Positions 1-64,000 of a stretch of DNA of 64,000 bases are shown one piece after another (position 1 is the stretch's first letter; each line of letters starts with the position of its first letter). Source of the stretch: a virus. Its lineage: Duplodnaviria > Caudoviricetes. Under the pieces are notes generated by a model. It searched no databases and was not told where the DNA came from. It saw nothing but the letters and a program-made list of their open reading frames with translations. A program made the translations under genes and the position numbers. The stretch covers positions 1 through 64,000 of the IMG/VR virus record IMGVR_UViG_3300028591_006041; one strand, given 5' to 3'.

Positions 1-1
1 T

Positions 2-655
2 GTAAGACCTCAAGATGGATCTAAATCAGGAGGCAAATTATTAGAATCTACTGTAAATGTAGCATCAGTAATATTGATTACTTCTATAATACTTAATAAT
101 AATAAAGATATTGTTATGTACAGTGGATTGAATACATATTCTATTGATTATGACATATTACCTATAGATGCTTACAATAAGAGACTTATATGGAAATCAA
201 CTAATGAAAATGTAGTAACTGTAAATGAAAATGGAGAAATAACAAGTCATAATGCAGGTAATGCTAAAGTATATGCTATAGCAAATGATAATAGTGGTGT
301 AATATCAAATATTTCTGTAAAAGTAATAACTCCATCTGAAGAAATAAACTTCACAAATGATGATGACGAATATGTATTAGTTGCTTCTACAGATAAGAGC
401 ATATTGTTATCTACTTATGTTTTAGACTTAGACATAAATGAAAACTATACATTAGTTGCTTCTATCTATCCAGATAATGCATCTATACAGTTATTGAATT
501 ATGAAGTTGAAGATGATACAATAGCTGATGTAGACAACAATGGAAATATTACTGCACTTAAATCAGGTACAACAAAAGTATTTGTAAGTAGTATAGATAA
601 AGATAGTGAAGGAAATCCTTTATTGTCAGCCGAATGTATAATAAATGTAAAATAA
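2..655 (+). CDS. Ig-like (Big_2-type) repeat virion protein, 5' partial
   Basis: The frame is open from base 2, so the ORF-track start at 74 is internal. Two Ig-like repeats: P.DAYNKRLIWKSTNENVVTVNENGEITSHNAGNAKV and P.NASIQLLNYEVEDDTIADVDNNGNITALKSGTTKV. Confidence 0.8.
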   Translation, partial: VRPQDGSKSGGKLLESTVNVASVILITSIILNNNKDIVMYSGLNTYSIDYDILPIDAYNKRLIWKSTNENVVTVNENGEITSHNAGNAKVYAIANDNSGVISNISVKVITPSEEINFTNDDDEYVLVASTDKSILLSTYVLDLDINENYTLVASIYPDNASIQLLNYEVEDDTIADVDNNGNITALKSGTTKVFVSSIDKDSEGNPLLSAECIINVK

Positions 656-674
656 ACAAACAATTTAATAAGAT

Positions 675-3023
675 ATGAATAACTTAAATGTTTCTAAATT
701 ACCTAATATAACCTTTTATACTGGAAACTATGCATCAACTGCGGCAAACATTATTGAAAACAGACAATACAATAATGAAGAAATTCCAGTTTTTGGAACA
801 TTGTTAGAATCTAGAAATTACAGCTCTTATTGGTCAAACTTTAGAGATGATATATTTACAGAAACCGAAACAAATTATGAGAATATTGGAGACATCATAA
901 ATTCTACAATATCTTATATGAATAAGTTCAAAAACAACAATATAGATATATCTGTAAATAAAAATGTATTGACAATAAACTATGATTTCGAAAAGGATTT
1001 AGATTCTAATTATGAAAACACTTCATTGATTCCTGCTAGAGATTTTCTTAATTTGATGTTGAATATGAATGAAATGACATTCAATAAGAAAAACTATTAT
1101 AAGAATGATCCAGTTGAATTAAAAGAAATAACATATTTGAAAAAGAAATATCCTTATAGAAAAACAGTAACAAAATATGATGTAACTACTGAAGATAGTA
1201 GAGTTATAACTTATGATTTCAGTCATCAATTTGTTGACTATAACTATAGTGAATTAAGTTATGCAACATATTATACAGCTTATATCTATAGTGAAATAGT
1301 TGATGATTATGGAAATGTAACATACATCAAAACAGATAGTACTTATACAGCATATTACATAACTTATTCTTATATGCTTAATGACATAAATAAGTTTAAA
1401 GATAGAGTAGATATGTATTTTGAAAATAACTCAAATAATCTTGAAGAAAACAAAGGTAATTTAAAGACATATTTCTTAAATGAGTTAGATACAAGATTGA
1501 TGTTGACATTGAATACAAAATCATTAGGATCTAAAAACTTATTTGCTTATATTAATTTTGTAGGAAATTACAGTAATTGGTTTGATAATGTTATAACATT
1601 TGAAATGAATACCGAAAACTTAGTAAATGGAAACAAATTAGCAAGAATAACTCCAACAGAAGAAACATTTATAAATATATATGCAAATTATACAACTGAT
1701 GTATGTGATGAATCATCTAAAATTTCATCAGCCCATGATTATAACTTAAGACATAAAGAAATATTAGCAAATACTCAACAATTCACAATTAGTAATCCAA
1801 CATGTATAAAAGAATTAGATTTATCAGCACAAACAGATAAGATATTAAGCTTAGATTTATTAAGTGATTACAATAAACAAATAAATGCTACAACTCATGA
1901 GTTGACAAATTGGTTGAAAAATGATCAAACAAATATTGAAAAACTTATAATTGGAAATAGTACAATTGACAGCAATATTACAACAATTAATGGATTATCT
2001 GATATGACAGCATTAAAAGAAATAAATATTGAAAATTGTAATAAGTTGAAAACAAGTTTTAATTTGAAGAAAATAAATGACTTAAATATATTTAAAGCAA
2101 AAGGATCATCAATCAAATCATTTGTACCAAAATCAGGAAGTAATTTTAGTTTAGTAAGTTTACCAAAGAATTTGAAAACAATAACTTTAAAGAATACAAA
2201 TATTGACAATTTAGATTATGAGATATCTTATAACTTATTGAATGTTACTTTTGAAAATGTTGAAGGAATCAATACACAGAATTTTGTAAAGACATGGGTT
2301 GATGAATTGTCTACACATAATTATACAAATAAAAAGGGAGAAACATTACCAATAATTTATTCAGGACTTATAAACAATACTAACTTAGTAGGAATTAATT
2401 GGACAAATTATGAAGTTGAAGATTTAAGAAAGTTAGCATATATAGGATTAAATAAGTTTAGTGGTACAATATCTATAAAAGGAAGTTTAGCTAATGGTGA
2501 TTTGAATAGAAAAGACTATATGAATTTACGTAATGATTTCGGAGATACTTTAATTAAACCAACTGAACAAGAAAGTGAAACAAATGAAATGAAATTTGAA
2601 TATAATTTATCGGAAGATGCTTATAATAAGAAAGTTAAATTATACGGAGGAACAGTTTCAAGAACAGGAGAAGTAAAATGGGGAGAAATGTCAAATGAGT
2701 TGATTGATATAGAATTTTATGACAATATTGGAGGAAATAACTTAATTGAATATTTATTACGTAATGGTTCAGAATTAGAAGCAATAAAGAATGATAGCAA
2801 CTTTGGATATGAGACAGAATTGAATGAATTAATTTATACAGATTCAAGTGACGATACATCGAAGAACTTAAATATGGGTGATATAGTAATTTATAAGGGA
2901 AATAAATTAATATTTGTTTATCAACAATTAAGATCAGTACATAATTATATTAAAGTTGGAAAGTTCATTTTACCTAATACAATATACAATAATATTAGAA
3001 TAGAATTTAAAGATTTATTATAA
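675..3023 (+). CDS. Large putative virion protein with LRR-like middle region and cyclophilin-like C-terminus
   Basis: 782-aa ORF. LRR-like spacing (LSDMTALKEINIENCNKL, LPKNLKTITLKNTNI). The C-terminal GDIVIYKGNKLIFVY...YIKVGK resembles cyclophilin-like folds. Follows the Ig gene and ends at a terminator. Confidence 0.5.
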   Translation: MNNLNVSKLPNITFYTGNYASTAANIIENRQYNNEEIPVFGTLLESRNYSSYWSNFRDDIFTETETNYENIGDIINSTISYMNKFKNNNIDISVNKNVLTINYDFEKDLDSNYENTSLIPARDFLNLMLNMNEMTFNKKNYYKNDPVELKEITYLKKKYPYRKTVTKYDVTTEDSRVITYDFSHQFVDYNYSELSYATYYTAYIYSEIVDDYGNVTYIKTDSTYTAYYITYSYMLNDINKFKDRVDMYFENNSNNLEENKGNLKTYFLNELDTRLMLTLNTKSLGSKNLFAYINFVGNYSNWFDNVITFEMNTENLVNGNKLARITPTEETFINIYANYTTDVCDESSKISSAHDYNLRHKEILANTQQFTISNPTCIKELDLSAQTDKILSLDLLSDYNKQINATTHELTNWLKNDQTNIEKLIIGNSTIDSNITTINGLSDMTALKEINIENCNKLKTSFNLKKINDLNIFKAKGSSIKSFVPKSGSNFSLVSLPKNLKTITLKNTNIDNLDYEISYNLLNVTFENVEGINTQNFVKTWVDELSTHNYTNKKGETLPIIYSGLINNTNLVGINWTNYEVEDLRKLAYIGLNKFSGTISIKGSLANGDLNRKDYMNLRNDFGDTLIKPTEQESETNEMKFEYNLSEDAYNKKVKLYGGTVSRTGEVKWGEMSNELIDIEFYDNIGGNNLIEYLLRNGSELEAIKNDSNFGYETELNELIYTDSSDDTSKNLNMGDIVIYKGNKLIFVYQQLRSVHNYIKVGKFILPNTIYNNIRIEFKDLL

Positions 3024-3032
3024 CAAACAACA

Positions 3033-3062
3033 ATAAAGAGCAACTTTAAGGTTGCTCTTTAT
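3033..3062. terminator. Bidirectional intrinsic terminator
   Basis: 12-bp stem ATAAAGAGCAAC/GTTGCTCTTTAT between convergent genes. Confidence 0.85.
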
Positions 3063-3065
3063 CAT

Positions 3066-3317
3066 TTATATTTTCAATAAAAAATTTTCTTCTTCTAATT
3101 TGTAATTTATCAACTTACAATTTATGCTTCTTATATTATCATTTTTAAATATGTATTCTATTGCATCATCTTCATATGTCTGTATCTCATAATCATATTT
3201 ACAATTATCCATATCTAAATCATGATAATAAAACTTACCACCGTCTGTAAGTCCTTTGAAAAAATACAAATGTATTAAATTATTATCTTTATATAATGTT
3301 ATAAATCCTGGTAACAT
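3066..3317 (-). CDS. Hypothetical protein
   Basis: 83-aa ORF directly downstream of 3330..3668; no recognised motif. Confidence 0.6.
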   Translation of the reverse strand: MLPGFITLYKDNNLIHLYFFKGLTDGGKFYYHDLDMDNCKYDYEIQTYEDDAIEYIFKNDNIRSINCKLINYKLEEENFLLKI

Positions 3318-3329
3318 AATTTAATATTT

Positions 3330-3668
3330 TTAGTCATTTACTACTATTTTACCTTTTGGATCTTCATCATTTCCTGAATCTGAACTATCATCATCATTAG
3401 ATCCGTCATCATTATAATCTTTAGCTAATCTTGAAATTTCTTTTCTGTCTACACCTAATTCAGAAGCAATAGCACCAATAAGCTCATCATATAAATCAAA
3501 ACTAGTTCCTTCATTGATAGCAGATCCACCTTTCATGTTCCATGCTAATGCATGTGCTAATTTCTTTTTATCTTCAGCTGATTTATCTTTATTGGCTTCA
3601 ATGATTTCTGAAATAGGGTAAGTCAAACCAGTTAGTTGCCAATATTTCTCATCAAGTTCTTTATTCAT
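3330..3668 (-). CDS. Hypothetical acidic protein, probably late or virion-associated
   Basis: 112-aa ORF preceded by the late motif at 3695-3707; contains IIE and INE sites and a D/S-rich tail. Confidence 0.65.
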   Translation of the reverse strand: MNKELDEKYWQLTGLTYPISEIIEANKDKSAEDKKKLAHALAWNMKGGSAINEGTSFDLYDELIGAIASELGVDRKEISRLAKDYNDDGSNDDDSSDSGNDEDPKGKIVVND

Positions 3669-3694
3669 AATATTTAAGTTATATTTATTTTTAC

Positions 3695-3707
3695 TTTATT
3701 AAAAATA
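3695..3707 (-). promoter_or_regulatory. Putative late promoter motif TATTTTTAATAAA
   Basis: Exact reverse-strand copy of the motif that precedes structural genes. Confidence 0.55.
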
Positions 3708-3711
3708 AAAT

Positions 3712-4794
3712 TTAATAAAGCTTTTTAATTTTATTCAAATATTCCTTTTCTTTATCGGAAATCTTATTTGATATTGATCTAGATGGAAGTTTTGGTTTTA
3801 TTACAAAAATATAATTGCCATTATCTATTCCTTTATTTTGTAATATTACATTATCTCCATCAACAGAATAAGGCTTTATTGTTATCTTTTCTTTTGTATG
3901 ATTTGGTAGAATTACTTCCTTTTCACAACCTAATATACAATCATAATAAGGAACTTCTAATTTCTCATAAACATTATTACCATTTATGCTATATTTAGAG
4001 TTATCAATATTATATATAACTGATATGATTAAATCACCATTTACTCCATTCTTATCATGTGACTCATAACCCATACCAGTATATTTCAAATTACTTCCAT
4101 TTCTTACAAAAGGTTTGATATTCAATTTTATCTTTCGTTTTATTGGTACTCTACCTACACCATTACACTTATTACAACGTTTAGTGATAATATTTCCTGT
4201 TCCTTGACAATGTGGACAAGGACTTTGATTAGTAATCATTCCAAAAGCAGTATATTGAGTTTGTGAAATCATACCTGTACCACCACAATGAGGACATGAC
4301 TTTGATTCTCCTCCAGTACCATCACAATCTTTACATCTTCCTTGAACGGTTACTTCTATTTCTTTTGAAACACCATTGAATATTTCATTAATACCTATTT
4401 CATATTTCATTTGAACTGTTTGGCCAGGCATAGGTTGATAGGATTGTTGTCTGCCACCTCCAAAGAAATCATCAAATGGACTATGACCACCATGCATCTT
4501 CCTAATTATGTCACCAATATCCATATTGAATCCACCAGGACCAAAGCCTCCACCTATTTGTTCCCAATTTTCACCATATCTATCATATTTAGCTCTTTTG
4601 TCTGGGTCAGATAATACCTCGTTAGCTTCTGCTGCTTCTTTAAATTTTTCTTCTGCATTCTTTCGCTCAGATTCAGATTTATCAGTCCATCTATCAGGAT
4701 GCCATTTTACAGCTGCTTTACGATAAGCTTTCTTTATTTGATCATCAGTGGCATTCTTATCTATACCTAATATCTTATAATAATCTTTAGCCAT
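3712..4794 (-). CDS. dnaJ: DnaJ chaperone
   Basis: J-domain (DYYKILG...WHPD), G/F-rich linker, four CxxCxGxG zinc repeats and a C-terminal domain. Confidence 0.97.
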
Positions 4795-4822
4795 ATGTAA
4801 TTATCTTAATTTATTTAAAAAT

Positions 4823-4848
4823 GGGATAGGGATTTTTATCCCTATCCC
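4823..4848. terminator. Intrinsic terminator downstream of hsp20
   Basis: 11-bp stem GGGATAGGGAT/ATCCCTATCCC flanked by A/T runs. Confidence 0.8.
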
Positions 4849-4876
4849 TTTAAAATTTAAGAATAATTATAAAATA

Positions 4877-5323
4877 TTATTCAATTTCAATTGTCCTTGA
4901 ATCTGATTCAACTTTGGATTCCTCTTTCTTAGGTAATGTAATTGTAAGTACACCATCATTGTTTTTAGCTGTGATTTGATCTTCAATTACATTTTCTGGA
5001 ATATTCCAAAATTCTTGATAAGATGATTTACTCCATTGTTTGACATGATATTTATGTTCATCTTCTTTTTCATCTTTAGATTCAGAATCCATAGATACAT
5101 AAATTACATGATCTTTAACTTCAATTTTTGTCTCATCTTTTCCAAATCCAGGATTGGCAATTTCTATTTCATACGCTTTATCAGTTTCCTTTACATTAAC
5201 CTTTGGGGAATTGGTAAAGTTAGATGGAATCAATCCGAAATCGTCAAACCAATTAGACATAAAAGTTGGCATAAAACCAAATAAACTGTTGTCACGATTT
5301 TTAAAACTTAAAGCATTTGTCAT
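4877..5323 (-). CDS. Small heat-shock protein (Hsp20/alpha-crystallin)
   Basis: SPKVNVKETDKAYEIEIANPG...ITAKNNDGVLTITLPKK. Start moved to ATG 5323, which has GGAGG 8 nt upstream. Confidence 0.93.
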   Translation of the reverse strand: MTNALSFKNRDNSLFGFMPTFMSNWFDDFGLIPSNFTNSPKVNVKETDKAYEIEIANPGFGKDETKIEVKDHVIYVSMDSESKDEKEDEHKYHVKQWSKSSYQEFWNIPENVIEDQITAKNNDGVLTITLPKKEESKVESDSRTIEIE

Positions 5324-5406
5324 AATAATTACCTCCAATTTTAATGAATATTTTTATAATTAGTAATATAAGTAATAGTTTTTTATTCCTATTACTTATA
5401 TAATAT

Positions 5407-5435
5407 AATATAGATTATTTATTTACAAAATTCAA
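5407..5435 (-). promoter_or_regulatory. Putative early/middle promoter TTGAAT-N17-TATATT
   Basis: Matches the recurring two-box motif; lies upstream of hsp20. Confidence 0.55.
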
Positions 5436-5452
5436 ATTTTAAATCCATTTTC

Positions 5453-7390
5453 TTAATTTTGAGGTGGTACTTGTGCTCCACCAAATATTCCATCACCAAA
5501 TGGATTTGATGGTTGTCCTTCAGGTTGTGCTCCTTGAGGATTCATTTCTTGATAAATTTTAGCTATAATAGGTTGATATACATCATTGAATGCTTTATAA
5601 GTTTCCTCAATCTTCTTATAAGCTTCCTCTTTATCTTCAGCATTCATATAAGCATCAAGTGCTTCCTCAAGAGGCTTCTTAGAATTTTCAATATTTGTCT
5701 TATCTTCCTCAGTAAATTTATCTTTCATTTTCTCATCCTCAAGAGTATTAGTAACACCATGTACTACCATTTGGGCTTGATTAATGAAATTCATTCTTTT
5801 TTCTTTCTTTTCATCTTCCTCTTTATGGGCTTCTGCATCAGCTTTCATTCTTTCAATTTCTTCATCTGAAAGATTAGAATTTGAAATAGTGATTTGTTGC
5901 TCTTTACCTGTTGCTTTATCCTTAGCAGATACATTCAATACACCATTTGCATCAATATCAAAGCTTACTTCAATTTGTGGTACACCAGCCTTAGCGGGAG
6001 CAATACCTTCAAGATTGAATGTTCCTATCATCTTACAATCTTTAGCATATGTACGTTCACCTTGAAGAACTACAATTGTTACTGCTGTTTGATTATCTGC
6101 TGCTGTAGTAAATGTTTGAGATTTCTTACAAGGAACTGTAGTATTAGCTTCAATAATCTTGGCCATTCTACCTTCAGCCTCAAATTGATTATGTGCTTCA
6201 ATACCCATTGTTATAGGAGTTACATCCAAAAGAACAATATCTCCTACACCTTCATCTTTATTCAAAATAGCTCCTTGAATAGATGCACCTACTGCTACAA
6301 CCTCATCAGGATTTACACCTTTAGAAGGTTCTTTTCCAAAGAATTTTTTAACTGCTTCCTGTACTGCAGGAATACGAGTAGAACCACCAACAAGCAATAC
6401 TTCATCAATATCTGAAGGGCTAAGACCGGCATTTTTCAATGTTTCTTGACAAGGTTCAATTGTCTTTCTAATAATAGGATCAATCAATTGCTCAAACTTA
6501 GCTCTTGTCAATGTCATTACAAGATGTTGAGGAATATTGTCAACAGGAATAATATAAGGAAGATTGATTTCTGTTGATGTTGAAGATGACAATTCAATCT
6601 TAGCCTTTTCTGCTGCTTCTTTAACTCTTTGAAGAGCCATAGGATCTTTTCTCAAATCTACATTTGGATGATCCTTCATAAACTCATCAGCAATATAATT
6701 AATTATAATGTTATCAATATCATCACCACCAAGATGAGTATCACCACCAGTGGCTAATACTTCAAATACTCCACCACCAAATTCAAGAATAGATACATCA
6801 TGTGTACCTCCACCAAAGTCAAATACAACAATCTTCATATCTTTATCTGATTTGTCAACACCATAAGCGAGAGCTGCAGCTGTTGGCTCATTTACAATAC
6901 GTCTAACATTAAGTCCAGCAATCTTACCAGCTTCAATTGTTGCATTTCTTTGTTGGTCATCAAAATATGCAGGAACAGTAATAACTGCCTCAGTAACTTC
7001 ATGACCAAGATAGTCTTCTGCAGTCTTCTTCATTTTTTGAAGAATCATTGATGAAATTTCTTGTGGAGTATATTTCTTCCCTTCAATATCAACTTTAGGA
7101 AGATTAGAATCATTTATGAGGTTATATGGAACTTTTTTATCTTCATCTTTAAGTTTATCAAATGGCATTCCCATATAACGTTTAATAGAATAAATAGTAT
7201 TGTTTGGATTTGTAATAGCTTGTCGTTTAGCTGAATCACCAACTTTACGATCATCTTTAGTAAATCCTACAACAGAAGGAGTTGTTCTTTTACCTTCTGA
7301 ATTTTCAATTACATGAGGTTCGCCTGCCTCAAATACGGATACACAACTATTTGTAGTACCCAAATCGATACCAATAATTTTGTTGCTCAT
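5453..7390 (-). CDS. dnaK: DnaK/Hsp70 chaperone, Bacteroidales-like
   Basis: [46 protein letters not shown] and [15 protein letters not shown]. The segment [12 protein letters not shown]...[30 protein letters not shown] resembles Bacteroidales DnaK. Confidence 0.98.
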
Positions 7391-7504
7391 AATTATTTTA
7401 TGTATATATTTTTAGTAGCTCAAGTATAGATAATATATTATCATATACTTGTATTAATATAGTTAATCAATTATTGTTTATTCATAATAAAAATAAATTT
7501 TTTT

Positions 7505-8089
7505 TCAATTTTTATTATACTTCAACAATCTTGGAATATTACATCCAATAAAATTACCTAAAACAATAGTCCAATATCTTCCAAAAAACATATTTTTCAT
7601 TTGATCTGGCACAACCATAGTATAAAATGCATCTGCTATACTATGATAAAATCCAAGAAGAATAAACACAGGAATTCCAAATAATATCAATAACCAATTT
7701 TTATCTCTTCCTCCTTGAACTATTAATGTCATAATCAATCCACATCCAATTGCATTCAATAAGCATTGTAAATAACTTGTATCTAATCTTGATTGAATGA
7801 TTGAACTACCATCTATTCCTTTTATATTCATATAACTTAACAATATACAACCAAGAATATTACCAAACAAGATGAGAAGCATCTTTCCATATTCTGAAGC
7901 TTTATTAAGTTCAATAAATCCAGCTGTTCCAGTATAAAGAGGCAATTTAAAATGCACAACAGTAAGTAATCCAAAAGCGAACATACAGGCACCAATTACT
8001 CCACCTAATTTAATGAATATAGCACCTCCTAAACCAATGCATATTCCAGCTAATATGCTTCTAATAAATATATCGAAACCGTCTTTCAT
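7505..8089 (-). CDS. Formate/nitrite transporter (FNT) family channel
   Basis: Multi-TM hydrophobic protein with SILAGICIGLG, LYTG, GNILG, GFYHSIAD and GNFIG motifs. Confidence 0.8.
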   Translation of the reverse strand: MKDGFDIFIRSILAGICIGLGGAIFIKLGGVIGACMFAFGLLTVVHFKLPLYTGTAGFIELNKASEYGKMLLILFGNILGCILLSYMNIKGIDGSSIIQSRLDTSYLQCLLNAIGCGLIMTLIVQGGRDKNWLLILFGIPVFILLGFYHSIADAFYTMVVPDQMKNMFFGRYWTIVLGNFIGCNIPRLLKYNKN

Positions 8090-8091
8090 AA

Positions 8092-8742
8092 TTAAACAAA
8101 TAAATTAAATTGTTCTTCAGTAATTACATGTAATACAAAAATTCCTTGCATTTTCAAACATGTATTGAAATCATTTGTATCATTAAACAAATAATCATAT
8201 TTCAATTTAGACAAATAATTGGGAACTGTCAAATCATAAAAATTATCTCTATATTTGATAATTGTCAATCCGTAATCATAATTTCTTAATGTATAGAATT
8301 CAATATTTTGATCTTGAAGTTTTGTTATAGATTTCCATACATCACCATTCCATTCATCCTTTTGTATATATCCTCTATCATAATAGTTTTCTTGTGCTCT
8401 TCTATTTTTTGGAATTACATCGTGAATACAAATTACTCCTCCCTTATTCAAATGTTTTAAAGAATTTATTATGTCTCTATCCACAAATTGCTCATCATGC
8501 ATACCATCTATAAAAATAATGTCATATTTCTTATCTAATGGCATTTTAGAAAACATTTCATCACTTGTCATTTCATATGTCAATTTATCAACATATACTA
8601 ATTTATCTGATGATATATCATTTGATTCTTTATTTTCTATGTTTACTTTACTAAAATTATCACCATCATATATACCTATTTCAAGATATGATTTGTAATT
8701 ATATTTTTCAATTAATTTATTTATTACTTCTAAATGATTCAT
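8092..8742 (-). CDS. Class I SAM-dependent methyltransferase (Methyltransf_24-like)
   Basis: SYLEIG, YDIIFIDGMH, LNKGGVICIHD, WNGDVWK. Confidence 0.85.
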   Translation of the reverse strand: MNHLEVINKLIEKYNYKSYLEIGIYDGDNFSKVNIENKESNDISSDKLVYVDKLTYEMTSDEMFSKMPLDKKYDIIFIDGMHDEQFVDRDIINSLKHLNKGGVICIHDVIPKNRRAQENYYDRGYIQKDEWNGDVWKSITKLQDQNIEFYTLRNYDYGLTIIKYRDNFYDLTVPNYLSKLKYDYLFNDTNDFNTCLKMQGIFVLHVITEEQFNLFV

Positions 8743-8795
8743 TTATTTTTTACTTTATATTTTTATACCAATTATATGAAAAATCAGGTAACTTT

Positions 8796-9599
8796 TCAAT
8801 ATGTTTCATATTTATCATGGAATTTATTTATAATATCTATAAATTCATTTGGAATATATCCATCCAAACAAAGTTGTTTAACAAATTCATCATCTATACT
8901 TGTTTTAGGATTTGCATTACATATACTTCCAGCGATACAAGCTTCTGTATCTGCATCTCCAGCTAATGAAATAGCTTTACGAATACAATCTTCATAAGAT
9001 GTACTTTCATACCAACAAGTAAGACATGCAGGAACTGATACTTGACATATACAATTAAATTTATGTGTCCTTTTTAAATTTTCATAAGATTGCAATTTAT
9101 AATCTGTTTCATTTAAAATATAATTAATAATCTCATTTTTTGACATTCCATGTATATATAGCCAAATTGCTACAGCAATTGTTACAGCTCCTTTAATTCC
9201 TTCAGGATGATTGTGTGTTACTTCAGCAGATATTTTTGCTAACTGTATGCATTCTATTAATGATTGGGCTGCCCATGCAACAGGAGAAACTCTCATAGCA
9301 GATCCATTTCCAAAACTGCCATAAGGTTCTCTTTGTTCAGAATTTACCCACATTCTAAATCTTGGAGCAAATCCATAGTTATATTTATTACACCAATATT
9401 TAAGTTTATCAATTAATTCTTCATGTGTTCTATTTGTATGCAATAACCAATCTGCCACAGCAATAGTACAAGTACTATCATCGGTAACATGTGATTTTTC
9501 TGTTAATAATTCAAAATTATAATCATGAGTTTCATATCCTTTTCTTTCATAAGGACATCCAATTATATCACCAACTATTGCTCCTATAATTCCTATCAT
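8796..9599 (-). CDS. ADP-ribosylglycohydrolase (DraG/ARH family)
   Basis: GAIVGDIIG, TDDS, GNGSAMRVSP, THNHP and GDADT motifs. Confidence 0.93.
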   Translation of the reverse strand: MIGIIGAIVGDIIGCPYERKGYETHDYNFELLTEKSHVTDDSTCTIAVADWLLHTNRTHEELIDKLKYWCNKYNYGFAPRFRMWVNSEQREPYGSFGNGSAMRVSPVAWAAQSLIECIQLAKISAEVTHNHPEGIKGAVTIAVAIWLYIHGMSKNEIINYILNETDYKLQSYENLKRTHKFNCICQVSVPACLTCWYESTSYEDCIRKAISLAGDADTEACIAGSICNANPKTSIDDEFVKQLCLDGYIPNEFIDIINKFHDKYETY

Positions 9600-9605
9600 A
9601 ATTAT

Positions 9606-10139
9606 TCATATATATTTTTTATCTGTTTCATTAAATATTGGCTTGACATTCTTTATATTTACCATTTGACAAAATTTTCCAAATGTATTATATAATTGAA
9701 CTTTTGGTAGAAATTGATTTACTATAAGCATATAATAGATCTTTCCCTTGTGCTTGACAATTTTAAATTCATTACCATTTTGATCTTGATAAGAAATCAT
9801 ATTATTGTCTGGCATTTTTACTAATACTTTCTTATTTTCTTTTATATAATGAGAAGGCAACATATTAAGCATAGCAATATGCTCATCAATAGATTTATTC
9901 ATTAATGCTCTTGCTTTATATTTCTTACCTTTATGTTCCCATTCTTCATCTATTTCATTGAATTGTTTATTTACAATCATACAAGCATTTTGATACGTCA
10001 ATACAGTATAATCATCATTATCAACTTCATAAACACGACGATCTTCACCATCTTTCCATGGTGACATTTTTAACAAATAATTATCCATAACTTTATAGAT
10101 ATTACCTGTATTTATAGATTGCAAATAATTATCTGACAT
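9606..10139 (-). CDS. Hypothetical protein
   Basis: 177-aa ORF at the head of the minus-strand cluster. Confidence 0.7.
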   Translation of the reverse strand: MSDNYLQSINTGNIYKVMDNYLLKMSPWKDGEDRRVYEVDNDDYTVLTYQNACMIVNKQFNEIDEEWEHKGKKYKARALMNKSIDEHIAMLNMLPSHYIKENKKVLVKMPDNNMISYQDQNGNEFKIVKHKGKIYYMLIVNQFLPKVQLYNTFGKFCQMVNIKNVKPIFNETDKKYI

Positions 10140-10211
10140 AAGAATTAAAAATACTGAATATTATAATTATTAATATAGTTTTAATTTGACGAATATTTTA
10201 AAAAATCATTT

Positions 10212-10224
10212 TATTTTTAATAAA
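10212..10224 (+). promoter_or_regulatory. Putative late promoter motif TATTTTTAATAAA
   Basis: Exact motif 22 nt upstream of the baseplate operon. Confidence 0.65.
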
Positions 10225-10246
10225 TCAAATAACAATAAATCTAATT

Positions 10247-12166
10247 ATGATCCAAAGACAAATATCTTTAGGAAACTATAAATATTTATGTGAGTTTTAT
10301 GAAAATGGTATAGACTTTCAAGAAAATCTCACAAAAAAGTTTGTTGCCCTAAGAAATTTTGAATTGATTAATAATGTCATATATGATACTGATTTTTACT
10401 TTATTGAACAAGAAAACTATAATAAATTTTTAGTAAAGAAAAACAATTTAGTGTTTCCAATACATATAAATAATATAATAAATTATTCTAAAGAGTTCAG
10501 TAAATTCAATAAATATGAGATATCAGACATAAATGAGATAAAATATGACATATTCGATAGTTCAGGAAATATAGCAAACATAAAATGTGATAAAGTAAGA
10601 ATATACAATCCTACTATTGAAAAGGATTTAGATTTTGTAATTCATTTGGATAACAACATAAATGACATCAATTTTCATTATTTCTGTAACTTACTGTCAT
10701 GTTATACTAAGAAGTGTGAAAAGGAAATAATCATAAATAATGTAAGATATATTGAATATGTTGAGATACTTATTCCAAATATAAAATATGTATTCAGTAG
10801 AGAAAACAAACTATATATCAATGAAGACATAAATACAATAGTAAATGTCAACAATGAAGAAATAGATACTGTATCAAAGTATTATAATGCATTATATGAT
10901 CAAGATTCAAATATGAATTTAGAATCATCAAACAAACTATATTTGAATAATTTGATAAACACATTCTTCATTAGAAAAGATGATGACAAATATTCTAAAG
11001 TGTTTTTGAATCCTGAAAAATACAATTATAATGCAAACATAATCAATCATTCATTAGACATTACATTGTTTCCTTATGATAAAGAAAATTCTAAAGTTGT
11101 ATATGAGTTAAATAGCAATGTAAATCCTACTGAAACATTCTTTGGACATAACAACTATTTCAGATTGTCTTCAAGAATGGGATTTTCAGATAATACAATA
11201 AGTTTGATAAATGAGTTTGAATTTCCTGGAAAGATAAATACTTCTAATGAAGATATAGGAAATGCAATACATAACAATATAGGTTCATCATCTAATCCAA
11301 TTACTCCTGATATGTATCAAGTTACAAATTATTATAATAAATATTTCTTAACTGAAAATATAGACTATCTTGAGACTAATGACTTTATAGATGAAGATAT
11401 AGCTGATATTGAAGGAATACGATCTACAGGATTCAATATACAAATTGCTACAGACATATTGTTTAAGAATATAGTATATGAGTCAAAAATAAATACTGAT
11501 GAGAATGAACTTAACTTCATATATGATTTTAGTTTCTCATTGAACAATATTGTTGAAAATTGGAATCAATTATCGGAAATACTTGTAGCAAGAGCAACAT
11601 TTATTGACAAACGATTAAACATTATAGTAAATGGAAATCCAGTTGTCATAACTAAAGAATGGTTCAAATACTTAGTGAATGATACTTCTACAAATAGAGT
11701 AGAATTAAATTTCATACAACAAAATAATTTAATAAATACTAATTTTATGAATGTCAATAACGGATTCAATTTTATAGAAAACATAAATTGTTCTGTAATA
11801 GAAAAAACTCAAGATGAGAAGAATGAAGAGATTGCTCTATTAAGACAATTGAAAAGACAAAATAATCAATCATCTAAGACAAAATTGATATATAAGCCTA
11901 TTTACTTCAAAGTAAATGACTTGCAATCTATAGAATTAAGAAATGGTGTAATTCAAAATATCGGAATAAATTTGTCTGAATTTATGACGAAAGTCAATAC
12001 ATTCAATCTTAATATAAATGGATATAATGTTAAAGAAGATTCAAGAAATGACATATATGTTATATTCAAAATAAATGCAAATCTTATTGAAGAAGATAGT
12101 GGATATTTCGATATATTAGATGATAATTTTGACTATATATCTTCGGGTGAGTACATAAAGTATTAA
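10247..12166 (+). CDS. Putative baseplate/virion structural protein
   Basis: 639-aa N-rich ORF, first gene of the operon carrying the gp25- and gp6-like genes. Confidence 0.55.
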   Translation: MIQRQISLGNYKYLCEFYENGIDFQENLTKKFVALRNFELINNVIYDTDFYFIEQENYNKFLVKKNNLVFPIHINNIINYSKEFSKFNKYEISDINEIKYDIFDSSGNIANIKCDKVRIYNPTIEKDLDFVIHLDNNINDINFHYFCNLLSCYTKKCEKEIIINNVRYIEYVEILIPNIKYVFSRENKLYINEDINTIVNVNNEEIDTVSKYYNALYDQDSNMNLESSNKLYLNNLINTFFIRKDDDKYSKVFLNPEKYNYNANIINHSLDITLFPYDKENSKVVYELNSNVNPTETFFGHNNYFRLSSRMGFSDNTISLINEFEFPGKINTSNEDIGNAIHNNIGSSSNPITPDMYQVTNYYNKYFLTENIDYLETNDFIDEDIADIEGIRSTGFNIQIATDILFKNIVYESKINTDENELNFIYDFSFSLNNIVENWNQLSEILVARATFIDKRLNIIVNGNPVVITKEWFKYLVNDTSTNRVELNFIQQNNLINTNFMNVNNGFNFIENINCSVIEKTQDEKNEEIALLRQLKRQNNQSSKTKLIYKPIYFKVNDLQSIELRNGVIQNIGINLSEFMTKVNTFNLNINGYNVKEDSRNDIYVIFKINANLIEEDSGYFDILDDNFDYISSGEYIKY

Positions 12167-12189
12167 AAATATATAATTAATTGTGAGCT

Positions 12190-12531
12190 ATGTATGATTT
12201 GTCATTAGATAACAATATATTTATAGATAATCAACTTGAAGCAGCTATTCAAGAATTAGACATAATATTGAATACTGAATGTACTGAATTGATTGGAGAT
12301 ACTGAATTTGGAGTAAGCATAGATCAATTTTTATGGACATTGACACCTACAACAGAAGAATTCAAAACATATATAAGAAATAAGCTAAACGGGTTGTATT
12401 ATCTTAATATGTTTAAGTATGATATAGATGTACAATATTATGAGGAAGACTATAACAGTGTATATCATGTAGCTATAAAAATATATTTAGATGATATACA
12501 ATATATTATAAAAGAATTTAATTTCAACTAA
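12190..12531 (+). CDS. Baseplate wedge protein, gp25-like
   Basis: 113 aa; IQELDIILNTECTELIGDTEFGVSIDQFLW matches the gp25/GpW pattern; adjacent to the gp6-like gene. Confidence 0.75.
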   Translation: MYDLSLDNNIFIDNQLEAAIQELDIILNTECTELIGDTEFGVSIDQFLWTLTPTTEEFKTYIRNKLNGLYYLNMFKYDIDVQYYEEDYNSVYHVAIKIYLDDIQYIIKEFNFN

Positions 12532-12534
12532 CAT

Positions 12535-14217
12535 ATGAAACTATTTAATTTAATTGATACTACTTTTGAAAATTTTGATGCATCAGTTGCTAATTATCTA
12601 AGTAAGATATTCTCAACTATGGGAATACAATTCAGCAATAATCAAATTCTTAAGATATTGTTTAATGGATTCAAAGGTATAATGCAAAACATATTGGTAT
12701 ATATTGAAGATGCATTTACAGAACAAAATATAGAAACAGCTATACGTAAAAAGTCAATATACTCATTAGCTAAATTGTCAGGATATGAGCCATTTTACGG
12801 TACTGCTGCAACAGGCACTTTGATTGCAACATCAATTAGTAATACAAATGATTCAAACAGCATTAAAAAGATATATATAAACAATCATTCAAATATCATT
12901 AATGTAAGAAGTGGAGAAAATTATGTATTATATCTTCAATCTGACAGGTATGTTTTTGATGTAAGAAAACCTCTTTCAAATTATGAGTTCAGGATTGTTC
13001 AAGGATTCTATCATACATCAAGCTACACTTGTAGAGGAAATTCATTAGAAACTATACATTTGAATATAAATGGAATGTTTGATGCAAACTATATCAGAGT
13101 ATTTGTAAACAATATTGAATGGCAACAAGTATCAAACTTATACGATATGACAGAAGATGGTGAAGAATATATTTTGAAAATTGGATTTGATAATGAAATA
13201 GACATAACTTTTGGAAATGGTATATATGGCAAGATTCCTGAAGCAGGAACATCTGTATTGATTGAATACATAACACATAGTGGAACAGCAGGAAATATTG
13301 ACAATATATTGAATACTAATTTTAGTTTCTCATCAAAAGGTTTGGATGTTGAAGGAAATCAAATAAACTTAGACAAATACATAAAGCTTTCATTAGACAA
13401 CTATATAAGTGGTGGAACTAATAGTGAATCTATATCAGATGTAAAACAAATGATTGGATTCAATTCAAGAAGTAACGTATTAGCATCTATTGACAATTAT
13501 AGATTATTCCTTAAGAGATTCTCATTCATAGGCAATTTCAATATATGGGCAGAAAACAACTCAAACATACTATGTATAAATGCTATAAATAATAAGATAA
13601 ACAATATTGAAACTATTGAAGATATTGAGAATTTGGATGATAATGATTTGATATTGACAGACCAGGAAAAATCAAATGTATTGACAGTTCTTAAAAATTC
13701 TAACAACACATTTGCAGGAATATCTGTAAACTTTATTGATCCAGTAATATATAAATATGCTATAATTTGTTACGTTAAGATTGTTGATCAATATTATAAA
13801 GAAGCAATTGAAATGAATATAAAAGAATGTATTTTAAATTATTTCAAAACTAAGACATTCAATATAACATTCATATCTAAATCAGATTTGTCAAAATACA
13901 TACTTAATAATGTAGAATATATATCTTCATTAGATTTAGAAATAGTTTCTCATATGAATGAACAGGCATTCAAGAACAAATATTATTATAAGTATGATAC
14001 ATTGATAACTGGAAATAAGATATATTATCAATTAGTAAAATACAACTATGAGTCAGATTTGAATTTAGGATTAGATGATTTGGGAAATATAAGCATAGAT
14101 AATTCATTATATATTCCTTTATTAGGAAATAATGTAACTTATTATCCAGACAAATCATCAACAACAAACATAAATAATTTCACTACACTTAAACCTATAA
14201 ATATAGTATTCATTTAA
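12535..14217 (+). CDS. Baseplate wedge protein, gp6-like
   Basis: EQNIETAIRKKSIYSLAKLSGYEP, ITFGNGIYGKIP and SGGTNSESISDVK...ASIDNY are typical of T4 gp6/baseplate J proteins. Confidence 0.85.
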   Translation: MKLFNLIDTTFENFDASVANYLSKIFSTMGIQFSNNQILKILFNGFKGIMQNILVYIEDAFTEQNIETAIRKKSIYSLAKLSGYEPFYGTAATGTLIATSISNTNDSNSIKKIYINNHSNIINVRSGENYVLYLQSDRYVFDVRKPLSNYEFRIVQGFYHTSSYTCRGNSLETIHLNINGMFDANYIRVFVNNIEWQQVSNLYDMTEDGEEYILKIGFDNEIDITFGNGIYGKIPEAGTSVLIEYITHSGTAGNIDNILNTNFSFSSKGLDVEGNQINLDKYIKLSLDNYISGGTNSESISDVKQMIGFNSRSNVLASIDNYRLFLKRFSFIGNFNIWAENNSNILCINAINNKINNIETIEDIENLDDNDLILTDQEKSNVLTVLKNSNNTFAGISVNFIDPVIYKYAIICYVKIVDQYYKEAIEMNIKECILNYFKTKTFNITFISKSDLSKYILNNVEYISSLDLEIVSHMNEQAFKNKYYYKYDTLITGNKIYYQLVKYNYESDLNLGLDDLGNISIDNSLYIPLLGNNVTYYPDKSSTTNINNFTTLKPINIVFI

Positions 14218-14222
14218 AAAAT

Positions 14223-14235
14223 TATTTTTAATAAA
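14223..14235 (+). promoter_or_regulatory. Putative late promoter motif TATTTTTAATAAA
   Basis: Exact motif upstream of the AAA / ATP-grasp operon. Confidence 0.65.
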
Positions 14236-14256
14236 ATAAAATATACATATAATAGT

Positions 14257-15891
14257 ATGAGCAATTTTTTAGATTTCATAAATAAGAAAAAAGAAATAAA
14301 TGAAGGAAAGATATTATTGAATGAAGCATTCAAGAACTCAGATATAGATAAAGCTAAAGAGAAGATTTTGTCAATACTGAAAAAGGAAACAGGTGAAAAC
14401 ATAATATCTTTAGGAGATTTTGAAATACAAATTGGTAAAGAAAATTTCACATCAGAATTGTTTACTGTAGTAAAGTCATCTAACACTATATGTTTTACAT
14501 TCAATTGGCTTAGTACAGGAAATTCAACACAAGTATATTCTGTATCTTTTTATAACAATATGGCACCATTCATTAATGGTACTGGTAAAGCAGATTTGAC
14601 AATAGAAACAATGGGTTGTTCAATAGTATATTTCATTCCATTAATTTCATATGTAATTAGTACAAAAGATTTCAACTTATCTAAAAATGATGCTACTAAA
14701 TTCATAAAAGGAATATTTGGAAAAGATGTAAATGAGTCTGCATCTAAATATGAGTTTTATATTGGTGCACTAAAATATTCTATTTTAGAAGGATTGTCTT
14801 CAAGATTAATTCAAGAAACATTTAGATATAATATTGAAAATGGTGTATTTGAAAACTCATATGAAGATATGATTGCTTGGAAAAAAGACAAATATGAGAC
14901 ATTAAAAACAGCATTAGACAATAGAAAGAAATCACCTGAAAATAGAGAAATTGCTAAAAGATTGATGGATGAATACAATGTCATTAAAAGAGCAATAAAA
15001 GGTGGAGCAACATCTATTGATGAAGTTCAATTAGCTATACAAAAATCATTAGCTGTAAAAGTAAAAGGAATAGATGGTAGTGATAAGATTGAACAAGAAA
15101 TTGAGACCGCAAAGAAAGATCCTGAACAAGTATTTAAAGAGATGAATAAATACATTAAAATGGTAATTAAGGGATTGACACCTTCTGTAATACTTTGTGG
15201 AGCTCCTGGTGTTGGAAAGACATATAGAGTCAAAAAAATGCTTAAAGCTAATGGATATAATGAAGATCATAATTTATGTACAATAAAGGGAAAATGCACA
15301 CCAAGAGTCCTATATATGAAATTATTAGAATTCAAAAACAAAGGTGACATTATTGTTATTGATGATGCTGATGGATTAGTTGGACCTAAAGCTCCAGAAG
15401 ATGTAATAAATATTCTTAAAGGTGCATTAGATAGTACATCTGATGATGAAGGAAGATTAGTTTGCTATGGTGTATCTGGTATATTGAAAGATGATGAAGG
15501 AATGGAATTGCCTAAGAAATTCTATTATCAAGGATCAGTAATCATAATAACTAACTATAATGCTGGGCAATTAGATACAGCATTAAGAGGACGTTCATTC
15601 ATTCAAGACATACATTTCTCTACAGAAGATGTGTTGAATATCATAAAGAATCTTTTGCCTAATTTAGATCCTACACATTTAAGTGATGAGGCTAAAAACA
15701 AAGCATATGATTATCTTGTTGAGTTAGCTGGGTCAGGACAAGACATGGAAATTTCAATTCGAACATTTGGAATATGTGCAAAAATATTTGAAGCATGTTC
15801 AGATGACAATGACTTTAATGATGATGATGCTAAGTCAATGATTAGTGAACAGATGAAACTTCAATCATTAAGAGGAGGCAAAAAATATTGA
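14257..15891 (+). CDS. AAA+ ATPase with uncharacterised N-terminal domain
   Basis: Walker A GAPGVGKT, Walker B IIVIDDAD, sensor IIITN; N-terminal INE and LNE sites. Confidence 0.85.
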   Translation: MSNFLDFINKKKEINEGKILLNEAFKNSDIDKAKEKILSILKKETGENIISLGDFEIQIGKENFTSELFTVVKSSNTICFTFNWLSTGNSTQVYSVSFYNNMAPFINGTGKADLTIETMGCSIVYFIPLISYVISTKDFNLSKNDATKFIKGIFGKDVNESASKYEFYIGALKYSILEGLSSRLIQETFRYNIENGVFENSYEDMIAWKKDKYETLKTALDNRKKSPENREIAKRLMDEYNVIKRAIKGGATSIDEVQLAIQKSLAVKVKGIDGSDKIEQEIETAKKDPEQVFKEMNKYIKMVIKGLTPSVILCGAPGVGKTYRVKKMLKANGYNEDHNLCTIKGKCTPRVLYMKLLEFKNKGDIIVIDDADGLVGPKAPEDVINILKGALDSTSDDEGRLVCYGVSGILKDDEGMELPKKFYYQGSVIIITNYNAGQLDTALRGRSFIQDIHFSTEDVLNIIKNLLPNLDPTHLSDEAKNKAYDYLVELAGSGQDMEISIRTFGICAKIFEACSDDNDFNDDDAKSMISEQMKLQSLRGGKKY

Positions 15892-15909
15892 TTTTTTATT
15901 TTTAATTAT

Positions 15910-16581
15910 ATGAATAATATAAAAGACATAAATCAAAGTTTAGTAGAAGAGTTTAAGAAATTAGATTGTAAAGTATCAATAAATGGAAAACTCTTATATG
16001 AGGGAAAATTCAAAAATGACTTAGAATTTCCTAAGAAGAACAAATCACAAATAGTATATGAGTTCAATATCAATAATGATAATGTTTATATGCTTGCTGA
16101 TGAAAACAACAATATAGTTGAATTGAAAAAACTATTTGAAGGTAAGAAGTTTGAAGATATGAAAACTAATCCTTTACTTTACAATAAAGCTATGGAATTA
16201 GCTAACAAACTTCCTTTATATAATTTAGAAATAGTTGATGAATCTCTTAAGAAAGACATTAAGAAACATGGCTTAAACTATAGAAAAGTGTATGAGAATT
16301 TAATCATAGATTATTCTAATGACGAGAAACAAGATGTGGTCATAGATGATTATGATAAATTGATAGAAGAACTTAAAAAGGCTAAGGAAGAAAATATTCC
16401 AATAGAAGAAGGTTTGTTGGGAGCAATTGGTGGTGCCATCTTAGGTTCTACTATTGGTCCTAAATTGGGAAATGCAATATGTAAAGCTTTAGGTGTTGAT
16501 CCTAAAGGAAGTTTTGGAAATCTCCTTACATCAAGATTAGTAATGGGAGCAATTGGTACAACAATGGGGTGGAAACTTTAA
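15910..16581 (+). CDS. Protein with C-terminal glycine-zipper hydrophobic domain
   Basis: Acidic body followed by IEE-GLLGAIGGAILGSTIGPKLGNAICKALG...GAIGTTMGWKL. Confidence 0.75.
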   Translation: MNNIKDINQSLVEEFKKLDCKVSINGKLLYEGKFKNDLEFPKKNKSQIVYEFNINNDNVYMLADENNNIVELKKLFEGKKFEDMKTNPLLYNKAMELANKLPLYNLEIVDESLKKDIKKHGLNYRKVYENLIIDYSNDEKQDVVIDDYDKLIEELKKAKEENIPIEEGLLGAIGGAILGSTIGPKLGNAICKALGVDPKGSFGNLLTSRLVMGAIGTTMGWKL

Positions 16582-16600
16582 AAATAAGAAATTCATTCAA

Positions 16601-17692
16601 ATGGCAAATAAAGTTTATAATGATTTAGACTCACTTTTCAAATATATAACAGAGTCAAAAAAAGAAAACAAGTCTCAAATAATAACTGAAAAACTTAAAG
16701 AAAAAGTTAAAAGGCTCATTTTGATTGATGATAAAGAATTTGAGAAAACAAACAAATTTAAGTGTGAAGGTGTAAAAATAGATCTTGTTTTTGCAGACAT
16801 ATGTACTTTTGATATAAACAATAATCAAATAGTCATAAAAAATGGAAAAGACAAAGAAATAACTATAGATTTTGATGATACTGACTCAACTATAGTTTAT
16901 TGCAAATCTGGATATTTGAATGAAGAAATATTATACTTATTAAATAAATTGACATATTTAGGATTTACAGTAATAAACAATCCAAAATGGGTACAAATAA
17001 GTTCAAACAAATATGTTACAGCTAAGCTTTTTGATGAATTCAATATTCCTCAGCCAAAATATATAGTAGTTTCTGAAAAAGAATGTATTGATGACATTGA
17101 AGAAAATACTGAAAATTTTGATGAATATTTGAGAAAAATCTACGAAGAAGAAAATGAAGACAATGAGTATGTTTGTAAGATATTGAATGGACATAAAGGA
17201 CATGGTGTATTCATTTGTAAAGAAAAAAACATACTTTCTGTTTTACAATGTGTATTTACTGTAGGTAAGCATACATCTTCTCAACCATTAAAAATAATTT
17301 GTCAAGAAAAATTGAATATTGATGAAGGTGATATAAGAGCTTATATATTGAATATAAATGACAAACAAGAATTAGTAGATTGCATATTACGTAAAAAATC
17401 ATCAGATGATTTCAGAACAAATATGGCATTAGGAAATGAAATAACTAAATTTCATTTGAATCCAGAATATCTTGAAGTTGCTAAGAAAGCAGTTAAAGTT
17501 TCAGGATTGAAATTTGCTGGTGTTGATTTATATATTGACAAAGAAAATAAAAAAGCTTATGTAATCAAAATAAATGGAATACCTGAGCCACCAATACCTG
17601 TAAATACTAATGAGGAAGAATCTAAAAAGATTAATGAAGAATTCTATACAAAAGTTATAAATACAATCAACCAAATGATCAATGGCATCTAA
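16601..17692 (+). CDS. RimK-like ATP-grasp protein (one domain, degenerate ExN motif)
   Basis: PQPKY, CKILNGHKGHGV, QEKL..DEGDIR, DFRTNMALG, FAGVDL; KIN in place of ExN. Start moved to ATG 16601. Confidence 0.85.
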   Translation: MANKVYNDLDSLFKYITESKKENKSQIITEKLKEKVKRLILIDDKEFEKTNKFKCEGVKIDLVFADICTFDINNNQIVIKNGKDKEITIDFDDTDSTIVYCKSGYLNEEILYLLNKLTYLGFTVINNPKWVQISSNKYVTAKLFDEFNIPQPKYIVVSEKECIDDIEENTENFDEYLRKIYEEENEDNEYVCKILNGHKGHGVFICKEKNILSVLQCVFTVGKHTSSQPLKIICQEKLNIDEGDIRAYILNINDKQELVDCILRKKSSDDFRTNMALGNEITKFHLNPEYLEVAKKAVKVSGLKFAGVDLYIDKENKKAYVIKINGIPEPPIPVNTNEEESKKINEEFYTKVINTINQMINGI

Positions 17693-19880
17693 ACTTAAGA
17701 AAATTCAAAACGTAATAATGTTCATATCTTCTACAAAATTTGTAGACATACATACTGCAGAAGAAATAAAGAAAATAAAGAAGTCAGATTGGACTTATTT
17801 AGATTATTGTGTTTTAGCATGTGAAGAAAATGGATATAATTTATATATATTGTCCAAAAATGATGTAAGGTATTCTTTCCAAAACAACATATTGAATATA
17901 GATGATAAGACTACTAAGACAACATTTTCACTTAATGAAACAAATACCGAAAATACAATAATATTCCAAGGTCAAACAAATAATGATTTAAGTGTTGTAT
18001 ATATAGCATTATTCAAACTATTATATAAGCTTGGTTTTTATATCATAAATCCAATAAATGCTATAATAAATGCTTCTGACAAATATTTAAGTTCAGTAAT
18101 TCTTTCTAAATTCAATATCCCACAACCAAATTATATAATAATTGGTAAGAATGATATAGAAGATGAGAACGGTATAGTGAATGATGATTTTTACAAAAAG
18201 CTTCATTCTATATATTCTGCACATCCAAATATAAATGACAATCATAGTAATTACAAATATGTTTGTAAAATTCTTAATGGTTCATTAGGAATAGGTGTAT
18301 TCTTATGTCAAGAAGATGAAATATTAAGTATTTTGCAAGCATTGACAACATTGAATCCAAAAATCTACATACTTATTCAAGAATTCAAAAAGAATACAGG
18401 TGATATTAGAGCTCATGCTTTCTCATTTGATGGCAACAATTATGAGATAATTGCATCAATGAAAAGAAATAAGATTGATGGAGATTTTAGATCAAATGTA
18501 TCATTGGGTGCAACAACAGAACAAATTGATTTAAGTGCAGAACAAGAAAAGATAATTCTTGATACCGCTAAAGTATCAGGATGCAAATGGGTTGGTGTTG
18601 ATTTGATGGAATGTAAGAATATTTATGATGAGACTGAAAATGTTGTTATTGAATATAATTCAAGTCCAGGAGTAAATGGTATATCTGAACAAATAAAGAA
18701 GAATATGTTCTTAGTTGTATTTGAAAAGATAAATGAGCATTTGAAAAATGATGTTGATGTTTCTGCAAATGACAAATTGGAAGACAATTCTGACAAGGAT
18801 GGACAAATGGCCACAAATGGCATAGATTCAAATAAGATTGATGATCAAAAAAAAACTAACGAAAACTTAGAAGAAAATCCAATTGTAGAAAAGAAAGAAT
18901 CTGAAAAATCATCATACCCATTTGACAATATAATATTGTTTGGAGATGCTGAATCTAGTGCAGATAAGATATTGAATGACTTATGTAAAGCATCAAATGT
19001 AAATTTATATCAATTCAATACTCAAAGCATCAAATATGAGAATAACAAATTAAATAATATAGTTATAAACAATGATAAGATATCTTCAAAAAATACAGTT
19101 ATATTCTCACGAATAAAATATGAAGATATAAACAAATATGAGAAGTTATTTAAGGAATTGTCTAAAGATAAATATCTAATCATAAACAATATAGATGGTG
19201 TAAATAATGCTTCAGATAAGATAAAAAGTGCAGAACTATTCAAAAAACATAAAATTCAACAACCTTCATATGTAGAATTAGAAGCTAAAGATGTTGAAGT
19301 CAATTTGGACACAAAGGGAAATACAAATATCAAATTATTTAAGAAATTAAAAGATATTTATTCTGATGCAGAAACAAATAAAGAAAGAAAATATGTTGTA
19401 AAAAATCCTGTAGGAAAACAAGGAATAGGTGTATTTGTTGTAAATGGAAATCAAATATTATCAGTATTACAAGCATATTTCGATGTAGCAAAGGATAAGA
19501 AATTGATTGTACAAGAATTCTTAGATGCAGATGGAGGTGATTTTAGAATACATGTACTTACATTGAAAACTGGACAACATCTATTATATGGAATAAAAAG
19601 AAATCAAGTAAAGAATGACTTCAGATCAAATATAGCATTAGGTGCTACACATACAACACTATCTGAATCAGATTTTACACCGGAACAAAAAGAATTAGCA
19701 TTAAAGGCAGCTAAAGCAGTTGATTTGACATGGGCTGGAGTAGATATTATGCCTGTAAAAAACAATAAAATAAAGAATGTAGTCATAGAATGCAATGCTA
19801 ATCCAGGAGCTCCAACTACAGCCGACAATAATGTATACAAAATGATTTTGGATAAAATTACAAAGGAAGATTTAGAATGA
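17682..19880 (+). CDS. Tandem two-domain RimK-like ATP-grasp ligase
   Basis: Two copies of K..G..G.GV / QEF....GD.R / DFRSN..LGA / GVD / IExN..PG (IEYNSSPG and IECNANPG). Confidence 0.88.
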   Translation: MASKLKKIQNVIMFISSTKFVDIHTAEEIKKIKKSDWTYLDYCVLACEENGYNLYILSKNDVRYSFQNNILNIDDKTTKTTFSLNETNTENTIIFQGQTNNDLSVVYIALFKLLYKLGFYIINPINAIINASDKYLSSVILSKFNIPQPNYIIIGKNDIEDENGIVNDDFYKKLHSIYSAHPNINDNHSNYKYVCKILNGSLGIGVFLCQEDEILSILQALTTLNPKIYILIQEFKKNTGDIRAHAFSFDGNNYEIIASMKRNKIDGDFRSNVSLGATTEQIDLSAEQEKIILDTAKVSGCKWVGVDLMECKNIYDETENVVIEYNSSPGVNGISEQIKKNMFLVVFEKINEHLKNDVDVSANDKLEDNSDKDGQMATNGIDSNKIDDQKKTNENLEENPIVEKKESEKSSYPFDNIILFGDAESSADKILNDLCKASNVNLYQFNTQSIKYENNKLNNIVINNDKISSKNTVIFSRIKYEDINKYEKLFKELSKDKYLIINNIDGVNNASDKIKSAELFKKHKIQQPSYVELEAKDVEVNLDTKGNTNIKLFKKLKDIYSDAETNKERKYVVKNPVGKQGIGVFVVNGNQILSVLQAYFDVAKDKKLIVQEFLDADGGDFRIHVLTLKTGQHLLYGIKRNQVKNDFRSNIALGATHTTLSESDFTPEQKELALKAAKAVDLTWAGVDIMPVKNNKIKNVVIECNANPGAPTTADNNVYKMILDKITKEDLE

Positions 19881-20506
19881 GATGTTTAAAAGATTTTATA
19901 TTAGAATCAAATGAATCAAATACAGATAAATGGCTTAGTAATGTAAAGAAGATGTATGAATGGTATTGTGATAACTTTAAGAATTTTTATGACTGTAAAC
20001 ATCAATACAATTCTTCAAATTATAAAGAATGTGAATTATTAGATAACAAAAAAGTTGTTGCTGATTGCTCAGGATTTGTTGCAGCATGTTTATGTCTTTC
20101 AGGATATACTAATGATACTATCAATTGGAATGTAAGATTAGGTAGTTTCAACTTACATAAAAATCACAATGTAAACACCAATGTTGAAAAGATAAGTCCA
20201 TTTGATGAGAAATATAAAGCTAAATTATTATATATGTCAGATATAAATGAATTTGAATGTCATAAGATATCTGATGAAAAGAAACAAAATCAAGATTATA
20301 GTGAGATAAAAGCAGGTGACATACTCGTAAAAGGATCACATGTTACTATAGCAGCAGAAGATGGTGGAAAATATTTGTATGATTGGGGACGACAAGTTTC
20401 AACACAAAACAACAGTTTGTTCAAACTTAAAAAACCAGTGAAATTTTACATACCTAAAGATAAGACAACTATATTTCCATATAGAAGTTATTGGAGATTA
20501 AAATAA
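19877..20506 (+). CDS. NlpC/P60 (CHAP-like) cysteine hydrolase
   Basis: ADCSGFV catalytic-Cys motif and GDILVKGSHV His motif; leader MRCLKDFILE. Confidence 0.75.
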   Translation: MRCLKDFILESNESNTDKWLSNVKKMYEWYCDNFKNFYDCKHQYNSSNYKECELLDNKKVVADCSGFVAACLCLSGYTNDTINWNVRLGSFNLHKNHNVNTNVEKISPFDEKYKAKLLYMSDINEFECHKISDEKKQNQDYSEIKAGDILVKGSHVTIAAEDGGKYLYDWGRQVSTQNNSLFKLKKPVKFYIPKDKTTIFPYRSYWRLK

Positions 20507-20519
20507 AAACAAAAATATT

Positions 20520-20532
20520 TATTTTTAATAAA
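20520..20532 (+). promoter_or_regulatory. Putative late promoter motif TATTTTTAATAAA
   Basis: Exact motif, unusually far (about 190 nt) from the next ATG. Confidence 0.6.
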
Positions 20533-20546
20533 TAAAAACATATTAT

Positions 20547-20627
20547 TTAGTCAGATAGTGGACTTGATAGGCTGGGGACCAACCATACAAGTATAAAAAT
20601 GAATGTCTTAGCATTGACTAACATTTT
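20547..20627 (+). ncRNA. Candidate structured RNA with a Y-RNA-like terminal stem
   Basis: TTAGTC(A)GA at 20547-20555 can pair with TTGACTAA at 20614-20621; internal hairpin ACTTG...TGG-GGA-CCA...CAAGT; ends in CATTTT. Inferred only. Confidence 0.3.
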
Positions 20628-20723
20628 GTTGCGAAGCATGAAAATATTGCATTTTAATGTAATATTAGTTCATTAAATAAAGTATAAATATTTAAACTAG
20701 AAATATACCAAATAAAATATAAT

Positions 20724-22118
20724 ATGAACATAAAATTAATTAAAGACCTGGATTTCACAGCTAAATTGAATAATTGCAATGCAGTGACAGAAGCAGGTAA
20801 AGAATTAGTCAAGAACTACAAAGCATATTTGTTTACAAATCCTGCTAATTGTGGTATTGTCAATGGCTTTATAAAAGAAGCACAAAAATATAGCTTTGAT
20901 ACAGGACTTGTTTCAATTTTAGAGTCTGTATTGAATTTTATTAAAGAAAACAACATTTCATGGCAATTAGCATCTGCTTGTGAATCAATTGAGAATAGTA
21001 AGTCAACATACAACTATATTGCTAAGACAGGTATTGAGCAAGTAAGCAAACTTTTAGAGATGGATGAGTCACAAGTTGTTTCTTATATTAAATCAGGAGC
21101 ATTAAAAGGTGTTCAATATATTCCAGAATTCAGAAATGTATGCAAACAAGTATTCAAATCTGCAATTAATGAGACTGTAGCTCCTACTTATGTTACTACA
21201 AATCCAATATCTTTTGTTTATGAGAATGAAGAAGGTGACAAATATTTTGAAATCCTTCATAAGACTTATAAGATAAATAAAGATCAAACTAAAGTTTGTG
21301 AAGCTGTATGTGACAATCCTAAGTTCAGAAACATTAATGCATTACTTGAATCATTTACAAATGACAATGAAGGAAATATGAAATATGAGTGGAAGAGTGG
21401 ATTTGATGCTTGTAAAGTAACTATTTCTGAATCAAATGAAAATGATACTTACAATTTGAATTTTGAAAAGGGTAAGAACATTAATGAGAACTTTGATTCA
21501 ACAGAGAAATTCAATGAGTATTGTGATACTATTTCAAGAACAATGCCTATGAATGAGAAGATGCAATTCTTGAATATTACAAGAGCAATTGGTCAAGTAT
21601 TTGAGGCTATGGAACAAGTTTTCGTTATGGATTGTGCAAAGGTATTGAGAACTTCTACTGGTTCAATTTGTACCATTATTGAAGCTAAAGACAATATTAC
21701 AATGTCTGTAAACAACTCATTACACTTCGGAACTTATACAAAAGATTTTGATTACATTACTGAAGCATTGAAAGAAGTTACAGCAGTTTCAGGAATTGAT
21801 TTGAAATATATGTATGAAGAGAGAATCAATGAAGATGTAAAGAAACATAACCCAACTGAATATCAAGCTATTCAAGAAGAGTTAGCAGCTTCAAAGAAAA
21901 TCCAAATGGATGCAAGAAAGAAAAAGATTGCAATGTTAGCAGAACAATATAAGAATGATCCTGCAATTATCGCTGTATTGAACAAAGCTGCTAGAGACTT
22001 AGCTGTATTTGAAAAAGAATGTGAATGCACAGGAAAAGAAGATTGCCAATGTGAAAAATGCAAAGGTAAAAAAGCTAAAAAAGAAGAATCAAAGGAAAGT
22101 GAAGAAAAAGGAGAATAA
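20724..22118 (+). CDS. Putative prohead core/scaffold-like protein with Cys-rich and charged C-terminus
   Basis: 464 aa under the late motif; many (I/L)xE sites (ILE, LLE, INE, ISE, ITE); ends ECECTGKEDCQCEKCK...EESKESEEKGE. Confidence 0.5.
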   Translation: MNIKLIKDLDFTAKLNNCNAVTEAGKELVKNYKAYLFTNPANCGIVNGFIKEAQKYSFDTGLVSILESVLNFIKENNISWQLASACESIENSKSTYNYIAKTGIEQVSKLLEMDESQVVSYIKSGALKGVQYIPEFRNVCKQVFKSAINETVAPTYVTTNPISFVYENEEGDKYFEILHKTYKINKDQTKVCEAVCDNPKFRNINALLESFTNDNEGNMKYEWKSGFDACKVTISESNENDTYNLNFEKGKNINENFDSTEKFNEYCDTISRTMPMNEKMQFLNITRAIGQVFEAMEQVFVMDCAKVLRTSTGSICTIIEAKDNITMSVNNSLHFGTYTKDFDYITEALKEVTAVSGIDLKYMYEERINEDVKKHNPTEYQAIQEELAASKKIQMDARKKKIAMLAEQYKNDPAIIAVLNKAARDLAVFEKECECTGKEDCQCEKCKGKKAKKEESKESEEKGE

Positions 22119-22145
22119 TATATTACATATAAATATATAAATATG

Positions 22146-22179
22146 AAAATGTCACCCAATAAAATTGTGGTGACATTTT
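22146..22179. terminator. Intrinsic terminator
   Basis: 11-bp stem AAAATGTCACC/GGTGACATTTT. Confidence 0.8.
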
Positions 22180-22199
22180 TTATATAAACACTATTTAAT

Positions 22200-23078
22200 A
22201 TGAGTAAATATTTTAAAAAATTCAATACACATGAACAATATGAGCAATATACACAAGAAGATATGATATTGCCAAATATATCTTATTGTGAAAATAAAAA
22301 TGAAGTGCATTATAATCCTTTTGTACCTGAAACAAGACTAGTCCTTAAATATAATATTACAAGCACAAGTAGTGCAACCAAATTAACATATAATTCCACA
22401 TCAGCAGCATTATTTACTGAAATGGTGATTGACGGAGTAAAACAAGACAGTGTTGTGACTAGTTATACATTTGATACAACTGGTGAACATACAGTTCATT
22501 ATACTCTTGCCGACCCAACTACAATCGGCAGTAGTGCTTTCCGTGATTGTATAAATCTTATAAGTGTTACAATTCCTGATAGTGTCACTACTATTGCTAC
22601 TCAGGCTTTCAATTATTGTAGGGGTCTTACAAGTGTTACAATACCAAATAGTGTGACTTCTATTGGTAGCAAGAGTTTCAGTACTTGTAGTGGTCTTACA
22701 AATGTGATAATCGGTAATGGTGTCACTTCAATAAGTAGTCAGGCTTTTGCAAGTTGTGATAGTCTTACAAGTGTTACAATTCCTGATAGTGTAACTACAA
22801 TTGCTGACAGTGCTTTCAATAGTTGTAATCATCTTACAAGTATTATTATACCAAATAGTGTAACATCAATCGGTAGTTATGCTTTCGGTTATTGTAGCCG
22901 TCTTGGAAACATCACTTGTTTTGCCACAACAGCACCAACAATAACAAACAACACATTCATAACAGTCAAATCAAATGGCACATTAACTGTTCCAAGTGGC
23001 AGTACGGGATATGATGTATGGATGGGAACAGATGATTATTACCTTGGCAAGTATAGTTGGACTAAATTAGAACAATAA
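22200..23078 (+). CDS. BspA-type leucine-rich repeat (LRR_5) protein
   Basis: Repeats of IPDSVTTI...AF..C..LTSVT plus a TAPTI capping motif; N-terminus [14 protein letters not shown]...PNISY. Confidence 0.92.
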
Positions 23079-23108
23079 TATTCAAATCAAATAGAATATA
23101 TAATAAAT

Positions 23109-23134
23109 AAAAGAGAGCTTTAAAGCTCTCTTTT
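23109..23134. terminator. Bidirectional terminator (perfect palindrome)
   Basis: AAAAGAGAGCTTTAAAGCTCTCTTTT between convergent genes. Confidence 0.85.
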
Positions 23135-23136
23135 TA

Positions 23137-24156
23137 TTAAAACCATTTCTTATATTCTTCTTTATCTTTACATTCATCATTAGAAGCTTTATGATTCACT
23201 TCATAATTGAATAGCTTCATTTTGTTTATTTCTTTCCAATCATCATAATTCATATATCCTAAAACCGAACCTATGAATATTGAAGGACTTTCGGCATATT
23301 CATGTATCTTCTTAATAATGTCTGTAAAATCTTTATATTTGTTTGATTTGAATATTTTGTCAAGTTCTTCATATCTTTTAGCTTCAATTTCTCTATCTAC
23401 TAAATCATTTGAATTCTTCCTATTTGTAGTATAAGATCTTATTTGAATAGTTATGAATTGATTTAAATGTTCCCAAGAATCATCTGAATCTCCCCATGAA
23501 CTTAACTTATGATTGACACTAAAATTGTTGTCTATGCATTTAAACCATCCATGAGTAAAGCTTTTTATATAATCTAAATAATTCTGATTTTGCTCAATCC
23601 TATAAGAATTCAAAATTTTTCCAATTACTTCATCATCAGATATTATTTGATAATATAAGAATGGCAATCCTCTTTTCAAAATCAAATCAATTAACTTCTT
23701 TGACATCAATAGTCCATTTCCTCTACCATATAGGTCTAAAGGATTAGGTACAGCAGCATTAGACAATGAATACAACTCACTTGTCCATAATATCTCATCA
23801 TTATCTAATTCCTGTACAAATTTGTTCATTAGCTCAATATTGATATAAGTTGATGTATTTGTTCTAAACACATAATCATATTCTCCAAAAAGTCTTTCTA
23901 AAAATTTGAATGCATAATAAGTTTTCTTGAATGTATTGTGAATGTCATCTTCACATCTCATCAACAATCTATGTTCTTCTTTTGAATACTTATGCTTTGG
24001 TATGAATTCAGATGCCGAATAAATCATATAGTCTATATTAGGATATTTTCCATCTATGACATCTTTAAGGTAAGTATTCTTAATATCTTCTTCTTGAGCC
24101 TTGAAATGTCCTAATTCACATGACATAATCAAAATTAATATCTTCTTTTCTTTCAT
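23137..24156 (-). CDS. Putative glycosyltransferase (GT31/galactosyltransferase-like)
   Basis: ILILIMSC...DDIHNTFKKTYYAF...YDYVFRTNTSTYIN...GNGLLMS...DDEVIG pattern. Confidence 0.6.
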   Translation of the reverse strand: MKEKKILILIMSCELGHFKAQEEDIKNTYLKDVIDGKYPNIDYMIYSASEFIPKHKYSKEEHRLLMRCEDDIHNTFKKTYYAFKFLERLFGEYDYVFRTNTSTYINIELMNKFVQELDNDEILWTSELYSLSNAAVPNPLDLYGRGNGLLMSKKLIDLILKRGLPFLYYQIISDDEVIGKILNSYRIEQNQNYLDYIKSFTHGWFKCIDNNFSVNHKLSSWGDSDDSWEHLNQFITIQIRSYTTNRKNSNDLVDREIEAKRYEELDKIFKSNKYKDFTDIIKKIHEYAESPSIFIGSVLGYMNYDDWKEINKMKLFNYEVNHKASNDECKDKEEYKKWF

Positions 24157-24188
24157 ATTTTAATCATGGGTTAATTTTTATCGTAATG

Positions 24189-24243
24189 TAATATAGTTTA
24201 TAACTTAGAATACTTATGTATGACACGAGTCATTCTGAATGTA
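24189..24243. repeat. 55-bp dispersed element, copy A (copy B at 39310-39364)
   Basis: 45 of 55 positions identical without gaps in a manual alignment; both copies contain the minus-strand AACTATATTA box. Confidence 0.8.
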
Positions 24244-24870
24244 CTACGAGCACTTTTTATTTATATTTATTAAATATTCGGAAATCCAATAAGAATCAGC
24301 CAAATCATCATTTTTCTGAATTTGCTTTAATGATGGATTCAAATTTTCAAATAACGCAATCATTGAGTCCTTTTTAGCATTACCATTTCCTGTGGCAAAC
24401 TTCTTTATTTCTCCTGGAGTCAATATAAAAAGCCCACCAAGTTGGTCTTGATGAGACATAAAATAATTCAATATCCTATATCTGATAATATAAGACAATC
24501 CCGACAAATCTATCAATGACTTAGTTTGTGAAGACTGGAATGAAATTCCCTCTAATGCTATATATAACTTATCTAATTTGTTTTTGACATTGCTATTTAT
24601 CAAATCTAATATCTTATCAGATATGTTTATGACATTATGTACTTTAGACAATTCAAAATCATTATTATCTAAACAATCTTTTTTGTCTTTCTTAATATAA
24701 GTTATATATTCAAAATCATTCAATAAGCAATTTACATCATTTTCTTTCTTAGTCAACTTATTAGGCTTTATTATGAAAAATTCCTTGCTTATTTTCTTAT
24801 CGTCTTCAAATTTTTGTATTGTTATTCCTGTACTGTTTATTGATTGATCAATTCCTATAAAAATTTCCAC
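24244..24870 (-). CDS. RuvC-like Holliday junction resolvase
   Basis: IGIDQSINSTG, IALEG, EIKKFATGNGNAKKDSM, DDLADS. Confidence 0.85.
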   Translation of the reverse strand: MEIFIGIDQSINSTGITIQKFEDDKKISKEFFIIKPNKLTKKENDVNCLLNDFEYITYIKKDKKDCLDNNDFELSKVHNVINISDKILDLINSNVKNKLDKLYIALEGISFQSSQTKSLIDLSGLSYIIRYRILNYFMSHQDQLGGLFILTPGEIKKFATGNGNAKKDSMIALFENLNPSLKQIQKNDDLADSYWISEYLININKKCS

Positions 24871-24933
24871 ACTTCTATACTATATAAATATTTGTGGATT
24901 ATTATATAATATAGAAACGTGGAAATAAAAAAT

Positions 24934-25263
24934 TCAATAAACTTTTAATCCATATTTCATAATAAATTCTATTGATGAATTCTTACATTTCTCTTTATTA
25001 AAACGATAAAGATTGTAAAAAATCATATTAAGCTTTTCTATAAACTTTTTCTGTTTTGATTTAGTCCATTTGAACTCATTAACCCAATTATTGTTTGCTT
25101 TAATAAGATCAATAATATATTCATTAGAAAAGTCATCATACTTAGCAAATCTAAACATTCCGACAATCAATGAATAAATTAAAGATTTTGTAACTTGATT
25201 GATTTCTTCATCATTGAAATCTTTATACATCAAATCATCAATAGAATAAATGTTAATCTTCAT
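24934..25263 (-). CDS. Hypothetical protein
   Basis: 109-aa ORF in the minus-strand run. Confidence 0.65.
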   Translation of the reverse strand: MKINIYSIDDLMYKDFNDEEINQVTKSLIYSLIVGMFRFAKYDDFSNEYIIDLIKANNNWVNEFKWTKSKQKKFIEKLNMIFYNLYRFNKEKCKNSSIEFIMKYGLKVY

Positions 25264-25594
25264 TATATGTGTAAAGTTGGTAAATTATTTGCTTATCATA
25301 TACTTTAGCCGTTTCATGCTCACATTTACAACCTAATGATTTATGCCATCCACGACCCATAAATATTGCATCACATCTAAGTAATTCTTTAATGTCTTCA
25401 CCCATATACCAAGCATAATCATGATCACGTTCTTTAACTATTCCATTATCGCTAAAATCTTCGATATTGATTGGACCATGAATTTCAAATTGCTCTCTCA
25501 AATCATTGTTTATATAATCAATAGCTTCTTGGTATCTTTCTTTGACTGTAGCTTCATCAATAGCTATAGGTAAACTAATATAAATTTTTTTCAT
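25253..25594 (-). CDS. DUF4406-like (nucleoside deoxyribosyltransferase-fold) protein
   Basis: KIYISLPI...YMGEDIKELLRCDAIFMGRGWHKSLGCKCEHETA. Confidence 0.8.
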   Translation of the reverse strand: MKKIYISLPIAIDEATVKERYQEAIDYINNDLREQFEIHGPINIEDFSDNGIVKERDHDYAWYMGEDIKELLRCDAIFMGRGWHKSLGCKCEHETAKVYDKQIIYQLYTYNED

Positions 25595-25998
25595 TTTTCC
25601 ATTTCAATAAATTCTATCATTCTTTCATAAGCTTGTTGTGGTGTATGGCCATCCCACGTATTTGACTTTTCTTTCTCTGGAATGTTGAACATATCCCAAT
25701 ACATATCTTCATAATGGTTTGAAATTTGACCAGTTGGCAATTCAGCCATTACGATAAACCAACCACCGCCAAAACATTTTTCACCATCTGAATGTCTTAA
25801 CGATTTATGAATGTCATATTCAGGATGAGTCTTATACAATTCATTAAACCACAAAGCATTATAAATCATTCTATAATCATATAGTTCTTTAAATGTATGA
25901 TATCCATCAGATACATCTTCAAAAGAATTATGCAATTGAAAATCTTCTACTTTTCCACTCTTTTCATTCTTTACAAATATTTCTATTCTTTTATTCAT
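25591..25998 (-). CDS. WDGH-motif phage protein
   Basis: SDGYHTFKELYDYR...HSDG...GWFIV.AELPTGQISNHY...WDGHT. Confidence 0.75.
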   Translation of the reverse strand: MNKRIEIFVKNEKSGKVEDFQLHNSFEDVSDGYHTFKELYDYRMIYNALWFNELYKTHPEYDIHKSLRHSDGEKCFGGGWFIVMAELPTGQISNHYEDMYWDMFNIPEKEKSNTWDGHTPQQAYERMIEFIEMEK

Positions 25999-26144
25999 AA
26001 TAATATATTCTTATGTTTTAATCATAATATAACCAGCTTTTATTCTTTCTTCTTTTTAAATTAATATATGATTTTCTAAACTCATATATTTCTTTAATTA
26101 AGATAGTTAATCCTGTAGACAATATTCCAAATATAATTAATTTA

Positions 26145-26309
26145 TTACTCATCTTTTACTTCTTCTAATTTATACCATTCTACATCAGGATTTTTCAATC
26201 CCCAAAATTTGATACAATATTTTTCATCCATAGTTTCATCACCCCATAATTCAGGTTTTACTGTGTGCGGATTACCTGCTTCTTTAATTTCACATTTCCA
26301 ATGCCTCAT
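26145..26309 (-). CDS. Small hypothetical protein (54 aa)
   Basis: Hand-translated MRHWKCEIKEAG...; ATGA overlap with the upstream gene. Confidence 0.6.
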   Translation of the reverse strand: MRHWKCEIKEAGNPHTVKPELWGDETMDEKYCIKFWGLKNPDVEWYKLEEVKDE

Positions 26310-26509
26310 CTTTTTTTAACTAATTTTTCAGTTATATGCTTAAACAAGCAAGGTTTACCATTATATTCACCCATGATATCATAAGATACATCTGATGGAT
26401 CTTCAAAAGTACCATATTCATCAATTATATAAATAGTACCTTCATATTTTTTATCTTCTATTATGAAATATACTCTATCTTTAATTTTATATTTTGGATA
26501 TCCTCTCAT
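26306..26509 (-). CDS. Small hypothetical protein (SH3/KOW-like beta pattern)
   Basis: 67 aa: PKYKIKDRVYF...GTIYIID...YDI. Confidence 0.65.
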   Translation of the reverse strand: MRGYPKYKIKDRVYFIIEDKKYEGTIYIIDEYGTFEDPSDVSYDIMGEYNGKPCLFKHITEKLVKKR

Positions 26510-26655
26510 ATTTTTGCTATTGATAATATTGCATATTTTACAAACCCTTGTGTTGATGACATTGCTTGACTATAACCTAATATATCATCTATTTTCCATC
26601 CATTTGGAATTTGTATTGATAGATCTTTATTAGTAACAATTATTATTTTTTTCAT
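26506..26655 (-). CDS. Small hypothetical protein (49 aa)
   Basis: Hand-translated MKKIIIVTNK...AILSIAKI; its stop overlaps the next ATG. Confidence 0.5.
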   Translation of the reverse strand: MKKIIIVTNKDLSIQIPNGWKIDDILGYSQAMSSTQGFVKYAILSIAKI

Positions 26656-26663
26656 TATAATTA

Positions 26664-27506
26664 TTAATAATATTCATTTGGAATTTGCTCTACAGGATCA
26701 TCAGTTCCATATACATTTCGATATTTCTGAAAATCTTTATATTTGATTTTAATAATCAATCTTTCACCTCTACGATTTTTAAGTCCTAGTTCTGTTCTAA
26801 GTACAAGTCCTTCTGCAATAAAATCTTTATTTTCAGCAATTCTTGATTTGAACCCCTTTCGAACATACTCAATAGCTTCATCAAGAGTGAAGTAACCAAT
26901 AAATGGAGCAATAGGTGCACCAAGTTTATTTATAATATCATCTCTATTATTAGTAAGAAGATAAATATCATTTACCTTTACATCAAAACCAACAAAACTA
27001 ACTCCATTTTTAATATAATTTTCACCAGCTTTTTGAATTTTAGCTCCATAACCTTCACCATAAATAGTATATTTAGGAATATCAATTACATCATTCCATT
27101 TATGATCTACCCATTCATTAACTGGGATAAATTCTTTCAATCCAATGGCTTCAAGTACTTTCTCTTTAGGATAATTATCTTCCATATATTTTTTAAGCAT
27201 TGATGGAATTTGTGAATTATCTATTTTGCCTTTAATAGTTACATCAAAATGAACTCCAAGGATCTCATTTGTTTCCTCATATTCAATATTATTGACAGTA
27301 TCAATTACATATTCAATACGAGGAGTTACTTCAATACGTATATTTGTTCCATCAATTTTCTCTTCTCCTCTCCATTTAAGACTACGAAGATATTCAAGCT
27401 CAGGTGTGACAAAACCTGCATATTGCATAATCACATTTTTATTGTCCCTCTTAAAGATCGTATTAATCTTTTGATAAGTGTTCTCACTTCTTTTTTGACG
27501 TGCCAT
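26664..27506 (-). CDS. ATP-dependent RNA ligase (Rnl2-like nucleotidyltransferase)
   Basis: Motif I EKIDGTN, III YGEGYG, IIIa FVGFDV, IV EGLVLR, V KIKYKDF. Confidence 0.85.
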   Translation of the reverse strand: MARQKRSENTYQKINTIFKRDNKNVIMQYAGFVTPELEYLRSLKWRGEEKIDGTNIRIEVTPRIEYVIDTVNNIEYEETNEILGVHFDVTIKGKIDNSQIPSMLKKYMEDNYPKEKVLEAIGLKEFIPVNEWVDHKWNDVIDIPKYTIYGEGYGAKIQKAGENYIKNGVSFVGFDVKVNDIYLLTNNRDDIINKLGAPIAPFIGYFTLDEAIEYVRKGFKSRIAENKDFIAEGLVLRTELGLKNRRGERLIIKIKYKDFQKYRNVYGTDDPVEQIPNEYY

Positions 27507-27519
27507 AATTATATTTAAT

Positions 27520-28029
27520 TTAATTGTTTAATAATTCTTTAATAGCTGGAATTGCTTCATCTTCCCAATCTTTAATATATCCATCTCCATTAATGTCAAG
27601 ATAAATATAATCTCCATAACCTTCATCTCCTACTGAAAGAAACTTTGGAACATAATAATCTTGAAATTCAACAGAATCCCAAATAATATTATCATTTTCA
27701 TCTAAGATTTGATAAAGTCCATCATCACAAACTTTAAACCAAGTTTCAATACAAAAATCTTTAGGCCAATTTTCTACTTTACCTGTGTCGATATCAATAG
27801 TTAAAGTCCAATAATAACCTTCATTATACCCAATATCTTTTAAAACAACAAATGGAATATTGTTTCTAAAATCTTCAGATACTTCTTTTGTATCTCCTTC
27901 TTTTGACCCGTTTCTCCATGTATTCTTATTATCTTTAGAATATTTACAGTCATTCCAATAACGAACACCTGCACTAACAAGAATTTTTTTCAAGTTAACT
28001 TCCTTTTCAATTTTAATTGTTGCTTTCAT
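27520..28029 (-). CDS. Hypothetical protein
   Basis: 169-aa ORF ending YVPKFL...GYGDYIYLDINGDGYIKDW; typical phage-like protein with no function assigned. Confidence 0.7.
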   Translation of the reverse strand: MKATIKIEKEVNLKKILVSAGVRYWNDCKYSKDNKNTWRNGSKEGDTKEVSEDFRNNIPFVVLKDIGYNEGYYWTLTIDIDTGKVENWPKDFCIETWFKVCDDGLYQILDENDNIIWDSVEFQDYYVPKFLSVGDEGYGDYIYLDINGDGYIKDWEDEAIPAIKELLNN

Positions 28030-28030
28030 G

Positions 28031-28195
28031 TTATTCTTCCCAAACTGAATGTTTATTGACTAAAATTTCTGAACCATCTTCAATAAGTTCATCTTCATTA
28101 GTATAAATTGGAATACTCATAGGATTTTCCATTATATCTTCTGAATCAATTTCCTGAATTCGAATTGTAGGAATTATATAATGTTTCTTATTCAT
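28031..28195 (-). CDS. 54-aa peptide with YxxPxI leader and acidic/Trp tail
   Basis: Hand-translated MNKKHYIIPTIRIQEIDSEDIMENPMSIPIYTNEDELIEDGSEILVNKHSVWEE. Confidence 0.65.
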   Translation of the reverse strand: MNKKHYIIPTIRIQEIDSEDIMENPMSIPIYTNEDELIEDGSEILVNKHSVWEE

Positions 28196-28196
28196 A

Positions 28197-28427
28197 TCAA
28201 TCATTTTCTCTTTTAAAATATGTTTCCCAAATCCTATCTGCTATTGCTACTGTCTCATCTTCTTCAGCATACATAAGAGCTTCCGTCAATTCAGGATGCA
28301 TAGCATAATCATATTCACCCCAATTAGGATATTCTCCAGGATATTCATTATCCCATCTAATCAAATACTTAATGGCAAGCATCAAATCATCTACGCTAAA
28401 TTTTGTTTTTGGCTTTTCCATGTTCAT
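28197..28427 (-). CDS. Hypothetical protein
   Basis: 76-aa ORF with an ATGA overlap to the upstream gene. Confidence 0.65.
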   Translation of the reverse strand: MNMEKPKTKFSVDDLMLAIKYLIRWDNEYPGEYPNWGEYDYAMHPELTEALMYAEEDETVAIADRIWETYFKREND

Positions 28428-28594
28428 TTCTTATTAATGTTAAACAATATTTCTGGATGAAATTCGGTGACAATATCTTTATCATCAACTTTAAATGTAC
28501 GCTTTGTATACTTACGTTTTTTCTTTGGAGTTTCTTTTCCAAATGATGATATTATATCATTAAGCGAATCAAAAAAATCATCAAATGTTTTCAT
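28424..28594 (-). CDS. Small basic hypothetical protein (56 aa)
   Basis: Hand-translated MKTFDDFFDSLNDII...KKKRKYTKR... Confidence 0.55.
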   Translation of the reverse strand: MKTFDDFFDSLNDIISSFGKETPKKKRKYTKRTFKVDDKDIVTEFHPEILFNINKK

Positions 28595-28712
28595 TTTCTA
28601 CAGTTTTTAAAATGTCAATAAAAAATCTAAGACTACGTTTTGTTGGCAAATGAGACGAATTGATTGCATCAATCAAAAGCTCAGCAGTTTCTTTATTAAT
28701 TTCAACAGTCAT
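28581..28712 (-). CDS. Small hypothetical protein (43 aa)
   Basis: Hand-translated MTVEINKETAELLIDAIN...; first ORF after the promoter at 28737-28764. Confidence 0.5.
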   Translation of the reverse strand: MTVEINKETAELLIDAINSSHLPTKRSLRFFIDILKTVENENI

Positions 28713-28736
28713 AAATTAGAATTTTAATACATTTAT

Positions 28737-28764
28737 AATATAGTTACAAATGGTAAAAATTCAA
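28737..28764 (-). promoter_or_regulatory. Putative early/middle promoter TTGAAT-N16-TATATT
   Basis: Two-box motif, back-to-back with the late motif at 28768. Confidence 0.65.
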
Positions 28765-28767
28765 TTT

Positions 28768-28780
28768 TATTTTTAATAAA
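28768..28780 (+). promoter_or_regulatory. Putative late promoter motif TATTTTTAATAAA
   Basis: Exact motif 19 nt before the LRR gene. Confidence 0.65.
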
Positions 28781-28799
28781 TTAAATCTTATTTATAAAG

Positions 28800-31001
28800 A
28801 TGTCTAAATATTTGCAACAATTTGAAACATTTGATACTTTTTTAAAAAATATTCCAATAAATTTGAATATTAGCTATTTAGAAGATAGTGATACTTTTAT
28901 TTTTGGTTTAATAGGATCAGATAATTTAATAATATATGAGAATGAAACAAAACTAAATAATATGACAAGCCCATATGGTGATAATGGTATTTGGTCTTCA
29001 ACTTTAAAAGGTAATGATTATTTAGATAGCTATTCTATAGGAATATTGTCCCTTGAAGATAATTATAATATTCAATTTAATGCAAATATATATAAATTAT
29101 ATTTTAATGATCCTTATATATTGACTTACAACAGATCTATTTTGGGTGATTATCAACATAATATTGGAGAAATAGAACTTGGTAATAAAGTAACTATACA
29201 AAATTTATCAAATAATTATATATTACACAAAAGTTCACCCTATGATACAGATATATATAATTGTATAATTGATGAAAATAATCCTGATATAGATTCAAGA
29301 GATAATTGTAATGCTATTATATACACATCAACTAATACTTTAAGTACAGGATTTATTAATACAACTATTCCAAATAGTGTTGTTTCAATAGGAAATAATG
29401 CATTTGCTTATACAAATAAACTTTATATCATAACTATACCAAGTTCAGTTACATCTATAGGTACTCAATCATTTAATTATTGTAAAGATTTACATTATGT
29501 TATAATTGAGTCTACTACACCACCTACAGTAACAAATACTTCATTTGGAAATTGTGCTAATTATATGAAAATATTTGTACCTGATAATAATGTAGATACT
29601 TATAAAAATGATTCAAATTGGTCAACTTATAGTAGTAGAATTTATTCAATAAATGATATAGGAAAATTTATTTATTATTATGGTAGTAGTAAACTTCCTG
29701 AAACAACATCAAGTAAGAATTCAGGAATACATACGGGTGCATTTCCAACAATAACAAATCATTCTTATGATAGTAATAGTCAATGTGGATGTATAGAATT
29801 TGAATCATCAGTTGAAACTATAGGTGGTTATGGATTTTGGTCATGTAGTTCAATATGCACAAAAATAATATTACCACCAACTATATCTAATGTTAGTACA
29901 AACTATTCATTAGGTGCTAATAATAGTTCATTAGAATTTATTTTTACTAATCGATATTATAATTATAATTTAATAAATCAGTTAAATGATGGAAATACGA
30001 GATATCAATCTTCAATAAGAATTATTCCTGACATCCTTAATGTATCATATAATTCTAATAATGCAGCAATTCCTGAAATAGTTTTAATTCCACATAGAGT
30101 AAAAGCTATAACATCATTTAAAATTGCAAATAGAGAAGATTTATTCAAAATTAAATATATAAAAATACCAAAAGGAATAAAATATATACGCAGTTATTTT
30201 GGAACATGGTCTACACCTTATAATGGTGGTGGTGGATCTAATCAAATAACAGAATATATATGGTGTTCAGCCATTAAAAATAAAAATGGTATATATTATT
30301 TAGATGATTATGTAATAGCAGTATATAATTCTAATGTTAGTCAAATTATTATTTGGGAAGGAATACATACTATAGCAAATGAATTTATTCTTAAATGCGC
30401 TGAAAATAGTTATTTAGAAATATCTTCTACAGTAAAAAATATATGTGATAATATATTTGGTTTTTATCAAATATTAATTACTGGAAGTGGAGCTTATATT
30501 AAATATATATATACAATAAATAATATATCAAATATTGTGGTAAATTCAAATAATACCACATATGATTCACGAAATAATTGTAATGCTATAATAGAAACAG
30601 CCACAAATAAACTTATAGCGGGATGTAGAAATTCCACTATTCCTAATACTATTACTTCTATTGGTAATAATGCTTTCAGTCATTGTACTGGTATTACAAA
30701 TATTATAATACCAAATAGTGTTACTTCAATTGGTGAATATGCTTTCTATATGTGTAGTGGTCTTGCAAGTGTGACAATTGGTAATAGTGTCACTACCATT
30801 GGTCAAAATGCTTTCAATGGTTGTAGCGGTCTTACAAGTGTGACAATTGAAGCTACAATACCACCAACACTTATGAGTAATGCATTTGGTAATAATGCAA
30901 GTGGTCGTAAGATATATGTACCGGCTGCAAATGTTGATACTTATAAAACAACAAATGGATGGTCATCTTATGCATCATATATAGAAGCAATACCAACATA
31001 A
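28800..31001 (+). CDS. BspA-type LRR protein with duplicated modules
   Basis: Two DSR(D/N)NCNAII...TIPN...SIGNNAF units and two PPT...F...KI(F/Y)VP..NVDTYK...WS caps; N-terminus MSKYLQQFETF...NISY. Confidence 0.88.
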   Translation: MSKYLQQFETFDTFLKNIPINLNISYLEDSDTFIFGLIGSDNLIIYENETKLNNMTSPYGDNGIWSSTLKGNDYLDSYSIGILSLEDNYNIQFNANIYKLYFNDPYILTYNRSILGDYQHNIGEIELGNKVTIQNLSNNYILHKSSPYDTDIYNCIIDENNPDIDSRDNCNAIIYTSTNTLSTGFINTTIPNSVVSIGNNAFAYTNKLYIITIPSSVTSIGTQSFNYCKDLHYVIIESTTPPTVTNTSFGNCANYMKIFVPDNNVDTYKNDSNWSTYSSRIYSINDIGKFIYYYGSSKLPETTSSKNSGIHTGAFPTITNHSYDSNSQCGCIEFESSVETIGGYGFWSCSSICTKIILPPTISNVSTNYSLGANNSSLEFIFTNRYYNYNLINQLNDGNTRYQSSIRIIPDILNVSYNSNNAAIPEIVLIPHRVKAITSFKIANREDLFKIKYIKIPKGIKYIRSYFGTWSTPYNGGGGSNQITEYIWCSAIKNKNGIYYLDDYVIAVYNSNVSQIIIWEGIHTIANEFILKCAENSYLEISSTVKNICDNIFGFYQILITGSGAYIKYIYTINNISNIVVNSNNTTYDSRNNCNAIIETATNKLIAGCRNSTIPNTITSIGNNAFSHCTGITNIIIPNSVTSIGEYAFYMCSGLASVTIGNSVTTIGQNAFNGCSGLTSVTIEATIPPTLMSNAFGNNASGRKIYVPAANVDTYKTTNGWSSYASYIEAIPT

Positions 31002-31032
31002 AAAAGGAATAACCTCAATAGTTATTCCTTTT
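31002..31032. terminator. Bidirectional terminator
   Basis: 12-bp stem AAAAGGAATAAC/GTTATTCCTTTT. Confidence 0.8.
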
Positions 31033-31176
31033 AAAAGTATATTTATTCCAATCTGATGCATATCTAAAGGGATATTGACAATAAGAACATTGAAATATTT
31101 CTCCATCTTCATCGATGGCCTTAGATATATTTATCTCAACATTTTTATAACATTTTGGACATTTGACTATATCCAT
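31015..31176 (-). CDS. Small zinc-ribbon protein (53 aa)
   Basis: Hand-translated MDIVKCPKCYK...FQCSYCQYPF (two CxxC). Confidence 0.65.
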   Translation of the reverse strand: MDIVKCPKCYKNVEINISKAIDEDGEIFQCSYCQYPFRYASDWNKYTFKRNNY

Positions 31177-31200
31177 TGATTTCATTATAATATAATTTTG

Positions 31201-31431
31201 TTAGAATTCACTCTTCATCCTGACACTAATTCTTCCTTTCGTCAAATCATAAGGACTCATCTCAACCTTTACTCTATCTCCAAGAATAAGTTGAATATTA
31301 TGAATTCTCATCTTACCGGAAATAGTGCATCTTACAACAAATCCATTATCTAATTCGACATTAAAGAAAGAACTTGGAAGTACCTCAACAATAGTTCCTT
31401 CTTGTATTAAACAATTTTGTTTACTCATCAA
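31201..31431 (-). CDS. infA: Translation initiation factor IF-1
   Basis: EGTIVEVLPSSFFNVELDNG...ISGKMRIHNIQLILGDRVKVEMSPYDLTKGRI. Confidence 0.95.
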   Translation of the reverse strand: MMSKQNCLIQEGTIVEVLPSSFFNVELDNGFVVRCTISGKMRIHNIQLILGDRVKVEMSPYDLTKGRISVRMKSEF

Positions 31432-31441
31432 TAATTATTTA

Positions 31442-31618
31442 TTAAATTTTTTCAAGAATAAATATTGCACCATTACTTTCAGGTTTCCAGTCTTTTATTG
31501 ACCAACCTTCACCTAAAAACTTATTTAATGCTGGGCATTCATAATAGCAATAATTATTATCTATATCTATACATTCCCAACAAAAATTTTCATTTTTTAT
31601 ATTAATAACCTTAATCAT
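31442..31618 (-). CDS. Small hypothetical protein (58 aa)
   Basis: Hand-translated MIKVINIKNENFCWEC...LNKFLGEGWSIKDW; ATGA overlap with the upstream gene. Confidence 0.55.
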   Translation of the reverse strand: MIKVINIKNENFCWECIDIDNNYCYYECPALNKFLGEGWSIKDWKPESNGAIFILEKI

Positions 31619-31785
31619 GTGTCTGTCTTTTTTAGTTCATTAATCAATGCATCTGCATACTCTACTGAAAATTTAGCTATTTCATCAATGTTAATATAAT
31701 TAATATTAGAACATCCAAGTATTCTTGAAGTCATAACTTCTTTAGCAACTTCAAATCTTCTTTGCTCCCAATTAATTTCACCCAT
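31615..31785 (-). CDS. Small WEQRR-motif protein (56 aa), typical of Bacteroidales phages
   Basis: Hand-translated MGEINWEQRRFEVAKEVM...SVEYADALINELKK. Confidence 0.7.
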   Translation of the reverse strand: MGEINWEQRRFEVAKEVMTSRILGCSNINYINIDEIAKFSVEYADALINELKKTDT

Positions 31786-31843
31786 ATAATTATAATATTG
31801 AAAATTAATAATCTTTAATTAAAAATGTAAAGAAAGAGCCGTA

Positions 31844-33541
31844 TTAGGCTACAGCTCTTTCTGGAGTATAGTTAGGATCGATAACAATCTTTCTAACCTT
31901 ATCAATATGTGCTTGTGGATTGAACTCCAACTTTGCTACATCCTCAAACATTGAGTAGCCATAACCGAAGTAGTAGCCAATTTTATCTGTTTGTGGAAGA
32001 ATTGTAGTTCCGTAAGAAGCAAGGTCTACACAGTATACATAAGGACTACATACATCGTGTACATACTTCTTATATGCATCTTTTACCCAATCTCCATAGT
32101 AGTAGCTACGAGAGTTGCACTCATTATCTGAAAGAACAAATATTCTATCGTATTTTCTCTTCCACATTCTAATCATTTCAAATGCAGAACCAATAGATGT
32201 TCCTCCCCACATAGCTGCATTCTCAATTTGCTTAGCAATAGCAAATACATTGTCTGATTGACGATACTTAAACTCCTTAGCAGATGATGAGAACAAAACA
32301 ACATCTCCACCGCATGCCTTAGCAATTGTAGCACCAATAAGTGCAGCTTCTGACATAGCAGTTCTGCTAATTATTTTTCTACCGTTTTTGTTATTTCCCA
32401 TTGTACATGGTGAACTCATAGAACCAGAAGTATCAATCATTACACAAGTCTTTCCTCCAAGCAATACTTTCAAATTAGGAAGAGCTGTCTCATATCCATT
32501 ACGAAGAGCTTGTTTGATTTGATCTCCATAAGTGCAATATGGAAATTCAGTTTCAATAGTCATATAAGCCAAATCAAGTTGATAAGGCATAATAAGACCA
32601 TTACGAATCTTATCTCCATCTTGTACTAACTTACAAAGAGCATTGATTACTGACTCACGAGGATCCTTAAGCATGTTACGGATATTTCTCAAAGCTGCAA
32701 GAATTCCAAGCTTACCCTCCATAAGAAGAGACTCCCAGTTGTCATTCTTAGCCTCTGCCAATACCTTCTCAGCTTCATCCTTAGAAATTTTACCCTCCTT
32801 AACTGCCTTGGCAACCTCTTGTCCTGCATCTGATTGAGCAGCTTCCCAAGTGTCTGCAGTAACAGTAATACCTTGCATAAGGGCATCCAAAGTCTTCATC
32901 TTTTTGCCATTAACAGTAATAACTGCATTTGACAATGCTGAATTTGGGTGAACAAGATTAGCCAAGTCAATAGCTGCATCCTTGTACTTAGCAAGTTGAT
33001 AAGTATCAAGAGTGATAAGAGCCTTTGCAAAACCCTTCTTCATGGCATTTGACAATGTTCCACCATTCAATGCGCTATAAGCATCCTTGATAGCCTCCAT
33101 GTCATCAACACGATAAATACATCCACCTTGCTTATTCTTCTTATCCCAAAGACCATAGAATGCCTTAGCCCATGGTTGACCAGCAACGAATGGAGCTGCC
33201 AATGTAGCTGCAAGTTGGTTAATAGAACGCATACCTTCTCCACAACAACGTGAATAAACAATTGCTTGAGCAAGAAAATATGGATCCTTAAGACCAATCT
33301 TCTCAATCAAATCACGAAGCTCAACAAGAATCTCATCCTCACTTCTGTAATATTGATCTTGAATCTTGAGAGTATTAAGCATAGACAAAAGTCTAAGCTC
33401 ATCAGCTACAGAATAAGCTTTGAAACCTTGACGGTTTACAGTGTCCTCATTAGGTATTGAAGCAACCTCTTGGACTCTCTCTTTTGACGCCATTACACCT
33501 AGTGCATTCTTCAATTGGGCGTTTCTGTCCTTCATCTTCAT
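31844..33541 (-). CDS. Ro60/TROVE-domain RNA-binding protein with C-terminal vWA domain
   Basis: N-terminal VNRQGFKAY...LRLLSML; helical TROVE region (YQLAKY, HP, TWE, AALRNIRNM, PYQ); vWA VMIDTSGSM...WGGTS...LSDNE...YCVDL. Confidence 0.9.
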   Translation of the reverse strand: MKMKDRNAQLKNALGVMASKERVQEVASIPNEDTVNRQGFKAYSVADELRLLSMLNTLKIQDQYYRSEDEILVELRDLIEKIGLKDPYFLAQAIVYSRCCGEGMRSINQLAATLAAPFVAGQPWAKAFYGLWDKKNKQGGCIYRVDDMEAIKDAYSALNGGTLSNAMKKGFAKALITLDTYQLAKYKDAAIDLANLVHPNSALSNAVITVNGKKMKTLDALMQGITVTADTWEAAQSDAGQEVAKAVKEGKISKDEAEKVLAEAKNDNWESLLMEGKLGILAALRNIRNMLKDPRESVINALCKLVQDGDKIRNGLIMPYQLDLAYMTIETEFPYCTYGDQIKQALRNGYETALPNLKVLLGGKTCVMIDTSGSMSSPCTMGNNKNGRKIISRTAMSEAALIGATIAKACGGDVVLFSSSAKEFKYRQSDNVFAIAKQIENAAMWGGTSIGSAFEMIRMWKRKYDRIFVLSDNECNSRSYYYGDWVKDAYKKYVHDVCSPYVYCVDLASYGTTILPQTDKIGYYFGYGYSMFEDVAKLEFNPQAHIDKVRKIVIDPNYTPERAVA

Positions 33542-33585
33542 AATTTTGACTATTCTAAATGTTAATATAAATTTAAAAAGAAATT

Positions 33586-33912
33586 TTAATGTTTATAATG
33601 TTTGTTTTTCAAAACTCTATCATACTTTTGATGATAATATTCTCCAGAACGATAAGGATCTTTATCCATTTTCTTTATGGTGTCTTTATTGACAAGAACA
33701 TATCCATCAGTTGGCTCTCTCCAGGTATCTTTCTTAACCTTTTCAGGATCTGTAATTATGTTCTCTACTTCTTCTGGATCATAATTTGACATTAATGAAC
33801 GAAGATTGTTTTTTCCAGCTCGTTTAGTATTTCTACGACGAGTTTTGTAATAACTTCGATTGTCTCCTACCGCGATAGGTTGACGAACATTTTTACGATA
33901 AGTTTTACTCAT
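33586..33912 (-). CDS. Basic Arg/Lys-rich hypothetical protein
   Basis: 108 aa, MSKTYRK...YYKTRRRNTKRAGK; first gene after the promoter at 33945-33972, immediately upstream of Ro60. Confidence 0.75.
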   Translation of the reverse strand: MSKTYRKNVRQPIAVGDNRSYYKTRRRNTKRAGKNNLRSLMSNYDPEEVENIITDPEKVKKDTWREPTDGYVLVNKDTIKKMDKDPYRSGEYYHQKYDRVLKNKHYKH

Positions 33913-33944
33913 TTAAATTAAGTTTAATAATTAATGGTATATTT

Positions 33945-33972
33945 AATATAGTTACATTAATGAAAAATTCAA
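33945..33972 (-). promoter_or_regulatory. Putative early/middle promoter TTGAAT-N16-TATATT
   Basis: Two-box motif, back-to-back with the late motif at 33986. Confidence 0.65.
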
Positions 33973-33985
33973 TAAAATAAAAATA

Positions 33986-33998
33986 TATTTTTAATAAA
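33986..33998 (+). promoter_or_regulatory. Putative late promoter motif TATTTTTAATAAA
   Basis: Exact motif upstream of 34017. Confidence 0.65.
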
Positions 33999-34016
33999 AT
34001 TAAGAATATTTTTTGA

Positions 34017-36548
34017 ATGGATATTAAAGATAAAGTAAATTATATGATGATTCATAATGATAACTACGATTATCATTATGAAGACTATGATGGTCATCTT
34101 AATAATGGATTTACTAATATAATATTTAATGAATCTACAAATGAATTAATATGCTTATCTCATGTTTATAAAATAATTTATGATAAAGATAGTGGTATAA
34201 ATATTGAATATAATTTTTCTAATTCAGGTAATAATGTTACAGTACTTGATTATGCCACATCAATGTTTAAACTAAATGAAGATTATGCTATAGTTTATAT
34301 AGAAGTAACTACTCCTGAAGAAACATATGAAGAATCTGCATCAGTAATATACAATATAAATGATCAAATAAAAGATAATCAAGAACAACCAAATGAATGT
34401 ACATTATCTTATATATTAGATGAATTAGTTCTTGACGGAGAATTAGATTATTTTGATTACAGAACAATAAAAATAAGAATAAAGACTTCTAAAATAATTC
34501 ATTTTGAAGATTCATTAGTCAAACAAATATGTGTAGAAAATTGGGGTAATAATTATACTCGTGCAGAAATAACTGAATATGAGGCAGCTCAAGTAAGCTA
34601 TTTTGATCAAAGATTTCAAAATACTGCAATAACAAAATTCAATGAGCTTAAGTATTTTACAGGAATAATGACATTCCAATATGAGAATTCTTCTGGTAAC
34701 AATAATGGTACTGCGACTCATAATAGTTATTCAACTGGACAATTTTATAAGTGTACTAAACTAGAAGAAGTAACTTTACCAGAAATGCAAGTAAGTACAT
34801 GTATATGTGGAATGTTTTTGGGTTGTAGCAAGTTGAAATTTGCAGACCTTTCTCCTCTTACTAAGAATTTTAATTTGCATGGTGCCACTTCTTCTTGTTT
34901 TAAAGGTTGTACTTCATTAGAAGAAGTGATTATGCCATCTGGTAAATATAATATTAATAATTCAACAACAAACATGTATCAAATGTTTCTAACTTGTACT
35001 TCATTAAAAAGAATAATATTCAATGGAAATGTTGATTTTGGAAAGTTAAGATATAGAACCTATGGATCAGATAATATATGTAGCAAATGTACAGAAATAA
35101 TTTTTAATGGAACAGTTTCAGGTATCGGCATTTCAAATAGCGATTATCAATGTTATTATTTTTATAATTATCCTAATCTTAACAGAATATCGATGCTTAA
35201 AATCATTTCAGGAATGAATGTAAATGTAACTAACAAAATGGTATACTTTTATGATTTTGGTATAAAAACTCGACTTTACAGCGAAGATTGTCAAGAAATA
35301 ATAAATAGAGGTTATACAAATTTATGGAAAATACTATATATAAATGGAATAAAATATGAGCATTGGTTAGTCAATTATAATCCGGTGCCATCAATAAGAA
35401 TAGGAACAAACATAACTTTATCTAATCTTCAAAACTTTACATTCAACAATGATACAAGAGTGTTAAGCTTTCCAATAAAATGTGGAGCATTATCTATGGA
35501 TTTGTCATGTCAAACTGGACAAAATTTTACAATAGGATTGTCAGGTGTAGACTTATATGATATTGCAAGAAATGTTGGAATTATATTCTATACTGAACAT
35601 GCATGTACAATGGATAGTTTGATAATAGATGTTGTTGAAAATGAAGCTGGAAGTATATCTTATGTAGGTTCAAATAGTACGGTACTTTCTGTACAATTAA
35701 TCAACTCATTTGGTGCAACAATGGCAAATATGGGTATGTCTGATTACGGAAGTGCTTATTCACGATTAATATATGCTCATAGTTCATCTAAATCAACAAA
35801 CATCCAAACACATATTGAATTAAATGACTTTTATTGTCCTAAAGGATCATTGATACTTATACAAGATAGAACAGCTGGAGCCACCTTAAGCTATTCAATA
35901 TCTACTACCCAAAATTCTTCTTTAGAAGACATATTCATTAATGGTGAATATTGGTATGTCGATTACGGTATTTGTATAGAAAAGATAATAGATACAGACA
36001 TAGTACCTACATCTGACATGAGAATGAAAGCAGAATTCATATTATATAGAAATCCTTATAACAATGATCCTGATCCCAACCAAAAACATATGATTATGGG
36101 AAGTGTACAAGGAGGTAGTACTGATTCAGGATTATTTCAAATATTTGCAAGTAGTGATAAAGAATTTACTATGGCATGGGCTCATAATTCACAAACAAAA
36201 GAAACATACACAAACAGAGTTGCATCAGGAGCAGTATTAGATGGTGTTAGTCATGATATTACTATTGATAAAAATGGATTTACTATATATTGTCCCAATT
36301 ATAATGGAACTGAATCTAAAACATTCTCAGGAACCATAATAGCAAATAATGCTGGCTATCATTTGTTATTATATCCTTGCATATGGTTACATAGATTAAG
36401 AATATGGGACAATATAGATTCTACACCTACGCTTATACATGAAATAGTTGGAGTAAGAAACAATCTTAATTCTAAAGAAGGATTATATGATTTGATTACT
36501 GGAAAATTCTGGACAACAAAATATGACAACTATGAAGTAAAAGTTTGA
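34017..36548 (+). CDS. Large LRR-containing putative fibre/adhesin protein
   Basis: IHFEDSLVKQICVENW...EITEYEAAQV...ITKFNELKYFTG is a Bacteroidales LRR-protein pattern; C-terminal IDTDI.PTSD...LRIWD...GLYDLITGKF is tail-fibre-like. Confidence 0.7.
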   Translation: MDIKDKVNYMMIHNDNYDYHYEDYDGHLNNGFTNIIFNESTNELICLSHVYKIIYDKDSGINIEYNFSNSGNNVTVLDYATSMFKLNEDYAIVYIEVTTPEETYEESASVIYNINDQIKDNQEQPNECTLSYILDELVLDGELDYFDYRTIKIRIKTSKIIHFEDSLVKQICVENWGNNYTRAEITEYEAAQVSYFDQRFQNTAITKFNELKYFTGIMTFQYENSSGNNNGTATHNSYSTGQFYKCTKLEEVTLPEMQVSTCICGMFLGCSKLKFADLSPLTKNFNLHGATSSCFKGCTSLEEVIMPSGKYNINNSTTNMYQMFLTCTSLKRIIFNGNVDFGKLRYRTYGSDNICSKCTEIIFNGTVSGIGISNSDYQCYYFYNYPNLNRISMLKIISGMNVNVTNKMVYFYDFGIKTRLYSEDCQEIINRGYTNLWKILYINGIKYEHWLVNYNPVPSIRIGTNITLSNLQNFTFNNDTRVLSFPIKCGALSMDLSCQTGQNFTIGLSGVDLYDIARNVGIIFYTEHACTMDSLIIDVVENEAGSISYVGSNSTVLSVQLINSFGATMANMGMSDYGSAYSRLIYAHSSSKSTNIQTHIELNDFYCPKGSLILIQDRTAGATLSYSISTTQNSSLEDIFINGEYWYVDYGICIEKIIDTDIVPTSDMRMKAEFILYRNPYNNDPDPNQKHMIMGSVQGGSTDSGLFQIFASSDKEFTMAWAHNSQTKETYTNRVASGAVLDGVSHDITIDKNGFTIYCPNYNGTESKTFSGTIIANNAGYHLLLYPCIWLHRLRIWDNIDSTPTLIHEIVGVRNNLNSKEGLYDLITGKFWTTKYDNYEVKV

Positions 36549-37291
36549 TTGTCAGTAATATACATTATATTTTCTGAACTGTCATATCTTACTTTTTCCA
36601 TTCCCATCGAATTGAATATTTCTCTTTGAAAATCAATCCAAACAAATCTTTGTTCTCCTATACTTGAATAGTTAGCAAAATTTGTTCGGATTATTTTTTG
36701 CTCACTATCTAACTCATTTTCAATATCAATATATCTTAAGCATTCTTCATAGAACTTAATCAAATCTTCTCTATATCCTATACAACATCCTGCATTGAAA
36801 TAAACCATCCAATCATCCATCAATTCTCTATTAGGAATGAAATCTATTTCTTCTTCAGGATAGTTATTGTAAGTAGAATTGAACAATATTCTATAAGATT
36901 GGCTAGTAAATTTGTCAACTATTTTGTTGAATGAGCTAATTACTACATCATAAGCATCTAACATCAATACAATATCTGTATTCACTTTATTTTTCAATGC
37001 ATCAATAAAGTAAATTATCTTATTTGGCATATACCAATTTTTATTGTAGTCATAATCATCAGGTAATGCATTTGTATAAGGAACTTTATTGTTTTCTAAT
37101 TGTTGAGCTAATATTGCTTTATCTTTATCTGTAAAAACTGTCAATATTGAAAGCCTATTATCTAACTTACATAATTTAGCTTTTTCAAATATTGTCTTTA
37201 CAGTCTTAGGCAATATATGCACATTCTTTCCTTGAAAATGAAGGACATTCACTTCATTATCATACTTATTCAACGTTTTGAATTTTCTCAT
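36530..37291 (-). CDS. Putative glycosyltransferase (PLOD-like GT domain)
   Basis: NKI..FIDAL...DIVLMLDAYDVV...ILFN...YFNAGCCIGY...SEQ, with a DxD-type DAYD motif. Confidence 0.7.
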   Translation of the reverse strand: MRKFKTLNKYDNEVNVLHFQGKNVHILPKTVKTIFEKAKLCKLDNRLSILTVFTDKDKAILAQQLENNKVPYTNALPDDYDYNKNWYMPNKIIYFIDALKNKVNTDIVLMLDAYDVVISSFNKIVDKFTSQSYRILFNSTYNNYPEEEIDFIPNRELMDDWMVYFNAGCCIGYREDLIKFYEECLRYIDIENELDSEQKIIRTNFANYSSIGEQRFVWIDFQREIFNSMGMEKVRYDSSENIMYITDNQTFTS

Positions 37292-39195
37292 ACTATCTTA
37301 ATTCTGTTTTGGAGTTCTTCTGAATATTGATGTTTTGTGCTTTGATATAGTCCTTGAAAACATGCATCTAATATATAAGTCACACACCAATCACCATCGT
37401 ATCTTACTCCCCTACCTATGCCTTGTATTATCTCATTGGAAGTATGTGTATTATACCAAAGTGGGAACAATTTGTTTCTTGCATTTACTAATTTGTCCGC
37501 TAATGATGGATAAGGTACTTTAAGAATGATAATGAATCTGCAATTGTCTCCTGGTAAGTCTACTCCCGTATTCAATGTAGGACCTACTAATACTGTATCT
37601 TCTGATAATTGATGAATTTTGACCATTGATACCTTTTCTCTTGATCCATTATATACTAATAAACGTTGCTTTATTTCATAGGGAGCATCATCATACAATC
37701 TTTTGGCAAACTCATAAGAACCTGTCTGAATCATTCCTCGTTGATCTTTGAATTTTGTCTTCAATATAGAATATATTACTGTTTTAAGATGTTTGAATGA
37801 TATTTCTCTTTCTCTCCAAGACATTTTGAATTTATTGAAGAAAAATATTGGAGATTCTGTGAAGTCAAAAGTAGAAGGTATGACTTCCATGAATGACTCA
37901 TCTACTACAGCATTCTCATGATTCCATGCGTCTTTTTTCTCATATTGGAATCCCATTCTTTCATCATATGCCTCTTTAGTTCCTACTGTAGCAGATACCA
38001 TAACTTTATATTGAGCTCTTTGTAAGAAAAAGTACCAAGTAATGAAATCCTCTTTAGTACATTTGAATGCAACAGAAATATGTTTGTCATCATTGGCTAT
38101 AGTAATGTCTTTCAATAGATATTCATTTCCTGTAGTGTTTATAGCATTAACAAAATCATGCCATTGACACATATGATTCTCATACCAAGAAACTAATTTG
38201 AACATCTTGATATCATCTTTAGTAATATTTTCTTTATTGTTTTTCTTTTCAATTATCCTACTTTTTATAAGCTCACATTGAATGCTATAAGATTCTAATA
38301 TTTTAAGATATTTGTCTGCACATTCCATATCTTCATCTTTTCGAGATTCTGGACATGTCCAAATTTTCCAAAATGATACTAATTCTTCTTTCAACTCATT
38401 AAATGACTTATATTTAGCTCTAATTCCTGTAGCCAATTCGTCTTTTACATCTAAGTCATCAAATAAGGTGGGTTGGTATTCTGTACTTCCATTGTAAAGA
38501 TGCTCTAATTTTTCCCAATGATCTTCAACAATTGTAGGAGAGTATTGGAGTTGTACTATTTCAGGTATGTTATGACACTCGTCACAAAACAATACATCAT
38601 GAGGTGCAAAAATAGGACAACCTTTTGAGTCTTGGTTGTAATTTGGATTATTCATTATAAATAGGAATAATTGGTATGTCATAATGCATACCTTAGCCTT
38701 TATAGCTTTCTTTCGTGCTCGTACATAAGGACATGAGTATGCACATTCATAACCATACTTCTCAATAGTTGCAGGATTGAACATAGCTGCCCACGAAAGA
38801 CCCGCCATCTTGCAATCAGCATTCTTCATATCTTCTCCATTAAGCTTACAAACATAGTTTCCAGTTTGTCCCTTAATAGAAGCTATTCCTGTCTTCTTAT
38901 GTTTCTTCAAAAAATTCTCATATTGTTCCCATAGAAAAAGATCAGAACATAATATATAAGATGTCATATCAAAATATTCTGCAAGCACTCCAGCAGATAT
39001 GATATTTATCAATGATTTTCCAGATCCTGTAGGCGCCTCAACAATATAATTTTGATATTTATGATCTAATATGTTCTTAATAATTCTTATAATGCACTCT
39101 AATTGGTATTTTCTAAACTTAAAATCACTTCCTATCTTTACAGACACCCATTCATTTACAATTTCTTCTAAATATTCATTCGTATATTCCATCAT
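37288..39195 (-). CDS. SF2 helicase, DinG/Rad3 family
   Basis: Q motif FRKYQ, APTGSGKS, CDECH, VSAT, LNTGVDLPGD, IQGIGRGVR. Confidence 0.9.
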   Translation of the reverse strand: MMEYTNEYLEEIVNEWVSVKIGSDFKFRKYQLECIIRIIKNILDHKYQNYIVEAPTGSGKSLINIISAGVLAEYFDMTSYILCSDLFLWEQYENFLKKHKKTGIASIKGQTGNYVCKLNGEDMKNADCKMAGLSWAAMFNPATIEKYGYECAYSCPYVRARKKAIKAKVCIMTYQLFLFIMNNPNYNQDSKGCPIFAPHDVLFCDECHNIPEIVQLQYSPTIVEDHWEKLEHLYNGSTEYQPTLFDDLDVKDELATGIRAKYKSFNELKEELVSFWKIWTCPESRKDEDMECADKYLKILESYSIQCELIKSRIIEKKNNKENITKDDIKMFKLVSWYENHMCQWHDFVNAINTTGNEYLLKDITIANDDKHISVAFKCTKEDFITWYFFLQRAQYKVMVSATVGTKEAYDERMGFQYEKKDAWNHENAVVDESFMEVIPSTFDFTESPIFFFNKFKMSWREREISFKHLKTVIYSILKTKFKDQRGMIQTGSYEFAKRLYDDAPYEIKQRLLVYNGSREKVSMVKIHQLSEDTVLVGPTLNTGVDLPGDNCRFIIILKVPYPSLADKLVNARNKLFPLWYNTHTSNEIIQGIGRGVRYDGDWCVTYILDACFQGLYQSTKHQYSEELQNRIKIV

Positions 39196-39279
39196 AATAA
39201 GTTAAATAGTTATTATGTATAAGATAGTAACTAAATGATTAAATTACAACGAAATGATTATTAAAATTAATATGACACA

Positions 39280-39355
39280 AATTACTCGTCTTAAACTCGA
39301 ATCCATTTTTAATATAGTTTATAACTAAGAATATTCGAGTTTAAGACGAGTAATT
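39280..39355. repeat. Perfect 23-bp inverted repeat with a 30-nt loop
   Basis: AATTACTCGTCTTAAACTCGAAT (39280-39302) is the exact reverse complement of 39333-39355. Confidence 0.95.
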
Positions 39356-39375
39356 CTGAAGGTATGTGTGATGAC

Positions 39376-40008
39376 TTATTTCTTTTTCGGAAGAAGATAT
39401 ACTACATCTACCTTCTTATTTCCACTGTCCCAGGAGTCCCAGTACTCTCCATCTTTTACGGTTACCTGATGTCCCCTAACGTGAAGGATGAATGTTCCGT
39501 AAGGATGAGACATTGCGAACTCATTGACAGTGATGCGGTCTTTAGCTTTTACCGTCTTCTTATTGTATTTCTCATCGATGGTGCAGTGGAACTCCTCAGT
39601 AAGAACCTTCTCCGCAACATACTGAATCATGCTTGAATTTTCCTTTGCTACTCGAGAAGCGATATCAAAAGCCTTGTCCCAATCAATATTGAATGCTGCG
39701 CAATAGGAACGAAGAGTACAGTCTCCAATGTTACGTGACTTAGGATTTGGATTGTATTTGTGCCAACGATGATTGCCGTTCATCAACTTTGAATACCACC
39801 AGTTGTTTCCTACTACGAAGGCATTCATCTCATTGAAGTCTTCTCCAAACTTCTTCTCAGGTGTGCCATCTTCGAAATAGATAGTCATTTCTCCTCCTTT
39901 GATGACCAAGGTGGCCTTGTTCTCGAAGTCATAGTTTACAAGAGAGAATGAAGAGTCCTCTGAAAGATCGATTACGTGGTTGATTACGAAAGTTTTCTCT
40001 TTTTCCAT
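39376..40008 (-). CDS. Putative papain-like (C39-type) cysteine peptidase-fold protein
   Basis: YNPNP..RNIGDCTLRS (Cys), GHQVTVKDG (His), DSWDSG. Confidence 0.6.
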   Translation of the reverse strand: MEKEKTFVINHVIDLSEDSSFSLVNYDFENKATLVIKGGEMTIYFEDGTPEKKFGEDFNEMNAFVVGNNWWYSKLMNGNHRWHKYNPNPKSRNIGDCTLRSYCAAFNIDWDKAFDIASRVAKENSSMIQYVAEKVLTEEFHCTIDEKYNKKTVKAKDRITVNEFAMSHPYGTFILHVRGHQVTVKDGEYWDSWDSGNKKVDVVYLLPKKK

Positions 40009-40046
40009 AATTTGAAATATTTTAAAGATTTATCAATTACAAATTT

Positions 40047-40074
40047 AATATAGTAATAATCGAGAAAAATTCAA
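40047..40074 (-). promoter_or_regulatory. Putative early/middle promoter TTGAAT-N16-TATATT
   Basis: Two-box motif, back-to-back with a late-motif variant (TATTTTTAAATA, about 40085). Confidence 0.6.
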
Positions 40075-40116
40075 TAAATTAAGTTATTTTTAAATATAAT
40101 ATGATATGATAAAGAA

Positions 40117-40467
40117 ATGAGAAATTTAAATAATTTTATTATAGAAAGACTTAAACTGAATAAAGATACAAAAATACGACAAAGTTTTAGTGAAGAATAT
40201 TGCATAGTAGTTCCATTTGAACTTAAGTGGTCTGTTTTTTGTCAAAAATATGAACAATGGTCAATTTGTGGCCATGGAGATTTCAACTTTTTCATTATAC
40301 CAATAAAAGATGTTATTGAAAAAACTATTGAACTTAAAAAATATAATGAATCTGTAGAAATCTATAAAATACCTAATAAATATGATAGTTTTGAAGAACT
40401 TAAAACAGATCATAAAAATAAAAAATTTCGTATCCAAGGTGGAAATTTAGAAAATTTAAAAATATGA
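40117..40467 (+). CDS. Leader-family protein 1 (putative capsid-targeted internal protein)
   Basis: MRNLNNFIIERLKLNKDTK. Confidence 0.8.
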   Translation: MRNLNNFIIERLKLNKDTKIRQSFSEEYCIVVPFELKWSVFCQKYEQWSICGHGDFNFFIIPIKDVIEKTIELKKYNESVEIYKIPNKYDSFEELKTDHKNKKFRIQGGNLENLKI

Positions 40468-40775
40468 ATAGAGATGGATATGTTTACTTATTATGTGATG
40501 GTGAGAAATTCAAAATAGGAATGACTCGTCAATCAAAAATAGAAAAAAGGATATTAGAATTGCAGACAGGTAATCCTAATGAGATATGGTTGCATTCTTA
40601 TTATAAGACAAAATATCCTAATAAAATAGAAAAGATGATGCACAGTAGACATGCATCATCTAATGTAAAAAATGAATGGTTTGATATGACAGTTACGGAA
40701 GTATTGAATTTTAAGAATGAATGTGCTAAATGTGAAAAAATATTGGATTCAATACAAGAAAACCCATTCATTTAA
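40464..40775 (+). CDS. GIY-YIG superfamily (T5orf172-like) protein
   Basis: GYVYLL...FKIGMT...RILELQTGNP...IEKMMH...EWF. Confidence 0.85.
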   Translation: MNRDGYVYLLCDGEKFKIGMTRQSKIEKRILELQTGNPNEIWLHSYYKTKYPNKIEKMMHSRHASSNVKNEWFDMTVTEVLNFKNECAKCEKILDSIQENPFI

Positions 40776-40779
40776 TAAC

Positions 40780-41985
40780 TTATTTATTGACAGAATTTAT
40801 TTCCGATATTGAGTTCTTAATGAACTTTTGTTTTCCTATGAAATCTTTTAAAGTAAAACAATTACAATATGACATACAAGACTGTAAATAACTTATCATA
40901 TTTTTTGTCCATCTTTTTAATGTAAATTCAATAGGAAGATATTTTGTAATTCCTTCAGCAGTTTTTGTTTTCTCACCGTTTATTGATTTTTGGCCATCTG
41001 CAGAAGCCATTCCAAAAAACTTTACAGTACATTTTCCTAAGTATTGTTCATTTCTTAGATTACGACATCCATTTTCTGTGTAATAATCTTTGGTTCCTCC
41101 TGGTGGTGTATTTGCTATTATAGTATTTATAGCTTCTTCAGTATAATAACCAAAAACTCCACCATTTTCCATTCTTAAAGATTTGAAATCATTTATATTA
41201 AAAATAGTATGTTTGCCATCATATTTTTCTCCAGCAGACTCTAAACATTGTGCAAACAAACTTCCAATCATTACATAATTAGCACCTAAGCCTAATGCTA
41301 TATTCACATGATTATAATTTCTAATTCCTCCATCTGCGATAATCTTTGGCGCACAAGAATGCTTAAGTTTTATTTTATAGCATTCTTCAATTAATGATGC
41401 TTGTGGGTAATGTGTGCTCACATTAGATGTAGTGATGCAACCGAAACCCCCACCAATGCCTACACGAATATAATCAACAGCAATGTATTTTGATTCAAAA
41501 TTAAAATTACATATCCATTCATATGTAGCTGGATTAGCAATATTTCCTGTCATAATTGTAAGATCATACTTGTAATTATCATAACAGATTATTTTTGCTT
41601 CTTCACAAGCCTCATATAATGATATCATATGACCATTAGCAATATCTACACATATACTATATTGAACATTAAAAAGTCTTTGATGAGCATGCTCAATAAA
41701 TAAATCTTTAAATTCGTTTAATGATAAAGCAACCCAAATGCCTTTATTCATTAATCTTATTCTTCTATCTAAATCAATATTTCTTGGGATGATAGGTGTT
41801 ATTCCATTTTCTATAAAAACTTCATAATTCTTATCTGATACTACAGAAGCCATAGGAGCTGTAAATATTGGAAGTCTTTCATCAACAGTAAAAGGATTAC
41901 ATTGACTTCTTGACTCTACATATGAAATTTTGGCTGGAATAATTGTTAAATCATTATATGCATAACCTTCTTTTTCTAAAATCAT
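40780..41985 (-). CDS. GMP reductase / IMP dehydrogenase family enzyme
   Basis: LPIFTAPM, VDIANGH, GNIA, RVGIGGGFGCITT (catalytic Cys loop), IIADGGIR, VMIGSLFA, FFGMAS, AEG. Confidence 0.88.
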   Translation of the reverse strand: MILEKEGYAYNDLTIIPAKISYVESRSQCNPFTVDERLPIFTAPMASVVSDKNYEVFIENGITPIIPRNIDLDRRIRLMNKGIWVALSLNEFKDLFIEHAHQRLFNVQYSICVDIANGHMISLYEACEEAKIICYDNYKYDLTIMTGNIANPATYEWICNFNFESKYIAVDYIRVGIGGGFGCITTSNVSTHYPQASLIEECYKIKLKHSCAPKIIADGGIRNYNHVNIALGLGANYVMIGSLFAQCLESAGEKYDGKHTIFNINDFKSLRMENGGVFGYYTEEAINTIIANTPPGGTKDYYTENGCRNLRNEQYLGKCTVKFFGMASADGQKSINGEKTKTAEGITKYLPIEFTLKRWTKNMISYLQSCMSYCNCFTLKDFIGKQKFIKNSISEINSVNK

Positions 41986-41990
41986 AATAT

Positions 41991-42003
41991 TATTTTTAAT
42001 AAA
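41991..42003 (+). promoter_or_regulatory. Putative late promoter motif TATTTTTAATAAA
   Basis: Exact motif heading the leader-family cluster at 42031-44757. Confidence 0.65.
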
Positions 42004-42030
42004 ATTATAAATTTAATATAGAAACATTTC

Positions 42031-42492
42031 ATGAAAAATTTAACTCTATTTATTGCAGAGCGGCTTAAATTGGATAAAGATACTAAAATAAAAGAAAATA
42101 ATGATGTATTAAATTCTATATTAGCTCATTTTGAATTTGATGAATTATTAAACGCAAGTTCAACTTATTTACGAAAAGAACCATTTTTAACTAAAGAAGA
42201 AGGTGAAGAAATAAAATCTAAACTTTTAGAATTCATAATAGATAATAATATAGTAGATGTTAAAAAATTGAAATATTGTACTAATAGAGGAAGAAAGTTT
42301 AAAGATAAGAAAATCAATAAAGATTATAAAAAAGATAATGCATATTGGTCGGCCCTCGATCTTAAATTATATAAAGATAAAGATGCTATTGAAATTTATA
42401 AGAAAAATGGATTAACTTTTAAAGTTAGTTCAGAAGTCAAATTGATAGCTATGTATGGGCCTTATGGTGGTGTAAAAATATGTGAATTTTAA
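42031..42492 (+). CDS. Leader-family protein 2
   Basis: MKNLTLFIAERLKLDKDTK. Confidence 0.8.
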   Translation: MKNLTLFIAERLKLDKDTKIKENNDVLNSILAHFEFDELLNASSTYLRKEPFLTKEEGEEIKSKLLEFIIDNNIVDVKKLKYCTNRGRKFKDKKINKDYKKDNAYWSALDLKLYKDKDAIEIYKKNGLTFKVSSEVKLIAMYGPYGGVKICEF

Positions 42493-42494
42493 TA

Positions 42495-42869
42495 ATGAAA
42501 ACATTAAATAATTTTATAGTTGAACGTCTTAAAATCAATAAAGATACTAAAATATTTAAAATTAGTTTAACTGATGGAGAATTACAAAACTTATATGATG
42601 TTTTAGAAGATTTTTATAATTATGCATATAGTGATCTTTTTAACAAACAAAGTGATAGAGATGAAGCTATGAAATGCTGGAAAAATAGAAAACCTTATGG
42701 TTTTTTAGAAGATGCAAAAACATTTGATGAGGACTTTAGAAATATTATTTCATTTATAGTAGAATATGCTGATGATTATAGTTTAATGAAATCTTTAAGA
42801 GATACAGATAAAATAATGACTTGTAAACAAATAGAAGATATAAAAAATTATTTTATAGATTTAATATGA
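42495..42869 (+). CDS. Leader-family protein 3
   Basis: MKTLNNFIVERLKINKDTK. Confidence 0.8.
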   Translation: MKTLNNFIVERLKINKDTKIFKISLTDGELQNLYDVLEDFYNYAYSDLFNKQSDRDEAMKCWKNRKPYGFLEDAKTFDEDFRNIISFIVEYADDYSLMKSLRDTDKIMTCKQIEDIKNYFIDLI

Positions 42870-43186
42870 AGAATTTAAATGATTTTATATTGGAACGTCT
42901 AAAATTAGATAGAAGTACTAAAATTACTAAAACATCAAGTTCATATAATGCAGAAGACTTTCCAGTAAAAACACGAAAGAACAGTGGTGAAAAATTTCAA
43001 TGGTTTCAATGGTGGGAATATGTATTAGATAATGGACCAATAAGTAAATCTGACTTATTGATTAAATTTGGTAAAGAACCAACAAGTTATTCTACAGTAT
43101 TTGCTGATTTATCAAAAAAGAATATTATAGTTCCTCAAAAAAGAAAATTAGTATCAATGCCACCAGAAAAATGGATTATAAAATAA
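42866..43186 (+). CDS. Leader-family protein 4
   Basis: MKNLNDFILERLKLDRSTK. Confidence 0.8.
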   Translation: MKNLNDFILERLKLDRSTKITKTSSSYNAEDFPVKTRKNSGEKFQWFQWWEYVLDNGPISKSDLLIKFGKEPTSYSTVFADLSKKNIIVPQKRKLVSMPPEKWIIK

Positions 43187-43238
43187 AACATAAAATTTTA
43201 TATATAGAGTGTTTACCAAATAAATTAATTTTTATAAT

Positions 43239-43448
43239 TTGATAGTTAAACCAAGATCAGATTGCAATAAGCATATAATCAGGCGTGAACATTATGCCCG
43301 AAAGGATGGCCAATGGAAGCCAAAGAAACAATTTGATTCACAAGAAGAATCAGATCAATGGATAAAAAAATATAAACTTTATGGTTATTCTTCATATGTT
43401 TGTAAAGTATGTGGGAAATGGCATATAGGAATGAAAAAGAAAGAATGA
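43239..43448 (+). CDS. Small protein with YxCxxCxxWH motif
   Basis: KKQFDSQEES...YVCKVCGKWHIG; similar motif in 61206..61622. TTG start uncertain. Confidence 0.6.
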   Translation: MIVKPRSDCNKHIIRREHYARKDGQWKPKKQFDSQEESDQWIKKYKLYGYSSYVCKVCGKWHIGMKKKE

Positions 43449-44296
43449 GAAATTTAAATCAATTTATTATAGAACGACTTAAACTTAATAAAAACTCTAG
43501 AGTTAAAGATATATTAAGACCAAAGGATTTTTTTGAATTTCAAGAAATAATTGGTAATAAGCTTAAAAATTTAGGTGACAATAAAGAATATTTAGATTTA
43601 AAAGATTTAGATATATCTGACTATAAAGGTTCGGGAAAACAAGATGAACGTTTTGATAGGATTTTGAAAAAATTTTTATCTTCATATAATACAAAATATG
43701 ATTATAATATAAAATATATTGATGTTACAGGATGGGATTTGACTCATATAGATTCTGTAGCAGGACTTTTTCATGCACTCCAAGATATTGAAGAAATTAT
43801 AGGTATTGATGATTGGGATATGTCTAATGTAGAACATATTGAATGGATATTTTCCGATTGTGTTAAATTAAAAAATATAGGTAATTTAGGAAAATGGAAA
43901 TTCAATAATTTAAAAAGAGCACAAGGATTTATTTATGGATGTCAACATTTGAAAACTATAGGTGACATATCTAAATGGGATATGTCTAATGTAGATTTTT
44001 TAGCTAATATGTTTGCTCATTGTTATGATTTACAAGATGTTGGCGAAATAGCTAATTGGGATTTATCATCTTGTATATCTTATAGAAGTATATTTTATTA
44101 TACCATTAATTTAAGAAATGTAGGAGATCTTACAAAATGGAATAAATATATAAAATCAAATATTCAAAATATAAAAAACAGATATAATGGATATTTGGAT
44201 GATGGATTTGAAGAAATATTTGATAATTCTGCTGTAGAATATAACTATGAATTAATAATAACTGAAAAAACCGCAAAAATAAAAAAATTAGTATAA
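43445..44296 (+). CDS. Leader-family protein 5 with DUF285-like WDxSNV repeats
   Basis: Start moved to ATG 43445 (MRNLNQFIIERLKLNKNSR); repeats WDLTHI, WDMSNV, WKFNNL, WDMSNV, WDLSSC. Confidence 0.82.
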   Translation: MRNLNQFIIERLKLNKNSRVKDILRPKDFFEFQEIIGNKLKNLGDNKEYLDLKDLDISDYKGSGKQDERFDRILKKFLSSYNTKYDYNIKYIDVTGWDLTHIDSVAGLFHALQDIEEIIGIDDWDMSNVEHIEWIFSDCVKLKNIGNLGKWKFNNLKRAQGFIYGCQHLKTIGDISKWDMSNVDFLANMFAHCYDLQDVGEIANWDLSSCISYRSIFYYTINLRNVGDLTKWNKYIKSNIQNIKNRYNGYLDDGFEEIFDNSAVEYNYELIITEKTAKIKKLV

Positions 44297-44757
44297 TGAG
44301 AAATTTAAATCAGTTTATTGTTGAAAGACTTAAAATTAATAAAGATACTAAAGTCAATCCGTATGAGTTTTCTGATGAAGAATTAATGAAAGATTATAAT
44401 GAAATATCATATGCTTATACTAAAGCAGAAAAAATGCCTATAGCTAAAAAGTATGGTATTACAACAATAAGAATAAAAGATATTCAACAAGCTATTTTAA
44501 TAAAACTTAGAGATAATCGTCATATTAAAAAAGATTTTACAGAAGATGATGTTCGTAATTTTTTCAGATTAGATGTTCCAGAAAGATATAATAGAATGAA
44601 AGAATATTTAGATCAAGAATCAACAGAATTTATAGAATATTTATTAGAACATCTTAAAGAAAAAGCCAAGAAAATACGATATCCATATTTGAGTTATGCA
44701 GATAAAACATTATTGAATAGAATTAAAAATATTGAGAAATATTTAAATGAAAAATAG
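44296..44757 (+). CDS. Leader-family protein 6
   Basis: MRNLNQFIVERLKINKDTK. Confidence 0.8.
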   Translation: MRNLNQFIVERLKINKDTKVNPYEFSDEELMKDYNEISYAYTKAEKMPIAKKYGITTIRIKDIQQAILIKLRDNRHIKKDFTEDDVRNFFRLDVPERYNRMKEYLDQESTEFIEYLLEHLKEKAKKIRYPYLSYADKTLLNRIKNIEKYLNEK

Positions 44758-44765
44758 ATAGTTGA

Positions 44766-45407
44766 TTACCAACTATCTATATTTGTTATATTATATATGA
44801 AATCTTCTACATAAATATCAAAAATCCATCCTAATCCTGTACCAGTTATTTTTATTGTTAATGGTTGTTTATATTCATTATAGATTTCCATAAATCTGTA
44901 AAATTCTATTTTATCAAATTTAGGATAATGAAATTTCTTGTTAGTTATTTCTACTGATGAATTTATGCATTTATCCTTTTCTTCACAATCTAAACATTGT
45001 ACATATTCAAAATTACATCTTGGAAGCATTAGTTCTTCTTGGTTGTAATTTATCTTATAAACTAATTCAAATCCACCTCCAATTGTTCCGAATTTATTCA
45101 TTCCATTTTCTTTTCTAACACATGAGCTATGTTTTTTCTCAAAATTCGATATTTGTTGAAGTTGTAATGAATCAAGTTTGAACAATTTATATGCATACTT
45201 ATCCCAGAAAAATTCAGTTATTCTATCTCTTAATTGATTGATTGTCTTAATATTTATGTAATCATATTTCTCTCCAATATGTCTTGAAAAATTAAGTACT
45301 TCACCATTTTTATCTATTAAATACTCTTGAGCTAAATACTCATAATTATTTATATTACTGAAAAAATTTCCTGCGTTTCTTGTGTTGTCAATAATTATTG
45401 TTTTCAT
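44766..45407 (-). CDS. Hypothetical protein
   Basis: 213-aa ORF with a duplicated GxG-x-F/W-like element (GTIGGGFE, TGLGWIF). Confidence 0.65.
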   Translation of the reverse strand: MKTIIIDNTRNAGNFFSNINNYEYLAQEYLIDKNGEVLNFSRHIGEKYDYINIKTINQLRDRITEFFWDKYAYKLFKLDSLQLQQISNFEKKHSSCVRKENGMNKFGTIGGGFELVYKINYNQEELMLPRCNFEYVQCLDCEEKDKCINSSVEITNKKFHYPKFDKIEFYRFMEIYNEYKQPLTIKITGTGLGWIFDIYVEDFIYNITNIDSW

Positions 45408-45790
45408 AACTTCTTTACATTTTTAGTTTTTTCATCCAATTCATATCCTGCCTTTTTCATTCCTTTAAATAACATTTGTCGTTCTTCATTTGATGATAAA
45501 TGATAGTCTTTTTTATCATAATCATCAACAAACCCCATACTGGCGCTAGAACCATCATTATAATAAATATCTTTTTTACTATCATAATATCCTATATATC
45601 TAACTAATTTACCATAAGGTTGCCTATCTTCAAACTTATCAAATATGAATATCAATAAATGATTTTTATCATTTATATAATACGTTGTTATGATATCACC
45701 CTTTTTAGCATCTTTAATTGAGTATGAAGACAATTTAGAATTTTTATTTAGTTTTAGACGTTCATTTACAAATTCATTGATTTTTTTCAT
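45404..45790 (-). CDS. Leader-family protein 7
   Basis: MKKINEFVNERLKLNKNSK; preceded by the late-motif variant TATTTTTAATTA on the - strand. Confidence 0.78.
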   Translation of the reverse strand: MKKINEFVNERLKLNKNSKLSSYSIKDAKKGDIITTYYINDKNHLLIFIFDKFEDRQPYGKLVRYIGYYDSKKDIYYNDGSSASMGFVDDYDKKDYHLSSNEERQMLFKGMKKAGYELDEKTKNVKKL

Positions 45791-45825
45791 AGATTATTTC
45801 ATTAATTTATAATTAAAAATAATTC

Positions 45826-48800
45826 CTAAAATGGCACCTCGTTGCCAAATAAATCTAACTTATTGTCATTATTGTTTTCTTCATTCTCATCATTCTCATT
45901 TTCTATGCTAAATATGTCATCTTTAAGTTTGTTTGTATTCTTTTGCTTAATCATAAATCTGTTATTTGAATTATCCTTTTCACTGTAATCATAATAATCA
46001 AATTCCTTATGTACAATATTTGGCAATTCACTAATGATATCTTCTAATTTGACCTTTGATGTATGCTCAAAATCTTTGAGTTCTTCTTCTACGTCATCTT
46101 TATTATTATCTTTTATATTATTTTCATCTATTAATTGTTCTAAGAAGAATGTCTTTGTATTTATATCACCATAAATATTGATTACATCCAATTTTGATTC
46201 CCATAATAACTCAAATGGCTTAATGTTTATTTTTCCATTTTTTGGCCTACTTTCAACAATTATTATTTTCCAATAATCTTGAATTATGTCAAATATCTTA
46301 GAAGCATATTCAATATCATCAATAACAACATCTTTAATAGAATTGCAATATTTACATGACCATTCTGCCAAAAACATATCAATATCTCCTCGAGTTGTTT
46401 CAGGATTTTCTTGTGCCCAATTCTTACAATCATATAAGAATCTCATTATTGGAAAATCCAAACGTTTTTTCTTTCTGTTATTTTCAATATTGACAAACAT
46501 TCTTATTCTGTTAAGTTTTGAAAAATTCAAACGATTAGATTTCAAATCAATACAATAATCATAGATTTCTCGAATTCTGTCACAATCATATGTTTTGTAA
46601 AGACTTAATATTATTGGTACATGTTTTTCAAGAATCTCAATATCATCAACATATAAGTCATTTTCTTCTCTTATTCTCTTATTGTCTTCATCAGTATCTT
46701 TATATATTGAATAATTTCCTTTCAATAATTCTCTATATAAGTCAATATTTCCATCAGATACATGACTAAGAAGTTTTCTAACTTTTATAGTATCTTCATT
46801 GAATTTAACATTTCGACAAGCCTTCATGAATTCTTCTAATTCTTCAACTTTATCTTCAGGAGTTTCTTTATCACTTTTCGATATTTTGACATCATATCCA
46901 TAATATTTGATTCCATTAATCATAACATTCAATTGTTTAGAATATTCAGAATATCTTTCTTCAAATACCTTCAATTTATAAGTAGTCTCATCAATATAAT
47001 ATTTGCAATCATTCTCATCATATTTAAGATATTTGTTTGTACTAAGTAATGAGCTTATAATTGGATTATATTTTGATTCTTCATAGTTTCTTTCTAACAT
47101 ATCATTACAAGTCTTAACTAAATCTCTTGCTGTCATCAAATCATTTTGACTAAAACTTAAGTCAAGTGGTTTAATATAATCATAATTCAATGGTAATCCA
47201 TTTTTATCGAATAATGGTAAATATATCTTAATATGTAAATTATTGTTTCTAATCCTATTTGCGAATTGTTCAATATCTTGAGGAATCCAAGTCTCATTGA
47301 AATATATTACAAAATCATAAGGATCACAAATATCTACTCCTACACTTAAATAAGTTGAACAAAATATTATATCATTATTTCCAATTGTCTTATTTATGTT
47401 TATATTATCCATTGACTCTTCACCATATTGTGATTTCTTATAATAGAATTTTTTCAGTTCTCTTGGAAATTCCATTTCATTCAATATTTTTTGAATCATT
47501 CCGGTTATTTGCTCATAATATAATATTCCGCGATTTGTTGGAAATAATATTTTTTTACCTTCTTTTATATTTTGTGCCATATCTACACACATGTCTCTAA
47601 TTTGTTCTGTAGATGATGGTACTAAATTGATTATGCATTCTTTAACTCTTAAGTCTTCCTTTTTCACTTTAATATGTTTGATATTTGGAAAGAATAGCAT
47701 TTCTCCTGTTGGTGTTCCACTCATCATAATTATCTTAGCTTTACAATTTGCTAAACGTTGAATACATGGTCCCATAACTTCTCGATAAGATGATGTAAAC
47801 AATAAATGAGACTCATCTATAACTATATATTTGAAATTTGCGGCATCCAACTCATAAACATTCAAATGAGAAAACTTATCAATAGTCATAGACATATTTT
47901 GATTTCCCATAATGTCACTTAATGTAGGTTTTTTATTTCCATAAAAATACAACCAATCTTTTGTTACACTTGATGCTTCAACTTTAGCTTTAATAGTTGA
48001 TGTGAATGGTAATATAAGTAATGTTTTGTCTTTTAGAGACTTAATCATTTCTGTCTTACCATATCCTGCACCTGCCTCTAATAGAGTTATATGATCCAAA
48101 TTTTTCACAATTTCATCTTTTATGTCACTAAGATATTGATCTTTAGTAATTGTCAATATTGTTTGATTTGTTTTATCATTCAATATTTTTATTGGATCAA
48201 TTTTATTGTCTAAATTTTTTATCTCATTTTCTATTTGAGTTAAGTTGACATTATCAATATCTTTCTTAATCTTTATATTGAATCCATGTTGGTTATTAAG
48301 CTCATTGATAGCCCAAGTTGTCATTGGTTTATGATGTATTGCTGCAGTCTTTATATCTCCTTTCAATTCCCTCATAGATACATCTTTACATATACTGCAT
48401 ATTATCTTAAATGCTTTTTGTTCACCAAATAATGATGTAAGAGTATTAGCCAATTGCCATCTATGGAAGTGTTTGTAGTGTTTGCTACCTTTTGACTTAC
48501 TTAAATCATAATTTATGTCTTTATCAATATTTTCTAATTCAATATTTGTACTATCATTGAAGTCATCATTACTAAACCAATCCAATTTACTAAATATGTT
48601 TTTCAAATCAGGATGAGATATCCAATTTATTGACTCAACACCATTGTTCAAAGCTGACTCAAAGTTGATATCTAATCTTAAATCATTGAAATTAGTTGAA
48701 AGATAAGCATTGTCTGAAGATATGAATATACCCTGTTGAGGTTTACCTACAGCCATATCCATATAATTGTATATAGATTCTTTGTTATATCCATATTTGT

Positions 48801-49449
48801 CACAATATTTCAATAACATAATATATACATAAGAATACTTATGCCTAAAATTGCATAGATATTCAATTCTTCTGTTCTCATATTTCACAGTTATTGGAGT
48901 TATCTTTGTCCAAACATGAAGAGATTTCTTAGATGCTGACCTACATATTCCTAAGAACCAATGAAATTTTGACAAATCATTAAACAAATCATCTTTCAAC
49001 TCATTAGATATGTTCTCATCTTTTATATCCAAGTCAATAATTTGAAGACCATTCCACATTTGATAAGCTATATCTCCAATTGGACGATTATTTGATGAAG
49101 TTGGAAATACCATATTACGATGAATCTTATCTATTTTTGAATAATCCTCATCATACATTAAATCATAAATTTCTTTCCAATTGAATATTCTACCAACTTT
49201 ATCATATATAGAATTTACAACCAAACATTCTATCAATTGTAGTTGATCATTATAGAATTCTTGTTGTTCTTCTTTAGAACATTTATCAAATAATATGTTT
49301 GAATATTTGTTTAAGTTTGAATTATAATCTATATTTATGTTTTCTTTAGAAATACAACTAAATGATTCTAAAATTTCAGATAATGACTTATTCTTAGTAT
49401 TATCATATAAGCTATTTATTTTCTTTATACCGTTATTCAAAACTGTCAT
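45826..49449 (-). CDS. Primase-like (VirE-N/BT4734-type) plus SF2 helicase fusion
   Basis: N-terminal WNGLQIIDLD...SASKKSLH primase-like motifs; helicase GAGYGKT, VIDESH, MSGTP, STYLSVGVDI, EQFANRIR. Confidence 0.75.
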   Translation of the reverse strand: MTVLNNGIKKINSLYDNTKNKSLSEILESFSCISKENINIDYNSNLNKYSNILFDKCSKEEQQEFYNDQLQLIECLVVNSIYDKVGRIFNWKEIYDLMYDEDYSKIDKIHRNMVFPTSSNNRPIGDIAYQMWNGLQIIDLDIKDENISNELKDDLFNDLSKFHWFLGICRSASKKSLHVWTKITPITVKYENRRIEYLCNFRHKYSYVYIMLLKYCDKYGYNKESIYNYMDMAVGKPQQGIFISSDNAYLSTNFNDLRLDINFESALNNGVESINWISHPDLKNIFSKLDWFSNDDFNDSTNIELENIDKDINYDLSKSKGSKHYKHFHRWQLANTLTSLFGEQKAFKIICSICKDVSMRELKGDIKTAAIHHKPMTTWAINELNNQHGFNIKIKKDIDNVNLTQIENEIKNLDNKIDPIKILNDKTNQTILTITKDQYLSDIKDEIVKNLDHITLLEAGAGYGKTEMIKSLKDKTLLILPFTSTIKAKVEASSVTKDWLYFYGNKKPTLSDIMGNQNMSMTIDKFSHLNVYELDAANFKYIVIDESHLLFTSSYREVMGPCIQRLANCKAKIIMMSGTPTGEMLFFPNIKHIKVKKEDLRVKECIINLVPSSTEQIRDMCVDMAQNIKEGKKILFPTNRGILYYEQITGMIQKILNEMEFPRELKKFYYKKSQYGEESMDNININKTIGNNDIIFCSTYLSVGVDICDPYDFVIYFNETWIPQDIEQFANRIRNNNLHIKIYLPLFDKNGLPLNYDYIKPLDLSFSQNDLMTARDLVKTCNDMLERNYEESKYNPIISSLLSTNKYLKYDENDCKYYIDETTYKLKVFEERYSEYSKQLNVMINGIKYYGYDVKISKSDKETPEDKVEELEEFMKACRNVKFNEDTIKVRKLLSHVSDGNIDLYRELLKGNYSIYKDTDEDNKRIREENDLYVDDIEILEKHVPIILSLYKTYDCDRIREIYDYCIDLKSNRLNFSKLNRIRMFVNIENNRKKKRLDFPIMRFLYDCKNWAQENPETTRGDIDMFLAEWSCKYCNSIKDVVIDDIEYASKIFDIIQDYWKIIIVESRPKNGKINIKPFELLWESKLDVINIYGDINTKTFFLEQLIDENNIKDNNKDDVEEELKDFEHTSKVKLEDIISELPNIVHKEFDYYDYSEKDNSNNRFMIKQKNTNKLKDDIFSIENENDENEENNNDNKLDLFGNEVPF

Positions 49450-49538
49450 TAAAAATATAATTAATTAAATATAGTTAACTATTTGACAAAGATTCCTATT
49501 AAAAATATTTTTTATTTCGATTATTTTTTATGATTTTA

Positions 49539-49566
49539 TTGAATTTTTTCATTTAATAACTATATT
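49539..49566 (+). promoter_or_regulatory. Putative early/middle promoter TTGAAT-N16-TATATT pointing into the repeat array
   Basis: Consensus match including the AAC before TATATT; the only clear plus-strand copy noticed. Confidence 0.6.
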
Positions 49567-49587
49567 ATATATGTAATTAATTTATAT

Positions 49588-49845
49588 ATGTTAAACTTTT
49601 AATGGTCTCTAAAATATGTTAATCCGTAACAAATCAGATCCCAGGCATTAAGGATTATTAATTAAATTTTTAGATGAATATAGCTTAATGTTTAACCTTT
49701 TAAAACCGCGGAGATTATGGTAATTCGCAACAAATCAGATCCCAAATACTAAGAATTATTATTTAAATTTTTAGATGAATATAGCTTAATGTTTAACCTT
49801 TTAAAACCGCGGAGATTATGGTAATTCGCAACAAATCAGATCCCA
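49588..49845 (+). repeat. 101-bp tandem repeat array (two near-identical units plus one degenerate partial unit)
   Basis: AACAAATCAGATCCCA starts at 49628, 49729 and 49830; 49662-49744 and 49763-49845 are identical over 83 nt. Confidence 0.95.
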
Positions 49846-49892
49846 ATTAAACATAATAATTTTTTATAATTCAATATTAATATTTATTTTAC

Positions 49893-49920
49893 AAGGAGCT
49901 CACTAAGGGCTCCTTTTTAT
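49893..49920 (+). terminator. Intrinsic terminator closing the repeat unit
   Basis: AAGGAGCT-cactaag-GGCTCCTT followed by a T-rich tract. Confidence 0.8.
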
Positions 49921-49949
49921 TTTTATATAAAATATAGTTATTTATATAA

Positions 49950-50828
49950 ATGCCTTGCAATACAATTAATCAAAAAATAAATAACATTAATATTGATGAA
50001 ACTCAAAACAATTCTTCTCAATCAATGGAAGAATTTTTGAAACTAAAACAACAACAAGAAGATCAAGTTGACTATCAATTCATACAAAGAATAATTCAAG
50101 AATTGACACAATCATGTGCATTACCTCTTCCAATTCCTGCAGCTTCAATTCCACCATTGATTATTCAGGCTGCTCAATGGTTTTGGGCTAATGATGATAG
50201 AATGATTAATGAAAGATATTTTGTAGTTCGTAATAAAGATTTTTGTAGGAAATGCAGTAATACAATTATCAAATTACCACCTCAAATTCTTAGTGTATTT
50301 GGAGTATATAAAGTTCATCCTAATTATTATTATGGAGCAATGGGAGATTTTTCACTTGAACGTATGGTAATTAATAATACTGTTTTAGCTTCTGGCGCAG
50401 GTGGATCATTATCAGATACTTATGGAATGGGAACAGGATATAACCTTACCGATATGATGGCAGGGCTCTATGAAATACAAACTTTTAAAGCTATGTTTGA
50501 TGTTCCTTTGACATTCAATTACAATGAATTTTCAAATGAGTTAGTAATACTTGGACAGTTAGGAGTTTCTGATGTAGTATTACAAACATTTACAAGATGT
50601 AAAATTCAAGATATGTATAAAGATTATTATTTCTTTAGACTTTGTGTATGTTTTGGATTAAGAAGTATGGCTACTATTATGGGTGCTTTTGAGTTTAGAT
50701 TACCCGGTGGTACTACAATAAACTATTCTACATTTAGAGAAATGGCTGAAACTGAAATAGATAAGATAGAAGAATGGGTAGTTAAAAATCATTCTACTGA
50801 CTATTTCTTCAATTCGAATACAATTTAA
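49950..50828 (+). CDS. Neck/head-completion protein, T4 gp13-like
   Basis: IKLPPQILSVFGV, FNYNEFSNELVILG, and FEFRLPGGTTINY...AETEIDKIEE (LPGG motif). Confidence 0.8.
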   Translation: MPCNTINQKINNINIDETQNNSSQSMEEFLKLKQQQEDQVDYQFIQRIIQELTQSCALPLPIPAASIPPLIIQAAQWFWANDDRMINERYFVVRNKDFCRKCSNTIIKLPPQILSVFGVYKVHPNYYYGAMGDFSLERMVINNTVLASGAGGSLSDTYGMGTGYNLTDMMAGLYEIQTFKAMFDVPLTFNYNEFSNELVILGQLGVSDVVLQTFTRCKIQDMYKDYYFFRLCVCFGLRSMATIMGAFEFRLPGGTTINYSTFREMAETEIDKIEEWVVKNHSTDYFFNSNTI

Positions 50829-50914
50829 AATTGAAGAAGAATTTCATAATTTCTTCAATTCTAATACAATTTAAGAAACAATTTTATTATTTCTTCAATT
50901 CAAATACAATTTAA
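50803..50914 (+). repeat. Three copies of a 26-bp sequence duplicating the 3' end of the neck gene
   Basis: ATTTCTTCAATTC(G/T/A)AATACAATTTAA at 50803, 50849 and 50889; gaps of 20 and 14 nt. Confidence 0.92.
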
Positions 50915-50919
50915 AGAAA

Positions 50920-50945
50920 AAAGGAGATACTTAAGTATCTCCTTT
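50920..50945. terminator. Bidirectional terminator (palindrome)
   Basis: AAAGGAGATACTTAAGTATCTCCTTT between convergent genes. Confidence 0.85.
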
Positions 50946-53900
50946 ATTCATTAATGAATATGTATGGTATAGATTCCCAATCAGCATCTTTGACAAATAC
51001 ATGACATACCCCAAACATATGGATATCCCATAAAGTTGTATTAGATGATGGACTAGGTGTAGAAGTAAAGAATGTATTTCCATTTCCACTAAGTAAATCA
51101 GATTTACAATAAGGTTTATATTCATCGTGACTGGTAAGCTCAAGGAATATATCTGAGTATTTCTTAAAGTTAAACATCATAAATAATACATTAGGAACAG
51201 ATGGTATAAACCAATCTCCTTGATTAGTTGACACTGTATGATATCTCCATGCACAAGCTACAGCTGGTGAGAATTTTTTATCTTTAGGATTTGGCATTGG
51301 ATGATCACTACTATATTGTTCTGTACGCCAATTTGGATATAGATTCTCATCAAAATTATCAATAATTATTCTATTATTTTCTAATCCATTCCAATTAGAT
51401 AATGCACAATTATTATCAAACATATTTGTATTGAATGTATCATCATCATTTAATATATTTATACAACAATTATTACGTACTGATGGGTCTCTTGTCCACA
51501 TTCTATTATTTGGTGCTGGCCATCTTGGAGTTCCATCTGAATTACACCAAGGTCTAGGAGAACCATTATCATATAATGCTATATCTGTTTGAGGACATAA
51601 ATGAGTTGAAGAACTTGTACCAGTTTCATTATAAAAACATATTTTAGTATATCCAGGTAATCCATCAATATAATGTCCTGACATACCAAAATATGGACGT
51701 TCATTTATAGTTTCAGCGCCTATTTCTGTTCTTCCATGATCAGGATTAAATAATGATAATCTAGTAAGACCCATATATAATGCAGGAGAGCCTTCTTCAA
51801 AATAATTTGCATTGACTACTTTAATACCAATTGGATGATATCCTATAGATGGATCTAATATATTAGTAGTATATATTCTTTCTCCATTATTATTTTCATA
51901 CATTATCTTAAAGTCACTTATAACAGTATTTATATTATAACTTTCTTTAGGTATAACATATTCTTTTATTTTAGGATAATATATGCTTTCAATATTATTG
52001 TTTATTTTATAAATAGCTTTTGTCTCATATTGATAACCATCTAATCCACTTATTGTATAATTAAGTCTTACATCATAATAACCAGGATCATAAAAACCAT
52101 CCATATTGTTATTGTTTATTATTGCCAAATTAGTATTTTGATATACATTCAAATTATATTTTGTATCATATATCTTGCTAATTTCCCATTTAGTATTCAA
52201 ATCTATATTGAATTGCAAATCATTATTATATACCCCAACTACAACTAAGTCATTCTTATTGAAATGATTGAGTCCATTTGTAGGAATTACATTCATTCTG
52301 TTAACTAAAAATTTTTGAGTATTATAACCAGTATATCTTATTTTATAGTTATCAAATACATATTCTGTTTTTTGTAATTCTAATAAAGAATCATCATTAT
52401 AATTTCCTATAGGATATCTTGATATGAATACAATATACCAATAAGGTATCTTTCCATCTTCAGTTATATTTGGATTGTCATGCATCAAATAAGCATCATA
52501 TTGTACCGCTTCTTCAATTATACCTTTGAAATTAGTATTTTCAAATAAATCATCATATAATTCCTGATTGAATGGATTTCCATCATATTGAACCTTTTGA
52601 TTAGTTGACTTATCATATAGTTCAAATAAATGAATCTTATTGAAGTAATTCTTATTATAAGGAATTTGAATTTTGTTCTTATAATATCTCAAATAGAATT
52701 CTTGCATTCTTCTATTTGTATTATCATTGTCTTCATCATTCTTATCTTTAATATCTGCCAGTTTCTCAATAAATGTCAATACATTATCTGTATCTTTATC
52801 ATAGAATAATGTATCAATTGATACCAAATTAGGTTGATACATAAATGAGTTGAATATTAAATTAGGATGTTGTTGAGATAATTGTTTGAACATAGATATC
52901 TCATCCTTCAAATAATATTGGTATTTCAATTTACCAAATTCGAGATATATGCTTGGTACATTTATAGTAAAGTCATAATAGAACCACTTATTATTTACAA
53001 ATACAGATAATCTATACTCACAATTAAGCCAATCCATTTTACTAAGATTGTTTTTCTTATTAAGATATCTTGGCAATATGATATAATTATTGAAATAGTT
53101 TTCTGGTGTTTGATAGAAAATAAAGTCATTATCTTCTACCAAAATATGACTTTCTATATCATACCTATCTTTTTTATCAACATATATACATTTTCCATTA
53201 TAATCAACATAATTTCTTTTTATGTTTTCATAATAGATATTATTTTCTAATGTAAAGTCATCTATGAATTGATTGTAGAATTTATCTTTATATTTGTATT
53301 TTCCATCTATATATATGTATTTTCCCGTGTCTGATTGAGTTCTTTTTATACATGATAATATCAATTTACATTTAAACAATCCTGATGATATTTTAGTATA
53401 ACGGTTATATAATATTTCATTTGTTTCTATATCTTTGAATGCATATATTGTCTTATCATATTTAGATACTCTAAAATGTGTTGCTAATTTTAGATCATTT
53501 GTTTCTTCTAATGATATTGTATTATTATCTAATTTACTACTAAATAATTTATATATCTTCATATATTCACCATAAGAAGTCTTTATATAATTTCCATATT
53601 CATATTCAGAATATAATGAGTTATTGTCAATTATTCTTATAGGAATATAAATACAGTTCTCATTAATTAAATACAAGTCTTCATTAGAATAATTTTCATT
53701 ATAATTTGAAAATTCATTAAAGTTTGAATCAATATAATGTTGAGACTTATAAAATAGAAGTTTATTATAAGATGGAAATTCTACTCGTATATTGTCATTT
53801 GTCACAAATATTGGAGTAGCAGTATTCAATATCATAGGATTAGATGTCAACTTAATTGTGTTAGCATAAACTTTATAGTTTATAGATGCTCGTTTTATCT

Positions 53901-56076
53901 TAATATGAATTGGTAAGAAATAAGTTTGCCAATAATATTTAAGGGCATCTAATTTAAGCGCCATTTCAGTAAATATGAATCTATAATAAGGTTTATAGAA
54001 TGATATGTCATCATGAACAACTTCTACATTTTTCTTAAATAAATCTTCTAATATAGGTTTTCCTTCACCTATTAATTGATTAGAATAATTTTGATCATAT
54101 TTTTCTCCTGTCTCAATATTGCCATTCATTGTTAAGGAAATAAGATTTGTAGTATTAAAATATTTGAAGGTAGATTTCATATCATTCTCAACATTGAAAT
54201 AATCTAATACATATTGGTCAAATATGTCATTATCTGTTTTCAATAATTTGCTAATTGTTAAATGATTATGCCATCCAAACCATTTAAGTGAATTTATTAC
54301 TGATTTGAAATTTCCACATTCTCCTTTTATTGACATATAATTCATTAATAGCTCTTTCATTTTTTGTTTTAAAAGTTCTTCATTAGGATATAAAGATTCA
54401 AAAGAACTATCATAGAATGCTCTTAATATGTCTTTAGGTAAATTAATACCCATATTTTTTCCATTAATTATAAGTGGTTCACATTCATCAACAAAAGTGC
54501 AACCAACAGTAATAGGTGTATATTTTGTTTTATATACATATTCTTCTATTTCAATTGTATCATTAGTTAATTGACTTATTATAGAATTATCTACATCAAA
54601 CCAAATATCTCTTATCGCATCATTATACAAATATTGAGTTGGTTTAAGTTCTAAACTATAACCACCATTTTCATCTCTTGGAAAAATTTCATGATTTCTG
54701 TATTGACTAAATTCTGTCGATTTAAAGTCATATTCTATTCCATCATATTCATATCTTGTAAATGTTGTTTCACCGTCCTTTTGATTACCGCTTTCATTTA
54801 TAATTTTATGTTTTTCTGTAAAAAATTTACCACCATATACTGGAAAAAATTGATCATAATATATACGTTTAACTGTTTCAATCAAATTATTCATTGTGTT
54901 TTTATATTCACTGGCTGCATCAGGACCAACCATTGTAATCCACCATTCACCATTAGAATATTCCATCATATCATATGATGTAATAGGAATGTCATCATCA
55001 TAACTATATGAAATACTTAATTTATATTGTTTTCCATCATATTCAATAATATTTTCATCTGCAATTTCTTGTAAGCTTTTTACATTTACATTTAAAGATT
55101 CAATATTAGGATATTCATCATAAATTAAATATTCTTTATTATATCCATTGCTTGGATATGAATTGTTACCATCATAATTTATTCTTAATACACTTCCACA
55201 TTCTCTACATCCATATTTTATTTTTCCAATAAATTTATATTTATCATCATTTTTCAACCATTTGTTTTTAGGTAATTTAAATATGATTTGATATATATCA
55301 TTAGGTAAATTTGACCAAAAATTTATTCTGAATTTTTGATCAGGAACATTAGCATCATTAGAATCAAATTTAGTAGATAATATTTTATTATTGTTTTTAT
55401 ATAATATTTCTACTGATTCTGGATTAAATTCATTTTTGATAGTATACCACTGTTCATAATTATTAGAATTTTCATTATATTTAAGAATATTTATATTGGA
55501 AAATGTTTCTTTAATTATTTTATTGAATACTTGTTCTTTTGTATATACTACTGTTTTCTTTTCTTCTGTTTTTGAATTTATCTTAATCATTATGTTTGAA
55601 AGATAAGTACCCTCAAACTTAGATCTACCTATAACATAAAATGGAAATAAATAAAATTTCTTACCTTTATCCTCTACAATTAAATTTTGTGTATTATCAT
55701 AAAAATCAAAATAAAAATCATCTAAAGTCAATATAGTCTTACATTCATTAAAATCAATTAATAAGCTTTCATTAATATTTGATTTTTGTTCTAATTTTTC
55801 TTGTATATATTTTGGACCAATTAATTTAAACACACTTGATTGAATGCTTATTTCAATATCAAATGGTTTTGTCAAATGATCATTTTCATCTTCTTCAAAT
55901 GATATTTCATTTTCGTTAATTATAAATCTAATTGGTTTTATATAAAAATTATTTACAGAAACTTCATTATCTTTTAACCAAAATATATAATCATTTTCTT
56001 TATATTTATATAAAACAGGATTATCATCATATGTTTGTAAACTAAAAACATGTCCTGTACTATCTATGAACTCCAT
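50944..56076 (-). CDS. Very large putative virion protein with C-terminal DUF1566/C-type-lectin-like domain
   Basis: 1710 aa; late-motif variant upstream; C-terminal PAVACAWRY...GDWFIPS...FFTSTP...LWDIH resembles the GDWYLPS..EL...WSST..AW pattern. Confidence 0.6.
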   Translation of the reverse strand: MEFIDSTGHVFSLQTYDDNPVLYKYKENDYIFWLKDNEVSVNNFYIKPIRFIINENEISFEEDENDHLTKPFDIEISIQSSVFKLIGPKYIQEKLEQKSNINESLLIDFNECKTILTLDDFYFDFYDNTQNLIVEDKGKKFYLFPFYVIGRSKFEGTYLSNIMIKINSKTEEKKTVVYTKEQVFNKIIKETFSNINILKYNENSNNYEQWYTIKNEFNPESVEILYKNNNKILSTKFDSNDANVPDQKFRINFWSNLPNDIYQIIFKLPKNKWLKNDDKYKFIGKIKYGCRECGSVLRINYDGNNSYPSNGYNKEYLIYDEYPNIESLNVNVKSLQEIADENIIEYDGKQYKLSISYSYDDDIPITSYDMMEYSNGEWWITMVGPDAASEYKNTMNNLIETVKRIYYDQFFPVYGGKFFTEKHKIINESGNQKDGETTFTRYEYDGIEYDFKSTEFSQYRNHEIFPRDENGGYSLELKPTQYLYNDAIRDIWFDVDNSIISQLTNDTIEIEEYVYKTKYTPITVGCTFVDECEPLIINGKNMGINLPKDILRAFYDSSFESLYPNEELLKQKMKELLMNYMSIKGECGNFKSVINSLKWFGWHNHLTISKLLKTDNDIFDQYVLDYFNVENDMKSTFKYFNTTNLISLTMNGNIETGEKYDQNYSNQLIGEGKPILEDLFKKNVEVVHDDISFYKPYYRFIFTEMALKLDALKYYWQTYFLPIHIKIKRASINYKVYANTIKLTSNPMILNTATPIFVTNDNIRVEFPSYNKLLFYKSQHYIDSNFNEFSNYNENYSNEDLYLINENCIYIPIRIIDNNSLYSEYEYGNYIKTSYGEYMKIYKLFSSKLDNNTISLEETNDLKLATHFRVSKYDKTIYAFKDIETNEILYNRYTKISSGLFKCKLILSCIKRTQSDTGKYIYIDGKYKYKDKFYNQFIDDFTLENNIYYENIKRNYVDYNGKCIYVDKKDRYDIESHILVEDNDFIFYQTPENYFNNYIILPRYLNKKNNLSKMDWLNCEYRLSVFVNNKWFYYDFTINVPSIYLEFGKLKYQYYLKDEISMFKQLSQQHPNLIFNSFMYQPNLVSIDTLFYDKDTDNVLTFIEKLADIKDKNDEDNDNTNRRMQEFYLRYYKNKIQIPYNKNYFNKIHLFELYDKSTNQKVQYDGNPFNQELYDDLFENTNFKGIIEEAVQYDAYLMHDNPNITEDGKIPYWYIVFISRYPIGNYNDDSLLELQKTEYVFDNYKIRYTGYNTQKFLVNRMNVIPTNGLNHFNKNDLVVVGVYNNDLQFNIDLNTKWEISKIYDTKYNLNVYQNTNLAIINNNNMDGFYDPGYYDVRLNYTISGLDGYQYETKAIYKINNNIESIYYPKIKEYVIPKESYNINTVISDFKIMYENNNGERIYTTNILDPSIGYHPIGIKVVNANYFEEGSPALYMGLTRLSLFNPDHGRTEIGAETINERPYFGMSGHYIDGLPGYTKICFYNETGTSSSTHLCPQTDIALYDNGSPRPWCNSDGTPRWPAPNNRMWTRDPSVRNNCCINILNDDDTFNTNMFDNNCALSNWNGLENNRIIIDNFDENLYPNWRTEQYSSDHPMPNPKDKKFSPAVACAWRYHTVSTNQGDWFIPSVPNVLFMMFNFKKYSDIFLELTSHDEYKPYCKSDLLSGNGNTFFTSTPSPSSNTTLWDIHMFGVCHVFVKDADWESIPYIFINE

Positions 56077-56115
56077 ATACCTAAAATATTTATATATAAT
56101 TAAAAATAATTAGTT

Positions 56116-56128
56116 TATTTTTAATAAA
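56116..56128 (+). promoter_or_regulatory. Putative late promoter motif TATTTTTAATAAA
   Basis: Exact motif heading the run 56151-60783. Confidence 0.65.
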
Positions 56129-56150
56129 GCATAAATTTGTTATTTTACGT

Positions 56151-57176
56151 ATGAAAAGTTTTAAAAAGACTTATATAATTAACGAGAATGTCAACGGTAT
56201 AAATGGGTTTGTCATTCTTAAACCTGAATTCTTAAATCATAAAGAAAATTTTTTGAAAATGTTATCAAATAATGGATGGCAAATAATTCAAAAAAATGAA
56301 AGAACATTATCTTTAGAAGAAGCCAAAGAACTATATAAGATGCATAGTAAAAAGGATTTCTATAATGACTTATGTAAGTATATGAGTTCTTCTAATTGTT
56401 TATGTTGTTCATGTCATAAGGATTGTAAAGATCCTATTAAAGAAATGAATGATTTGAAAGATAAGGTTCGTAAGACTTGGGGTAAAGATGAGATGAAAAA
56501 TGGAATGCATTCATCTGACTCATTAGAAAATGTCAATAGAGAAAGTAAGTTGATATTTGAAAAGAAATTTACAGAAGAAATGGACATTAAAGTAACTACA
56601 GAACCTGACACATTTGTAGATTTATTTGATAATGTAAAATTTTTAGATGAGCCACAACAACCAATTTCTAAAGTTCAATCTAAATGTGTTGAATTAGGAA
56701 TAAGCATGAATGATGAAGAATTTGAAAAATTGAAATTTATGCTTAGCAATGCATTGGCTGAAGAATTCAATGCTTGGTATGCTTATACTATAATCATTCC
56801 ATTCTTATATGGTCCACTACGTCCAGATGTTGTTGAGTTCTTTAAAGAAACAGCTAAAGATGAGTTAGAAGATCATGCTTATTGGTTGATGGAAAGACTT
56901 AATCAATTAGGAGTAGAATTGAGTAATGTTTCTGATCCAGCATTTTGGAATACTGTAGCTACTCATAAATACATTTATCCTACTAATGACACTTTAGGTG
57001 CAATTCAAAACAATATCAAAGCAGAACAAGGAGCTATAGAGACTTATACTAAATTAGAAGAATTTACAAGAGATAAAGATGTTGTAACGAATTGTAAGAT
57101 AAAGGAAATACTTAAAGATGAACAAGAGCATTTGTCAGATCTTTATGATTTGAGAAAAGATATAACTAATTTTTAA
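56151..57176 (+). CDS. Nucleoside diphosphate kinase - ferritin/Dps-like fusion
   Basis: NDK: FVILKPE, EEAKELYKMH.KKDFY..L, NGMHSSDS (phospho-His). Ferritin-like: AEEFNAWYAY, ELEDHA, EQGAI, DEQEH. Confidence 0.85.
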   Translation: MKSFKKTYIINENVNGINGFVILKPEFLNHKENFLKMLSNNGWQIIQKNERTLSLEEAKELYKMHSKKDFYNDLCKYMSSSNCLCCSCHKDCKDPIKEMNDLKDKVRKTWGKDEMKNGMHSSDSLENVNRESKLIFEKKFTEEMDIKVTTEPDTFVDLFDNVKFLDEPQQPISKVQSKCVELGISMNDEEFEKLKFMLSNALAEEFNAWYAYTIIIPFLYGPLRPDVVEFFKETAKDELEDHAYWLMERLNQLGVELSNVSDPAFWNTVATHKYIYPTNDTLGAIQNNIKAEQGAIETYTKLEEFTRDKDVVTNCKIKEILKDEQEHLSDLYDLRKDITNF

Positions 57177-57179
57177 TTT

Positions 57180-57770
57180 ATGGCAGATTTAGAAAAACGT
57201 TTTTTCATAACTAATTCTCATAGTGATTATGAAACTTTTATAAATGATAACATCTTTGAAAGAGAAACATTGATATATGATCAAGAACATCTTCATTATA
57301 ATAAACCAACAAAAATTCCATATTTGGAATCTAATTTTTATAATGGATATGATGGACAATTAGGAGCTAAAGATATCTTTGAAACATTAGAATCATTTTA
57401 TAATGATTATAATAAAAATTATAATAATCAGTTTAATGTTAATAATAGTGCATATTATTATTTTTTGTTAATGACTGAGTCAGAATATAGTGAGGTATAT
57501 GGTAACATATATAGTAAATTATCTGATTATATAAAACAACATAATTCAAATGCTAGTTCTAATTTTAATTTACAAAATTATGAATCTTCATATGGTGAAA
57601 GTTATTATAATCTTTATTTAAGATGTAATACTATAGGAACAGGATATCATGAAGTTAATGGTGGTAGAGGTTATCTTTCTGGTTATTATTTAACTGTAAA
57701 AGATACATTAACAAATGAAACTTTACAAGAAGTATTTTTAGGATACGTTGTGGAAGGTTTTTATAATTAA
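57180..57770 (+). CDS. Hypothetical N/Y-rich protein
   Basis: 196-aa ORF in the late run. Confidence 0.7.
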   Translation: MADLEKRFFITNSHSDYETFINDNIFERETLIYDQEHLHYNKPTKIPYLESNFYNGYDGQLGAKDIFETLESFYNDYNKNYNNQFNVNNSAYYYFLLMTESEYSEVYGNIYSKLSDYIKQHNSNASSNFNLQNYESSYGESYYNLYLRCNTIGTGYHEVNGGRGYLSGYYLTVKDTLTNETLQEVFLGYVVEGFYN

Positions 57771-57792
57771 ATAAACTGTTTAAATTATTTAT

Positions 57793-58545
57793 ATGAAAAA
57801 TTTAAATCAATTCATTATAGAACGTCTTAAGATTACTAAAGATTCTAAGTTTTCTAAAGCTAAATTAGATAGAAGTTTTATAGATATATTAAGTTATGTA
57901 ATTAATGATTTTGAGGGTAAACGATTTAGTGCAAGATATTCATTAGAATTTTTATATAATATTTTCTGTGAAGCTATGTCAGAATCAGCAGAAGTAATAC
58001 ATTATGCATATGATAAAAAAGGAAAACGTATACAAAGTGATATGCAAATGTGTACTATTAAAGCTGGTAAAAATTTATTTCATATTAAAGAAGATAATTA
58101 TGGACAATTAGAATTCGATGATAATGATAAATGCCTTGATATATGGGGAAGTGGTAGAGGAAGTGAAGTATATTTTGGTGTATGTCTTATAGAAGATGTA
58201 TTCAATAAATCTATTCATTTTAAAATAAAAGAAGATCAAATTGATTTATCAGATATTAAGAATATATTTGGTATAGAAGATGAATCAAAATTTAAAATTG
58301 ATATTAGAGTTTATAATGTTAATGGATGGAAAGTTTATGTTGGAACAATACATAAAAAGAATGCAACAAGTTTGTCAAATTACATACATACAACTGTTGT
58401 ATTACCGAATAATAATACATATAAAAGTTATTATTATTGTGATGGGGCAGGAATGACTGGTTCTGATGATCATTATTCAGGAAATGATGAAAATGACTTT
58501 AAAGATAGTATAAAAAAACTAATAGAAAATCATTTACACTTATGA
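57793..58545 (+). CDS. Leader-family protein 8
   Basis: MKNLNQFIIERLKITKDSK. Confidence 0.8.
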   Translation: MKNLNQFIIERLKITKDSKFSKAKLDRSFIDILSYVINDFEGKRFSARYSLEFLYNIFCEAMSESAEVIHYAYDKKGKRIQSDMQMCTIKAGKNLFHIKEDNYGQLEFDDNDKCLDIWGSGRGSEVYFGVCLIEDVFNKSIHFKIKEDQIDLSDIKNIFGIEDESKFKIDIRVYNVNGWKVYVGTIHKKNATSLSNYIHTTVVLPNNNTYKSYYYCDGAGMTGSDDHYSGNDENDFKDSIKKLIENHLHL

Positions 58546-59078
58546 AAAATATTGTACAATATATAACTGAAGCAATTAAAGATGTTGATCAGCAAATAAT
58601 TGAAATACTTAATTTTTATGCCAAAAATATGTCTGGTGTTCAACAAGAACTATATAAGCAAAAAATAAAAGATGCTGATTCTGTTGATATAGTTCCATTA
58701 TCAGAAGTATTTTCTGAAGAAGAAATTGAAGATATTGAACGTATAGTCAGACCTCAACCAAAATGTTGTTATGAGAATGCATGGAAATTATGTGATAGGT
58801 TATCTTATGGAAAACATGACATAAAATATTGCGAAGGATATCTTAATATGAGAGGACTTCCTATAGATCATGCATTCAATAAAGTTGATGGAAAATATGT
58901 AGATATTACTATTGAATTAGCTTTAAATAAAGACATATCAAAAGAAGAAGATACTTATGTGATTATTGGAGAATATGATGACAATCAAGTTAGAGAAATA
59001 TTGCTTCAAAATGGATTCTATGGAGATATCTATAATACAATATTTTTGAATAAATATAAAGAAAACGTTAAGAAATGA
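58542..59078 (+). CDS. Transglutaminase/papain-like fold protein with relaxed leader
   Basis: PKCCYENAW (Cys), IDHAFN (His), YVDIT (Asp); leader MKNIVQYITE. Confidence 0.65.
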   Translation: MKNIVQYITEAIKDVDQQIIEILNFYAKNMSGVQQELYKQKIKDADSVDIVPLSEVFSEEEIEDIERIVRPQPKCCYENAWKLCDRLSYGKHDIKYCEGYLNMRGLPIDHAFNKVDGKYVDITIELALNKDISKEEDTYVIIGEYDDNQVREILLQNGFYGDIYNTIFLNKYKENVKK

Positions 59079-59587
59079 GAAACTTAAATCAATTTATTAC
59101 AGAACGACTTAAACTTACTAAAGATACAAAAGTATTTAATGATTATGAAGGTTTAGCTGAGAAAATGGTAAATTATGTTTGGCCAATAACTTATGAAAAT
59201 GATCAAGATGATATGAAAGAACATAAAAAATATGTTGAAGAAATAACAGAAATATTTAAGAAAAATGCAATTGTTGAAATTTCTAAACCAATGTACGGAG
59301 GTATGGACGGTTTAAAGGATTCACTATATGGATTAAATATTGATAAAGATATAGCTAAACAATATGGATTTAAAATGTCAGATTATAAAGAAGCACCAAT
59401 TCCAGATATTCAACATAATACAAAAATTAATTTAGATGATTTAGAAGATGAAGATAATGATAATTATATATTAATGAATGATTCAAATTTATGCTATACA
59501 ATTTATGGTGATTTTTCAGGAAAAAAGAATTTAATCATATTTTATAATTCTAGTGCAGATTATGCATTTATATTTTACGTAAAATAA
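59075..59587 (+). CDS. Leader-family protein 9
   Basis: MRNLNQFITERLKLTKDTK. Confidence 0.8.
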   Translation: MRNLNQFITERLKLTKDTKVFNDYEGLAEKMVNYVWPITYENDQDDMKEHKKYVEEITEIFKKNAIVEISKPMYGGMDGLKDSLYGLNIDKDIAKQYGFKMSDYKEAPIPDIQHNTKINLDDLEDEDNDNYILMNDSNLCYTIYGDFSGKKNLIIFYNSSADYAFIFYVK

Positions 59588-59599
59588 GTTTTATTAAAA

Positions 59600-60145
59600 A
59601 TGAGAAATTTAAATAATTTTATATTAGAACGTCTTAAGTTAAATAAAGATACTAAAATTGATGACAGTAAATACTGTATATCATTAGATAATTTCATTAA
59701 GAAATATGATTTAGAATATAATGGAGAAACTATACATAATGGAATGACAGAATATAAAGTTCCGAGAGAAAAACCATTATGGAAAATTGTTAAGAAAAAT
59801 AATTCTTGGGAATATTGGACAGAATCTATAAATCATATTGAATCAGAATTCAATATTGATAAAGATAAATGGAGGATCAATATGAGTACTCCTGATGAAA
59901 GACGTGTAAGTTTCTTTATACAAAAATATATTTTTAGTAATGATCCGTGGACAACTATATCATTTGTAAGATTTGTTGATAAAGACTTAATAAAAATGGC
60001 AAATGATCCAGATTGTTATTTAGAATATTTTGTAGAAAATAATCATTATATTTTAAATGCATGTAAAATATCTAAAGATGAATTTCAATGGATAGAAAGA
60101 GTATTATTTACATGGATAGATTGGTTTATAGAAAAATGTAAATGA
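59600..60145 (+). CDS. Leader-family protein 10
   Basis: MRNLNNFILERLKLNKDTK. Confidence 0.8.
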   Translation: MRNLNNFILERLKLNKDTKIDDSKYCISLDNFIKKYDLEYNGETIHNGMTEYKVPREKPLWKIVKKNNSWEYWTESINHIESEFNIDKDKWRINMSTPDERRVSFFIQKYIFSNDPWTTISFVRFVDKDLIKMANDPDCYLEYFVENNHYILNACKISKDEFQWIERVLFTWIDWFIEKCK

Positions 60146-60174
60146 ATTTATATACAATAAAATTTATTTTAATT

Positions 60175-60783
60175 ATGAAAAATTTAAATCAATTCATTAT
60201 AGAACGACTTAAACTAAATAATAACAGTAAAGCAGATATTTATAATTTTTTTCCTAAATCTGCAATTGAATTAAATAATTTAGTAGAAAAATTATTGAAT
60301 GAAAGAGGACCTGATGCAGATTTAAATGATATAAATGTATCTAATGTTCCTGATTTTAATTATTCTCCTGAAGATAAAATAAAATATGATTTAGAACTTG
60401 ATTTTGGAATATTCTCTAATTTAGATCCTCACAACATTAAAATAGATAAATGGGATGTGCGTCATATTACAGATATGTCAAATATGTTTTTTAATTGTTA
60501 TAATTTAGATTGTAATTTAAATAATTGGAAAACAACTAATCTTGAAAATATATCTTATATGTTTTATGAATGTAAAAGATTTGATTCTAATTTAAGTAAT
60601 TGGGATGTTAGAAATGTTTTATATTGGGCAAATGCATTTGAAGGATGTATAAATTTTAAGGGTAAAGGATTAAATCAATGGAATCCAGAAAAATTAAAAT
60701 ATGGATATCATTGGGATATGTTTAAACAATGTAAAAAAATAAGAAAAAAACCACAATGGTATATTGATAAAATAATAAATTAA
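60175..60783 (+). CDS. Leader-family protein 11 with DUF285-like repeats
   Basis: Start moved to ATG 60175 (MKNLNQFIIERLKLNNNSK); WDVRHITDMSNMF, WKTTNLENISYMF, LSNWDVRNV. Confidence 0.82.
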   Translation: MKNLNQFIIERLKLNNNSKADIYNFFPKSAIELNNLVEKLLNERGPDADLNDINVSNVPDFNYSPEDKIKYDLELDFGIFSNLDPHNIKIDKWDVRHITDMSNMFFNCYNLDCNLNNWKTTNLENISYMFYECKRFDSNLSNWDVRNVLYWANAFEGCINFKGKGLNQWNPEKLKYGYHWDMFKQCKKIRKKPQWYIDKIIN

Positions 60784-60809
60784 GGAGGCATTTAACCTCC
60801 TTAATTTAT
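60775..60809. terminator. Bidirectional terminator
   Basis: 14-bp stem ATAAATTAAGGAGG/CCTCCTTAATTTAT. Confidence 0.85.
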
Positions 60810-61201
60810 GGGTTCATAATTGGTTCTAAATGAAATTCATAATTTTTCTTAATAAGATTGTTGATATATTGTCCTTTGTTTTCTGCATGCATCAAATAAT
60901 CAAATACATGTACAGGTACATCATGATAAAAATACCCAAAATTCTGTTCTCTCATACCAATATCATATCCATCAGGAGTTTTTTTCATTTCTTTATATTG
61001 TATGAAAAGCTGATTTGTTTCACTAATATATCCAATCCATGCAACATTTGAATTCTCTTCAACTTTATGCATTCCAAACATATATTCATTTGGTTTAGCT
61101 GCAACTCCTTCAATTACTTTAATGTTCTCATAATTATAATCTACGATATTCTTCTTATCTTTATTTTTCTTCATATCTTTACTTTTAAATATTATTGTCA
61201 T
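60806..61201 (-). CDS. KTSC-domain protein
   Basis: NSNVAWIGY...LFIQYK...YFYHDVPVHVFDYLMHAENKGQYINNLIK. Confidence 0.75.
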   Translation of the reverse strand: MTIIFKSKDMKKNKDKKNIVDYNYENIKVIEGVAAKPNEYMFGMHKVEENSNVAWIGYISETNQLFIQYKEMKKTPDGYDIGMREQNFGYFYHDVPVHVFDYLMHAENKGQYINNLIKKNYEFHLEPIMNP

Positions 61202-61205
61202 ATTA

Positions 61206-61622
61206 TTATAAATTATGTTCAGTATAATACATTACTCGTACTCTATATTTGATAACTTCAGCATAATCTAAAGTTCTTAAGAATTCATTTACCTGTTTTC
61301 TGTTTAGAAATCTTGGATGACTACTCATTATATCATATAATTCAATAACCTTTTTATCATAGGTAATAGGCCATTTTTGTTGAGATCTCTTATAAGCATT
61401 AATTAATCTATCAGTATTGTAATTGTTGTCCAAAATTTGTTTATATTGTTTATGAGAAATATGCCAACCACAACAAGCAGGACAATAATATGATCTTAAT
61501 TCATCTCCATTTTCTATATCATCCTTATTGAATTTAATGAAATTGTTTGCCTTAGATTCTGATTCAAAAAACATCTTTAGTCGACTACAATCTGGGCACA
61601 TTACTCTATTTTTTGGCTTCAT
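61206..61622 (-). CDS. Zinc-binding hypothetical protein (CPDC...YYCPACCGWH)
   Basis: Start moved to ATG 61622 (MKPKNRVMCPDC). Confidence 0.7.
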   Translation of the reverse strand: MKPKNRVMCPDCSRLKMFFESESKANNFIKFNKDDIENGDELRSYYCPACCGWHISHKQYKQILDNNYNTDRLINAYKRSQQKWPITYDKKVIELYDIMSSHPRFLNRKQVNEFLRTLDYAEVIKYRVRVMYYTEHNL

Positions 61623-61788
61623 AATAATTATAACTTTTATTATAGTTTTCCATGCAATAAAGCTGTGCAAAAGCCATTACTAATTGATCCATTGTTTTGT
61701 TTTTTCCTTGTCCAGACAAAAAATATCCACATGCATCCAATTCACGAATGACCATGTCCTCAAATAATTGATTGTCTTTCTCATCCAT
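61606..61788 (-). CDS. Small hypothetical protein
   Basis: 60-aa ORF overlapping both neighbours. Confidence 0.5.
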   Translation of the reverse strand: MDEKDNQLFEDMVIRELDACGYFLSGQGKNKTMDQLVMAFAQLYCMENYNKSYNYYEAKK

Positions 61789-62074
61789 AATTAATAATAT
61801 CTTTATAAGAAATTCTATAATACTGTGTGCATTTTACCGTTTTTCTAATTTTTTCTTTAGAAAAATATGTCATATCTTTCATATGATTAATAACATAATT
61901 AAATGGTAAAACTTTGGTAACATGTTCTTTAGTCAAGGGATTAATCCAATCAAATAAGAAATCTTTTTCTTTATAAATACAACTTACAGGAAAAGTAAAA
62001 TAACCTGTATTTTCATTTTCAAATGTTGGATTACTAATTAGATGATAATTAGTTGAATTTCTTTTTCTGCACAT
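61781..62074 (-). CDS. Hypothetical protein
   Basis: 97-aa ORF after the promoter at 62100-62127. Confidence 0.65.
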   Translation of the reverse strand: MCRKRNSTNYHLISNPTFENENTGYFTFPVSCIYKEKDFLFDWINPLTKEHVTKVLPFNYVINHMKDMTYFSKEKIRKTVKCTQYYRISYKDIINYG

Positions 62075-62099
62075 TTTTATAATTTTTGGTTACATATAT

Positions 62100-62127
62100 A
62101 ATATAGTTATTAGTTTTAAAAGTTCAA
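62100..62127 (-). promoter_or_regulatory. Putative early/middle promoter TTGAAC-N16-TATATT
   Basis: Two-box motif, back-to-back with the late motif at 62142. Confidence 0.55.
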
Positions 62128-62141
62128 TATAATATGATTAT

Positions 62142-62154
62142 TATTTTTAATAAA
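62142..62154 (+). promoter_or_regulatory. Putative late promoter motif TATTTTTAATAAA
   Basis: Exact motif upstream of ATG 62181. Confidence 0.65.
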
Positions 62155-62180
62155 AGATTTAAATATTCTATTTATACTAA

Positions 62181-64000
62181 ATGGCAAAGAAAACAATTAG
62201 TGGAGCATTAGGTAATCTTGGAAAAACAATGGCAAATATGTTTGGACCTAAAACTCCATCTGGACCAGAAGACAATACGGAAGAGATAAAAGAATTCTTA
62301 GAATCAATAAAAATGAATATGTCTATGAGTTATGCTAGTTTCTTTTTAGGAAATTCTGCGAAAGGACTTAAAGACACATCTTTTTTAGGTGCAACAAAAT
62401 CAAATAAAAATTCTATTCTCGGTGAAAATAAGTCAATATATAGTTTATTAGAAGATATTAAAAAACAATTAGATAAGAATACTAAAGAATCTCCAATTGT
62501 TTCAATGTCAGAAAATATAAAGAAACTTCAAACATCATTCAAAAAATATCCTGATGATATAGAAGAAATATTAGAATCTTCTTTGAAGACTCTAAATAAA
62601 GAAGATAGTGAAAATAAAGAAGAAGGTGAATTAAGTAATGAAGTAAGACTAATCATATCAGGATTAGATGGTAAAGGAATAAATGGATTAATTGAATTAG
62701 CTAAAATGGATTCTGATAAAGTATCTCAAGGATTGAAGAATTTATTAGAAGTCATAAAACCATTTAATGAATTGAAGTTAGATGAAAAAATCATACAAAA
62801 CCATGTTTCTTTAATAGAAACAATAATGAATAAAGTAAATACTGTAAAAGTTCCAGATAGTGAAAAACAAGTTGATGTCATAGAATCTATACAAGCAATT
62901 TTAGGAATATTAGGTTCTTTGGAAACAATTGGTAAAATGGAAGACAATTCAGATAAAGCCAAAACAATTATTGTAAACTATCTTAAAGCTTTACAGGAAT
63001 CTTATGCTGAAGTAGAAAAATCATTCAACCAAATTATAGCTATATCTACTTTGGTAGATCAATCTAAAAGTGCTTCAGCTAAAATAAAAGAAGGATTAGA
63101 TGCTTGTAATCAAACTGCAATAGAAACAGCAAATAATGAATCAACATTGAAAGCTAGTAATAGGTCAATGGGTGAATTGACAGGATTCATGATAGCTGCC
63201 GCAGCTGTAATGATGATTGGTGCATTATTCATGGAATTGAGTAATGGAAAAATGTTCATTAATGCACTTAAATTTGGTGCTGCATTAATGGCATTTGAAG
63301 CTTTAGTGTTAGCTCCTATATTGATTTTCTCTAAAATGAAAGGAGAAGTCGCTAAAGGCTTAGAAGACTTTTCAGATTTTGTTATAGTATGTGCTGGAGT
63401 AATGATGGTTGGTGCATTATTTATGCACCTAAGTGGTGGAAAAATGTTTATGAATGCACTTAAGTTTGGATTAGTTCTTGGTTTATTTGAAGCTTTAGTG
63501 TTAGCTCCTATATTGATTTTCTCCAGAATGAAAGGAGAAGTTGTACAAGGTCTTAAAGATTTTTCAGGATTCATTATCGTTTGTACGGCAGTTATGCTTA
63601 TAGGAGCATTATTTATGGGTTTGGCTGGAGGTAAATTAGTCATAAATGCGTTAGCTTTTGGATTGACTCTTGGATTATTTGAAGCATTGGTATTAGCTCC
63701 TATATTAGCATTCAACAAAATGGAAGGAGAAGTTGTACAAGGACTTAAAGATTTTTCAGGATTTTTAATAACTTGCACAATAGTTATGCTTATAGGAGCA
63801 TTATTTATTGAACTTGGTGGTGGAAAGTTTGTATTGAATGCTTTGGCATTTGGATTTGTTTTAGGAATGTTTGAAGCTATGGTAATTGCACCATTTTTAT
63901 TATTCAATTTAATAGATAGACAAGTATTTCAAGGATTAAAAGCATTTAGCGGAACATTGATAACATGTACAGTAGTTCTATTAATTGGTGCTTTATTTAT
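62181..64000 (+). CDS. Tape-measure-like protein, 3' partial (absent from the ORF track)
   Basis: Hand translation from ATG 62181 (MAKKTISGALGNLGKTM...) found no stop. Hydrophobic 64-aa repeats, with GALF codons at 63219, 63411, 63603, 63795 and 63987. Confidence 0.75.
   Translation, partial: MAKKTISGALGNLGKTMANMFGPKTPSGPEDNTEEIKEFLESIKMNMSMSYASFFLGNSAKGLKDTSFLGATKSNKNSILGENKSIYSLLEDIKKQLDKNTKESPIVSMSENIKKLQTSFKKYPDDIEEILESSLKTLNKEDSENKEEGELSNEVRLIISGLDGKGINGLIELAKMDSDKVSQGLKNLLEVIKPFNELKLDEKIIQNHVSLIETIMNKVNTVKVPDSEKQVDVIESIQAILGILGSLETIGKMEDNSDKAKTIIVNYLKALQESYAEVEKSFNQIIAISTLVDQSKSASAKIKEGLDACNQTAIETANNESTLKASNRSMGELTGFMIAAAAVMMIGALFMELSNGKMFINALKFGAALMAFEALVLAPILIFSKMKGEVAKGLEDFSDFVIVCAGVMMVGALFMHLSGGKMFMNALKFGLVLGLFEALVLAPILIFSRMKGEVVQGLKDFSGFIIVCTAVMLIGALFMGLAGGKLVINALAFGLTLGLFEALVLAPILAFNKMEGEVVQGLKDFSGFLITCTIVMLIGALFIELGGGKFVLNALAFGFVLGMFEAMVIAPFLLFNLIDRQVFQGLKAFSGTLITCTVVLLIGALF

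Follow-up and report, generated by a model that had tools for sequence, protein, structure and literature searches.

A shared N-terminal leader resembling the T4 capsid-targeting sequence on eleven small, mostly unrelated proteins from an uncultured jumbo phage

What could one and the same short peptide do at the start of eleven small phage proteins that otherwise have little in common? The question is raised by the window analysed here, a stretch of 64,000 nucleotides from the virus record IMGVR_UViG_3300028591_006041, which encodes a neck protein (gp13) and a baseplate wedge resembling gp6 and belongs to a contig (81.7 kb) representing ~29% of a T4-core jumbo phage genome. All eleven leader ORFs listed in a preliminary description of the window are present, and each starts with the pattern M-[KR]-N-L-N-x-F-I-x-E-R-L-K-[LI]-x-K-D-T-K. 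The shared leader is 19-20 aa long and its carriers are otherwise mostly unrelated small proteins, in agreement with that description: once the leader is removed, the bodies fall into ten BLAST-unrelated groups, and only 43445 and 60175 are alike, sharing a DUF285/BspA-like repeat. The other nine bodies gave no Pfam match. The leader genes and the features among them are:

40117..40467, + strand: leader gene 1, 116 aa, orphan body, mature pI 8.7
41990..42000, + strand: TTATTTTTAAT, promoter-like, 31 nt before leader gene 2 (42031)
42031..42492, + strand: leader gene 2, 153 aa, orphan body; opens a five-leader operon
42495..42869, + strand: leader gene 3, 124 aa, acidic orphan body, pI 4.8
42866..43186, + strand: leader gene 4, 106 aa, basic orphan body, pI 9.9
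43445..44296, + strand: leader gene 5, 283 aa, DUF285/BspA-like repeat body
44296..44757, + strand: leader gene 6, 153 aa, all-alpha body in the AF2 model, flexible leader
44754..44780, no strand assigned: two-way terminator-like hairpin between converging leader operons
45404..45790, - strand: leader gene 7, 128 aa, orphan body
45812-45822: TTATTTTTAAT, preceding leader gene 7 (45790, - strand)
56115-56125: TTATTTTTAAT, preceding the 56151 operon
56151..57176, + strand: NDK-ferritin fusion (PF00334, PF00210), first gene of the operon with leader genes 8-11
57793..58545, + strand: leader gene 8, 250 aa, orphan body
58542..59078, + strand: decapeptide-only gene within the array, M-K-N-I-V-Q-Y-I-T-E, without the second segment
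59075..59587, + strand: leader gene 9, 170 aa, acidic orphan body, pI 4.7
59600..60145, + strand: leader gene 10, 181 aa, orphan body; leader unit duplicated in the orthologue P0001
60175..60783, + strand: leader gene 11, 202 aa, DUF285 body

The body of leader gene 5 matches Pfam PF03382 with an E value of 3e-22 (78.9 bits against a gathering cut-off of 25) and that of leader gene 11 matches DUF285 at 82.7 bits. The starts of both ORFs are ambiguous: each has a competing in-frame ATG further upstream, at 43409 and 60142, respectively, and gene calls in databases choose differently between the two starts. The leader ATG of 43445 overlaps the stop of an upstream 69-aa zinc-ribbon ORF.

The leader is strictly N-terminal, modular and under selection at the protein level. 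In a profile of the 11 leaders, M1, F7, E10, R11, L12 and K13 do not vary and L4, N5, I8 and K19 are nearly invariant; searched against its own genome, this profile scores the 11 leaders at E values of 1e-14 to 1e-18. A six-frame motif scan of the window detected no leader outside the 11 N-termini, and a motif scan of the rest of the 81.7-kb contig detected no further copy. The DNA of the leader genes is alike from the ATG to ~57 nt downstream and unlike 5' of the ATG. Synonymous variation, for example four codons for Arg11 (AGA, CGT, CGA and CGG), argues for selection on the leader peptide, and the Leu14 column comprises five Leu codons as well as Ile.

A profile scan of 1.84 billion representative proteins identified 140 leader-bearing clusters. 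The leader begins at residue 1 in 135 of the 140 matches. M1 and E10 do not vary throughout the 140 clusters, and I8 is nearly constant; of the 135 in-register leaders, 123 have Ile at position 8, 131 have F or Y at position 7 and 134 have L, I or F at position 4. Across the same 140 clusters, conservation is equally strong in both halves of the leader. Behind it stand at least 84 unrelated BLAST clusters of bodies with a median length of 149 aa; ~125 of the 140 leader clusters are small orphans without an adhesin-like domain, and at least 80 of the leader-headed bodies are not DUF285. Leader gene 1 has the orthologues P0005, P0018, P0020, P0022 and P0029, and leader gene 8 has an orthologue in L001 (91% identical), in which the decapeptide-only gene 58542 is also conserved, while leader gene 11 is missing at the syntenic locus of a 284-kb relative. 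At least 11 leader genes are distributed over two loci in a close relative, and a fragment (29.5 kb) of another contains 19. None of the nearest cultured relatives (PTm1, PAU, MA9V-2 and pT24) carries the leader. The Bacteroidales host assumed earlier finds no backing here; the nearest isolates, with Chryseobacterium, Tenacibaculum and Sphingomonas as hosts, share only 24-28% gp13 identity.

Such a distribution could in principle arise if the leader had no signal function and were simply the inherited N-terminus of the DUF285 family, spread by recombination between the 57-nt arms and maintained by gene conversion. DUF285 proteins headed by this leader were indeed found in every lineage examined, and the codon usage of the 11 genes looks like retention of ancestral codons, with Arg11 encoded by CGN in 9 of 11 genes (21% genome-wide) and Leu12 by CTT or CTA in all 11 (24%). 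We nevertheless regard this explanation as very improbable, because the leader's amino acids are kept despite synonymous change between lineages with 50% gp13 identity and a GC content 13 points apart, because at least 84 unrelated bodies hold it in exact register at residue 1, and because a neutral remnant would decay. The leader lies outside the DUF285 Pfam model.

The capsid-targeting sequence (CTS) of phage T4 is MKTYQEFIAE (PMC8442874), and its mutagenesis attributed targeting to residues 4 and 7 and processing to residues 8 and 10 (PMC9026906). The comparison of the leader with this tag, already drawn in the preliminary description, is apt, since these functional positions correspond to the conserved L4, F7, I8 and E10. 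Both sequences comprise an N-terminal M-K tag of ~10 residues with a hydrophobic residue at position 4, an aromatic one at position 7, Ile8 and Glu10. On the contig, a loose CTS pattern occurs at 11 of 111 ORF N-termini compared with 2 of 587 internal Met positions. The N-termini earlier termed relaxed versions, those of 19877 (MRCLKDFILE), 58542 and the NDK-ferritin fusion at 56151 (a looser I-x-E version), read as first given. Diverse internal proteins with only a CTS in common are already known from T-even phages (PMC3012670; PMC12373910), and the leader proteins resemble these in having small, unrelated bodies that share nothing except the tag and vary between relatives. None of the leader-gene bodies resembles a T4 internal protein. 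T4 delivers three injected proteins, all of which are restriction inhibitors, and its relatives have about ten proteins of this kind, whereas this contig fragment alone encodes eleven. In contrast to the 10-residue T4 CTS, the leader extends over 19-20 residues and includes a second, basic segment without a second Glu.

As its first ten residues copy the T4 head-loading tag, the leader probably marks proteins that are packaged in the head and injected. With slightly more conviction than doubt, we interpret it as an expanded, two-part relative of the load-and-clip CTS of T4. The leader genes would then be expressed late, together with virion genes, and an amphipathic N-terminal helix (L4, F7, I8, L12 and L14) would bind the scaffolding core of the assembling prohead. 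A T4-type S77 prohead protease would cleave after the invariant Glu10, leaving R/K-L-K-[LI]-N-K-D-[ST]-K as the mature N-terminus, and the mature proteins would remain in the head until they enter the cell with the DNA. Recombination would have placed this portable module on at least 84 unrelated small bodies within the clade. If the leader acts like the T4 CTS, an uncultured jumbo phage clade would pack dozens of different proteins, compared with three in T4, and deliver them at the first moment of infection. It would also provide a sequence handle to list injected phage proteins straight from metagenomes, such a list holding at least 84 unrelated bodies, and possibly a portable tag to load foreign proteins into large capsids. 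Encapsulins likewise use a short terminal peptide to direct unrelated cargo inside an HK97-fold shell. Their cargo tags are usually C-terminal and not cleaved, and show no sequence likeness to the leader, which makes this an analogy only.

The motif TTATTTTTAAT occurs 13 times in the window compared with 1.64 expected occurrences and is mostly located 22-31 nt 5' of an ATG. Of the four leader-gene units, three (42031, 45790 and the 56151 operon) lie behind this motif and the fourth (40117) lies behind a variant of it. Further copies are found before the baseplate operon (10211), 14222, 28767, 56099 (- strand) and 62141 and, outside the window, before 72456 and 80537 (- strand; contig coordinates). 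The leader genes in the window have TTATTTTTAAT in common with the baseplate operon and with the giant ORFs, whereas a second motif, ACTATATTAA, precedes genes for Hsp70, Ro60, a helicase, IMPDH and a dUTPase-like protein. The 'late motifs' previously noted before the leader clusters are partly borne out, as an enriched element; the assignment of TTATTTTTAAT to late genes is putative and based on a single annotated structural operon.

No head protease, scaffold or capsid genes were detected on the ~29%-complete contig, and the protease is accordingly known solely from a relative whose gp13 is 50% identical. This complete relative (G001; 223 kb) contains ~21 leader genes; its S77 protease is joined to a scaffold-like tail, and it also encodes a Gp23 capsid protein. 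The protease has 2420 database homologues; in 30 homologues, residues 7-10 read [LI]-[VI]-Y-E and E10 and T11 are invariant, similar to the LIE-9 site noted in T4 gp21 (PMC9026906). A 325-aa ORF adjoining the G001 capsid gene also begins with a CTS-like decapeptide. Leader genes flank gp13 and abut the protease gene in G001, and in G004 they lie behind gp13 on its strand, with stop and start codons that overlap. Their position among structural genes in G004 and G001 and, in the window, the motif shared with the baseplate operon support the load-and-clip interpretation, as does the AF2 model of 44296 (mean pLDDT 86), which predicts a confident body (pLDDT 87-96) behind poorly ordered residues 1-21 (pLDDT ~50). 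Further, analogous support may be seen in P0065, P0057, P0062 and P0001, which contain tandem copies of an 11-residue unit with an I-x-E site. Phages related to phiKZ process many head-internal proteins, including inner-body and ejection proteins, after Glu by a gp21-related protease (gp175 in phiKZ, gp245 in SPN3US), and phiKZ propeptides carry redundant cut sites (PMC9026906), a layout similar to these tandem units. Unlike the single shared 20-residue leader, phiKZ propeptides are long and varied and have an S/A-x-E motif, and the phage studied here is T4-core, not phiKZ-like.

Several observations speak against load-and-clip processing. Arg or Lys always follows the proposed cut in the leaders, unlike in the T4 system, whereas other candidate sites of the clade have Thr, Gln or Ser. 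Of the 48 leader-related paralogues of G001, all of them DUF285 proteins, ~27 retain the second segment and lack the first ten residues. Some full-leader arrays of G001 adjoin replication-type genes, as judged by eye.

The DUF285 paralogues also bear on a different, unlikely role of the leader as an uncleaved docking tag that joins interchangeable small binding modules to one shared partner, for example a virion surface, neck or fibre anchor, so that the proteins would be displayed and not packed and injected. Giant viruses and jumbo phages are known for expanded DUF285/BspA-like families, such as the 38 genes of Kratosvirus quantuckense, and two window genes and the 48 G001 genes belong to this family, although the leader also heads non-DUF285 bodies. 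A docking role would fit the adhesin-like nature of these repeats, the only recognisable bodies and the sole type among the 48 G001 paralogues, the location of leader genes next to neck and other structural genes, and the second segment, whose conservation would suit a retained binding epitope. It does not account for the invariant Glu10 in its I-x-E context or for the ~125 orphan clusters, is hard to square with tandem cut-site units if the leader were a fixed plug, and would require another docking mode for the decapeptide-less paralogues.

The leader might alternatively be recognised by an intracellular factor, such as a RimK-like ATP-grasp ligase, a chaperone or a lifetime-setting protease, which we consider quite unlikely. 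RimK-like ATP-grasp genes are present in both leader-bearing genomes tested (window positions 16553-19880, and G001, where they adjoin two leader genes) and missing from four related isolates without the leader, and the Lys, Asp, Thr/Ser and Lys side chains of the second segment could be joined by ligases. This co-occurrence, however, involves two related genomes, and T4-like cyanophages, Pelagibacter and Methylophilales myophages and YerA41, in which the leader was not seen, have RimK-like genes too. Moreover, RimK acts on C-termini and not on N-terminal leaders, which speaks against it as the leader-recognising enzyme. Hsp70 was rejected as such a factor, since G001 has ~21 leaders and no Hsp70.

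The earlier designation of the bodies as anti-defence or takeover effectors found no support: none except the DUF285 proteins has a Pfam match, and fold comparison of the all-alpha 44296 body, the one good model, gave no match. The AF2 model of 57793 was too poor for use. Leader gene 4 (42866) had no sequence match in the PDB.

Returning to the load-and-clip interpretation, the equal conservation of the second half is unexpected if the decapeptide alone is the signal, has no explanation in the T4 model and raises a question outside it. The view of this segment as a separate element, advanced in the preliminary description, is supported by its conservation and by its occurrence alone on G001 DUF285 paralogues; the DNA tethering or ejection roles proposed for it are speculation. 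It is conceivable, if rather doubtful, that the leader is a two-part address, in which the decapeptide loads the protein into the prohead and is cut off, leaving the second segment as the common N-terminus of dozens of different injected proteins and as a second signal. That segment may order exit with the DNA or hold the proteins on it, or, alternatively, time their decay in the host via the exposed Arg or Lys. With such a two-part address, the G001 DUF285 paralogues that lack the decapeptide and begin almost exactly at the proposed cut would be versions of the same effectors made after infection.

All eleven ORFs previously described as sharing an N-terminal leader (starting at 40117, 42031, 42495, 42866, 43445, 44296, 45790 on the minus strand, 57793, 59075, 59600 and 60175) are present and begin as described, and the looser N-termini at 19877, 58542 and 56151 also read as stated. 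A six-frame scan located the leader at these eleven N-termini only within the window, and scanning the other 17.7 kb of the contig detected no additional copy. When scored with a profile of their first 30 residues, all eleven ORFs gave E-values of 1e-14 to 1e-18 within the genome. M1, F7, E10, R11, L12 and K13 are invariant, and L4, N5, I8 and K19 nearly so. At the DNA level, the leader genes resemble each other from the ATG to approximately 57 nt downstream, and their upstream sequences are dissimilar. Arg11 is encoded by AGA, CGT, CGA or CGG, and position 14 by five Leu and two Ile codons; since the leader codons differ synonymously, the conserved entity is the peptide. RNA- or DNA-level conservation as the main cause was ruled out by this synonymous variation together with the dissimilar upstream DNA. 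Codon usage at positions 11 and 12 is skewed. Although AGA accounts for 74% of the Arg codons of this genome, which has 25% GC, Arg11 is CGN in nine of the eleven genes; all eleven encode Leu12 by CTT or CTA (24% genome-wide), and the equivalent Arg in the leaders of G001, a complete 223-kb leader-bearing relative, is CGN in 19 of 19. This bias may reflect kept ancestral codons or an unexplained nucleotide-level constraint.

The bodies were rightly described as mostly unrelated: past the leader, the eleven proteins form ten BLAST-unrelated groups, with only 43445 and 60175 having a common body, which is a DUF285/BspA-like repeat. Nine of the eleven bodies lack a Pfam or PHROG match, and PDB sequence searches with 44296 and 42866 returned noise only. 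The AF2 model of 44296 combines a confident all-alpha body with a low-confidence N-terminal helix (residues 1-21). Comparing it by PDB Foldseek, a VIA-align wide search, BFVD and the ESM Atlas gave no significant neighbour; its best VIA-align match (Z 6.9) is confined to a helical hairpin. A sigma-region-4-like or winged-helix body, guessed by eye for 44296, was dropped because no significant structural neighbour was found. The AF2 model of 57793 (pLDDT 56) was too poor for use, and an Atlas feature search with 59600 returned nothing. The bodies thus offer no hint of their function, which counts against the injected-cargo reading.

The HMM scan suggested in the preliminary description was productive, recovering the eleven ORFs in the genome and, in an exhaustive search of 1.84 billion representatives, 140 database clusters at E <= 0.001, with the match starting at residue 1 in 135 of these. 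A word-indexed search retrieved 69 leader proteins. Among the database leaders, M1 and E10 are invariant and I8, L12, K13 and K19 nearly so, with the consensus M-K-[NT]-[LI]-N-x-[FY]-I-x-E-[RK]-L-K-[LI]-N-K-D-[ST]-K-[IVL]. The 125 full-length bodies (median length 149 aa) fall into 84 BLAST-unrelated clusters. Across the database clusters, Pfam identifies DUF285 in ten and CitG, TIR-like and nucleotidyltransferase domains in one each, and the others have no match. No match was obtained by tblastn of a 20-residue leader against 50,697 phage records, or in IMG/VR with a degenerate DNA pattern for leaders with Arg at residue 11 (E-R type), and the corresponding pattern for Lys (E-K type) hit five IMG/VR stretches. 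A relative on a 284-kb contig carries at least 11 leader genes at two loci; eight of these genes lie beyond the stretch that the present contig covers. G004, a 29.5-kb fragment of another relative, contains 19 E-K type leader ORFs and several ORFs with the first decapeptide only. A literature search found no paper describing such jumbo-phage leader families.

The claim that the leader includes an extra conserved basic segment absent from the T4 signal is borne out, in that the second segment, from residue 11 onwards, is as conserved as the first and separable from it. The more distant relatives L004, L006, L009 and G004 keep the decapeptide M-K-x-L-x-x-[FY]-[IL]-x-E with the second segment altered or missing. 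Furthermore, G001 encodes 48 DUF285 paralogues in two forms: approximately 21 carry the full leader, one residue shorter, and approximately 27 begin two residues ahead of the second segment and are preceded by stop codons. The leader therefore consists of two separable parts. We consider it unlikely that the leader is a DUF285-family leftover without function, because its register is kept on 84 or more unrelated bodies in lineages 13 GC points apart. In six proteins of relatives (P0065, P0057, P0062, P0001, P0045 and P0046), two or three tandem 11-residue leader units, each with its own I-x-E, stand N-terminal of a normal second segment. If the leader were instead a tag that stays uncleaved and docks adhesin-like modules, both these tandem cut-site units and the invariant Glu in its I-x-E context would be unexplained; we regard this alternative as improbable.

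The capsid-targeting sequence (CTS) of T4, MKTYQEFIAE, is removed by a single gp21 cut (PMC8442874). Propeptides of internal proteins span 10-19 residues, and amber-suppressor mutagenesis assigned residues 4 and 7 to targeting and residues 8 and 10 to processing (PMC9026906). T-even internal proteins are highly diverse with only the CTS in common (PMC3012670); in T4, Ip1, Ip2 and Ip3 each enter the cell by injection and inhibit GmrSD-type restriction enzymes, and T4 relatives have about ten such internal proteins (PMC12373910). The principle of diverse internal proteins with a common CTS is thus already known from T-even phages. The present leader differs in belonging to a clade of T4-core jumbo phages that are uncultured, in the larger scale of the gene set, in its conserved second segment and in the basic residue following the proposed cut after Glu10. 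Of the original proposal of a T4-like capsid-targeting leader on injected cargo, the conservation at the functional CTS positions (4, 7, 8 and 10) stands, whereas a second segment conserved equally to the first is not predicted by the T4 model. The most likely reading, at slightly better than even odds, is that the leader is a bipartite and enlarged version of T4's capsid-targeting system, with packaging, cleavage and injection of its proteins as predictions.

In G001, an S77 protease is fused to a scaffold-like tail, a Gp23-type capsid protein is also encoded, and the ORF adjoining the capsid gene starts with a CTS-like decapeptide. The protease has 2420 database homologues, many on 200-470 kb contigs. 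In an alignment of residues 1-11 of 30 homologues of the protease-scaffold fusion, the N-terminus ends in [LI]-[VI]-Y-E-T with Glu10 and Thr11 invariant; its [LI]-[VI]-Y-E is in the same register as I8-x-E10 of the leader, and the motif recalls the LIE-9 site of T4 gp21 (PMC9026906). Complex prediction with the G001 protease domain (residues 1-240) and a leader-bearing N-terminus (residues 1-45) scored 0.00, which is evidence neither way.

The window covers 64 kb from the start of a viral IMG/VR contig of 81.7 kb and 25% GC. This contig, estimated to be 29% complete, has no head module, which counts against the capsid-targeting reading. In addition to Hsp70, Ro60 and RimK-like ligases, the window encodes:
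49950, T4 gp13-type neck protein
12535, gp6-like baseplate wedge

Judged by gp13, the closest isolates are phages of Chryseobacterium (MA9V-1 and MA9V-2), Sphingomonas (PAU) and Tenacibaculum (PTm1, PTm5 and pT24), at identities of only 24-28%. The claimed Bacteroidales host could not be confirmed. Uncultured close relatives occur on 284-kb and 428-kb contigs. The leader profile had no match in the complete genomes of PTm1, PAU, MA9V-2 and pT24 or in the uncultured 462-kb LR756500, and positive controls worked. A role as a tag for the phage Hsp70 was ruled out, as G001 has leaders without Hsp70. Very improbable, in our view, is a tag for an intracellular enzyme such as a RimK-like ligase: RimK-like ATP-grasp genes are found in both leader-bearing genomes tested (window 16553-19880; G001 2116-3624) and are absent from the four leader-less isolates PTm1, PAU, MA9V-2 and pT24, but they are also present in other T4-like phages (cyanophages, YerA41) where the leader was not seen, and RimK acts on C-termini, which counts against this role. 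The RimK-like gene of G001 adjoins two leader genes, and that of YerA41 is annotated as a structural protein.

Gene context is in keeping with the capsid-targeting reading: in G004, leader genes come immediately after gp13 on its strand, their stop and start codons overlapping, and in G001 they are located on both sides of gp13 and adjoin the protease gene. Some full-leader arrays in G001 adjoin replication-type genes (judged by eye), which counts against the capsid-targeting reading. Many full-leader genes of G001 are found beside gp13 and the protease-capsid module, and many short-form paralogues in arrays amid replication-type genes. G004 and the window are syntenic in the region of gp13 and the large genes next to it. 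A gene with a MUG113/T5orf172 (GIY-YIG-like) domain (40464-40775) lies directly 3' of the first leader gene in the window.

Late motifs had been claimed ahead of the leader clusters. TTATTTTTAAT does precede three of the four leader-gene units in the window, with a variant before 40117, and occurs 13 times (1.6 expected), but its designation as late derives from one annotated structural operon. It also precedes the baseplate operon and giant ORFs. A second promoter-like motif, ACTATATTAA, is found before Hsp70, the Ro60 operon, a helicase, an IMPDH-like gene and a dUTPase-like gene, and a scan for sigma-70-type promoters performed no better than on shuffled sequence. Examples of sites in the window and contig are:
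10211, TTATTTTTAAT
14222, TTATTTTTAAT
28767, TTATTTTTAAT
56099, minus strand, TTATTTTTAAT
62141, TTATTTTTAAT
7462, minus strand, ACTATATTAA
10178, minus strand, ACTATATTAA
33951, minus strand, ACTATATTAA
40053, minus strand, ACTATATTAA
42021, minus strand, ACTATATTAA

The operon containing leader genes 8-11 begins with an NDK-ferritin/rubrerythrin fusion (56151-57176) with a looser I-x-E N-terminus; the fusion is conserved in relatives L001, L003, L006 and L007. Encapsulins, which have the HK97 fold, classically carry ferritin-like proteins as cargo.
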